From Convolutriloba macropyga (lineage: Eukaryota): 64,000 nucleotides of DNA. Each line of letters begins with the position of its first letter. Position 1 is the first letter of the stretch. Shown here one piece after another: positions 1-64,000 of this stretch. Below the pieces are notes generated by a model. That model did not search any database and was not told where the DNA came from. It saw only the letters and a list, made by a program, of their open reading frames with translations. The stretch covers positions 20,088,001 to 20,152,000 of the forward strand of contig NC_134468.1 in assembly GCF_964194025.1 (NCBI RefSeq), in the 5' to 3' direction. The position numbers were made by a program, and so were the translations under genes.

Positions 1-295
1 GATACTTCAAAATATATACTGGAATTCAAAATGTTGATCTGGAATTATTGAAAAAAAACTAAATATTTCTGCAAACTTATTTGCTAATTGTTGCTCTCAT
101 CCTTCATCGATTTACCTGTAACGTCTGCAATTATGCATAATTGTGGGTAACTTTATTTTCAGTTTAACTATATATGGTTTTTTTCCTTTTGTACTACTGT
201 TAATGTCATAGCCGCATGATTGAAAAATGTTATAGTAACATTGTAGCCTGCAAAATATTGATAGCCATTATAATAGAATATGTACGAGAAAAGTA

Positions 296-368
296 CGACC
301 ACAGAGGTATTCGATCCCCCAATCTTCTGATTCGAAGTCAGACGCCTTATCCGTTAGGCTATGCGGCC
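296..368 (-). tRNA. tRNA-Arg(UCG) variant with mutated T-arm/B box, probable pseudogene
   Basis: T arm reads GGGGG ATCGAAT ACCTC instead of GGGGG TTCGAAT CCCTC; the rest is consensus. Confidence 0.7.
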
Positions 369-1180
369 TTGAAGTTGACAGCACTCTGAATTATCTCTGT
401 CTTTTTTTGTATACGTCAAAATATATACTTAGAGCTGAAAGTTAGGGGTCTCCGTGTTGATCTGGAAATATTGACAAAGAACTAAAATATTTTGCTGGTT
501 TATCCACAAATTGTTGCTTTCATCCTCAATCAATTCACCTGTAACCTCTGCACTTATGCCTAATTGCGGGTAACTTTTTTTCAATTCAACTAAATTTGTT
601 TTTTTGTGCTGCTGTCAATGTCACAGCAACATGATTGAATAATGTTATAGCATAACTGAGAATTTTAGATGTGGCTCCTATCCTGTAAATGTCATAGCAG
701 CTTAAACAAAGGTATCATAGCAACCTTGTAAAAAGCAAATTATAGGTTGCAATTATAAACGAGAAAAGGACGACCATATAGGGACTCGTACCCCCAATCT
801 TCTGATTCGAAGTCAGACGCCTTATCCGCTAGGCTTTGCGGCCTTGAAGTTGCCAGCACTCTGAATGATTTTTGTATTTTTTCGGATACTTCAAAATATA
901 TACTGGAATTCAAAATGTTGATGTGGAATTATTAAAAAAAAAAACTAAAAATTTCTGCAAGCTTATGCGCAAATTGTTGCCCTCATCCTTCATCAATTTA
1001 CCTGTAACGTCTGCAATTATGTATAATTGTGGGTAACTTTATTTTCAGTTTAACTATATATGGTTCTTTTCCTTTGTACTACTGTTAATGTCATAGCCGC
1101 ATGATTGAAAAATGTTATAGTTACATTGTAACCTGCAATCTATTGATCTCCATTATAATAAAATATGTACGCGAAAAGTA

Positions 1181-1253
1181 CGACCACAGAGGGATTCGAA
1201 CCCCCAATCTTCTGATTCGAAGTCAGACGCCTTATCCGTTAGGCCTTGCGGCC
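1181..1253 (-). tRNA. tRNA-Arg(UCG) variant (positions 8-9 TA>AG, A box affected)
   Basis: All stems pair; 5' end reads GGCCGCA AG GCCT. Confidence 0.7.
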
Positions 1254-2002
1254 TTAAAGTTGACACCACTCTGAATAATCTTTGTCTTTTTTCGGATACT
1301 TCAAAATATATACTTAGAGCTGGAAGTTAGAGGTCTCCGTGTTGATCTGGAAATATTGACAAAGAACTAAAATTTTTTGCTGGTTTATCCGCAAATTGTT
1401 GCTTTCATCCTCAATCAATTCACATGTAACCTCTGCACTTATGCCTAATTGCGGGTGTTTTTTTTTCAGTTTAACTGAATGATTTTTTTCTTTTGTACTA
1501 CTGTCAATGTCACAGCAACATGATGGAATAATGTTATAGCATAACTCTAACATGCAAATTATAAGAATCTATAATGTTCTATTTACGAGATAAGTTTGAA
1601 AAATGGTGATTCGAACACCTAATGTTGGTATTCGCAGTCAAACGCCTTATACATGTGGCTGTGCGGACTTGATGTTCAGCGCACTCTGTGAAATGTGTGT
1701 CATTTTTTGAATATTTCAAATTTATATACTTAGAGCTGAAAATTTTAGATGTCTCCGTATTGATCTGGAAAAATTGGCAAAAAACCAAAAAGTTTTGCTA
1801 AATTATCCGCAAATTTTTGCTCTCCTTATTTTTCAGAGGTTCACGTGAAACGTTTGCACCGAAGCTTAATTGCAGGTCACTTTATGTCCAATTTAACAAT
1901 ATATGGCTCCTTTCCTGTAAATGTCATAGCACCTTAAACAAAGCTATCATACCCACATTGTAACAAGCAAATTATAGGTTGCAATTATAAATGAGAAAAG
2001 GA

Positions 2003-2075
2003 CGACCGCAGAAGGATTCGAACCCCCAATCTTCTGGTTCGAAGTCAGACGCCTTATCCGTTAGGCTATGCGGCC
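2003..2075 (-). tRNA. tRNA-Arg(UCG) variant
   Basis: Cloverleaf retained with an A:C mismatch in the anticodon stem and an extra G:U in the T stem. Confidence 0.7.
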
Positions 2076-2806
2076 TTTAATTTTCCAGCACTTTGAATAA
2101 TCTATGTATTTTTTGGATACTTCAAAATATATACTTAGAGCTGAAGTTTAGGGCTCCCCGTGTTGATCTGGAATTGTTGAAAAAAAACTAAAAATTTTTG
2201 CAAGCTTATTCGCAAATTGTTGCTTTCTTCCTTCATCAATTTACCTGTAACGTCCGCAATTATGCATATTTGTGGGTAACATTATTTGCAGTTTAACTAT
2301 ATATGGCTCTTTTTGTGTAAATGTCAACAGCTCAAGCAAAAAATATCACAGCAACTTTGAAACGTGCAAATTATAGGTAGCAACTATAAATGAGAAAAGT
2401 ACGACATAGGGCTTCGAACGACCAAGCTTCTGATTCGAAGTTTGACCCCTTATCCGTTAGGCTATGCGGCCTTGAAGTTGCCAGCACTCTGAATAATCTT
2501 TGTCTTTCATCGAATACTTCAAAATATATACTGGAATTCAAAATGTTGATCTGGAATTTTTGAAAAAAAAAACTAGTAATTTCTGCAAGCTTATTCTCAA
2601 ATTGTTGCTCTCATCCTTTATCAATTTACCTGTAACGTCTGCAATTATGCATAATTGTGGTTAACTTTATTTTCAGTTTAAATATATATGGTTCTTTTCC
2701 TTTGTACTACTGTTAATGTCATAGCCGCATGATTGAAATGTTATTGTAACATTGTAACCTGCAAACTATTGATAGCCATTATAATAATATATGTACGAAA
2801 AAAGTA

Positions 2807-2879
2807 CAACCACAGAGGGATTCGAACCCCCAAACTTCTGATTCGAAGTCAGACGCCTTATCCGTTAGGCTATGCGGCC
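2807..2879 (-). tRNA. tRNA-Arg(UCG), near-intact variant
   Basis: Two substitutions from consensus (G1:U72 pair and one in the variable loop). Confidence 0.72.
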
Positions 2880-5800
2880 TTGAAGTTGTCATCGCTCTGA
2901 ATAATCTTTGTATTTTTTCGGATACTTCAAAATATATACTTTGAGCTGAGATTTAGGGCTCTCCGTGTTGATCTGGAATTATTGAGAAAGAACTAAAAAT
3001 TTCTGCAAGCTTATTGTCAAATTGTCGCTCTCATCCTTCATCAATTTACCTGTAACGTCTGCAATTATGCATGTTTGTGGGTAACTTTATTTTCAGTTGA
3101 ACTTTATATGGTTCTCTTCCTTTGTACCACTGTCAATGTCATAACCGCATGATTGAAAAACGCTATAGTAACATTGTGACCTGCAAACTACTGATAGCCA
3201 TTATAATGTTATATGTACGAGAAAAGTACGACCACAGAGGGATTCGAACCCCCAATCTTCTGATTCGAAGTCAAACGCCTCATCCGTGAGGCTATGCGAC
3301 CTTGGCGTTGCCAGCACTCTGAAAAATTTTTGCATCGAATACTTCAAAATTTATACTTAGAGCTGAAAATTAGGGGTCTCTGAGTTGATGTGGAAATATC
3401 GACAATGAACTAAAGAATTTTGCAATTTCATCCACCAGTGGTTGCTCTCATCCTGAATCAATATACCTTTAACTTCTGCAAATATGCATAATTGTGGGTA
3501 ACTTTATTTTCATATAACTATATATGTTTTTTTTTTATTTTGTACTACTGTCAATGTCATAGCAGCATGATTAAAAATTTGTTATTGAAACATTGTAGCA
3601 TGCAAATTATAAATAGCAACTATAATGTTATATTTACGGGAAAAGTTCGACAAAAGGTATTCGAAAGTCCAATGTTGGGATTCGAAGTCGAACGCCTTAT
3701 ACGTTTGGCTCTGCGGACTTGATGTTGAGCGCACTCCGGAAAATGTGTGTCGTTTTTACGGAAACTTCAAAATCATACACTTAGAGCTCGAAAAACAGAG
3801 GTATCCGTGTTGATCACGAAATAATGGCAGAAAAATAAATTTTGTGCAAATTTTTCCGCAAACAGTTGCTCCCATCCATTTTAAAAGGTTTACCTGTAGC
3901 GGTTGCACCGAAACATAATTGCGGGTAACTTTATGTCCACTTGAACACTATATAGCTCTTTTGCTTTTTAAATCTGTAAATGGCATAGCAGCTTAACCAA
4001 AGAGCAACATTGTAATGTGCAAATTATTGGTAGCAACTATAATTGAGAAAAGTACGACAACATAGGGATTCCAACCACCAGTCTTCTGATTCAAAGTCTT
4101 ATCTGATAGGCTGTGCGGCCTTGAAGTTGACAGCACTCTGAAAAGTATTTGCCTTTTTTCGAATACTTTAAAATATATACTTAGAGCTGAAAATTAGGGG
4201 TCTCCGTGTTGATCTGGAAATGTTGAGAAAAAACTAAACATTTCTGCAAGTTTATTTGCAAATTGTTGCTCTCGTCTTTCATCATTTTACCTGTAACGTC
4301 TGCAATTATGCATAGTTTTGTGTAACTTTATTTTCAGTTTAACTATATATGGCTCCTTTTGTGTAAACGTCAACAGCTTAAGCAACAAATATCACAGCAA
4401 TTTTGAAACGTGAGAATTATAGAGGAATTATTCTGGAATTATTGAGAAAAAACTAAAAATTTCTGCTAGTTTATCCGCAGATTTTTGCTCTCATCCTTAG
4501 TCAGTTTACCTGTAACGTCTGCACTTATGCATAGTTGCGGGTAACTTTGTTTTCAGTTTAACTATATGTTTCTTTTCCTTTGTGTTGAAAAATGTTATGG
4601 CAACCTTGTAACAAGCAAATTATAAGTAGCAACTATAATGTTATGTGTACGAGAAAAGTTTGACAAAAGAGAGATTCGAACACCCAATGTTGGGATTCGC
4701 AGTCAAACGTCTTTTACGTTTGGCTGTGCGGACTTGATGTTCAGTTGACTTGGAAGAGTGTATGTCGTTTTTCCGGATACTTCAAAATTTTATCCCTGGA
4801 GCTAAAAAAAATAGCGATCTCCATATTGATCTTGAATTATTGGCAGAAAATCAATAAGTTTTGCAAGTTTATTTGCAAATTTTTGCTCTTTTTCTTCAGA
4901 GTTTCGCGTGTAACGTTTGCCCCGAAGCTTTATTGCGGGTCACTTTTTGTCCAATTTTACAATATATTGCTCTGTTCCTGTAATTGTCATAGCAGCTTAA
5001 GCAAGGGTATTTATAGCAACATTGTAACACGCAAATTGTAGGTTGCAATTATAAATGTGAAAAGTACGACCAAAGATGGATTCGAACCCCCAATCTTCTG
5101 ATTCGAGGTCCGACGCCCTATCCGTTGGGCTATGCGGCCTTGAAGTTGAGAGCACTCTGAAAAATATTTGTCTTTTTTTCTGATGCTTAAAATTATATAC
5201 TTACATCTAAAAATTAAGGGTCTCTGTATTGATATGGAAATATTGACCAAAAACAGAAATTTTTTGAATCAGAAGTTTTTTTCACCAGTTGTTGCTCTCA
5301 TCCTTAATCAATTTACCTTTAACGTCTGCAATTATGCAAAAGTTTGGGTAACTTAATTTTCTGTTTAACTATATATGGTTCTTTTCCTTTGCACTACTGT
5401 CAATTGAAAAATGTTATAGCAACATTGTAACTGCAAATTATATGTAGCCATTAGATGTTATTTGTAAGAGAAAAGTTCGACCACAGAGGGCTTCGAACAC
5501 GCATTGTTTGGATTTGCCAACAAACGCCTTATACATTTGTCTATGCGCCCCTGATATTCAGTGCACTCTGAAAAATGTGTGTTGTTTTTCCGGATACTTC
5601 AGAATTATATACTTAGAGCTAAAAATATAGAGGTCTCCGTTTTGATCTTAAAATAATCGCAGAAAATCAAAAAGTTTTGCAAGTTTATGCGCAAATTGTT
5701 GCTCTCATTCTTTTCCAGAGTTTCACCTGTAACGTTTGCACCGAAGCATAAAGGCGGATATTTCTATGTCCATTTTAACAATATATGGCTCCTTTCCTGG

Positions 5801-8800
5801 AAACGTTATAGCCGCTTAAGCAGAAATATCACAGCAACATTGAAACGTGCAAATTATTGATAGCAACTATAAATGACAAAAATACGAACCACCAATTTGT
5901 TTCGAAGTCAGACCCCTTATCCGTTAGGATTTGCGGCCTTGAAGTTGACAGCACTCTGAATAATCTTTGTGATTTCTCGGATACTTCAAAATATATACTT
6001 AGAGCTGAATTTTAGGGCTCCCCGTGTTGATCTGGAATTATTGAGAAAGGACTGAATGTTTTTGCTAGTTTATCTCAAATTGTTGCTGTCATCCTTAACC
6101 AATTTACCTGGAACTTCTGCAGAACAACTGTCAATGTCATAGCAGCATGATTAAAAATTTGTTATTGAAACATTTTAGCATGCAAATTATAAGTAGCAAC
6201 TATAATGTTATATTTACGGGAAAAGTTCGACAAAAGGTATTCGAAAGTCCAATGTTGGGATTCGAAGTCGAACGCCTTATACGTTGGGCTCTGCGGACTT
6301 GATGTTGAGCGCACTCCGGAAAATGTGTGTCGTTTTTACGGAAACTTCAAAATCATACACTTAGAGCTCGAAAAACAGAGGTATCCGTGTTGATCACGAA
6401 ATAATGGCAGAAAAATAAATTTTGTGCAAATTTTTCCGCAAACAGTTGCTCCCATCCATTTTAAAAGGTTTACCTGTAGCGGTTGCACCGAAACATAATT
6501 GCGGGTAACTTTATGTCCACTTGAACACTATATAGCTCTTTTCCTTTTTAAATCTGTAAATGGCATAGCAGCTTAACCAAAGAGCAACATTGTAATGTGC
6601 AAATTATTGGTAGCAACTATAATTGAGAAAAGTACGACAAAATAGGGATTCCAACCACCAGTCTTCTGATTCAAAGTCTTATCTGATAGGCTGTGCGGCC
6701 TTGAAGTTGACAGCACTCTGAAAAGTATTTGCCTTTTTTCGAATACTTTAAAATATATACTTAGAGCTGAAAATTAGGGGTCTCCGTTTTTCGAATACTT
6801 TAAAATATATAGTTAGAGCTGAAAATTAGGGGTCTCCGTGTTAATCTGGAAATATTGAGAAAAAACTAAACATTTCTGCAAGTTTATTTGCAAATTGTTG
6901 CTCTCATCCTTCATCATTTTACCTGTAACGTCTGCAATTATGCATAGTTTTGTGTAACTTTATTTTCAGTTTAACTATATATGGCTCCTTTTGTGTAAAT
7001 GTCAACAGCTTAAGCAACAAATATCACAGCAACTTTGAAACGTGAGAATTATTGAGGAATTATTCTGGAATTATTGAGAAAAAACTAAAAATTTCTGCTA
7101 GTTTATCCGCAGATTTTTGCTCTCATCCTTAGTCAGTTTACCTGTAACGTCTGCACTTATGCATAGTTGCGGGTAACTTTGTTTTCAGTTTAACTATATG
7201 TTTCTTTTCCTTTGTGTTGAAAAATGTTATGGCAACCTTGTAACAAGCAAATTATAAGTAGCAACTATAATGTTATGTGTACGAGAAAAGTTTGACAAAA
7301 GAGGGATTCGAACACCCAATGTTGGGATTCGCAGTCAAACGTCTTGTTCGTTTGGCTGTGCGGACTTGATGTTCAGTTGACTTGGAAGAGTGTATGTCGT
7401 TTTTCCGGATACTTCAAAATTTTATCCCTGGAGCTAAAAAAATAGCGATCTCCATATTGATCTTGAATTATTGGCAGAAAATCAATAAGTTTTGCAAGTT
7501 TATTTGCAAATTTTTGCTCTTTTTCTTCAGAGTTTCGCGTGTAACGTTTGCCCCGAAGCTTTATTGCGGGTCACTTTTTGTCCAATTTTACAATATATTG
7601 CTCTGTTCCTGTAATTGTCATAGCAGCTTAAGCAAGGGTATTTATAGCAACATTGTAACATGCAAATTGTAGGTTGCAATTATAAATGAGAAAAGTACGA
7701 CCAAAGGTGAATTCGAACCCCCAATCTTCTGATTCGAGGTCCGACGCCCTATCCGTTGGGCTATGCGGCCTTGAAGTTGAGATTACTCTGAAAAATATTT
7801 GTCTTTTTTTCTGATGCTTAAAATTATATACTTACATCTAAAAATTAAGGGTCTCTGTTTTGATATGGAAATATTGACCAAAAACAGAAATTTTTTGAAT
7901 CAGAAGTTTTTTTCACCAGTTGTTGCTCTCATCCTTAATCAATTTACCTTTAACGTCTGCAATTATGCAAAAGTTTGGGTAACTTAATTTTCTGTTTAAC
8001 TATATATGGTTCTTTTCCTTTGCACTACTGTCAATTGAAAAATGTTATAGCAACATTGTAACTGCAAATTATATGTAGCCATTAGATGTTATTTGTAAGA
8101 GAAAAGTTCGACCACAGAGGGCTTCGAACACGCATTGTTTGGATTTGCCAACAAACGCCTTATACATTTGTCTATGCGCCCCTGATATTCAGTGCACTCT
8201 GAAAAATGTGTGTTGTTTTTCCGGATACTTCAGAATTATATACTTAGAGCTAAAAATATAGAGGTCTCCGTTTTGATCTTAAAATAATGGCAGAAAATCA
8301 AAAAGTTTTGCAAGTTTATTAGCAAATTGTTGCTCTCATTCTTTTCCAGAGTTTCACCTGTAACGTTTGCACCGAAGCAAAAAGGCGGATATTTCTATGT
8401 CCATTTTAACAATATATGGCTCTTTTCCTGGAAACGTTATAGCCGCTTAAGCAGAAATATCACAGCAACATTGAAACGTGCAAATTATTGATAGCAACTA
8501 TAAATGACAAAAATACGAACCACCAATTTGTTTCGAAGTCAGACCCCTTATCCGTTAGGATTTGCGGCCTTGAAGTTGACAGCACTCTGAATAATCTTTG
8601 TGATTTCTCGGATACTTCAAAATATATACTTAGAGCTGAAATTTAGGGCTCCCCGTGTTGATCTGGAATTATTGAGAAAGGACTGAATGTTTTTGCTAGT
8701 TTATCTCAAATTGTTGCTGTCATCCTTAACCAATTTACCTGGAACTTCTGCAGTTATGCATAATTGTGGGTAACTTTATTTTCAGTTTAACTATATATGG

Positions 8801-11800
8801 TTTTTTTTCTTTGTACTACTGTCGACGTCATAACAGCATGATTGAAGATTGTTATGGCAACATTGTAAACTGCAAATTATAAATAGCCATTTTAATGTAA
8901 TTTGTACGAGAAAAATTTGATCTTAGAGGGATTCTGACACGCAATGTTTGGATTTGCCAGCAAACGCCTTATACAATTGTCTATGCGCCCTTGATATTCA
9001 GCGCACCCTGAAAAGTGTGTGTTGTTTTTTCGGATACTTCAAAATTATATACTTAGAGCTAAAAATATAGAGATCTCCGTATTGGTTTTGAAATATTGAC
9101 AGAAAATCAATGTTTTGCAAGTTTATTTCGAAAATTGTTGTTCTTTTTCAGAGTTTCACCTGTTTTCACCTGTTTGCACCGACGCATAATTGCGGGCAAC
9201 TTTATGTCCAATTTAACAATATATGGCTCTTTTCCTGTAAATGTCAGCAGATTAAGCAAAAAATATCACAGCACCATTGAAACGTGCAAATTGTAGGTAG
9301 CAACTATGAATGGGAAAGTACGATCACATAAGGATTCGAACCACCAATCTTCTGATTCGAAGTCCGACCCCTGATCCGTTAGGCTTTGCGGCCTTAAAGT
9401 TGACAGCACTTTGAATAATCTTTCTCTTTTTTTCGGATACTTCACAATATACACTTAGAGCTGAAAATTGGGGCTCTCCGTGTTGATCTGGAAATATTGA
9501 GAAAAAACTAAAAATTTCTGCAAGTCTATTTGCAAATCGTTGCTCTCATCTTTAATCATTTTACCTGTAACGTCTGCAATTATGCATAATTTTGGGTAAC
9601 TTCATTTTCAGTTTAACTATATATGGTTCTTTTCCTTTGTACTACTGTCAATGTAATAGCAGCATGATTGAAAAATGTTATAGCAACATTGTAACTTGCA
9701 AATTATAAATAGCCGTTATAATGTTATATGTACGAGAAAAGTTCGACTTTAGAGGGATTCAATCACGCAATGTTTGGATTTGCCATCAAAACGCCTAATA
9801 CAATTGTCTATGCGCCCTTGATATTCAGCGCACGCTGAAAAATGGGTAGTTTTTTCGGATACTTCAAAATTATATCCTTAGAGCTAAAAATTTAGAGGTC
9901 TCCGTGTTGATCTTAAAATAATGGCTGAAAATCAAAAAGTTTTGCAAGTTTATGTGCAAATTGTTGCTCTCATTCTTTAAAATTATATACTTACATCTAA
10001 AAATTAAGGGTCTCTGTATTGATATGGAAATATTGACCAAAAACAGAAATTTTTTGAATCAGAAGTTTTTCACCAGTTGTTGCTCTCATCCTTAATCAAT
10101 TTACCTTTAACGTCTGCAATTATGCAAAAGTTTGGGTAACTTAATTTTCTGTTTAACTATATATGGTTCTTTTCCTTTGCACTACTGTCAATTGAAAAAT
10201 GTTATAGCAACATTGTAACTGCAAATTATATGTAGCCATTAGATGTTATTTGTAAGAGAAAAGTTCGACCACAGAGGGCTTCGAACACGCATTGTTTGGA
10301 TTTGCCAACAAACGCCTTATACATTTGTCTATGCGCCCCTGATATTCAGTGCACTCTGAAAAATGTGTGTTGTTTTTCCGGATACTTCAGAATTATATAC
10401 TTAGAGCTAAAAATATAGAGGTCTCCGTTTTGATCTTAAAATAATGGCAGAAAATCAAAAAGTTTTGCAAGTTTATGCGCAAATTGTTGCTCTCATTCTT
10501 TTCCAGAGTTTCACCTATAACGTTTGCACCGAAGCAAAAAGGCGGATATTTCTATGTCCATTTTAACAATATATGGCTCTTTTCCTGGAAACGTTATAGC
10601 CGCTTAAGCAGAAATATCACAGCAACATTGAAACTTGCAAATTATTGATAGCAACTATAAATGATAAAAATACGAACCACCAATTTGTTTCGAAGTCAGA
10701 CCCCTTATCCGTTAGGATTTGGGGCCTTGAAGTTGACAGCACTCTGAATAATCTTTGTGATTTCTCGGATACTTCAAAATATATACTTAGAGCTGAAATT
10801 TAGGGCTCCCCGTGTTGATCTGGAATTATTGAGAAAGGACTGAATGTTTTTGCTAGTTTATCTCAAATTGTTGCTGTCATCCTTAACCAATTTACCTGGA
10901 ACTTCTGCAGTTATGCATAATTGTGGGTAACTTTATTTTCAGTTTAACTATATATGGTTTTTTTTCTTTGTACTACTGTCGACGTCATAACAGCATGATT
11001 GAAGATTGTTATGGCAACATTGTAAACTGCAAATTATAAATAGCCATTTTAATGTAATTTGTACGAGAAAAATTTGATCTTAGAGGGATTCTGACACGCA
11101 ATGTTTGGATTTGCCAGCAAACGCCTTATACAATTGTCTATGCGCCCTTGATATTCAGCGCACCCTGAAAAGTGTGTGTTGTTTTTTCGGATACTTCAAA
11201 ATTATATACTTAGAGCTAAAAATATAGAGATCTCCGTATTGGTTTTGAAATATTGACAGAAAATCAATGTTTTGCAAGTTTATTTCGAAAATTGTTGTTC
11301 TTTTTCAGAGTTTCACCTGTTTTCACCTGTTTGTACCGACGCATAATTGCGGGCAACTTTATGTCCAATTTAACAATATATGGCTCTTTTCCTGTAAATG
11401 TCAGCAGATTAAGCAAAAAATATCACAGCAACATTGAAATGTGCAAATTGTAGGTAGCAACTATGAATGGGAAAGTACGATCACATAAGGATTCGAACCA
11501 CCAATCTTCTGATTCGAAGTCCGACCCCTGATCCGTTAGGCTTTGCGGCCTTAAAGTTGACAGCACTTTGAATAATCTTTCTCTTTTTTTCGGATACTTC
11601 ACAATATACACTTAGAGCTGAAAATTGGGGCTCTCCGTGTTGATCTGGAAATATTGAGAAAAAACTAAAAATTTCTGCAAGTCTATTTGCAAATCGTTGC
11701 TCTCATCTTTAATCATTTTACCTGTAACGTCTGCAATTATGCATAATTTTGGGTAACTTTATTTTCAGTTTAACTATATATGGTTCTTTTCCTTTGTACT

Positions 11801-14363
11801 ACTGTCAATGTAATAGCAGCATGATTGAAAAATGTTATAGCAACGTTGTAACTTGCAAATTATAAATAGCCATTATAATGTTATATGTACGAGAAAAGTT
11901 CGACTTTAGAGGGATTCAATCACGCAATGTTTGGATTTGCCAACAAAACGCCTAATACAATTGTCTATGCGCCCTTGATATTCAGCGCACGCTGAAAAAT
12001 GGGTAGTTTTTTCGGATACTTCAAAATTATATACTTAGAGCTAAAAATTTAGAGGTCTCCGTATTGATCTTAAAATAATGGCAGAAAATCAAAAAGTTTT
12101 GCAAGTTTATGCGCAAATTGTTGCTCTCATTCTTTTTCAGAGTTTCACCTTTAACGTTTGCACCGAAGCATAATTGCGGATAACTTTATGTCCAATTTAA
12201 CAATATATGGCTCTTTTCCAGGAAACGTCATAGCCGCTTAAGCAAAAATATCACAGCAACATTGAGACGTGCAAATAATTGGTAGCAACTATAAATGAGA
12301 AAAGTACGACCACATAGGGATTCGAACCCCCAGTCTGATTCGAAGTCATACCCCTTATCCGTTATGCTTTGCGGCCTTGAAGTTGACAGCACTCTGAATA
12401 ATCTTTGTCGTTTTTCGGATACCTCAAAATATGTACTTAGAGCTAAATTTTAGGGTTCCCCGTGTTGATCTGGAATTATTGAGAAAAAACTTAAAATTTC
12501 TGCAAGTTTATTCGCAAATTGTTGCTCTCATCCTTCACCATTTACCTGTAACGTCTGCAATTATGCTTAATTTTGGTTAACTTTATTTTCAGTTTAACTA
12601 TATATGGTTCTTTTCCTTTGTACTACTGTCAATGTCATAGCAGCATGATTGAAAAATGTTATAGCAAAATTAAAACCTGCAAATTATAAATAGCCATTAT
12701 AATGTTATATGTACGAGAAAAATTCAACTTTAGAGGGGCTCAAACACGTAATGTTTGGATTTGCCATCAAACGCCTTTTACAATTGTCTATGCGTTCTTG
12801 ATATTCAGCGCACGCTGAAAAATGTGTGGTTTTTTCGGATACTTCAAAATTATATACTTAGAGCTAAAAATATAGAGGTCTCCGTATTGATCTTAAAATA
12901 ATGGCAGAAAATCAAAAAAATTTGCAAGTTTATGCGCAAACTGTTGCTCTCATTCTTTTTCAGAGTTTCACCTTTAACGTTTGCACCGAAGCATAATTGC
13001 AGATAACTTTATGTCCAATTTAACAATATATGGCTCTTTTCCAGGAAACGTCATAGCCGCTTAAGCAAAAATATCACAGCAACATTGAAACGTGCAAATA
13101 ATTGGTAGCAACTACAAATGAGAAAAGTACGACCACATAGGGATTCGAACCCCCAGTCTGATTCGAAGTCATACCCCTTATCCGTTATGCTTTGCGGCCT
13201 TGAAGTTGACAGCACTCTGAATAATCTTTGTCGTTTTTCGGATACCTCAAAATATATACTTAGAGCTAAATTTTAGGGCTCCGCGTGTTGATCTGGAATT
13301 ATTGAGAAAAAACTTAAAATTTCTGCAAGTTTATTGGCAAATTGTTGCTCTCATCCTTCATCAATTTTCCTGTAACGTCTGCAATTATGCTTAATTTTGG
13401 TTAACTTTATTTTCAGTTTAACTATATATGGTTCTTTTCCTTTGTACTACTGTCAATGTCATAGCAGCATGATTGAAAAATGTTATAGCAAAATTAAAAC
13501 CTGCAATTTATAAATAGCCATTATAATGTTATATGTACGAGAAAAGTTCAACTTTATAGGGATTCAAACACGTAATGTTTGGATTTGCCATCAAACTTCT
13601 TATACAATTGTCTATGCGTTCTTGATATTCAGCGCACTCTGAAAAATGTGTGTTGTTTTTTCGGATACTTCAAAATTATATACTCAGAGCTAAAAATTTA
13701 GAGGTCTCCGATCTTAAAATAATGGCAGAAATTCGAAAAGTTTTGCAAGTTTATGCGCAAATTGTTGTTCTTTTTTTTCAGATTTTCACCTGTGACGTTT
13801 TCATCGAAGCATAACTGCGGGCAACTTTATGTCCAATTTAACAACATATGGCTCTTCCTTTAAATGTCAGCAGATTAAGCAAAAAATATCACAGCAACAT
13901 TGAAACGTGCAAATTATAGGTACCAACTATAAATGAGAAAAATACGACCACATGGGGATTCGAACCAGCAATCTGATTCGAAGTCAGACCCCTTGTCCGT
14001 TAGGCTTTGCGGCCTTGAAGTTGACAGCAGTCTGAATAATCGTTGTCTTTTTTCGGATACTTCAAAATATATACTTAGAGCTGAAATTTAGGGCTCCCCT
14101 TGTTGATCTGAAATTATTGAGAAAAATCTAAAAGTTTCCTCAAGCTTATTTGTAAATTGTTGCTCTCATCCTTAGTCAATTTACCTGTAAAGTCTGCAAT
14201 TATGCATAATTTTGGGTAACTGTTTTTCCGTTTAACTATTATATGGTTCTTTTCTTTTTTACTACTGTCAATGTCATATCAGCATGATTGAAAAATGTTA
14301 TAGCAACATTGTAACCTGCAAATTATAAATAGCCATTATAATGTTATATGTACGAGAAAATTT

Positions 14364-14436
14364 CAACTTTAGAGGGATTCAAACACGTAATGTTTGGATT
14401 TGCCATCAAACGCCTTATACAATTGTCTATGCGCCC
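14364..14436 (-). pseudogene. Representative class-B' tRNA pseudogene (GCA at anticodon position), alternating with UCG-type copies through ~5.4-21.5 kb
   Basis: Plus strand gtttggatttgccatcaaacgcc aligns to the anticodon arm with loop TG GCA AA; stems are disrupted. Confidence 0.7.
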
Positions 14437-17400
14437 TTGATATTCAGCGCACTCTGAAAAATGTGTGTTGTTTTATCGGATACTTCAAAATTTTATACTT
14501 AGAGCTAAAAATTTAGAGGTCTCCGATCTTAACATAATTGCAGAAAATCGAAAAGTTTTGCAAGTTTATGCGCAAATTGTTGTTCTTTTTTTCAGATTTT
14601 CACCTGTGACGTTTTCATCGAAGCATAGCTGCGGGCAACTTTATGTCCAATTTAACAACATATGGCTCTTCCTTTAAATGTCAGCAGATTAAGCAAAAAA
14701 ATATCACAGCAACATTGAAACGTGCAAATTTTAGGTACCAACTATAAATGAGAAAAATACGACCACATGGAGATTCGAACCAGCAATCTGATTCGAAGTC
14801 AGACCCCTTGTCCGTTAGGCTTTGCGGCCTTGAAGTTGACAGCAGTCTGAATAATCGTTGTCTTTTTTCGGATACTTCGAAATATATACTTAGAGCTGAA
14901 ATTTAGGGCTCCCCTTGTTGATCTGGAATTATTGAGAAAAATCTAAAAGTTTCCTCAAGCTTATTTTTAAATTGTTGCTCTCATCCTTAGTCAATTTACC
15001 TGTAAAGTCTGCAATTATGCATAATTTTGGGTAATTGTTTTTGCGTTTAACTATATATGGTTCTTTTCTTTTTTACTACTGTCAATGTCATATCAGCATG
15101 ATTGAAAAATGTTATAGCAACATTGTAACCTGCAAATTATAAATAGCCATTATAATGTTATATGTACGAGAAAATTTCAACTTTAGAGGGATTCAAACAC
15201 GTAATGTTTGGATTTGCCATCAAACGCCTTATACAATTGTCTATGCGCCCTTGATATTCAGCGCACTCTGAAAAATGTGTGTTGTTTTTTCGGATACTTC
15301 AAAATTATATACTTAGAGCTAAAAATTTAGAGGTCTCCGATCTCAAAATAATGGAAGAAAATCGAAAAGTTTTGCAAGTTTATGCGCAAATTGTTGTTCT
15401 TTTTTTCAGATTTTCACCTGTGACGTTTTCACCGAAGCATAACTGCGGGCAACTTTATGTCCAATTTAACACCATATGGCTCTTCCTTTAAATGTCAGCA
15501 GATTAAGCAAAAAATATCACAGCAACATTGAAACGTGCAAATTATAGGTACCAACTATAAATGAGAAAAATACGACCACATAGGGATTCGAAACAGCAAT
15601 CTGATTCGAAGTCAGACCCCTTGTCCGTTAGGCTTTGCGGCCTTGAAGTTGACAGCAATCTGAATAATCGTTGTATTTTTTTGGATACTTCAAAATATAT
15701 ACTTAGAGCTGAAATTTAGGGCTCCCCTTGTTGATCTGGAATTATTGAGAAAAATCTAAACGTTTCCTCAGGCTTATTTGTAAATTGTTGCTCTCATCCT
15801 TAGTCAATTTACCTGTAAAGTCTGCAATTATGCATAATTTTGGGTAACTTTTTTTCCGTTTAACTATATATGGTTCTTTTCTTTTGTACTACTGTCAATG
15901 TCATATCAGCATGATTGAAAAATGTTATAGCAACATTGTAACCTGCAAGTTATAAATAGCCATTATAATGTTACATGTACGAGAAAAATTCGACTTTAGA
16001 GGAATTCAAACACGCAATGTTGGGATTTACCAACAAACGCCTTATACAATTGTCTATGCGCCCTTAATATTCAGCGCACTCTGAAAAATGTGTGTTGTTT
16101 TTTCGGATACTTCAAAATTATATACTGAAAGCTAAAAATATAGAGATCTCCGTATTGATCTTAAAATAAGGGCAAAGTTTATGCAAGTTTATGTGCAACT
16201 TGTTGTTCTTTTTTTCAGAGTTTCACCTGTGACGTTTGCACCGAAGCATAACTGCAGGCAACTTTATGTCCAATTTAAAATTATATGGCTCTTCCTGTAA
16301 ATGTCAGCAGATTAAGCAAAAAATATCACAGCAACTTTGAAACGTGCAAATTATAGGTAGCAACTATAAATGAGAAAGTACGACCGCATAAGGATTAGAA
16401 CCACCAAACTTCTGATTCGAAGTCAGACCCCCGATCTGTTAGGCTTTGCGGCCTTAAGGTTGACAGCACTTTGAGTAATCCTTGTCTTTTTTTCGTATAC
16501 TTCAAAATATACACTTAGAGCTGAAAATTATGGCTCTCCGTGTTGATCTGGAAATATTGAGGAAAAATTAAAAATTTCTGCTAGCTTATTTGCAAATTGT
16601 TGCTCTCATCTTTAATCAATTTACCTGTAACGTCTGCAATTATGCATAATTGTGGGTTACTTTATTTTCACTTCAACTATATATGGTTCTTTTCCTTTGT
16701 ACTACTGTCAATGTCATAGCAGCATGATTGAAAAATGTTATAGCAACATTGTAACCTGCAAATTATGAAGAGCCATTATATTGTTATATGTACGAGAAAA
16801 TTTAAACTTTAGAGGGATTCAAACACGTAATGGTTGGATTTGCCATCAAACGCCTTATACAATTGTCTATGCGCCCTTGATATTCAGCGCACTGTGAAAA
16901 ATGTGTGTTGTTTTTTCGGATACTTCAAAATTATATACTTAGAGCTAAAAATTTAGAGGTCTCCGATCTCAAAATAATGGCAGAAAATCGAAAAGTTTTG
17001 CAAGTTTATGCGCAAATTGTTGTTCTTTTTTCAGATTTTCACCTGTGACGTTTTCACCGAAGCATAACTGCGGGCAATTTTATGTCCAATTTAACAACAT
17101 ATGGCTCTTCCTTTAAATGTCAGCAGATTAAGCAAAAAATATCACAGCAACATTGAAACGTGCAAATTATAGGTACCAACTATAAATGAGAAAAATACGA
17201 CCACATAGGGATTCGAAACAGCAATCTGATTCGAAGTCAGACCCCTTGTCCGTTAGGCTTTGCGGCCTTGAAGTTGACAGCAATCTGAATAATCGTTGTA
17301 TTTTTTCGGATACTTCAAAATATATACTTAGAGCTGAAATTTAGGGCTCCCCTTGTTGATCTGGAATTATTGAGAAAAATCTAAAAGTTTCCTCAAGCTT

Positions 17401-20400
17401 ATTTGTAAATTGTTGCTCTCATCCTTAGTCATTTTACCTGTAAAGTCTGCAATTATGCATAATTTTGGGTAACTTTTTTTCCGTTTAACTATATATGGTT
17501 CTTTTCTTTTGTACTACTGTCAATGTCATATCAGCATGATTGAAAAATGTTATAGCAACATTGTAACCTGCAAATTATAAATAGCCATTATAATGTTACA
17601 TGTACGAGAAAAATTCGACTTTAGAGGAATTCAAACGCGCAATGTTGGGATTTACCAACAAACGCCCTATACATTTGTCTATGCGCCCTTAATATTCAGC
17701 GCACTCTGAAAATTGTGTGTTGTTTTTTCGGATACTTCAAAATTATATACTGAAAGCTAAAAATATAGAGATCTCCGTATTGATCTTAAAATAAGGGCAA
17801 AGTTTATGCAAGTTTATGTGCAACTTGTTGTTCTTTTTTTCAGAGTTTCACCTGTGACGTTTGCACCGAAGCATAACTGCAGGCAACTTTATGTCCAATT
17901 TAAAATTATATGGCTCTTCCTGTAAATGTCAGCAGATTAAGCAAAAAATATCACAGCAACATTGAAACGTGCAAATTATAGGTAGCAACTATAAATGAGA
18001 AAGTACGACCGCATAAGGCTTAGAACCACCAAACTTCTGATTCGAAGTCAGACCCCCGATCTGTTAGGCTTTGCGGCCTTAAGGTTGACAGCACTTTGAG
18101 TAATCTTTGTCTTTTTTTCGTATACTTCAAAATATACACTTAGAGCTGAAAAATATGGCTCTCCATGTTGATCTGGAAATATTGAGGAAAAATTAAAAAT
18201 TTCTGCTAGCTTATTTGCAAATTGTTGCTCTCATCTTTAATCAATTTACCTGTAACGTCTGCAATTATGCATAATTGTGGGTAACTTTATTTTCAGTTCA
18301 ACTATATATGGTTCTTTTCCTTTGTACTACTGTCAATGTCATAGCAGCATGATTGAAAAATATTATAGCAACATTGTAACTTGCAATTTATAAATAGCCA
18401 TTATAATGTTATATGTACGAGAAAAGTTCGACTTTTGAGGGATACAAACACGCAATGTTTGGATTTGCCAACAAAACGCCTAATACAATTGTCTATGCGC
18501 CCTTGATATTCAGCGCACGCTGAAAAATGTGTGGTTTTTTCGGATACTTCAAAATTATATACTTAGAGCTAAAAATATAGAGGTCTCCGTATTGATCTTA
18601 AAATAATGGCAGAAAATCAAAAAGTTTTGCAAGTTTATGCGCAAATTGTTGCTCTCATTCTTTTTCAGAGTTTCACCTGTAACGTTTGCACCGAACCATA
18701 ATTGCGGATAACTTTATCTCCAATTTAACAATATATGGCTCTTTTCCAGGAAACGTCATAGCCGCTTAAGCAAAAATATCACAGCAACATTGAAACGTGC
18801 AAATAATTGGTAGCAACTATAAATGAGAAGGGTACGACCACATAGGGATTCGAACCCCCAGTCTAATTCGAAGTCATACCCCTTATCCGTTATGCTTTGC
18901 GGCCTTGAAGTTGACAGCACTCTGAATAATCTTTGTCGTTTTTCGGATACCTCAAAATATGTACTTAGAGCTAAATTTTAGGGCTCCCCGTGTTGATCTG
19001 GAATTATTGAGAAAAAACTTAAAATTTCTGCAAGTGTATTCGCAAATTTTTGCTCTCATCCTTCATCAATTTACCTGTAACGTCTGCAATTATGCTTAAT
19101 TTTGGTTAACTTTATTTTCAGTTTAACTATATATGGTTCTTTTCCTTTGTACTACTGTCAATGTCATAGCAGCATGATTGAAAAATGTTATAGCAAAATT
19201 AAAACCTGCAAAATTATATACTTAGAGATAAAAATATAGAGGTCTGCGTTTTGAACTTGAATTATTGGCAGAAAATCAATAATTTTTGCGAATTTATTTG
19301 CAAATAGTTGCTCTTTTTCTTTTTCAGAGTTTCACCTGTAACGTTTGCACAAAAGCATAATTGCGGGTAACTTTTTGTCCAATTTAACAATATATGGCTC
19401 TCTTCCTTTGTAATTCTGTAACTGTCATAGTAGCTTAAGCAAAATATATCATAGCAACATTGTACCACGCAATTTATAGGTAGCAAATATAAATAAGAAA
19501 AGTACGGCCACAGATGTATTCGAATCCCCAATCTTCCTATTCGAAATCAGACGCTGTATCCGTTCGACTATGCGTCCTTGAAGTTGACAGCACTCTGAAA
19601 AATGTTTGTCTTTTTGTTCGGATACTTAAAAATATATACTCACAGTTAAAAATTAAGGCTCTCTGTATTGATATGGAAATATTGACAAAAACTGCAAATT
19701 TTTGCAAGTTCATCCACCAGTTGTTGCTCTTCAATCGATATACCTGTAACGTCAATATCTTTAATCAATATACCTGTAACGTCTGCACTTATGAATAGTT
19801 GCGGGTAATTTTCTTTTCAGTTCAACTATGGTTCTTTTCCTTTGTAGTATTGTCAATGTTATTTGTACGTGAAAAATTCGACTTTAGAGGTATTCAAACA
19901 CGCAATGTTTGGATTTGCCAACAAACGCCTTATACAATTGTATATGCGTTCTTGATATTCAGCGCACTCTGAAAAATGTGTGTTGTTTTTTCGGATGCTT
20001 CAAAATTATATACTTAGAGCTAAAAAAAATAGAGGTCTCCGTATTGATCTTGAAAATTGGCTGAATGTCAATAAGTTTTGAAATTTTATGCGCAAATTGT
20101 TGATCATGTTCAGAAGTTCACCTGTAACGTTTCCACTGAACTATAATTGCGGGTAACTTTATGTCCAATATAACAGTATTTGGCTCTTGTCATTTGTAAC
20201 TCTGTAAATGTCATAACAGCTTAAGCAAAAGCAACACAGACACATGCATACTATCCGTTGCAATTCTAAATGAGAAAAGTACGACACGACCCCAGAGGAA
20301 TTCCAACCCCCAATCTTCTGGTTCGAAGTCAGACACCTTATCCTTTAGACTATTCGGCCTAGAAGTTGATAGCACTCTGAAATTTTTTTCGGATACTTCA

Positions 20401-21738
20401 AAACGTAAATTTAGAGCTGAAAATTAGGGCTCTCTTTGTTGATCTGGAAATATTGAGAAAAAACTTCAAATTTCTTCAAGCTTATCCGCAAAGTGTTGCT
20501 CTCATCCTGAATCAATTTACCTGTAACATCTGCACTTATGCATAATTGCGGGTAACTTTACTTTCAGTTTAACTAAATATGTTTCTTTTCCTTTGTATTA
20601 CTGTCATTGTCATAGCAGCATGATTGAAAAGTGTAATAGCAACATTGTAACAAGCAAATTATATGTAGCAACTATAACGTTATGTGTACGAGAAAATTCG
20701 ACAAAAAGAGAGATTTGAACGACCAATGTTCGGGTTTGCAATCAAAGGCCTTAAACGTTTGGGTATGCGGTCCTGATGTTCAGCTGACTTGGAGAAATGT
20801 GTGTCGTTTTGTCGGATACTTTAAAATTATATGCTTAGAGCTAAAAATATAGAGGTCTTCGTTTTGATCTTGAATTATTGGCAGAAAATCAATAAGTTTT
20901 GCAAGTTTGTTCGCAAATTATTGCTTTTTTTCAGAGTTTCACCTGTAACGTTTGCTCCGAAGCATAAATGCGGGTAACTTTATGTCAATTTTAACAACAT
21001 ATAGCTCTTTTCCTCTGTAATTCTATAAATGTTATAGCAGCTTACGCAAAATATATCATAGCATTATTGTAACATGCAAATTATTTGTAGGAACTATGAA
21101 TCAGAAAAGGACGACGATAGACAGATTCGAACCTCCAAACTTTTGATTCGAAGTCAGACGCTTTATGCGCTCGACTATGCGTCCTTGAAATTAAGAGCAG
21201 ATATTGACAAAGAACTAATTGTTTTTGCAAATTTATCCGCAAATTGTTGTTTTTATCCTTAATCAATTTACCTCTACGGTCTGCACTTATGCATAGTTGC
21301 GGGTAACTTTCTTTTCAGTTTAACTAAATATGGTTTTTTCCCTTTGTGCTACTGTCAATGTCATAGCAGCATGGTTGAAAAAGGTCATAGCAACATTGTA
21401 ACAGGCAAATTATAAATAGCCATTATAATGTTATATGTACGAGAAAATTTCAACTTTAGAGGGATTCAAACACGTAATGTTTGGATTTGCCATCAAACGC
21501 CTTATACAATTGTCTATGCGCCCTTGATATTCAGCGCACTCTGAAAAATGTGTGTTGTTTTATCGGATACTTCAAAATTTTATACTTAGAGCTAAAAATT
21601 TAGAGGTCTCCGATCTTAACATAATTGCAGAAAATCGAAAAGTTTTGCAAGTTTATGCGCAAATTGTTGTTCTTTTTTTCAGATTTTCACCTGTGACGTT
21701 TTCATCGAAGCAACATGATGAAGATCTCATGATGAAGC

Positions 21739-21994
21739 AAATGACAAGATCTCTTAACATTTTGGATCAATGACCTTTTGGCAACATTTTTCGGTCAATG
21801 AACTTTGTAACATTTTTGTGTCGTGACCTATTAGAAACATTAATCGGTCAATGACCTTAAAGCACACTTTTTCGGTCACTAACCCCCATTAGGCAACCAC
21901 TTAACCGTGCTCTTCGGTAGCACTGTTAAAACATGCTGCTCAATGATGACTCTAAAACATGCCGCCATATGTATTCACGCGATTAATATATAGA
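21739..21994 (-). mobile_element. Duplicated 5'-terminal ~256-bp fragment of the same Helitron-like element
   Basis: aaatgacaagatctc...gattaatatataga appears identical to 24980-25235 and has the same array flank. Confidence 0.88.
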
Positions 21995-22844
21995 TGTTAT
22001 GTGTACGAGAAAAGTGTGACAAAAGAGAGATTTGAACACCCAATGTTGGGATTCGCAGTCAAAGGCCTTATAGCTTTGGCTATGAGGCCCTGTTTTTCAG
22101 CGCATTTTGAAAATTGTATCGTTTTGACGGATACTTCAATATTATATACTCAGAGCTAAAAAAATATAGAGGTCTTCGTTTTGATCTTGAATTATTGGCA
22201 GAAAATCAATAAGTTTTGCAAGTTGGTTCGAAAATTGTTGCTTTTTTTCTCTTTCCGAGTTTCACCTGTGACGTTTGCACCGAAGCAAAAATGCGGGTAA
22301 CTTTTTGTCCAATTTAACAATATATGGCTCTTTTCCTTTGTAATTCTTCAAATGTTATTGCAGCTTAAGCAAAATAGATCATAGCATTATTGTAACATGC
22401 GAAATATATGTAGCAAATATGAATCATAGAAGTACGACCATAGACAGATTTGAACCTCCAAATTTTTGATTGGAAGTCAGACGCCTTATCCGTTTGACTA
22501 TGCGTCCTTGAAATTAACAGCACTCCGAATAATGTTTGTCTTTTTTTCGTATACTTGAAATTTTATATTTAGAGCTAAAAATTGAAGGTCTTCGTATTGA
22601 TATGGAAATATTGACAAAAAACTGTAAATTTCTGCAAGTTTATCCTCAAATTCTTCCTCATCCTTAATCAATTTACCGTTTACGTCTGCACTTATGCATT
22701 ATTGAGGGTAAATTTGTTTTCAGTTTAACTATATATGGTTCTTTTCTTTTGTAACTCTGTAAATGTCATAGCAGCTTGAGCAAAGGTATCGTAGCAACAT
22801 TGTTACATGCAAATTATAGATTGCGGTTTTAAATGAGAAAAGTA

Positions 22845-22917
22845 CGACCAGAGAGGGATTCGAACCCCCAATCTTCTGATTCGAAGTCAGACGCCTTATC
22901 CGTTAGGCTATGCGGCC
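22845..22917 (-). tRNA. tRNA-Arg-TCG: tRNA-Arg(UCG), near-intact (one acceptor-stem mismatch)
   Basis: Consensus except cgaccaGagaggg, which gives a C:C mismatch in the acceptor stem. Confidence 0.75.
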
Positions 22918-23833
22918 GTGAAGTTGACAGCACTCTGAAAATTGTTTGTCTTTTTTTCGGATACTTCAAAATATATACATAGAGCTAAAAATTAGGGGTC
23001 ACCTTGGTGATCTGGAAATATTGAAAAAGAATACAATTTTTTGCAGATTTAAACGCAAATTGTTGTTTTCGTCCGAAATCAATTTACCTGTATCGTCTGC
23101 CCTTATGCATAGTTGCGGGTAACTTTCTTTTCAGTTTAACTATATATTGTTTTTTCTCTTTGTGCTACTGTCAATTTCATAGCAGCATGGTTGAAAAATG
23201 CTATAGCAACATTGTAACAAGCAAATTATAAGTATCAACTATAACTAGCAGGTCCGTAAAGGCTATCTGAAGGCATTCTATCTTGAAACTTGAACAATTG
23301 ATAGTCTCATAGAAAACTGATGTACATGCGACAGTTTTGATGATTTTTTGCAAACTAATATGGGCGCACCAAAAAAAATGAAGAGAGCCAAATATGTCAA
23401 AAAAGGGTTTTATGCGAGCTAGGAGTAATAGACGTTCTCACAGAGCATTAAAAAATCAAAACAGATAGGAAGACGTATAAAGAGGGAGAGAAAGATATCG
23501 ATAGCAGCAGAAATATATAATTAGTCGGAGAGGAAATAGATTTAAAAATACGAAAAACCCGAAAGCCAAACAAGAAAAGGTTGAAAGCAGAGAAGGAAAA
23601 CAGAGAAAAAACGAGTCTGGGAGAAAGCCCACGGGAGCGAAAAAAAGGGGAATTAACGAGAAAAGTAGGAAAACTCGAACATGATGAGAGGAAAACACAG
23701 AAAGAATACAATACAACAGAAGCCATAAGAACATCAGGAACCCACTGAAAGAAAACCGATGGGAAACAAAAAACTGAATCAGAAACAGACTATAAAAAGA
23801 GAAGAAGAAGTTAGCAAACAACTGAGAATAGAA

Positions 23834-23840
<7 letters not shown>

Positions 23841-23868
<28 letters not shown>
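23841..23868 (+). repeat. (GA)14 microsatellite within a purine-rich tract (~23440-24160) of the Helitron-like element
   Basis: Direct reading. Confidence 0.95.
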
Positions 23869-23874
<6 letters not shown>

Positions 23875-24649
23875 GAAAAAGTGAACATAAGAACGCAAGA
23901 AAAAAAACAAAAGCGATAGAATGAAGGAAAATGGGACAGCAAAAAGAAAGAAGCTTCAATCATGAGAGAGAAATTACAAGAACAGCGAGATAGTGAGCAA
24001 GCGCAAAGCAAAAATTTTATTGCTAAAAGAAAATATCACAGTTAGAGAAAACACTTGAAGAGCAGAAATAGAAAATCGAAAAACAGAAAGAAAATTAGAG
24101 AAAGGAACAGGAGAGGGAGAGATACAACAGTTCGAAAGATAAGAGAAAACAGGTGCTGGGTGAGACAATGAATTCCAGTTCTCATAAAAAGGATTAAAGT
24201 GCTAATGAGAACACGATGAATGTGCCCAAAAAGAGGAATGTGCTGATAAATAGGAATCGTTGGCAAGACTTTGCGAATGCTTTTACGAAGATAACAAACG
24301 CAGACCTGAGTTAAAGGGCTGGCTAATGCAACCAACAAAATTTTCCTCGAAAAAATTAAAGAAGGAAAATTATATACCTATCATGTTTTGTATAAAATAG
24401 ATTATTAGTAACCGCCTTCAATATGAAAAAGTTCTCTACTGAGTGCTAAAAAAGTTTGTATTTTTTTCAAGACCTCAGTTTTGTCATATATAATTTTTTG
24501 GCACCTAACTGTGGTTATTGCAGCGGCACCTTTTGGGTCTTTAACAGTCCACCAATTTTGTTCCATGGATTCTTCTGTATCAAATAGCTTTCGTACAGTG
24601 AAACTTTGACAAAACAAATTTTCATCATGCAACTATTAATCCTTGACGT

Positions 24650-25130
24650 TTTCAGTGAGTGACTTTTCCTTCACACAATTTTCAGGACAACCTTTTTTTC
24701 ATCAACAATTTTTTTAAAACGATGTACGAAAAACAATGTTTTTTTTCGGTCATAAACTCTCTTTGTCTTGACACAATTTCGATCATTTACTTTTTCAGTA
24801 TCAGAAACTTTTTGGTCACAGACCGTTTTGGGAAGACGTTTTTGGTCACAGACCTGTTTCTGAACAACTAATTGGCTAATGATTTTTTCGACACTATTTT
24901 TCGTGTTTACTGAAACACCGATTATTGTTTTTCCTTAACAAATTTTGGCAACAGGCTTTTTCTCAAAGCATTTTTCGGTAAATGACAAGATCTCTTAACA
25001 TTTTGGATCAATGACCTTTTGGCAACATTTTTCGGTCAATGAACTTTGTAACATTTTTGTGTCGTGACCTATTAGAAACATTAATCGGTCAATGACCTTA
25101 AAGCACACTTTTTCGGTCACTAACCCCCAT
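24650..25130 (+). repeat. Degenerate ~30-bp internal repeats with core ttttcggtcaatgacc in the Helitron-like element
   Basis: Recurrent ttttcggtcata, ttttggtcacagacc (x2), ttttcggtaaatgac, ttttggatcaatgacc, ttttcggtcaatgaac, tcggtcaatgacc, ttttcggtcactaacc. Confidence 0.7.
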
Positions 25131-26084
25131 TAGGCAACCACTTAACCGTGCTCTTCGGTAGCACTGTTAAAACATGCTGCTCAATGATGACTCTAAAACA
25201 TGCCGCCATATGTATTCACGCGATTAATATATAGATGTTATGTGTACGAGAAAAGTGTGACAAAAGAGAGATTTGAACACCCAATGTTGGGATTCGCAGT
25301 CAAAGGCCTTATACCTTTGGCTATGTGGCCTTGTTTTTCAGCGCACTTTGAAAATTGTGTTGTTTTGACGGATAGTTTATTATTATATACTTAGAGCTAA
25401 AAATATAGAGGTCTTCGTTTTGATCTTGAATTATTGGCAGAAAATCAATAAGTTTTGCAAGTTTGTTCGCAAATTGTTGATTTTTTTCTTTTTCAGAGTT
25501 TCACTTGTAACGTTTGCACCAAAGCAAAACTGCGGTAACTTTTTGCCCAATTTAACAATATTTGGCTCTTTTCCTTTGTAATTCTTCAAATGTTATAGCA
25601 GCTTAAGCAAAATATATCATAGCATTATTGTATCATGCAAATTATATGTAGCAATTATGAATCAGAAAAGTACGACAATAGGCAGATCCGAACCTCCAAA
25701 TTTTTGATTGGAAGTCAGACGCCTTATCCGTTTGACTATGCGTCCTTGAAATTAACAGCACTCCGAATAATGTTTGTCTTTTTTTCGTATACTTGAAATT
25801 TTATATTTAGAGCTAAAAATTGAAGGTCTTCGTATTGATATGGAAATATTGACAAAAAACTGTAAATTTCTGCAAGTTTATCAGCAAATTCTTCCTCATC
25901 CTTAATCAATTTACCTGTTACGTCTGCACTTATGCATAATTGCGGGTATATTTGTTTTCAGTTTAACTATATATATGGTTCTTTTCTTTTGTAACTCTGT
26001 AAATGTCATAGCAGCTTAAGCAAAGGTATTGTATCAACATTGTTACATGCAAATTATAGGTTGCAGTTTTAAATGAGAAAAGTA

Positions 26085-26157
26085 CGCCCACAGAGGGATT
26101 CGAACCCCCAATCTTCTGATTCGAAGTCAGACGCCTTATCCGTTAGGCTATGCGACC
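26085..26157 (-). tRNA. tRNA-Arg(UCG) variant with acceptor-stem substitutions
   Basis: Core is consensus; the ends read GGTCGCA...TGTGGGCG. Confidence 0.65.
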
Positions 26158-27316
26158 TTGAAGTTGACAGCACTCTGAAAATTGTTTGTCTTTTTTTTCG
26201 GATACTTCAAAATATATACTTAGAGCTAAAAACTAGGGGTCACCTGGTTGATCTGGAAATATAGACAAAGAACTAACATTTTTTTGCAAATTTATCCCCA
26301 AATTGTTGCCTTCATCCTTAATCAATTTACCTGTTACGTCTGCACTTATGCATAATTGCGGGTAAATTTGTTTTCAGTTTAAATAAATATGGTTCTTTTC
26401 TTTTGTAACTCTGTAAATGTCATAGCAGCGTAAGCAAAGGTATCGTAGCAACATTGTTGCATGCAAATTATAAGTTGCAGATTTAAATGAGAAAAGTTCG
26501 ACCACAGAGGGATTCGAACCCCCAATCTTCTGATTCGAAGTCAAACGCCCTATCCGTTCGGCTTTGCGGCCGTGAAGTTGACAGCACTCTGAAAATTGTT
26601 TGTCTTTTTTTCGAATACTGCAAAATGTATACTTAGAGCTAAAAATTAGGGGTCACCTTGTGGATCTGGAAATATTGACAAAGAACTAACATTTTTTTGC
26701 AAATTTATCCGCAAATTGTTGCTTTCATCCTTAATCATTTTACCTGTTAGGTCTGCACTTATGCATAATTGCGGGTAAATTTGTTTGCAGTTTAAATATA
26801 TATGGTTCTTTTCTTTTGTAACTCTGTAAATGTCATAGCAGCTTGAGCAAAGGTATCGTAGCAACATTGTTACATGCAAATTATAGGTTGCACTTTTACA
26901 TGAGAAAAGTACGACCACAGAGGGATTCGAACCCACAATCTTCTGATTCGGAGTCATTCGCCTTATTCGTTAGGCTATGCGCCCTTAAAGTTGACAGCAC
27001 TCTGAAAAAAGGTTGTCTTTTTTTTCGGATACTTCAAAATGTATACTTAGAACTAAAAACTAGGGGTCACCTTGTTGATCTGGAAATATTGACAGAGAAC
27101 TAAAATTTTTGCAAATTTATCCGCAAATTGTTGCTTTCATCCTTAATCAATTTACATGTTACGTCTGCACTTATGCATAATTGCGGGTAAATTTGTTTGC
27201 AGTTTAAATATATATGGTTCTTTTCTTTTGTAACTCTGTAAATGTCATAGCAGCTTAAGCAAAGGTATCGTAGAAACATTGTTACATGCAAATTATAGGT
27301 TGCAGTTTTAAATGAG

Positions 27317-27320
27317 AAAA
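27317..27320 (-). terminator. RNA polymerase III T-tract terminator (representative; present in most units)
   Basis: Plus-strand gagaaaagta precedes the tRNA, which is TTTT three bases after the discriminator on the minus strand. Confidence 0.7.
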
Positions 27321-27323
27321 GTA

Positions 27324-27396
27324 CGACCACAGAGGGATTCGAACCCCCAATCTTCTGATTCGAAGTCAGACGCCTTATCCGTTAGGCTATGCGGCC
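27324..27396 (-). tRNA. tRNA-Arg-TCG: tRNA-Arg(UCG), intact consensus copy
   Basis: Reverse complement GGCCGCA TA GCCT AACGGATA AGGC G TCTGA CTTCGAA TCAGA AGATT GGGGG TTCGAAT CCCTC TGTGGTC G gives a 73-nt cloverleaf with all four stems paired. Anticodon TCG, A and B boxes present, no encoded CCA, TTTT just downstream. Confidence 0.95.
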
Positions 27397-27736
27397 GTGA
27401 AGTTGACAGCACTCTGAAAATTGTTTGTCTTTTTTTTCGGATACTTCAAAATGTATACTTAGAACTAAAAACTAGGGGTCACCTTGTTGATCTGGAAATA
27501 TTGACAGAGAACTAAAATTTCTTGCAAATTTATCCGCAAATTGTTGCTTTCATCCTTAATCAATTTACATGTTACGTCTGCACTTATGCATAATTGCGGG
27601 TAAATTTGTTTTCAGTTTAAATATATATGGTTCTTTTCTTTTGTAACTCTGTAAATGTCATAGCAGCTTAAGCAAAGGTATCGTAGCAACATTGTTACAT
27701 GCAAATTATAAGTTGCAGTTTTAAATGAGAAAATTT

Positions 27737-27809
27737 CGACCACAGAGGGATTCGAACCCCCAATCTTCTGATTCGAAGTCAGACGCCTTATCCGTTAGGC
27801 TATGCGGCC
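27737..27809 (-). tRNA. tRNA-Arg-TCG: tRNA-Arg(UCG), intact consensus copy
   Basis: Identical to the 27324 copy, 413 bp away. Confidence 0.95.
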
Positions 27810-28149
27810 GTGAAGTTGACAGCACTCTGAAAATTGTTTGTCTTTTTTTTCGGATACTTCAAAATGTATACTTAGAGCTAAAAACTAGGGGTCACCTTGT
27901 TGATCTGGAAATATTGACAGAGAACTAAAATTTCTTGCAAATTTATCAGCAAATTGTTGCTTTCATCCTTAATCAATATACATGTTACGTCTGCACTTAT
28001 GCATAATTGCGGGTAAATTTGTTTTCAGTTTAAATATATATGGTTCTTTTCTTTTGTAACTCTGTAAATATCACAGCAGCTTAAGCAAAGGTATCGTAGC
28101 AACATTGTTACATGCAAATTATAAGTTGCAGTTTTAAATGAGAAAAGTT

Positions 28150-28222
28150 CGACCACAGAGGGATTCGAACCCCCAATCTTCTGATTCGAAGTCAGACGCC
28201 TTATCCGTTAGGCTATGCGGCC
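28150..28222 (-). tRNA. tRNA-Arg-TCG: tRNA-Arg(UCG), intact consensus copy
   Basis: Identical to the 27324 copy; 413-bp period. Confidence 0.95.
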
Positions 28223-28562
28223 GTGAAGTTGACAGCACTCTGAAAATTGTTTGTCTTTTTTTTCGGATACTTCAAAATGTATACTTAGAACTAAAAACTA
28301 GGGGTCACCTTGTTGATCTGGAAATATTGACAGAGAACTAAAATTTCTTGCAAATTTATCCGCAAATTGTTGCTTTCATCCTTAATCAATTTACATGTTA
28401 CGTCTGCACTTATGCATAATTGCGGGTAAATTTGTTTTCAGTTTAAATATATATGGTTCTTTTCTTTTGTAACTCTGTAAATGTCATAGCAGCTTAAGCA
28501 AAGGTATCGTAGCAACATTGTTACATGCAAATTATAAGTTGCAGTTTTAAATGAGAAAAGTT

Positions 28563-28635
28563 CGACCACAGAGGGATTCGAACCCCCAATCTTCTGATTC
28601 GAAGTCAGACGCCTTATCCGTTAGGCTATGCGGCC
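28563..28635 (-). tRNA. tRNA-Arg-TCG: tRNA-Arg(UCG), intact consensus copy
   Basis: Identical to the 27324 copy; 413-bp period. Confidence 0.95.
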
Positions 28636-29680
28636 GTGAAGTTGACAGCACTCTGAAAATTGTTTGTCTTTTTTTTCGGATACTTCAAAATGTATACTTA
28701 GAGCTAAAAACTAGGGGTCACCTTGTTGATCTGGAAATATTGACAGAGAACTAAAATTTCTTGCAAATTTATCAGCAAATTGTTGCTTTCATCCTTAATC
28801 AATATACATGTTACGTCTGCACTTATGCATAATTGCGGGTAAATTTGTTTTCAGTTTAAATATATATGGTTCTTTTCTTTTGTAACTCTGTAAATGTCAT
28901 AGCAGCTTAAGCAAAGGTATCGTAGCAACATTGTTACATGCAAATTATAAGTTGCAGTTTTAAATGAGAAAAGTTCGACCACAGAGGGATTCGAACCCCC
29001 AATCTTCTCATTCGAAGTCAAACGACTTATCCGTTCGGCTATGCGGCCGTGAAGTTGACAGCACTCTGAAAATTGTTTGTCTTTTTTTCGGATACTTCAA
29101 AATGTATACTTAGAGCTAAAATTTAGGGTTCACCTTGTGGATCTGGAAATATTGACAAAGAACTAACATTTTTTTGCAAATTTATACGCAAATTGTTGCT
29201 TTCATCCTTAATCAATTTACCTGTTAGGTCTGCACTTATGCATAATTGCGAGTAAGTTTGTTTTCAGTTTAACTATATATGATTCTTTTCTTTTGTAACT
29301 CTGTAAATGTCATAGCAGCTTGAGCAAAGGTATCGTAGCAACATTGTTACATGCAAATTATAGGTTGCACTTTTACATGAGAAAAGTACGACCACAGTGG
29401 GATTCGAACCCACAAGCTTCTGATTCGAAGTCATTCGCCTTATTTAATTAGGCTATGCGCCCTTAAAGTTGACAGCACTCTGAAAAAAGGTTGTCTTGTT
29501 TGGATACTTCAAAATTTATACTTAGAGCTAAAAATTAGGGGTCACCTTGTTGATCTGGAAATATTGACAAAGAACTAAAAATTTTTGCAAATTTATCCGC
29601 AAATTGTTGCTTTCATCCTTAATCAATTTACCTGTAACGTCTGCACTTATGCTTAGTTGCGGGTAACTTTCTTTTCAGCT

Positions 29681-29684
<4 letters not shown>

Positions 29685-29720
<36 letters not shown>
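29685..29720 (+). repeat. (TA)18 microsatellite inside an array spacer
   Basis: Direct reading; expands the consensus tatatat. Confidence 0.95.
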
Positions 29721-29723
<3 letters not shown>

Positions 29724-31474
29724 TTTTGTCACTCTGTAAATGTCATAGCAGCTTAAGCAAAGGTATCGTAGAAACGTTGTTACATGCAAATTATAGGTTA
29801 CAGTTTTAAATGAGAAAAGTACGACCCTAGAGGGATTCGAACCCCCAATATTTAAATTCGAAGTCGGACGCCTTATCCGTTAGGCTATGCAGCCTTGAAG
29901 TTGACAGCACTCTGAAAAATGTTTGTCTTTTTTCGGATACTTCAAAATATATACTTAGAGCTAAAAGTTAGGGGTCACCTTGTTGATCTGGAAATATTGA
30001 CAATGAACTAAATTTTTTTGCAAATTTATCCGCAAATTGTTGTTTTCGTCCTCAATCAATTCACCTGTAACATCTGCACTTATGCCTAATTACGGGTAAC
30101 TTTTTTTCAGTTTAACTACATATGTTTTTTTTTTGTACTACTCTCAATGTCATAGCAATTTGATTGAATAATGTTATAGCATCACTGTAACATGCAATTT
30201 TTAAGATGTTATAATGTTATATTTACGAGATAAGTTTGACAAAAACGTGATTCGAACACCCAATGTTGGGATTCGCAGTCAAAGGCCTTATGCGTTTGGC
30301 TATGCGGTCGTGATGTTCAAAGAACTCTGAAAAATGTGTGTCGTTTTTCTGAAACTTCAAAATGATATACTTGGAGCTAAAATTTAAAGAGGTCTCCGTA
30401 TTGGTCTTCAAATATTGGCACAAAAGCAAAAAGAATTGCAGGTTTATCCGCAAATTGTTGCTCTCATCCGTTTTGAGAGGTTTTCCTGTAACTATTGGAT
30501 CGGAGCATAATTACGGGTAATTTTATGTCCAATTTAACAATAAATGGCTCTTTTCCTTTGTAACTCTGTAAATGTCATAGCAGCTTAAGCAAAAGTATCA
30601 TAGCAACATTGTAATATGCAAATTATAGTTAGCAACTATAAATGAGAAAAGTACGACCACAGAGGGATTCGGAACTCCAATCTGCTAATTCAAAGTAATA
30701 CTCCTTATTCGTTTGGCTATTCGGCTTTGAAGTTGACATTAGTCTGAAAAATGCTTTTTTTTCGGATACTTCAAATTATATGCTGAGAGCTAAAACTTAG
30801 AGGTCTTTGTATTGATCTGGAAATATTGACAGAGAACTAAAATTTCTTGCAAATTTATCAGCAAATTGTTGCTTTCATCCTTAATCAATATACATGTTAC
30901 GTCTGCACTTATGCATAATTGCGGGTAAATTTGTTTTCAGTTTAAATATATATGGTTCTTTTCTTTTGTAACTCTGTAAATGTCATAGCAGCTTAAGCAA
31001 AGGTATCGTAGCAACATTGTTACATGCAAATTATAAGTTGCAGTTTTAAATGAGAAAAGTTCGACCACAGAGGGATTCGAACCCCCAATCTTCTCATTCG
31101 AAGTCAAACGCCTTATCCGTTCGGCTATGCGGCCGTGAAGTTGACAGCACTCTGAAAATTGTTTGTCTTTTTTTTCGGATACTTCAAAATGTATACTTAG
31201 AGCTAAAAACTAGGGGTCACCTTGTTGATCTGGAAATATTGACGGAGAACTAAAATTTCTTGCAAATTTATCAGCAAATTGTTGCTTTCATCCTTAATCA
31301 ATATACATGTTACGTCTGCACTTATGCATAATTGCGGGTAAATTTGTTTTCAGTTTAAATATTTATGGTTCATTTCTTTTGTAACTCTGTAAATGTCATA
31401 GCAGCTTAAGCAAAGGTATCGTAGCAACATTGTTACATGCAAATTATAAGTTGCAGTTTTAAATGAGAAAAGTT

Positions 31475-31547
31475 CGACCACAGAGGGATTCGAACCCCCA
31501 ATCTTCTGATTCGAAGTCAGACGCCTTATCCGTTAGGCTATGCGGCC
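31475..31547 (-). tRNA. tRNA-Arg-TCG: tRNA-Arg(UCG), intact consensus copy
   Basis: Identical to the 27324 copy. Confidence 0.95.
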
Positions 31548-32616
31548 GTGAAGTTGACAGCACTCTGAAAATTGTTTGTCTTTTTTTTCGGATACTTCAA
31601 AATGTATACTTAGAGCTAAAAACTAGGGGTCACCTTGTTGATCTGGAAGTATTGACAGAGAACTAAAATTTCTTGCAAATTTATCAGCAAATTGTTGCTT
31701 TCATCCTTAATCAATATACATGTTACGTCTGCACTTATGCATAATTGCGGGTAAATTTGTTTTCAGTTTAAATATATATGGTTCTTTTCTTTTGTAACTC
31801 TGTAAATGTCATAGCAGCTTAAGCAAAGGTATCGTAGCAACATTGTTACATGCAAATTATAGGTTGCACTTTTACATGAGAAAAGTACGACCACAGTGGG
31901 ATTCGAACCCACAAGCTTCTGATTCGAAGTCATTCGCCTTATTTAATTAGGCTATGCGCCCTTAAAGTTGACAGCACTCTGAAAAAAGGTTGTCTTGTTT
32001 GGATACTTCAAAATTTATACTTAGAGCTAAAAATTAGGGGTCACCTTGTTGATCTGGAAATATTGACAAAGAACTAAAAATTTTTGCAAATTTATCCGCA
32101 AATTGTTGCTTTCATCCTTAATCAATTTACCTGTAACGTCTGCACTTATGCATAGTTGCGGGCAACTTTCTTTTCAGCTCAAATATATATTTATATATTT
32201 ATATATATATATATATATAAATTTTCTTTTGTCACTCTGTAAATGTCATAGCAGCTTAAGCAAAGGTATCGTAGAAACGTTGTTACATGCAAATTATAGG
32301 TTACAGTTTTAAATGAGAAAAGTACGACCCTAGAGGGATTCGAACCCCCAATATTTAAATTCGAAGTCGGACGCCTTATCCGTTAGGCTATGCAGCCTTG
32401 AAGTTGACAGCACTCTGAAAAATGTTTGTCTTTTTTCGGATACTTCAAAATATATACTTAGAGCTAAAAGTTAGGGGTCACCTTGTTGATCTGGAAATAT
32501 TGACAATGAACTAAATTTTTTTGCAAATTTATCCGCAAATTGTTGCTTTCATCCTTAATCAATTTACCTGTAACGTCTGCACTTATGCTTAGTTGCGGGT
32601 AACTTTCTTTTCAGCT

Positions 32617-32620
<4 letters not shown>

Positions 32621-32670
<50 letters not shown>
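32621..32670 (+). repeat. (TA)25 microsatellite inside an array spacer
   Basis: Direct reading; paralogous to 29685. An interrupted version lies at ~32184-32219. Confidence 0.95.
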
Positions 32671-32673
<3 letters not shown>

Positions 32674-35600
32674 TTTTGTCACTCTGTAAATGTCATAGCA
32701 GCTTAAGCAAAGGTATCGTAGAAACGTTGTTACATGCAAATTATAGGTTACAGTTTTAAATGAGAAAAGTACGACCCTAGAGGGATTCGAACCCCCAATA
32801 TTTAAATTCGAAGTCGGACGCCTTATCCGTTAGGCTATGCAGCCTTGAAGTTGACAGCACTCTGAAAAATGTTTGTCTTTTTTCGGATACTTCAAAATAT
32901 ATACTTAGAGCTAAAAGTTAGGGGTCACCTTGTTGATCTGGAAATATTGACAATGAACTAAATTTTTTTGCAAATTTATCCGCAAATTGTTGTTTTCGTC
33001 CTCAATCAATTCACCTGTAACATCTGCACTTATGCCTAATTACGGGTAACTTTTTTTCAGTTTAACTACATATGTTTTTTTATTTTGTACTACTCTCAAT
33101 GTCATAGCAACTTGATTGAATAATGTTATAGCATCACTGTAACATGCAATTTTTAAGATGTTATAATGTTATATTTACGAGATAAGTTTGACAAAAACGT
33201 GATTCGAACACCCAATGTTGGGATTCGCAGTCAAAGGCCTTATGCGTTTGGCTATGCGGTCGTGATGTTCAAAGAACTCTGAAAAATGTGTGTCGTTTTT
33301 CTGAAACTTCAAAATGATATACTTGGAGCTAAAATTTAAAGAGGTCTCCGTATTGGTCTTCAAATATTGGCACAAAAGCAAAAAGAATTGCAGGTTTATC
33401 CGCAAATTGTTGCTCTCATCCGTTTTGAGAGGTTTTCCTGTAACTATTGGATCGGAGCATAATTACGGGAAATTTTATGTCCAATTTAACAATAAATGGC
33501 TCTTTTCCTTTGTAACTCTGTAAATGTCATAGCAGCTTAAGCAAAAGTATCATAGCAACATTGTAATATGCAAATTATAGTTAGCAACTATAAATGAGAA
33601 AAGTACGACCACAGAGGGATTGGGAACTCCAATCTGCTAATTCAAAGTAATACTCCTTTTTCGTTTGGCTATTCGGCTTTGAAGTTGACATTTGTCTGAA
33701 AAATGCTTTTTTTTCGGATACTTCAAATTATATGCTGAGAGCTAAAACATAGAGGTCTTTGTATTGATCTGGAAATATTGACAGAAAACTAAGTTTTCTT
33801 TGCAAGTTTATCCGCAAGTTGTTGCTCTTATCTTTTTTCAGAGGTTTACCTCTAATGTTTGCACCGAAACATAATTCTGGGTAACTTTATTTCCAATTTA
33901 ACAAATTATAGCTCTTTTCCTTTGTAACTCTGTAAATGTCATAGCAGCTTAAGCAAAAAATATCACAGCAACATTGTAACGTGCAAATTAGAGGTAGCAC
34001 TTATAAATGAGCAAAGTACGACCACTGAAGGATTCGAACCCACAACCTTCTCCTTCGAAGTCAGACGCCCGGTCCGTTACGCTATGCTGCCCTGAAACTG
34101 CCATCGCTCTGAGAAAGTTTTTTCGGATACTTCAAAATCATATACTTAGAGCTAAAAAATATAGAGTTATTTGTATTGATCTCGAAATATTGGCAACAAA
34201 GCCAAAATGTTTGCAAGTTGAGCCGCAAATTGTTGCTCTCATCCTTAATCAGTTTACCTGTAACATCTGCACTTATGCTCAAATGCGGCTAACTCTATTT
34301 TCAATTTATTTATATAGGGTTGTTTTCCGTTTAACTACTGTCAATGTCTTAGCAGCATGATTGAAAACTGTCATTGCAACATTCAAATTATAAATAGCAA
34401 CGATAATATTATGTGTACGAGAAAAGTTCGACAAAGGAGAGATTCGAACACCCAATATTGGGATTCGCAGTCAAGAGCCTTATACGTTTGGCTATGCGCC
34501 TTTGATGTTCACCGCACTCTGAAAATGTGTGTCGTTTTCCTGATACTTCAAAACGATATACTTGAAGCTAAAAAAATATAGAGGTCTCCGTATTGGTCTT
34601 CAAATATTGGCACAAAAGCAAAAAAATTGCAGCTTTATCCGCAAATTGTTGCTCTCATGCGTTTTGAGAGGTTTTCCTGTAACTATTGGATCGAAGCATA
34701 ATTGCGGGTAATTTTATGTCCAATATAACAATATATGGCTCTTTTCCTTTGTTACTCTGTAAATGTCATAGCAGCTTAAGCAAAAAGTATCATAGCAACA
34801 TTGTAATATCCAAATTATAGTACGACCACTGAGGGATTCGAACCCACAACCTTCTTCGAAGTCAGACGCCCTGTCCCTTATGCTATGCGGCCCTGAAATT
34901 GCCCTTGCTCTGAGAAAGGTTTTTGTCGGATACTTCGAAATTATATACTTAGAGCTAAAAAATATAGAGATCTTTGTATTGATCTCGAAATATTGACAAC
35001 CAAGCAAAAATGTTTGCAAGTTTAGCCGCCAATTGTTGCTCTCATCCTTAATCAATTTACCTGTAACATCTGCACTTATGCTCAATTGCGGCTAACTTTA
35101 TTTTCAGTTTTTTTATATAGGGTTGTTTTCCGTTTAACTACTGTCAATGTCATAGCAGCATGATTGAAAAATGTCATTGCAACATGCCAATTATAAATAG
35201 CAACGATAATGTTATGTGTACGAGAAAAGTTCGACAGAAGAGAGTTTCGAACACCCAATGTTGGGATTCGCAGTCAAGAGCGTTATACGTTTGGCTATGC
35301 GACTGTGATGTTCACCGCACTCTGAAAAATGTGTGTCGTTTTTCTGATTCTTCAAAACGATATACTTGAAGCTAAAAAAATATAGAGATCTCCGTATTGG
35401 TCTTCAAATATTGGCACAAAAGCAAAAAAATTGCAGGTTTATCCGCAAGTTGTTGCTCTCATCCGTTTTGAGAGGTTTTCTTGTAACTATTGGTCCGAAG
35501 CATAATTACGGGTAATTTTATGTCCAATATAACAATATATGGATCTTTTCCTTTGTAGCTCTGTAAATGTCATAGCAGCTTAAGCAAAAAGTATCATAGC

Positions 35601-36036
35601 AACATTGTAATATCCAAATTATAGTACGACCACTGAGGGATTCGAACCCACAACCTTCTGCTTCGAAGTCATACGCCCTGTCCGTTATGCTATGCTGCCC
35701 TGAAATTGTCATCGCTCTGAAAAAGTTTTTTCGGATACTTCGAAATTATATACTTAGAGCTAAAAAACATAGAGTTCTTTGTATTGATCTCGAAATATTG
35801 GCAACAAAGCCAAAATGTTTGCAAGTTTAGCCGCAAATTGTTGCTCTCATCCTTAATCAATTTACCTGTAACATCTGCACTTATGCTCAAATGCGGCTAA
35901 CTTTATTTTCAGTTTATTTATATAGGGTTGTTTTCCGTTTAACTACTGTCAATGTCTTAGCAGCATGATTGAAAAATGTCATTGCAACATGCAAATTATA
36001 AATAGCAACGATAATATTATGTGTACGAGAACAGTT

Positions 36037-36109
36037 CGACAAAAGAGAGATTCGAACACCCAATATTGGGATTCGCAGTCAAGAGCCTTATACGTTTGGC
36101 TATGCGCTT
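36037..36109 (-). pseudogene. Representative class-B tRNA-like copy with GCG at the anticodon position (similar copies near 1596, 4661, 7293, 22017, 25258, 30237, 33189, 34429, 35232, 36845, 38367, 39606, 46004)
   Basis: Aligns without gaps to the Arg consensus. Loop is CT GCG AA, the anticodon stem is largely unpaired and the acceptor stem is degraded, while GTTCGAA and the downstream T-tract are mostly kept. Confidence 0.8.
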
Positions 36110-39100
36110 GTGATGTTCACCGCACTCTGAAAAATGTGTGTCGTTTTTCTGATACTTCAAAACGATTTACTTGAAGCTAAAAAATATAGAGGTCTCCGTA
36201 TTGGTCTTCAAATATTGGCACAAAAGCAAAAAGAATTGCAGGTTTATCCGCAAATTGTTGCTCTCATCCGTTTTGAGAGGTTTTCCTGTAACTATTGGAT
36301 CGAAGCATAATTGCGGGTAATTTTATGTCCAATATAACAATATATGGCTCTTTTCCTTTGTTACTCTGTAAATGTCATAGCAGCTTAAGCAAGAAGTATC
36401 ATAGCAACATTGTAATATCCAAATTATAGTTCGACCACTGAGGGATTCGAACCCACAACCTTCTTCTTCGAAGTCAGACGCCCTGTCCCTTATGCTATGC
36501 GGCCCTGAAATTGCCATCGCTCTGAGAAAGGTTTTTGTCGGATACTTCGAAATTATATACTTAGAGCTAAAAAAGATATAGATCTTTGTATTGATCTCGA
36601 AATATTGACAACGAAGCAAAAATGTTTGCAAGTTTAGCCGCCAATTGTTGCTCTCATCCTTAATCGATTTACCTGTAACATCTGCACTTATGCTCAATTG
36701 CGGCTAACTCTATTTTCAGTTTTTTTTATATAGGGTTGTTTTCCGTTTAACTACTGTCAATGTCATAGCAGCATGATTGAAAAATGTCATTGCAACATGC
36801 CAATTGTAAATAGCAACGATAATGTTTTGTGTACGAGAAAAGTTCGACAGAAGAGAGTTTCGAACACCCAATGCTGGGATTCGCAGTCAAGAGCCTTATA
36901 CGTTTGGCTATGCGCCTGTGATGTTCACCGCACTCTGAAAAATGTGTGTCGTTTTTCTGATACTTCAAAACGATATACTTGAAGCTAAAAAATATAGAGG
37001 TCTCCGTATTGGTCTTCAAATATTGGCACAAAAGCAAAAAAAATTGCAGGTTTATCCGCAAATTGTTGCTCTCATCCGTTTTGAGAGGTTTTCCTGTAAC
37101 TATTGGATCGAAGCATAATTACGGGTAATTTTATGTCCATTATAAACATATATGGCTCTTTTCCTTTGTAACTCTGTAAATGTCATAGCAGCTTAAGCAA
37201 AAAGTATCATAGCAACATTGTAATATGCAAATTATAGTTAGCAACTATAAATGAGAAAAGTACGACCACAGAGGGATTCGGACCTCTAATCTGCTAATTC
37301 GAAGTAATACTCCTTATTTGTTTGGCTATTCGGCTTTGAAGTTGACATTAGTCTGAAAAATGCTTTTTTTCGGATACTTCAAATTATATACTGAGAGCTA
37401 AAACATAGAGGTCTTTGCGTTGATCTGGAAATATTGACAGAAAACTAAAAGTTTTTTTGCAAGTTTATCCGCAAGTTGTTGCACTTATCTTTTTTCAGAG
37501 GTTTACCTCTAATGTTTGCACCGAAACATAATTCTGGGTAACTTTATTTCCAATTTAACAAATTATAGCTCTTTTCCTTTGTAACTCTGTAAATGTCATA
37601 GCAGCTTAAGCAAAAAGTATCACAGCGACATTGTAACGTGCAAATTATAGGTAGCAACTATAAATGAGAAAAGTCCGACGACTGAGGGGTTCGAACCCAC
37701 AACCTTCTCCATCGAAATCAGACGCCCTGTCCGTTATGATACGCGGCCCTGAAATTGCCATCGCTCTGAAAATGTTTTTTCGGATACTTCGAAATGATAT
37801 ATTATATACTTAGAGCTAAAAAATATAGAGATCTTTGTATTGATCTCGTAATATTGGCAAAAAAGCAAAAATTTTGCAAGTTTAGCCGCAAATTGTTGCT
37901 CTCATCCTTAATCAATTCACCTGTAACGTCTGCATTTATGCTCAATTGCGGTTAAATTTATTTTCAGTTTAACTATATAGGAGTGTTTTTCGTTTTACTA
38001 CTGTCAATGTCATAGCAGCATGAAACATCGCTCTGAAAATGTTTTTTCGGATACTTCGAAATGATATATTATATACTTAGAGCTAAAAAATATAGAGATC
38101 TTTGTATTGATCTCGTAATATTGGCAAAAAAGCAAAAATTTTGCAAGTTTAGCCGCAAATTGTTGCTCTCATCCTTAATCAATTCACCTGTAACGTCTGC
38201 ATTTATGCTCAATTGCGGTTAAATTTATTTTCAGTTTAACTATATAGGAGTGTTTTTCGTTTTACTACTGTCAATGTCATAGCAGCATGATTGAAAAATG
38301 TCATTGCAACATTGTAACATGCAAATTATAAGTAGCAACAATAATGTTTTGTGTACGAGAAAAGTTCGACAAAAGAGAGATTCGAACACTCAATATTGGG
38401 ATTCGCAGTCAAGAGCCCCATACGTTTGGCTATGCGCCTGTGATGTTCGGCGCACTCTGTGTGTTGTTTTTCTGATACTTCAAAACGATATACTTGAAGC
38501 TAAAAAATTTAGAGGTCTCCGTATTGATATTGAAATATTGGCACAAATGCAAAAAAAAATTGCAGGTTTATCCGCAAATTGTTGTTCTAATCCGTTTTGA
38601 GAGGTTTTCCTGTATCCGTTGGACCGAAGCATAACTGCGGGTATTTTTATGTCCAATTTAACAATATATGGTTCTTTTTCTTTGTAACTCTGTAAATGTC
38701 ATAGCAGCTTAAGCAAAAAGTATCATAGCAACATTGTAATATGCAAAATATAGGTAGCAACTATAAATGAGAAAAGTACGACCACAGAGGAATTCGGACC
38801 TTCAGTCTGGTAATTCGAAATAATACTGTATATTCGTTTGGCTATTCGGCTTTGAGGTTGACATTAGTCTAAAAAATGTTTTTGAGATACTTCAATTTAT
38901 ATGCTGAGAGCTAAAACATAGAGTTCTTTGTATTGATCTGAAAATATTGTTAGAAAATTAAAATTCTTGCAAGTTTATCCGCAAATTGTTGCTCATATCT
39001 TTTTTCAGAGGTTAACCTGTAATGTTTGCACCGAAACATAATTGCGGGTAACTTTATTTCCAATTTAACAAATTATAGCTCTTTTCCTTTGTAACTCTGT

Positions 39101-41258
39101 AAATGTCATAGCAGCTTAAGCAAAAATTATCACAGCAACATTGTAACGTGCAAATTATAGGTAGCAACTATAAATGAGAAACGTCCGACGACTGAGGGGT
39201 TCGAACCCACAACCTTCTCCTTCGAAGTCAGACGCCCTGTCCGTTATGCTATTCGTCCCTGAAATTGGCATCGCTCTGAAAAAGGTTTTTTTGGATTCTT
39301 CGAAATTATGTACATGGAGCTAAAAAAATTTAGAGATCTTTGTATTGATCTCGAAATATTGGCAAAAAAGCATAACTTTTTGCACGTTTAGCCGCAAATT
39401 GTTGCTCTCATCCTTAATCAATTCACCTGTAACGTCTGCTCTTATGCTCAATTGCGGTTAACTTTAATTTCAGTTTAACTATATAGGAGTGTTTTCCGTT
39501 TTACTACTGTCATTGTCATAGCAGCATGATTGAAAAATGTCATTGCAACATTGTAACATGCAAATTTTAAGTAGCAACGATAATGTTTTGTGTACGAGAA
39601 AAGTTCGACAAAAGAGAGATTCGAACACTCAATGTTGGGATTCGCAGTCAAGAGCCTTATACGTTTGGCTATGCGCCTGTGATGTTCGGCGCACTCTGAA
39701 AAATGTTTGTCGTTTTTCTGAAGCTAGAAAATTTAGAGGTCTCCGCATTGATCTTGAAATATAGGCACAAAAGCAAAAAAAAATTGAAGGTTTATCCGCA
39801 AATTGTTGTTCTCATCCGTTTTGAGAGGTTTTCCTGTATCCGTTGGACCGAAGCATAATTGCGGGTATTTTTATGTCCAATTTAACAATATATGGCTCTT
39901 TTTCCTTTTAACTCTGTAAATGTCATAGCAGCTTAAGCAAAAAGTATCTTAGCAATATTGTAATATGCAAATTATAGGTAGCAACTATAAATGAGAAAAC
40001 TACGACCACAGAGGAATTCGGACCTCCAGTCTGGTAATTCGAAATAATACTGTATATTCGTTTGGCTATTCGGCTTTGAAGTTGACATTAGTCTGAAAAA
40101 TGTATTTCAGGTACTTCAAATTATATGCTGAGAGCTAAATCGTAGAGATCTTTGTATTGATCTGGAAATATTGTTAGAAAAATAAAGTTTTTTGCACGTT
40201 TATCCGCAAATTGTTGCTCTTATCTTTTTTCAGAGGTTCCTGAAATAATTGTAACGAAACATAATTGCTTATTTCCAATTTAATGATGTATAGCTCTTTT
40301 CCTTTGTAAATCAGTATTGCTGCTATGAAATTGATAAGCTGCTATGAAATTGTAAATGTCATAGCAGCTTAACCAAAAAATATCACAGCAACATTGTAAC
40401 GTGCAAATTATAGGTAGCAACTATAAATGAGAAAAGTGCGACGATTGAGGGGTTCGAACCCACAACCTTCTCCTTCGAAGTCAGACGCCCTGTCCGTTAT
40501 GCTATGCGGCCTTGAAGCTTCCATCACTCTGAAAAAGGTTTTTTCGGAATTTTCGAATTTATTTACTTAGATTTAAAAAAAATATAGAGGTCTCCGTATT
40601 GATCTCGAGCAGAAAAGTTAAAATTTTCGCAAGTTTAGCCGCAAATTAGTGCTCTCATTTTTTATCAATTTACCTGTAACCTCTGCACTTATGCATAATT
40701 GCGGTTAACTTTATTTTCAGTTTACCTATATAGGTTTGTTTTCCTTTTTACTACTGGCAATGTCATAGCAGCATGATGGAAAATTGTTTTAGCAAGCTTG
40801 TTACATGCAATTTATAAGTAGCAACTATAATGTTCTGTGTACGAGAGAAGTTCGCCAAAAAAGAGATTCGAACACCCAATGTTTGGATTTGCAGTCATAA
40901 GCCTTATACGTTTGGCTGAGAGAGTACTCTGGTTTGTTGATGAGAGCACTCTGAAAAATATGTGTCATTTTTCGGTTTTCGGATACTTCAAAATTATGTA
41001 CTTAGAGCTAAAAAAAATATCGTGGTCGTCGTATTGATCTTGATATATTGGCAGAAAGTCAAATAGTTTTGCAAAGTTATCAGCAAATTGTTGCTCTCAT
41101 CCTTTTTCAGATGTTTACCGGTAACGTTTCTACCGAAGCTTTTTAACTCTGTAATTGTCATAGCAGTTTAAGCAAAAAGTATCATAGCAACATGGTAATA
41201 TGCAAATTATATGTACCAACTGTAAATGAGAGAAATACGACCACAGAGGGTTTCGAAC

Positions 41259-41561
41259 AAAGAAAAAGAGCCACATATAGTGCAACTGGAAATCAGGTTA
41301 CCCGCAATTATGCATAGGAGTATAAAGTAAAGTGATCAAAAAGGATGAAAGAAACAATTGGCGGATCAACTTGCAAAAAATTTTTTCTGAGTTTTCAGAG
41401 TTTTCTGTCAATATTTGCAGATCAATATGGACACCTCTAATATTTAGTTCTAATTATATACTTTGAAGTATCCAAAAAAGACAAACGTTTTTCAGAGTGC
41501 TGGCATCAAGGCCGAATAGCCTAACGGATGAGGCGTCCGATTTCAAATCAGAAAATTGGTG
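41259..41561 (+). other. ~305-bp inversion within the array, splitting one tRNA copy
   Basis: After cgaccacagagggtttcgaac the sequence becomes the reverse complement of the spacer. It ends with the tRNA 5' two-thirds on the plus strand (ggccgaatagcctaacggatgaggcgtccga..., from 41510), then normal orientation resumes at accgttgtaaatgtcatagc. Confidence 0.92.
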
Positions 41562-44500
41562 GTACCGTTGTAAATGTCATAGCAGCATAAGCAGAAATTA
41601 TCATAACAACATTTCAACAGGCAAATTATAGGTGGCAACTAAAATGTCATATGAAGGAGAAAAGTATAACCACAGAGGGATTCGAACCCCCAAACTTCTG
41701 ATTCGAAGTCAGAAGTTTTATCCGCTAGGCTCTGCGCGCTTGGTAGAGACAGCACTGTAAAATTGTGTGTCTTTTTTGGGATACCTCAAAATTACATACT
41801 TACAGCCAGAAAAGAGGTGATCGTTAAATATAGGCCGAAAACCAAAAAATTGTGCAAATTTATCTTCAAATTGTTGCTCTCATCCTTCTCAATCAATTTA
41901 CTTGTAACGTTTGATCCTATGCATAATTGAAGGTAACTTATTTTCCAATTAAACTATATGGGGTTCTTTTCTTTGGTACCCTTGTAAATGCTATAGCAGC
42001 ATAAGCAGAAAATTTCATAGCAACATTATAAACATGCAATTTATAGGTAGCATCTATATTGTCAAAGGTACGAGAAAAGTGCGACCACAGAGGTATTCGA
42101 ACGCCCAGTCTTCTGATTCGAAGTATTAAATGTTCGCCTTATCGGTTAGGCTATGCGGCTTTGCAGTTAGCCTCACTCTGAACAATGTTTTTCTTTTTTC
42201 TTTACTTTTTTACAAATAATTAGGGGTTTCCCTAGTGACCTTGAAATATTGGCAGAAATTTAGAAATTTTTGGACATGCATCCGCAAAATGTTGCTCTCA
42301 TCCTCTCTAAAAAATTTACCTGTGTTTGCTCCGAAATTTACTTGCAGGTAATTTTATGTTCTATTTGACAATATGTGGCTCTTTTCCTTTGTAACTCTGT
42401 AAATGTCATAGCAGCATAAAAGAAAAGTGTCATACCAACATTGTGACATTCAAATTATAGGTATCTAACTACAATTTACCTGTGTTTGCACCGAAATGTA
42501 CTTGCAGGTAATTTTATGTTCTATTTGACAATATGTGGCTCTTTTCCTCTCTGAAAAATTTACCTGTGTTTGCACCGAAATTTACTTGCAGGTAATTTTA
42601 TGTTCTATTTGACAATATGTGGCTCTTTTCCTTTGTAACTCTGTAAATGTCATAGCAGCATAAAAGAAAAGTGTCATACCAACATTGTGACATTCAAATT
42701 ATAGGTATCTAACTACAATTTACCTGTGTTTGCACCGAAATGTACTTGCAGGTAAATTTATGTTCTATTTGACAATATGTGGCTCTTTTCCTCTCTAAAA
42801 AATTTACCTGTGTTTGCACCGAAATTTACTTGCAGGTAATTTTATGTTCTATTTGACAATATGTGGCTCTTTTCCTTTGTAACTCTGATAATGTCATAGC
42901 AGCCTAAAAGAAAAATGTCATACCAACATTGTGATATTAAAATTATAGGTATCTAACTACAAAGTACGGGAGAGGGATTCTAACCCCAATTTCTCTGCTT
43001 TGAAATCAGAATTTTTATCTGTTAGGCTATGCGGTCATGATACAGAGAACACTATACAATTTTCTGTGTCTGATTTTTTCTCGGATACCTCAAAATATAT
43101 ACTTAGAGTTGAAAACTAGAGGTATCCGTATTGATCTCGAAATACTGACAGGAAATTATTGAATTCCTTTGTACCACTGTCGATGTCATAGCAGCCTGAT
43201 AGAAAAATGGTATAGCAATACTGTATTATGAAAATTATAAGTAGCAACTATAATGTTAAATGTAGGAGAAACGTACGACCACAGAGGGATTCGGACACAC
43301 CATGTTGGGATTCATAGTCTAATGACTTATACCTTTGGCTATTTGGCACTGATGTTTAGCGTACCCTGACTGAAAAATGCCTGTCTTTTTTTCGGATACT
43401 TAGATTAGAGGTCTCCCTATTGATCTTGAAATGAAGGCGGAAAACAAAAAATCTTAGCAAATTTGTCCGCAAATTGTTGATCTCGTTCTTTTTAATAAAT
43501 TTTATGTTCTATTTGACAATATGTGGCTCTTTTCCTTTGTAACTCTGATAATGTCATAGCAGCCTAAAAGAAAAATGTCATACCAACATTGTGATATTAA
43601 AATTATAGGTATCTAACTACAAAGTACGGGAGAGGGATTCTAACTCCAATTTCTCTGCTTTGAAATCAGAATTTTTATCTGTTAGGCTATGCGGTCATGA
43701 TACAGAGAACACTATACAATTTTCTGTGTCTGATTTTTTCTCGGATACCTCAAAATATATACTTAGAGTTGAAAACTAGAGGTATCCGTATTGATCTCGA
43801 AATACTGACAGGAAATTATTGAATTCCTTTGTACCACTGTCGATGTCATAGCAGCCTGATAGAAAAATGGTATAGCAATACTGTATTATGAAAATTATAA
43901 GTAGCAACTATAATGTTAAATGTAGGAGAAACGTACGACCACAGAGGGATTCGGACACACCATGTTGGGATTCATAGTCTAATGACTTATACCTTTGGCT
44001 ATTTGGCACTGATGTTTAGCGTACCCTGACTGAAAAATGCCTGTCTTTTTTTCGGATACTTAGATTAGAGGTCTCCCTATTGATCTTGAAATGAAGGCGG
44101 AAAACAAAAAATCTTAGCAAATTTGTCCGCAAATTGTTGATCTCGTTCTTTTTAATAAATTTATCTGTAAAGTTTGTACCGAAGCATGATTTTGAGTAAC
44201 TTTATGTCCAATTTTACAATATGTGGCTTTTCCCTTTGTAGATCTGTAAATGTCATAGCAACATTGTAACAGGCAAATTATAGGTAGCTAACTACAATGT
44301 CATTTATACAAGAAAAGTACGGTCATAGTAGGATTCTAAACCCCAATTTTCTCTGCCTCGGAGCCAGATTCCTTGTCCGTTAAGCTATGCGGCCCTGATG
44401 TAGACAACACTGTAAAATTGTCTGTGTCTGATTTTTTTCGGATACTTCAAAATATATACTTGGAGCTTTAAAAAAGGTCCCCGTTTTGATCTTGAAATTT

Positions 44501-47500
44501 TGGCAGAGAACCAAAAATTTTGCAATTTTGTCTTTAAATTGTTGCTCTCGTCCTTTTTAAGAAGTTTACCTCTTACGTTTGCAACGAAGCATAATTGCGG
44601 ATTTTTTTGTCCAATTTAACAAAATGTGGCTCTTTTTCTTTGTACCACTGTAAATGTCATAGCAGTCTGATTGAAAATTGTTATAGCAAGTAACTTGCAA
44701 CTTATACATAGCAACTATAATGTTATATGTACGAAAAAAGTTTGACCAAATAGTGACTCGAACGCCCAATTTCGAGATTTTCAGTCAGACGCCTTATCCG
44801 TTAGGCTATTCGTTTTTGAAGTTAACAGCACTCTGAAAAATTTCTGTCTGTTTTCGGATACTTCAAATTTTTATACTTAGAGCTAAAAAATAGAGGTCTC
44901 CCTATTGATCTTTAAATATTGGCAGAAAACTAAAAATTTGTGCAAATTTGTCGGCAAAATGTTGCTCTCATCCTTTTTAATGAAGTTTACCTATAACGTT
45001 TGCACAGAATCATAATTGCGGGTAATTTTATGTCCACTTTAACCATATGCGGCTCTTTTCTTTTGTAACTCTGTAATTGTCATTGCAGCGTAAACGAAAA
45101 ATGTCATAGCTAAGTTTTAACAGGCAAACTATAGGTATCTAACTACAATGTCATATATACAAGAAAAGGCCATAGAGGGATTTTAAGTCACAATGCTCTG
45201 CTTTGAAGTCAGAAACCTTATCCTTTAGAATATGCGGCAGTGATATAGACAACATCATGAAAATCTGTGTGTGATTTTGTTTTGATACTTCAAAATATAT
45301 ACTTAGAACTAAACATTAGAGGTCTCCATATTGATCTGCAAATATTGACAGAAAGCTCGAAATTTTTGCAAGTTCATCCGCAAACTGTTGCTCTCATCCC
45401 TCTTAATCAATTTACCTTCAACGTTTGCCCCTATGCATAATTTCGGGTAACGTTTCTACGGGCTAACTATATGTGGCACTTTTCTTTTGTACCACTGTCA
45501 ATGTTTGCCTGATTGAAAAGTGTGATAGCATAATTGTAAAATGTAAATTATAGGCAGAAACTATAATGGCGTCTGAGAAGATCGCGACCACAGAGGGATC
45601 CGAATCCCCAACTCTCTGCTTTGAAGTCAGAAGTTTCATCCTTTCGGCTACGCGGCCTTAATAATGACAGCTCTACAAAAGGTCGTTCTGATTTTTTTTG
45701 GATACTTCAAATGATATACTTAGAGCTAAAAACTAGATCCGTAATGATCGAAAATATTTGCAAAAAAACTAACTTTTTTTGCAAGTTGATCCGCAAATTA
45801 TTGCTCTCGTCCTTAATCAATTTACCTGTAACGTCTGCAATTATGCATAGTTGCGGGTTACTTTTTTTCAGTTTAACTATATATGGTTCTTTTCCTCTTT
45901 ATTACTGTCAATGTCATAGCAGCATGGTTGAAAAATGTTATAGCAACATTGTAAAATGCAAAAAATAAATAGCAACTATAATATTATGTGTACGAGAAAA
46001 GTTCGACAAAAGAGAGATTCGAACACCCAATATTGGGATTCGCAGTCAAACCTACGCAGAATTGGGGTAATTTTTTTCAGTTTAATTATATGTGGCTCTT
46101 GTCCTTTGTACTACTCAAAATGTCATAGCGGCCTGATTGAAAAATATTATAGCGACATTGTAACCCGCAAATTATAAATAGCAATTCTATTTTTATATGT
46201 AAGAGAAAAATTCGACCACAGAGGCATTCGAACAAAAAATGTGTGGATTTGCAATTAAAAGCCTTATTTGTGAGGCTATGCGGCCTTGATGTTCAATGCA
46301 CTCTCAAAAATGTCTGTCTTTTTTCGGATAGTTCGAAGTTTTATACTCAGAGCTAAAAAAATAGAGTTATAGATCTTAAAATATTGGCAAAAAACTAAAA
46401 GTTTCTGCAGATTTATCCGGAAATTGTTGCTCTCGTACTTCTTAAAAAATTTAATTGTAATGTTTGCACAGAACTATTATTGCAGGTAACTTTTTTTCCA
46501 GTTAGACTATATGTGGTTCTTTTCCTTTGTACAACTCTAAATGTCATAGCAGCCTAAACGAAGAATTTTATAGCAAAATTATATAGGCATATTATAGGTA
46601 GTAAACTACAGTGTCTTAAATAAGGGGAAAGTACGGTCATTGAGGGATTCTGATCCCAATCCTCTTCTTCGAAATCAGAAACCTTATCCGTTAGGCTATG
46701 CGGCAGTGATATTGACAACACTGTATAAATTTCTGGGTGCGATTTTCTTTCGGATTCTACTTAGAGCTAACAAATAGAGCTCTCCGTTTTGATCTAGAAA
46801 TATTTCTTTCATCCTTCTGAATCAGTTTCCTGTAACGTTTGCGCTGAATAATGAATGCGGGTTTCTTTAATTTCAATTTATTTATATGTGGCTCTTTTCC
46901 TTTGTACCACTGTCTTTGTCATAGCAGCATAATTGAAAAATGTCATAGCAACATTATAACATGCAAATTATAAATGGCACCTATAATGTTATATGTACGA
47001 GAAAAGCTCGACCGCCGAGGGATTCGAAATTCAATGTTCGGATTTGCAGTCAAAAGCTTTATGCGTCAGGCTACGCGGCCTTGATGTTGATTGAACTCTG
47101 AAAAACGTCTGTCTTTTTCGGATACTTCAAAATTTAACAATTAGAAATAAAAAATGCAGGTGTTCTTTTTTGAGATTGAAGTATTGGCAGAAAACTAAAA
47201 ATATCTGCAAATTTGTGCGCAAATTGTTGCTCTCATCCTTTTTATTGAATTTACTTGTAACCTCTGCACCGAAAAATGTCTGTCTTTTTTCGGATACTTA
47301 GATTAGAGGTCTCCCTATTGATCTTGAAATGAAGGCAGAAAACAAAAAATCTTTGCAAATTTATCCGCAAATTGTTGCTCATCCTTTTTAATAATTTTAT
47401 TTGTAAAGTTTGTACCGAAGCATGATAGCGGGTAACTTTATGTCCAATTTAACAATTTGTAGCTCTTTTCGTCTGAAGATCTCTAACGGCCATAGCAGCA

Positions 47501-50500
47501 TAAGCAAAAAATATCATAGCAACATTGTAGCATGCAAATTATAGGTAGCAACTATAGTGTTATATTAAAGAGAAAAGTACTTCCATAGCGGGCTTGATGT
47601 TTACAGCTCTCTCAACATTTCTGTGTCTTGTTTTAAGGATACCTGAATAATACATACTTAGAGCTAAAAAATAGATCCTAAATTTTTTGCAGAAAGCCAA
47701 AAATTTTGCTAATCTATCGGAAAATTATTGCTCTCATGCTTCATAATAAATTTACCTGTAACGCTTGCACCGAAGAATAATTGCGGGTTACTTTATTTTC
47801 ACTATATCTGGCTCTTGTCCTCAGTATCACTGTAAATCTGATAGCCGCATAAACAAAGATTGTCATAGCAACATCGACAGGCAAATTAAATGTAGCTAAC
47901 TAATATGTCATATGTACGATGAAAGAATGACCAACGAGGGATTAGAACCCCCAATTATCTGCTTCGTAGTCAGAAATCCTATCCGTTAAGCTATGCGGCC
48001 TTGATGTTGAAAGCACTTTAACAAATTCTTGTGTCTGGTTTTTTTCGGGCACTTCAATTTATACACTTAGAGCTGAAAACTAGAGATTCCCGTTTTGATC
48101 TGGAAAAATTGGCAGAAAATTAAATTGTTTTCAAATTTGTCCCCAAATTGTTGCTTTCATCCTTTTTAATCAATTTACTGGTAGCGTGTGCTCCTCTACA
48201 TAATTGCGGGTAACTTAATTTCCATTTGAACTATATGTGGCTCTTTTCCTTTGTACCGTTGTAAATATAGCTGCATAAGCAGAAAATATGGCAACATTGT
48301 ATCCGGCAAATTGTCATATGGCAAAATATCATAGCAGCATAAACGAAATTTTTTTTAGCAAGGTTGTAACAAGCATATTAAAGGTTCTAAACTACAGTGT
48401 CGTAAATACGGGGAAAGTACGGCTATAGAGGGAGTCTAAACCCAAACTTCTTTTTCGAAATCAGAAACTTTATCCGTATGGCTATGCGGTCGTGATATTG
48501 ACAACACTCTAAAAATTTCTGGGTCAGATCTTTCTTTGGATACGTCAAGTTATATTCTTAAAGCCATAAAAGGAGGTCTCCGTTTTGATCTAGAAATATT
48601 GGCAGAAAACAAAAATTTTTTGCAAATTTATCAGCAACTATTTGCTTTCATCCTTCTGGATCAGTTTACCTGTAACGTTTGCGCCGAATAATAAATGGTG
48701 GTTTCTTTATTTTCAATTTATTTATATTTGGCTCTTTTTCTTTGTACCACTGTCATTGTCATATCAGCATAATTAAAAAATGTCATAGCAACATTGTAAC
48801 ATGCAAATTATAAGCGGCACTTATAATGTTATACGTACAAGAAAAGGTCGACCACAGATGGATTCGAAATTCAATGTTCGGATTCGCAGTCAAACGCTTT
48901 ATGCGTCAGGTTACGCTGCCATAAAGCGTTCAGGTTATGCGGCCTTGATGTTGATAGAACTCTGAAAAATGTCTGTCTTTCTTCGGATACTTCAAAATTT
49001 TATAATTAGAGCTAAAAATAGAGGTGTTCTTTTTGAGAATGAAATATTGGCAAAAAACTAAAAGTATTTATGCGCATAAGCAAAAAATATAATAGCAACA
49101 TTGTAGCATGCAAATTATAGGTAGCAACTATAGTGTTATATTAAAGAGAAAAGTACTTCCATAGCGGGCTTGATGTTGACAGCACTCTCAAAATGTCCAT
49201 GTCTTGTTTTTTATTATACCCGAATAATACATACTTAGAGCTAAAAAATAGAGGTCTTCGTATGGATCTTAAAGTTTTAGCAGGAAGCCAAAAATTTGGC
49301 TAATATAACGGAAAATTGTTGCTCTCATGCTTCTTAATAAATTTACCTGTAACGTTTGCAACGAAGAATAATTGTGGGTTACTTTATTTCCACTATGTCT
49401 TGCTCTTGTCCTCTGTGTCACTGTAAATATGATCGCCGCATAAACAAAAATCGCCATAGCAACATCGACAGACAAGTTATATGTAGCTACACAATATGTC
49501 ATATGTACGATGAAAGAAGGACCAACGAGGGATTAGAACCCCCAATTGTCTGCTTCGTTGTCAGAAATCTTATCCGTTAAGCTATGCGGCCTTGATGTTG
49601 AAAGCACTCTAACACATTCGTGTCTCTGGTTTTTTTCGGGCACTTCAATTTATATACTTTGAGCCAAAAACTAGAAATCCCCGTATTGATCTGGAAAAAT
49701 TGGCAGAAAATTCAAATGTTTTCAAATTTATGCGCAAATTGTTGCTTTCATCCTTTTTAATGAATTTACTGGTAACGTGTGCGGTGTGCTCCTATGCATA
49801 ATTGCGGATACCAACTAACAATATGTGGCTCTTTTCCTTTTGCAAATATAAACTCTGCAAGTATTAAAGCAGCGTAATCAAAAATATCATCGCCCCATTG
49901 TAACATGCAAATTGTAGGTAGCAACTATATTGTCATGTGTCGTTGACAAAAACGACCAAAGTGGGATTGGAATTCTGCTTCCAAGTAAGAAACCATATCT
50001 GTTAGGCTAAGCTGCCTTTGATTTAGACAACACTCTAAAAAATATGTTTATCAGATTTTTTTTCGGATACTTCACATTATGTACTTAGAGCTAAATAAAT
50101 AGAGGTCCCCGTATTGATCTTGAAATTTTTGTAGAAAACTAATGACTGATGCACTCTTATCCCCAAATTGTTGCACTCATCCTTTTTAATGAATTTTCCT
50201 GTAACGTTTGCACCTAGTCATAATTGCGGGTAGCTCTTTTTTCTCTTTAACTATATGTGGTTATGTTTCTTTGTACCACTGTCAATGCCATATTAGCATA
50301 ATTGAAAAATGTTATAGCAACGTTGTAACATGCAGATTATAGTTTGCAACTATATTGTCATATGTACGAGCAAAGTACGACCAGAGAGGGATTCAAACCC
50401 CCAATCTTCTGATTCGAATTGAGAAACATTATCCGCTAGACTATGCACTCTTGGTAGAGAAAGCACTCTCAAAATGTCTGTGTCTTTTTTTGGATACCTC

Positions 50501-53500
50501 AAAATTACATACTTAGGGCTGTAAGAAATAGAGTCTTCGTATTGATCTTAAAATTTAGAGAGAAAACCAAAAAGTAAATTAAAAATGTATCGGAAAATTG
50601 TCGGTCTCAACCTTCTCAATAATTTTACTTATAAACCTTGCGCCAAAGAATAATAACTGGTTACTTTTTTTTTCACTTTAACTATATCTGTCTCTTGTCC
50701 GTTGTACCGCTATAAATGTCATTGCCGCATAAACGAAAAATGTCATACCAACCTTGTAACAGGCAAATTATAAGTACCTAACTATACTCTCATAGGTACG
50801 ATAAAAAATACGACCTAGCAGGGATTAGAACCCTCAATTCTCTGCTTCCAAGTCAGAACCCTTATCTGTTAGGCTATGCGGCTCTGATCTTGACAGCACT
50901 CTAAAGTGTTTATAAGTCTGATTTTTTTTCGGATACTTCAATTTACACACTTAGAGCTAAAATTTAGAGATCCCGTTTTGATCTAGAAATTTCGGCAGAA
51001 AACTAAATTGGTTGCAAATTTATCCGCATATTGTTGGTCTCATCTTTTTTATTCAATTTACTTGTAATGTTTGCTCCTATGCATACTTGAGGGTACCTTA
51101 ATTTCCAGTTGAACTATATATGGCTCTTTTCCTATGTACTGTTGTAAATGTCATAGCAGCATAAGCAGAAAATATCATCGCAACATTGTAACAGGCAATT
51201 CATGGTAGCAACTAAATTGTCATATGTACGAGAAAACTACGAACACACAGGGATTCAAACCCTCAAACATCTGATTCGAAGTCAGGAGTTTTATAAGCTA
51301 GGCTCTGCGCGCCTGGTAGAGACAGCACTCTAAAACTGTCTTTGTCTCTACATACAGCTAAAAAAGAGAGGTCTCCGTATTGATCTTGAAATATATGCAG
51401 AAAACCAAAAAGTTCTGCAAATTTATCCGCAAATTGTTTCTCTAGTCATTCATAATAAATAGTAACGTCGTAACATGGTAACATGCAATTTATAGATGGC
51501 AACTATAATATTATATGTCCAAGAAAAGTACGACCAGAGAGGATTTTTACTTTAAATTTTCTGCTTCGAAATTAGAAAGCTTAGGCCTTGAAGTAGATAA
51601 CACTCTAGTTGATGTCTTTGTCTAATTTTTTTCGGATGTCTCAAATTATACACATAGAGCAAAAATTTAGAGCTTTTCGTTTTGATGTGTAAATGTTGGC
51701 CGAAAATTAAAACATTTTTGTTGATTTGTCCGCAATTTGTTGCTCTCATCCTTTTTAATAAATTTACCTGCAACATTTGCACCGAAGCATAATTGCGGGT
51801 AACTTCTGTCCAATTTTACTATATGTGGCTCTTTTCCGTTTGCAAATTTAAACTCTGCAAATATTAAAGCAGCGTAATCAAAAATATCATCGCTCCATTG
51901 TAACATGCAAATTGTAGGTAGCAACTATATTGTCATATGTCGTTGACAAAAACGACCACAGAGGGATTGAAATTCTGCTTCCAAGTAAGAAACCATATCT
52001 GTTAGGCTAAGCTGCCTTTGATATAGACAACACTCTAAAAAATGTGTTTATCAGATTTTTTTTCGGATACTTCACATTATGTACTTAGAGCTAAATAAAT
52101 AGAAGTCCCCGTATTGATCTTGAAATTTTTGTAGAAAACTAATGACTGATGCACTCTTATCCCCAAATTGTTGCACTCATCCTTTTTAATGAATTTTCCT
52201 GTAACGTTTGCACCTAGTCATAATTGCGGGTAGCTCTTTTTTCTCTTTAACTATATGTGGTTATGTTTCTCTGTACCACTGTCAATGCCATATTAGCATA
52301 ATTGAAAAATGTTACAGCAACATTGTAACATGCAGATTGTAGTTTGCAACTATATTGTCATATGTACGTGAAAAGTGCGACCACAGAGGGTTTCAAACCC
52401 CAATCTTCTTATTCGAAGTCAGTCACTGTATCCGTTAGGCTATGCGCGCTTGATAGCTTCAGCACTCTAAATATCTCGTTGTCCTATATTTTTGTATAGC
52501 TCAAAATTACATACTTAACCTAAAAATAGAGGTCTCCATATTGATCTTGAAATATTGGCAGAAAACCAAAAAAATTGCAAATATATCTGAAAATCGTCGC
52601 TCTCATCCTTTTGAATAAATTTACTTGTTAATGTTGATTCGGAATAGTTGCGTTATGGAGTAAGGTATTCTGTGCAAATCCCGCTATAATCATTCGCTGA
52701 GTCGCGTTGACAGAATTTGTGTTCATAAGCTTGCTTAGAGCTAATAAATGATTTTGCGTTGATATTGGTTTTCATATCCTATTAAGAGCTGGTATTGGCG
52801 ATATGCAATTTATATATGCACCATTATAAGGGTGTTAAGATCTCAATTATGTAGAAGTGCGGGTTTAGTTCTAACTCTACAGTAATTATACGCTACAAAT
52901 TTACTCAATTATGGTTCCCAAATTTCATTGTTGATAATTTTGCAAGCTTTTGCTTTGTCAAGCCGCAGTGTGCGCTGATTGAAAATTGAACTCATAATGA
53001 AGATAAATTGTGAATGGGAGCTCTTAAGATGCTAGCTTCAGAACTGAGTCATCGATCGGCCGAATATGACTAACTATAGTTATAGATGACTCCCATTAGT
53101 TCATTTTGGTGGATCCTTTATTGTCATTAAGAATCATAGTGAGTGCCATTTTGAGCAGTCTAGTGACGAAATTATGTGTGCATTTTTTTATGCCCTTTAC
53201 GTTGATAGTTACGTAGTAGAGACCGTGAGCCAAAATTTAGGCACCTCCCAAAAATTAATATTTTGCTCCCTTCTGAAAAGGTTAGTTATTTTTATAATAT
53301 CGTTCCTGTAATAATACATCAACAACCATATAATGTAACAATTTTCAAGAAAATTATAGTATTACACCACTTTACAAAGCTCGTAAGTACGAACTAAAAG
53401 TGCAATAAGAACAACTTTTTGGTTGATGTTTACATTATATGCAGTAACTTTCTCCTATACACATAATATTTTCAAACCTCCGCTCTAATAGTATCTTCTA

Positions 53501-53510
53501 AATGGTGTCC

Positions 53511-54951
53511 GGAATATTAGCCGACTTGAATATTAGCCGAAAAAGTCAAAACTAGGCCTATTAGAAGAATTAATTGCTGAGAGAGTAAACAAAACTAGGA
53601 CGTGCAATTATCTTACAAGAACGCCACTTTCTCACTCAAATATTTTGCGGTTTCTAGCCCAGATTGAACTGAAAAATGAGCTTCAGCTTCACAAAATATA
53701 AGCACAGGGGCGGACAAAAATTAGTTGTTGAAAACTTTTTGTTTAAGAAAAACAAAACTACCCCCAATTCTGTCTACTTTAAATGCGTAGTTACCACCTG
53801 CACATCAATACTTTCTATGAATGGGAACCTAGCAGCTATACAAAACCGGCCGACTCCACATAATCATGACTCCCAAGAAGAAAAAATTGAGGAAGAAAAG
53901 TTTAAGTTTAGACGGAAAGTTTTGAAATCAGTTTCCCGCAGTCCGGCTACACCACTCGCCAATCTTACAACAAACTTTTACAGGAAATGGATCAAAAATT
54001 TTTACCACCCCAGTACGACAAGATTCGACTCGGATTGAATTACAAACGATCACAATGCAGGCCTCCACCGCCAAAAAATTGGCAAGAAATTTTGATACCG
54101 GAAACTTGGAGATTAACGAGGAACAATCAAAATTTTTTGCTTCATCAAGAGGAAGGAATTTTAATTTTTGCGACAAAACAAGGATCGGAATTTTTGGTTA
54201 GATCGAAAAATGTTCTTTCAGATGGAACATTCAAAACCGCACCAGCACCATTTTATCAAATTTAAACAATTTTTGAAACAGCTGGGATCAACGATGATTG
54301 GAAAAATCCAGTAGTATGGGCGCTTTTCGGTTCAAAGTCACAAAATATTTACGAAAATTTTTTCAAAATTTCGGACCAAAAATGTTGTTCCAGAAGCATT
54401 GCTGACTGACTACGAAACTGGAATTATTAGTGATTTGAAAACGACTTTCCCTGCTTCGATTCTTTATGTGTGCTGGTTTCACTACACAGTGCATTTTTCG
54501 AAAATTGCAAGAGCTCGGTTTTTCACAAGCCTATGCAAAAGACAAAAATTATCGAAAATTCTCGAAAAAAAATATTTGCTCTGTTATTTTTACCCGAACA
54601 CGAGATGGTTGCCACCTTTCATTACTACAAAACAACAATTGCGGACATGTTTCAACGATATCCTCAGCTCTCATCTTTTTTGATTATGTATACGGTTTTT
54701 GGTTGAAGGGAAACATTTCAATGGAAATGTTTTGTGTTTTTGATCGGCCGCCAAATCTCCGTCTCAAGCACTTGTATCGAAGTGGTAATTTGTCTGTTCA
54801 GCAATATTGGGATAGTGTTTCTCATATTTGTCGAAAATTGTAAAGGTTTTCTGTTTAATTTGTTGATATTCTATGAAGTTCCCAATTTTTCGGCTAATTT
54901 TCCATTCGGCTAATTTTCCATTCGGCTAATTTTCCATTCGGATAGTTTTCC
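53511..54951 (+). mobile_element. Degenerate Mutator-superfamily (MULE, Phantom-like) DNA transposon
   Basis: A broken transposase is flanked by inverted sub-terminal repeats: left gaatattagccga x2 (53512-53540), right ttcggctaattttcca x3 plus a degenerate fourth (54889-54951). Exact ends and TSD not resolved. Confidence 0.8.
53676..54770 (+). pseudogene. FLYWCH-type zinc finger + MULE transposase pseudogene (frameshifts and stops)
   Basis: N-terminus RGGQKLVVENFLFKKNK..VYFKCxxxxC...PHNH is FLYWCH-like. It is followed by ILIFAT...SDGTFKTAPAPFYQI*TIF and LLTDYETG...FP...CWFHY/TQCIFRKLQELG, motifs characteristic of MULE DDE transposases, split over at least four frames. Confidence 0.88.
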
Positions 54952-55560
54952 TATTGATACGCATGCATGCGTAATAACTCAAATGCATACATCTTTTTTA
55001 AACATATAGAAGGGGGGGGTTAGCTGAAAAGATCATTCAAATTTTGTTTTCAGACTGAATTCACAGATTTAAGCATTCTTTTGGTTCATTAGTTTTCAAA
55101 CCTCCAAATTAAGCAATGAGTGTCTTAAAATCATTATAATTTCTTTTCATATTCTCGTATAGTTATTCAATAATAAAAATTTAAAACCTAATACTGATCA
55201 TTTATTTCTAGCCTGGGAAAAATCATATAGAGGCTCCATGAAAACGTTTTTCATGTCTGAAAAGATTACTTACAAATTAGTTTTTCAACTGTGCTTCAAC
55301 TTTTTGCTTCAAAATTAAGCATTAAAAATAAAGTTGCAGGTAATTTACCTGAATGATGTGCAGGTAATTAATTTTGAGGGAAATTGTGCTGTTAAATTTT
55401 ACCTGCACATGGCCTTACCTGCACACTGTGCAAATAAAATTACGTATACATTATTTGGAGTGAAATATATATTTTAAACAAAAACTGTAGTACATTTTTA
55501 CATTTACACCTCTTCTTGTATATCCTTGTGTCTTTCACAACCCCCCTCCCCCCATGAGGC

Positions 55561-55822
55561 TTTGCACACGAGCATAATTGCGGTTCACTTCATTCATAAT
55601 TTAACTGAATGTGGCTCTTTTACTTTGTATTACTGTAAATGTTCTATAGCAGCATAAAAGAAAAATGTCCGCAACATTGTTACAGGAAAATTATAGTTAC
55701 CAACTATTGTGTCATCTGTATGACCAAAAATTGCGACCACAAAGGGATTCGAACCCCCAATCTTCTGATTCGATGTCAGACGCTTTATCCGTTAGGCTAT
55801 GCGCCCTTGAAATTTAAAGCGC
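55561..55822 (-). repeat. Orphan partial array unit beyond the non-array segment
   Basis: tttgcacacgagcataattgcgg...tgtggctcttt...gtaaatgttctatagcagcataa...gcaacattgt matches the right half of the array spacer. Confidence 0.85.
55734..55806 (-). tRNA. Terminal orphan tRNA-Arg(UCG) variant (U33>A), probable pseudogene
   Basis: GGGCGCATAGCCTAACGGATAAAGCGTCTGACATCGAATCAGAAGATTGGGGGTTCGAATCCCTTTGTGGTCG; four substitutions from consensus. Confidence 0.75.
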
Positions 55823-57267
55823 AAGAGTTTGCATGTGCTTTTCCCTCGCAATTGATTTTAACTAGGATTTGTTTAGTCTATCCTCTCGGCTTTAGGCCTG
55901 AACACTATATTGCTGATTATCATTTCAGGAGGCTCGATTAGCAAGACTCCACAGTCCCTACGTAAGTGGAAGCGCCAAATACGCGGAGAAATACGACCAG
56001 GAACTTTACTGGGCCAGAAAGAGACGTGACCTTGAACGAAGTCTGGACAGACTCTACGACAGGCTGTATCGTCTATGATCAGAATACCCAAAAGCGAGGC
56101 GTTGCATAGTATCTAGAAGTGATAATCCCCATGTTGTAATAAGTGAAATAACTTGGATCTGTTCTTCTTTCATGATCAGCTTCTTAGTTCTATTTGAACT
56201 ATTACCGTTTTTAAGTGGTGGTCCATAAAAAATTAAATGGCCGACAAACTCTCTTTTGATAACGAACTGATTGTGCTAGCTTGTCACGCAAGAACAGAAC
56301 CAAATATCACCCAAAACGAGAAATTATCAAATTCAACTGCTTTTACAAATCAACTAAACAATGAAAAAACTTTATAGTCAATTTAGAAAGGACAGGTTCC
56401 ATGCCCTCACCCCACTGACCGACTGACTTATAGTTATGAATGCTTCTCAAAAAAGAGAATGATTATTAAGGTGATCTTTTTCTGCAAGCAATTTTAATGA
56501 GTACAGGGCGTGCGAAACCGTTTCATAAATAAAACCTGGTTTGTTTGTGGGTTCAAAATGATTGGACTAATTATGTGACTTATTTGTGAGCTATTGCGAC
56601 AGTTTACCTGTGAGCGAAATGTCAAATGGCAACTTTGAAAAAAACTTGCTCGCAACAACCATTGCTCCCAAAGCGGCCTCTGCTTCGAATTAGGGCTCTT
56701 TCCGATGATTCCCCTCCCACCCCAGTTCAGTGGGGCTAGAACGTCTCTTGACCCCCTCAATAATGCCATAATGGGTGGTGGTATTTTTAAAGGGCTATGT
56801 ATAGTAGGAAAACCCCCATTTTTGTGTTATGATCAATATAGGCCAAATAAAGTTTGTGTTGATATTAAAAATTGGATTTAAACAGTAGTTATCTGAACTG
56901 GTATTAGTCTTGTGGAGAGAAAGTCAAAAATGTCATGCGTACTTTATCAGTCTCAAACAAACATGGTTGCCGTCATTTTTAGTCAATTGCTTTAGAGACA
57001 AAAGGGCGTCATTATTCTAACAATATTGCTGGGGTAATATTTGGGGGGGGGGGGAATTTCCTACCAGGTTCACTGTTGTTGCACTTTGACCTCCTTCATC
57101 GTAATTGTTACAGCTGGGCAGAGTTTCTTTATTAGAGTTTGGGTACTAGATATATTATAGAATTGAATAAATGATAATCAAAATGAAATGAAATTTTAAT
57201 TGTAGATTGTGAATTGTTAAATCCAAGTGTAAATATTGTACATTAGTTTCAATTCAATTTTTTTCAT

Positions 57268-57666
57268 TGTTAGTTGTGACGCCTTACATGGCACTAGTGA
57301 AAATAGCAGATACCAAAGTTTAGACTTTGAGTGCTCTCATGCAAAGTTTGTAGCAATTATATAAGGCCTGTAAGGCAGACCCTAAGAGGGCTCCTTTTAC
57401 AGCCTTAAGGTATAAAGAGTTAGGGCTACTTATTTCTGCGCGCGAAGTAGGCTTACCTAATTCTCTCAGACTAACCGACTCAGTAAAACGCTGAATGAAT
57501 ACTTCAATTATAATGGCGTATAATATTGTTAACACCGGAATCAAGATATTGAGAATACACATGGCGTGCTCAACTTTAACTACAAGACTGACTGAAGTCA
57601 GCCTTACAAGCGCTATATAAAAAGAGAATAGAGTCTTCTCAGTCTCTGATTGGCTGGGGGCGCACA
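57268..57666 (-). mobile_element. Possible solo LTR or LTR fragment with Pol II core promoter motifs
   Basis: TG...CA termini with flanks TTCAT/TTCAG (4 of 5 match). On the minus strand AGCCAATCAG, then TTTTATATAG, then TCAGTCAGT about 25 bp later. No internal coding sequence. Confidence 0.33.
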
Positions 57667-60091
57667 TTCAGTTTTTCATCTGCTACAATTTCACTCTAAG
57701 GTTTTCAACGAACCAAAAGTGAATGTGAGGCCAACATGCTCAACAAAAAAGTCAAAAGTAGAGAACAATAAGGGTTTTTGATTACACATAATTCTCAAAA
57801 ATCTCAAAGTAGGAATTTTTTGTTTAAACTTCTAGTTAAAACTTAGCTTCAAATTTTACGGTCAAACTGGTTTTTCGCCGTTGTATTAACCAGAAAATGA
57901 AGGTTGAGAAAAAATTGACCATTTGGGTCATTTTGCGTTTTAGGGACATTGTACTTCGGCAGTTTTGTTATCCTTCGTCGATTTTCTGTTGTAAACCGAA
58001 ATTTTCCTTTTGGATAAAATAAACTTCCTCTTGGATATGCCGACGTTTTCTTTTGATAGCAATGAATTATGAGTAAATTAAATTGACACAGTGTTTCGTA
58101 ACTGAACACAGTGCCTTCGTATTTTTCTTTTTGCCTTTTCTACTTGTTTTTCTTGTAATTTTCTAATGTGTGGTAGATCTCTAATTTAACAGAGACTTTA
58201 CCAAATTATCCTTGAAGCAAAGTTACTATAATGTTAGGAAAAATTTTTGTGAACTTTTGTTAAAGCAAAAGCTAAGTAGATCTTTAACCATTTTGCGATG
58301 CATCAACAAACAAAATAACTTGTTAGAGAGCATTGAATAATACAAAAATCTGGGACAATGGTGCAATAACTTTTTGGATCCGTTATTTTTTCCTCGCCAC
58401 TGTTTTTATATTAACATCTGCAAGAAAAGAAGACAAGAGAAGACATTTTTTAAACAATTTAGTGTAGTGTATGTCAATCAATATGTAACGAAATTTTTCT
58501 AAGATAAGGACCTCACTTGATTGTTCTCGTTTTGCTCGTTTTGCTTTCTATAGTTTATGCTCTTGGTCAAATTAACAGTATTCAAATATTGCTGAAAACA
58601 TTTTCAAAATAGCTGCGCAGCCATTCAAAAACTTATAAATGTATGCAATGTTTTTTTCTCTCTTTAAACTTGATTTTATCTGGTTTAACGCCGCAGTTTG
58701 CTGAAGTTGATTACTCTAGGTTGGCTTTAGTAATTACTGAATTAGATTTTTTTTTGCTGCGAGTCTATTCATGAGTCTTTCAGCGATGTATTTTGATTTT
58801 TTTGTTCACGCATTTCTTCTTACAAGCAAAAGAAATTATTTTAAATCATTTCTCCCTCATAAAGATAAACGTAGGCTCTCTAATTCAAATTTAACTGAGT
58901 ACTTGCGGTCAGTTTAATTTACGGATACTGGATTACCTTTTTATTGAGAGTTAATTCTTAAGGACTAATTAAATTTGAAGTCCGTTTTTTTGATAACTAT
59001 AGAATCGTAAGTTTTGCACGAGATAATATCAGGCCTGGTTTCACAAGTTCTTTGGTTTGCTGAGTTTGGTTTTAAGGTTGTCTTTACTATTCTGGGGACC
59101 GAAACAATAGAGATCCAAAAGAAGCTACCAAGCCCCTGACCTACCTAACCCATCCTCCCCCGCCTACGTACCCCAACTAATACCTACCCATGCCACCTTA
59201 ACTACTCCATCCTCCATCAGTCCCCTCCTCTCCCATATACACGCACCGCCAAACAAAAAATTATATATCTTTTCTTTAAAACTATGTCTACTTTTATGAG
59301 GCAGTTAGTTTTCAGTTTTCTGTAATTTTTTGACATTTATGAATAAGGTAATGTCTGTTAAGTTTACAATTTATGTTGCACGACTTTTCGGTTATTTCTG
59401 GGTATTCTAATAGCATTGCTTTTAATGTAATCTTTCCTAAAGAGCAATTGAGGCTTGATAGTTTTTTCGTCTCAGCAATGATATTTTTTCCTCAAAAGTT
59501 GGACAAAGAGCTAAATCCGGAGAGGCTCGTTAAGTTTACAATAAAATTGGTCTGCTCGTTGGTCTGCTCGTCAATAAAATTGCACAGGATACTTTAGCTT
59601 ATGGTATGAGGGACAGTGTCTTTTGGCGGTTTAGCTTCCCCCTCGCGCCGACCCTCCTGCCCGTCCTTGTATGCCTACCCCACTAGTCAAACCCTCCCCC
59701 AATCCAACTCAATCCAACCGTAAACAAACACGGTTGATCACACTGTATATTCCCTCTCCACTCTCACCACCCCCCCCCCCCCGCCGTCAACGAAAGCCTC
59801 CGGCCACTAATTAGTGAGGCACCCATCTAAATACACTTTTTTAGTTACCAATCAATTTGCCGGTCGTTAGTAGGTCACATTTGAATAATGTTCAGCTTGA
59901 ATAGTTTTATTTTAATATAAAGCCAACATGTGGAACCCGTGTTAACTTCGTCGGATTCAAACATAAGAATTGTCGTTTTTCGTCGGCTTTACTTCGCCAA
60001 AACCGATCACAGCCTTTACGTTGTTTTCGACAAAAACGACAATAATTAACACTTCCTAAATCAATTACCAGTAGTAAAAGAAAGTGACTAG

Positions 60092-60668
60092 AACCTCAAC
60101 GGGGGACGGATATTTTCTGCAATGCACATCTACAACGGGGGTGACACTTCAAACCTCAACGGGGGGACAGTTTTTGTAACGCAGATCTACAACGGGGTGG
60201 GACACTTCAAACCTCAACGGGGGGACAGTTTTTGTAACGCACATCTACAACGGGGTGGGACACTTCAAACCTCAAGGGGGGACAGATTTTGTAACGCACA
60301 TCTACAACGGGGTGGGACACTTCAAACCTCAACGGGGGGACAGTTTTTGTAACGCACATCTACAACGGGGTGGGACACTTCAAACCTCAACGGGGGGACA
60401 GTTTTTGTAACGCACATCTACAACGGGGTGGGACACTTCAAACCTCAACGGGGGGACAGTTTTTGTATCGCACATCTACAACGGGGTGGGACACTTCAAA
60501 CCTCAAGGGGGGACAGTTTTTGTAACGCACATCTACAACGGGTTGGGACACTTCAAACCTCAACAGGGGGACAGATTTTGTAACGCACATCTACAACGGG
60601 GTGGGACACTTCAAACCTCAAGGGGGGACAGTTTTTGTAACGCACATCTACAACGGGGTGTGACACTT
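60092..60668 (+). repeat. Minisatellite of ~10 copies of a 57-59-bp G-rich unit
   Basis: Unit gcacatctacaacggggtgggacacttcaaacctcaacggggggacagtttttgtaac; length varies mainly in the G run; followed by an A/T-tract region (~60670-60860). Confidence 0.95.
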
Positions 60669-61329
60669 TGATTTTTTCCAATTTTTTTTCCAAATTTTTC
60701 TTTTAAAAATATTTTTTTCAAAATTTTTTTCAGAAATTTTTATTTCAAATTTAAAAAAAAAATTCGGTTTTTTCAAAAATTTTTCAATTTTTTTTTCAAA
60801 AAAATTTCTTCAAAAACTTCTTTTTCCAAACTTTTCAAAAATTGAAAAAAAAAAAATCTGGAGCTGCGAGAAGATAAGTTCATGGTTTGAAGGACTATTT
60901 TTTTGACGGTTTGCATCCCCCATCCCCCCCCCCTCATTCCATTCTTTAACGCCTCTCTTTTTCACTCCGAACTTTCATCCTCCCTTCGTACCCTTAATGC
61001 AACCCAACCATTTTTTTTCTTAAGCTAGCTTTCCTGAGCCTAAACTAGCTACAACTGAACCCAACCACTTGCCAATCTTCCAAAATCAATTCGACCGGCG
61101 TTAATCGACTGTATTTTTTGTTTGATAAAATCACCAATGACTTCTATTTTGTTTGGTAAACATTTCTGCAAAACTTTGGCTCTCGATCAATTATTCTATT
61201 CGATTGTTTATTCCATTTATTTCACTTTGTTCTTTTTAATGTATACAAGAAACGTATCATCGCATGAAAGGATATACATGCTTTGGTTGATTTGGTGGCA
61301 TTGTTTATAAAACTAAAAAGCGGAAAAGT

Positions 61330-62110
61330 AATTTTTGCCTTCATTAAAAATATGTTATCGAGTAACGTTTGTTTTATTTCAAACATGTGTGTCCACTTAA
61401 TTTTAAATAGTATTGTGCGTTGCCCCGACCCTGAGAATTGCCGGTTCTGTTTTATTTACGCAAGTGGGTGAAAAACTAATACAGTAGGTAAAAATTGGTT
61501 TGAAAGGAGTCTCGTTCAGCACGTTTCTTATAAAGAGAGTATTTTGATGAAAAGAATGACACATGATATCTACGGGAAAAGGAGAAAAAGTTTTCAAAAA
61601 TTTAGTCTAATTCTAAAAAATTAACTGTTTTCTGAAAACTTCTTCAAGAAAAATAGGCGTTTGCTCCAAACTGAAGACTTAAACTCAAAAATATCAAAAA
61701 GCTTATCAGTTTTTTTTTCAGAAACGAGCAATTTGATTCAATTCATCAATTTGATATTATTGGTTCTTTCAGAAATATTATTTGCAATCAATACTCGGTT
61801 CAAACTGATGAATCTTGATGGCTAGTTTTAGAGTGATGTAATTTGATGTAAAATATTCTCTGCAAGTTCTGAATTATAATGATACCTCCGGAAGTATGAT
61901 CAATTCTTAGAAAAGGGCAAACACAGACTATACCATTTATGGTATCCCCTGTGAATGTTTTCTGGGAAATTTATAAAAGCTAACCATATTTGTTCAGAAT
62001 CAGGACCCCGCTATAAATCATGGTGCTTTACTTTTCTCATTGATAATTGGTAAATATAGGGACAGTTTTTGAGTCTTCATCTGACATATCCAAACCACCA
62101 TCTTGAACTC
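61330..62110 (+). pseudogene. Possible heavily degraded non-LTR retrotransposon (CR1/L2-like endonuclease) remnant
   Basis: Only scattered motif-like peptides across frames (HQFDIIG/LSEI, MNLDG, AINH, DIS) in the order expected for an APE domain; not conclusive. Confidence 0.25.
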
Positions 62111-62469
62111 TGAATCAGATCTTCTCTCTAAATTTTTGATTTCAACTGTAAAAACGTTTTGTTATTATCATTCTTTCCTAATCATATCAATTTTCAAGCT
62201 TAATTATAAAAGATTTTATTCCGCCTTCGAAGATTTATATGTCAAAAAGTTACGAACTTAGAAGTTTTCTCAGTCTCAACAAGCTTAAAATTTAAAACTA
62301 GTTTTTCCGACAGTCATTATTTTTCTCTGCTTAGTTACTTTATTGGGGACACAAAAAGCGAACCCATAGCTGGCACCACTTACCACTGAGACACGCAAAG
62401 ATTAGAAAAGAATCTGAAAGGTGCCGAAGGACGAATTTGAGAGGGAAATTGTAGTAATCAAGGAGAAAG

Positions 62470-64000
62470 CAAACGAACAGTGTTTGGTAATATCTGACAC
62501 TGACTCTAGATGAAACAGTTTTATGCTGATGGGACAAAATTCAATGGGAGATGACAGCACAAGAGATGAAGCGAACAGCTTGACAATTTTGCAAGAGTTT
62601 TCAGGTTTGCAGACGTCCGAGGTTATTATTTGGTGGCGCAGTTCACTCGACTACAACTCAAGGAATCTGAGAAGCTGAACACGTTCTGTATCAGTGGAGA
62701 AGAACTGTTCACAAGGTTTTAAATAGCAGAAGTAATCTCAAAAACCCATTTCAACGCTTTCGTGCCCAAGTGTCTGCTAATGGGATTTGAATTTTTTCAG
62801 AGTAAAACTTCCACCCTGCAAAAAAGAGAGTCGAGGAAATGGCAGCAAAATTCCCATGGGAGCACAGCACGGAGACTCAACAGACAAAATGGTTCGCTTG
62901 CACTAGCTTGCACTGACTTCAAGAAGGGAACATAGTAAGGAAATTGTTTTGCGTGTCGAATTTATAGACCCTTTGCCAAGGACGGCAAGAGGAAGAAAAA
63001 ACCGGAATACATCAAGTTTGGAGAGAAGTGTCACTTAGAAGAAGCATACAGGAGACAAAGAGAGAGAGAGAGAGAAGGCAGACATGAGTCAGTGGCAATG
63101 GCTCCGAGTGGCCAACAATAGACAAAGCGTCCCTGACAGCTCTCATCCAGCGGAACACATCAGGCATGCTAGTGGACAGCGGTCATGCAGACCATCTTTT
63201 GACAAACCTTGTTTACCTCTTGGACTTAGTGCACTCTCAGTCAGTAGTCGGAAATCCTAATAAAGAGATTTCAAGGGTGTTGAGAAAAGGCTGCGTGAGG
63301 ATCAATCTATCCTCAAACCAAGGAGAATTCCTTTGTAAAGTCGAGAATGTTTTGCGTGCGGCTGCTTTTTTTCAATTTTCCTATCAGTCTCAAGATGCAA
63401 GGAGTGTGGACAGAGTTTCAATTTTTGAGAAAAAGAACTGTTGCTTGAAACTCTGGAAGAGAAATTGGTTAAAATTAAGTCAAGTCACACAGCGTTTTAG
63501 ACTTCAAAACGAGTTCCATCAGCATAAAAAATGACATTGCAAGAAAGTGGCACAGGTTAATTGGTCATCTAAATCCAGAGAAATGTACCAGCGACAGTGG
63601 CGGAACTTGAAACATTGTGAATTGTGCGCGCATTGGTTGAGAACACAAGTCATTTTTGAAAAACTGGCAGAAGACCAAGCAGAAGAGAATCTCGAGAGAG
63701 TTTCCACAGATGTGATTGGATTTTTCAGAGACGAGTCACTGACAGGGTACCAATTCTCTAACTTGTTCGGAGACCCTTACACAAAAATTGTGTTAGTGTT
63801 TTTGGTGAACTTAAATAGCGAAGCAATGCGCAGCCTGAATTTGTTTGACCTAAAGGCTGGATACAGCCAGAAAGCTTAGACCAGACAGTACAAGGTAGTT
63901 TTTTTGAGCAGTTTCATTTACTGAAAACGCTTATACAGAAAAGGTTAGTTGAAGGATGCATTAGGACATTGCTGGACACGGCAAGATGTTTATTCACTGA
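62470..64000 (+). mobile_element. Degenerate Ty1/copia LTR retrotransposon internal region (gag, zinc knuckles, protease, start of integrase), continuing past the window end
   Basis: Across frames: UBN2-type gag (LVAQFTRLQLKESEKLNTFCISGEELFTRF), eroded knuckles (CFACRIYRPFAKD; KFGEKCHLEEA), protease MLVDSGHADHL...VENVL, pre-integrase KWHRLIGHLN...CELC, and integrase LERVSTDVIG...ESLTGYQFSNLFGDPYTK. Protease directly followed by integrase is copia order. Many stops and frameshifts. Confidence 0.88.

What the first reader, a model, noticed from the sequence alone, without database searches (positions are those of the whole stretch)
1..52630. A single tRNA-Arg(UCG) gene amplified into a >52-kb satellite-like array that is mostly pseudogenised
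Seen: about 120 same-strand units, of which I could confirm only five exact-consensus cloverleafs. The spacer is about as recognisable as the tRNA in each unit. Known: tandem tRNA arrays exist (e.g. Entamoeba, Arabidopsis chromosome 1, Xenopus), and tRNA genes bind TFIIIC and can act as chromatin barriers. Inference: the whole unit is amplified like satellite DNA rather than selected for decoding dose, so the array may work as a dense TFIIIC/Pol III platform or boundary next to TE-rich chromatin.
Basis: partly seen in the sequence, partly recalled or inferred. Interest (0 to 1): 0.7.

Follow-up and report, generated by a model that had tools for sequence, protein, structure and literature searches.

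The report
Tandem tRNA-Arg gene array, mostly decayed
A single arginine-tRNA gene and its 340-base spacer have been copied head to tail about 137 times on chromosome 1 of an acoel worm; most copies are dead, but a few are kept intact, so this is an ordinary gene cluster that keeps gaining and losing copies.

Summary
The window carries 112 head-to-tail units of about 413 bp on the minus strand. Each is a tRNA-Arg(UCG) segment plus a spacer of about 340 nt.

The array extends 32 kb upstream of the window. In total it has 137 tRNA-like segments over 84.8 kb of Convolutriloba macropyga chromosome 1. An 18.1-kb LTR retrotransposon and a 1.7-kb TE copy interrupt it.

About 75% of the tRNA segments are dead: 103 have at least 9 mismatches and 107 have at least 4 broken stem pairs. 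Averaged over all units, tRNA, B box and spacer are equally conserved, and stem changes show no compensation.

That average hides a live minority. Eight copies match the functional tRNA exactly, and the genome has only seven other exact copies. These eight lie in two lineages whose flanks differ by 16.6% while the tRNA differs at 0 of 73 positions (p = 5e-6).

So this is a birth-and-death tRNA gene cluster. It grows by unequal crossing-over, seen as higher-order repeats and chimeric units. Nothing in the sequence supports a selected TFIIIC or boundary role. Similar arrays are published for Hydractinia, Nematostella, Arabidopsis and Entamoeba. This scan has also noted other tRNA arrays elsewhere in this genome.

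The parts
1..52651 (-). Window part of the tandem array: 112 head-to-tail units of about 413 bp (73-nt tRNA-Arg(UCG) segment plus a spacer of about 340 nt). The array continues upstream of base 1 to window -32,170.
27324..28635 (-). Four consecutive 413-bp monomers with exact-consensus tRNA-Arg(UCG) genes at 27,324-27,396, 27,737-27,809, 28,150-28,222 and 28,563-28,635. Each has TTTT 3-4 nt after the gene.
31475..31547 (-). Fifth exact-consensus tRNA-Arg(UCG) gene in the window.
25748..33073 (-). Youngest domain: 413-bp monomers 0.3-5% apart, plus segmental copies about 2.5-2.95 kb apart. The monomer is a chimera: positions 1-250 resemble the 22,917/26,157-type unit, and positions 251-413 resemble the 30,309/33,261-type unit.
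296..3301 (-). Second domain holding near-intact tRNAs: 2 mismatches at 296-368, 1,181-1,253 and 2,807-2,879; 3 at 2,003-2,075; 4 at 3,229-3,301. It continues upstream into the three exact copies outside the window.
22845..22917 (-). Near-intact tRNA with one mismatch (G67C), which breaks the 6-67 pair.
4152..12135 (-). Higher-order repeats of 2,632 bp (98.7% alike) and 2,159 bp (99.1% alike), each made of 5-6 different decayed units.
12378..19000 (-). Dimers of about 815-823 bp and tetramers of about 1,625 bp. They alternate an A-type unit (6-12 tRNA mismatches) with a B-type unit (22-27 mismatches).
23247..24956 (+). 1,710-bp copy of a dispersed non-coding TE family, inserted into the array.
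   Evidence: at least 243 candidates genome-wide, 77-84% identity, full-length matches
41257..41563 (+). Inverted unit fragment, the only plus-strand piece in the array.
41748..52651 (-). Oldest, most decayed edge of the array. The nearest related unit is mostly 11-25% diverged. It contains internal 84-bp and 660-bp sub-repeats.
53511..54951 (+). DNA-transposon remnant with a FLYWCH zinc-finger ORF and 16-bp subterminal inverted repeats. It lies between the array and the solo unit.
55561..55806 (-). Solo partial unit (tRNA with 4 mismatches, 47 bits, plus 160 nt of spacer), cut off from the array.

Best explanation
This is a single-locus tandem cluster of nuclear tRNA-Arg(UCG) genes evolving by birth and death. 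One tRNA gene with about 340 nt of flank was amplified by unequal crossing-over into about 137 head-to-tail units. A small set of copies (8 exact, about 10 more lightly damaged) keeps the sequence of the functional tRNA. These are most likely ordinary Pol III genes kept by purifying selection, and they make up about half of the genome's exact tRNA-Arg(UCG) genes. The other roughly 75% of units are pseudogenes that decay at the same rate as the spacer and accumulate TE insertions. Crossovers between unlike neighbours produce chimeric monomers that retain the good tRNA, and these are then re-amplified; this renews the live core.

Shown here: the structure, the decay, the constraint on a subset, the chimeras and the higher-order repeats. 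Inferred: transcription of the intact copies, and selection rather than gene conversion as the cause of the constraint.
For: Structure.

Repeats and age: higher-order repeats of 823, 1,625, 2,157, 2,631, 2,952 and 3,240 bp at 0-3% divergence; edges are old.

Decay: 103 of 137 segments have at least 9 mismatches and 107 have at least 4 broken pairs. Substitution frequency is 0.167 in the tRNA against 0.160 in the spacer, with no CpG excess. There is no compensation signal: 36 doubly changed paired cells against 35.7 in shuffles.

Constraint on a subset: between units 27,809 and -2,908 the tRNA shows 0 of 73 differences against 74 of 445 in 230-nt flanks on each side (p = 5e-6). Other pairs of live lineages give p = 1e-4 to 9e-4. 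Identity ends at the tRNA borders.

Match to the functional gene: the 8 exact copies equal 7 dispersed genes that have unrelated flanks and their own T-run terminators. TTTT follows 3-4 nt after 7 of the 8 exact copies; the copy at window -666 has only TTT there.

Locus and content: the spacer occurs only at this locus and holds no other Rfam family.

Chimeric units.

TE insertions that split single units.
Against: There are no RNA data. No listed sequencing run is RNA, so transcription of any copy is unproven.

Identity confined to the tRNA could also come from gene conversion, either among units or from the dispersed genes. The units are mosaics, so genealogies differ along a unit, and the eight exact copies represent only about two independent lineages.

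tRNAscan-SE was not available, so 'intact' rests on Rfam/Infernal scores, ARAGORN and identity to the dispersed genes.

Copy number in the youngest block is uncertain by about a factor of two.
Confidence: 0.72

Rival explanations
1. Purely neutral tRNA-derived satellite. No copy is under selection. The exact copies are recent, or have been repaired by gene conversion within the array or from the dispersed tRNA-Arg genes.
For: Averaged over all units, tRNA and spacer are equally conserved. Stem changes are uncompensated. Units are recombinant mosaics, so conversion is clearly active. After the -3,944/2,075 split each tRNA picked up 3 changes, as expected under neutrality.
Against: Zero differences in 73 nt, with both adjoining flanks 11-21% diverged, would need conversion tracts that end exactly at the gene borders in separate lineages. 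The mismatch distribution has a distinct class at 0-4 mismatches. The array holds 8 of the genome's 15 exact genes.
Confidence: 0.13
2. The array as a whole is kept as a dense TFIIIC/Pol III platform or chromatin boundary next to TE-rich DNA.
For: 45 of 137 segments keep a complete B box and 41 keep near-intact A and B boxes, all within about 65 kb. The neighbourhood is TE-derived. A human tRNA VNTR has been proposed as a boundary element (PMC4041453, abstract seen).
Against: The B box is no better conserved than random spacer 11-mers (33rd percentile). Dead units keep it at about the neutral expectation (15.5% against 11.9%). TEs have inserted into the array. Earlier notes of this scan, which I did not check, report several other arrays of other tRNAs in the same genome; that would point to a general amplification tendency rather than a site-specific function.
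Confidence: 0.08
3. Assembly artefact: the repeat was over-expanded by the assembler.
For: The assembly (1,176 Mb) is larger than the k-mer estimate (867 Mb), and heterozygosity is 3.65% (PMC13650328). The youngest copies are 0.3-1% apart.
Against: Most units differ from all others by 2-25% and form ordered higher-order repeats, which an artefact would not produce. The 134 kb examined has no N, so it is one HiFi contig. Short-read unitigs from two samples cover 27-28 of 30 bins at 95% identity or better. Unitig depth suggests the youngest block is, if anything, under-represented in the assembly (weak evidence).
Confidence: 0.03

Closest known systems
Tandem tRNA and other ncRNA gene arrays of the cnidarians Hydractinia and Nematostella (PMC11067881)
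   Same: Evenly spaced head-to-tail arrays of tens to hundreds of copies of one tRNA. Spacers are several hundred nt long and similar to one another. Biological significance is unknown.
   Different: [quoted passage not shown] Here about 75% of copies are decayed, with a higher-order repeat structure and TE insertions. The host here is an acoel.
Arabidopsis thaliana clustered tRNA genes: the chromosome 1 Ser-Tyr-Tyr array (PMC2886086) and the tRNA-Cys clusters with 0.4-kb units (PMC10701932)
   Same: Local tandem duplication of tRNA gene units by unequal recombination. The tRNA-Cys unit length of about 0.4 kb is comparable (abstracts).
   Different: The plant arrays are smaller (27 triplet units; 4 Cys genes) and consist mostly of intact genes. 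Here there are 137 units, mostly pseudogenes.
Entamoeba tRNA gene arrays (PMC2652664)
   Same: tRNA genes organised as long tandem arrays (abstract).
   Different: In Entamoeba almost all tRNA genes are in arrays. Units hold up to 5 different tRNAs, with short tandem repeats between them. Here there is one tRNA per unit, and dispersed copies also exist.
Human 1q23.3 tRNA VNTR proposed as a boundary element (PMC4041453)
   Same: A tRNA-bearing tandem repeat for which a chromatin-boundary role was proposed (abstract).
   Different: The human unit is 7.3 kb, GC-rich and binds CTCF. Nothing comparable is seen in this AT-rich 413-bp unit.
Satellite DNA with higher-order repeats (review PMC5615363)
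   Same: Head-to-tail monomers, higher-order repeats, a homogenised centre with diverged edges, and TE invasions.
   Different: This array is at a single locus and holds only about 65 kb. It derives from a Pol III gene, and a subset of monomers is under constraint.
tRNA-derived SINEs
   Same: A tRNA-related 5' part followed by an unrelated body.
   Different: The spacer is not dispersed and is found only at this locus. A TTTT terminator follows the tRNA directly. No poly(A) tail or target-site duplication is seen for individual units.

Membership tests
Nuclear tRNA gene (Pol III type 2 promoter) | Cloverleaf that scores as a tRNA with a covariance model | tested here: met
   Met only for a minority. 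Of 137 segments, 47 reach the Rfam RF00005 threshold of 29 bits, 19 reach 50 bits or more, and 8 score 68.7 bits. 107 of 137 have at least 4 broken pairs.
Nuclear tRNA gene (Pol III type 2 promoter) | Internal A box and B box | tested here: met
   Exact in all intact copies. Across the array, the B box GGTTCGANNCC is complete in 45 of 137 segments, and both boxes have at most 1 mismatch in 41 of 137.
Nuclear tRNA gene (Pol III type 2 promoter) | Oligo-T terminator just downstream | tested here: met
   TTTT lies 3-4 nt after 7 of the 8 exact copies; the copy at window -666 has only TTT. 94 of 137 segments have TTTT within 20 nt.
Nuclear tRNA gene (Pol III type 2 promoter) | Sequence constraint relative to flanks | tested here: met
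   Met for the live lineages: 0 of 73 against 16.6% in the flanks, p = 5e-6. Not met for the array as a whole: 0.167 against 0.160.
Nuclear tRNA gene (Pol III type 2 promoter) | Transcription and aminoacylation | not testable with these tools
   No RNA run is listed.
Satellite DNA / higher-order tandem repeat | Head-to-tail monomers with higher-order periodicity and local homogenisation | tested here: met
Satellite DNA / higher-order tandem repeat | High copy number, usually at several loci, centromeric or heterochromatic | tested here: not met
   The spacer occurs at this one locus only, at 20.06-20.14 Mb of an 89-Mb chromosome, with about 137 units. Chromatin state cannot be tested.
tRNA-derived SINE | Dispersed retroposed copies of the whole unit | tested here: not met
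   The spacer occurs only in the array. Outside the array only the 73-87 nt tRNA part matches.
TFIIIC-bound boundary or ETC-like element | B box kept beyond the neutral expectation in units that are not genes | tested here: not met
   15.5% observed against 11.9% expected. B-box substitution frequency is at the 33rd percentile of spacer 11-mers.
TFIIIC-bound boundary or ETC-like element | TFIIIC occupancy and barrier activity | not testable with these tools
   No ChIP data are available.

The most novel reading that the evidence does not exclude
The dead units still carry enough B boxes (45 complete in about 65 kb) for the array to act as a dense TFIIIC/condensin-binding domain or chromatin barrier, without sequence-level selection on each box. 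If so, the many tRNA arrays that earlier scan notes report in this acoel genome would form a genome-wide architectural system.
Probability: 0.08. Interest if true: 0.6.

Novelty: new member of a known kind. Interest (0 to 1): 0.3.

Why it matters
The array shows, within one locus, the whole life cycle of a tandem tRNA gene cluster: amplification, constraint on a few copies, neutral death of most, and renewal by crossovers that discard the dead gene. It adds an acoel (Xenacoelomorpha) to the animals known to hold tRNA genes in long tandem arrays.

For annotation, only about 8-19 of the 137 copies should be counted as genes. Half of this species' exact tRNA-Arg(UCG) genes sit in one unstable array, so copy-number variation there could change the supply of this tRNA.

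Tried and rejected
- Accelerated decay of dead tRNAs. B-type units show 36% tRNA divergence but only 12-13% spacer divergence from one live lineage. The cause turned out to be mosaic ancestry: only spacer positions 43-227 are close. I dropped the idea.
- CpG hypermutation. CpG sites are not more changed than other sites (0.156 against 0.170).
- Compensatory evolution. The only clear double change is C13-G22 in units 5,139 and 7,770. Overall counts equal the shuffles.
- Another RNA gene in the spacer. Nothing reaches threshold; the best hit is SNORD99 at 23 bits against a threshold of 60.
- The inserted LTR element using this tRNA as primer. By my own reading of the sequences, its primer-binding site does not match the 3' end of tRNA-Arg(UCG).
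- Expression. No RNA run was offered, and the reads laid were short-read unitigs only. They show presence in two samples but give neither array length nor transcription.
- Copy number from unitig depth. One run fits about 40x per assembled copy, but the other runs are inconsistent. I treat this as weak evidence.
- Shared upstream promoter with the dispersed genes. Their flanks are unrelated.
Full report
**What is there**

The window is G000:C1:20,088,001-20,152,000. Three figures match the published Convolutriloba macropyga assembly: 1,175,981,408 bases, 4,694 scaffolds, and a chromosome 1 of 89.26 Mb at 35.5% GC. That assembly is an acoel genome built from PacBio HiFi reads with hifiasm plus Hi-C (PMC13650328). 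An earlier scan note gave the species name as a lead.

ARAGORN finds 21 tRNA-Arg genes on the minus strand, 20 with anticodon UCG and one with CCG. Rfam finds 36 tRNA matches at or above threshold, all on the minus strand. Five of them score 68.7 bits and are identical to one another. TRF reports periods of 413-422 bp.

BLAST with one tRNA copy finds 112 minus-strand tRNA-like segments from 296 to 52,446. It also finds a solo copy at 55,734-55,806 and one inverted fragment. nhmmer with one 413-bp unit tiles 1-52,651 almost without gaps.

**True extent**

I fetched 60 kb upstream and 10 kb downstream. The array runs from window -32,170 to 52,651, which is C1:20,055,830-20,140,651 or 84.8 kb.

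An 18.1-kb LTR retrotransposon splits it at window -24,447 to -6,316. The element has 934-bp LTRs that are 99.68% identical, a TAAC target-site duplication, a primer-binding site and a polypurine tract. The flanking array sequence resumes at the same unit position on both sides (134/138), so the element landed inside a single unit.

A 1,710-bp copy of a dispersed TE family sits at 23,247-24,956. A DNA-transposon remnant with a FLYWCH ORF lies in the roughly 2.9 kb that separates a solo partial unit (55,561-55,806) from the array.

The whole array holds 137 tRNA-like segments. 116 of the units are full-length.

**Is the spacer something else?**

No. In a search of the whole genome, every scored match to the spacer lies in this array. 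Outside the array only the tRNA part matches, with a few trailing bases. No other Rfam family reaches threshold in the unit. TTTT follows the tRNA within 3-4 nt, so the unit is not built like a SINE.

**State of the copies**

Mismatches to the functional tRNA are distributed as follows:

| Mismatches | Segments |
|---|---|
| 0 | 8 |
| 1-2 | 5 |
| 3-4 | 7 |
| 5-8 | 14 |
| 9 or more | 103 |

107 segments have at least 4 broken stem pairs. The B box is complete in 45, and TTTT lies within 20 nt in 94.

Averaged over the 116 full-length units, substitution frequency is 0.167 in the tRNA and 0.160 in the spacer. At non-CpG sites the values are 0.170 and 0.159. CpG sites show no excess. The B box, at 0.134, sits at the 33rd percentile of spacer 11-mers.

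Stem changes are random with respect to pairing. There are 2,050 paired cells against 2,055 ± 9 in shuffles, and 36 doubly changed paired cells against 35.7.

**The average hides a live minority**

tRNA mismatches per unit do not track spacer divergence. The eight exact copies fall into two groups:
- 27,396, 27,809, 28,222, 28,635 and 31,547 in the window
- -2,908, -1,551 and -666 upstream

Between the two groups the spacers differ by 20-21% while the tRNAs are identical. The identity stops at the gene borders. For units 27,809 and -2,908, the 45 nt upstream are 21% diverged, and the downstream sequence diverges after the terminator.

Counting substitutions in 230 nt on each side gives 74 of 445 in the flanks against 0 of 73 in the tRNA (Fisher one-sided p = 5e-6). 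Other pairs of live lineages give p = 1e-4 to 9e-4.

The exact sequence is also the sequence of seven dispersed genes, five on C10, one on C3 and one at C1:27.4 Mb. These have unrelated flanks and their own terminators. The array therefore holds 8 of the genome's 15 exact tRNA-Arg(UCG) genes.

I read this as purifying selection on a subset of copies. Gene conversion limited to the tRNA remains a possible alternative.

**How it grows**

The nearest relatives of most units lie at fixed offsets of 823, 1,625, 2,157, 2,631, 2,952 and 3,240 bp, at 0-3% divergence. These are higher-order repeats and segmental copies. The right edge (42-52.6 kb) is the oldest part; most units there are 11-25% from their nearest relative.

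Units are mosaics:
- The upstream exact lineage joins a good tRNA and an upstream part of one type to the downstream spacer of the B-type unit, whose own tRNA is dead.
- The youngest 413-bp monomer joins positions 1-250 of the 22,917/26,157-type unit to positions 251-413 of the 30,309/33,261-type unit. This agrees with another note of this scan.

Unequal crossovers between unlike neighbours thus create monomers that keep the good gene and lose the dead one. Those monomers are then re-amplified.

**Assembly artefact?**

This is unlikely. The units are too different from one another and too ordered for an artefact. The 134 kb I read has no N. Short-read unitigs from two samples of one study cover 27-28 of 30 bins of 25,201-31,200 at 95% identity or better. 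These runs may be the assembly's own data, so they are not independent support. Depth hints are inconsistent and weak.

**Comparison with known cases**

- Tandem tRNA arrays with similar spacers are described in Hydractinia and Nematostella (PMC11067881).
- Clusters of tRNA genes and pseudogenes with fast turnover are described across eukaryotes (PMC2888827).
- Arrays are also known in Arabidopsis, Entamoeba and human 1q23.3 (abstracts).
- Earlier notes of this scan, which I did not check, report further tRNA-derived arrays in the same genome.

This locus is therefore a new member of a known kind.

**Limits**

There are no RNA, ChIP or long-read data, and tRNAscan-SE was not available. The LTR element was only observed; nothing was built from it or repaired.

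Noticed in passing
upstream of the window: G000:C1:20,063,553-20,081,684 (L014-L016; ORFs at L015:1552-6333 and L015:6486-8909): Young LTR retrotransposon inside the array. LTRs are 934 bp and 99.68% alike. It has an open 1,593-aa pol (RT-RNaseH-integrase order) and an open 807-aa env-like ORF that matches PF24664 Monjiviricetes_fusion (E = 5e-44). This looks like an errantivirus-like element carrying a fusion glycoprotein of the kind found in negative-strand RNA viruses. Observed only.
   Followed up: partly
window 23,247-24,956: 1,710-bp non-coding dispersed repeat family with sharply defined ends. At least 243 candidate copies genome-wide at 77-84% identity. Type not determined.
   Followed up: partly
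window 60,092-60,668 and 60,210-64,000 (continues into L017): 58-bp satellite of 10 copies at 94% identity, lying inside a segment of about 3.8 kb that is duplicated 4,883 bp downstream at 97.4% identity.
   Followed up: no
window 53,511-54,951: DNA-transposon remnant with a FLYWCH zinc-finger ORF (53,676-54,038) and arrays of a 16-bp motif in inverted orientation at both ends.
   Followed up: partly
L011-L012 (window -57,715 to -51,679): Tandem duplication of a 3,023-bp segment (96.5% identity), and a reverse-transcriptase fragment at L012:7695-8627. The left neighbourhood of the array is TE-derived.
   Followed up: no
window 27,539-27,915: Short-read unitig depth in two runs suggests 4-6 copies of a stretch that the assembly holds twice. 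This could mean copy-number difference between haplotypes or slight collapse of the youngest monomers.
   Followed up: partly
window 26,912-26,984: One decayed copy has its anticodon changed to CCG (T34C) together with four broken stem pairs. It is a pseudogene, not an anticodon-shifted functional gene.
   Followed up: yes
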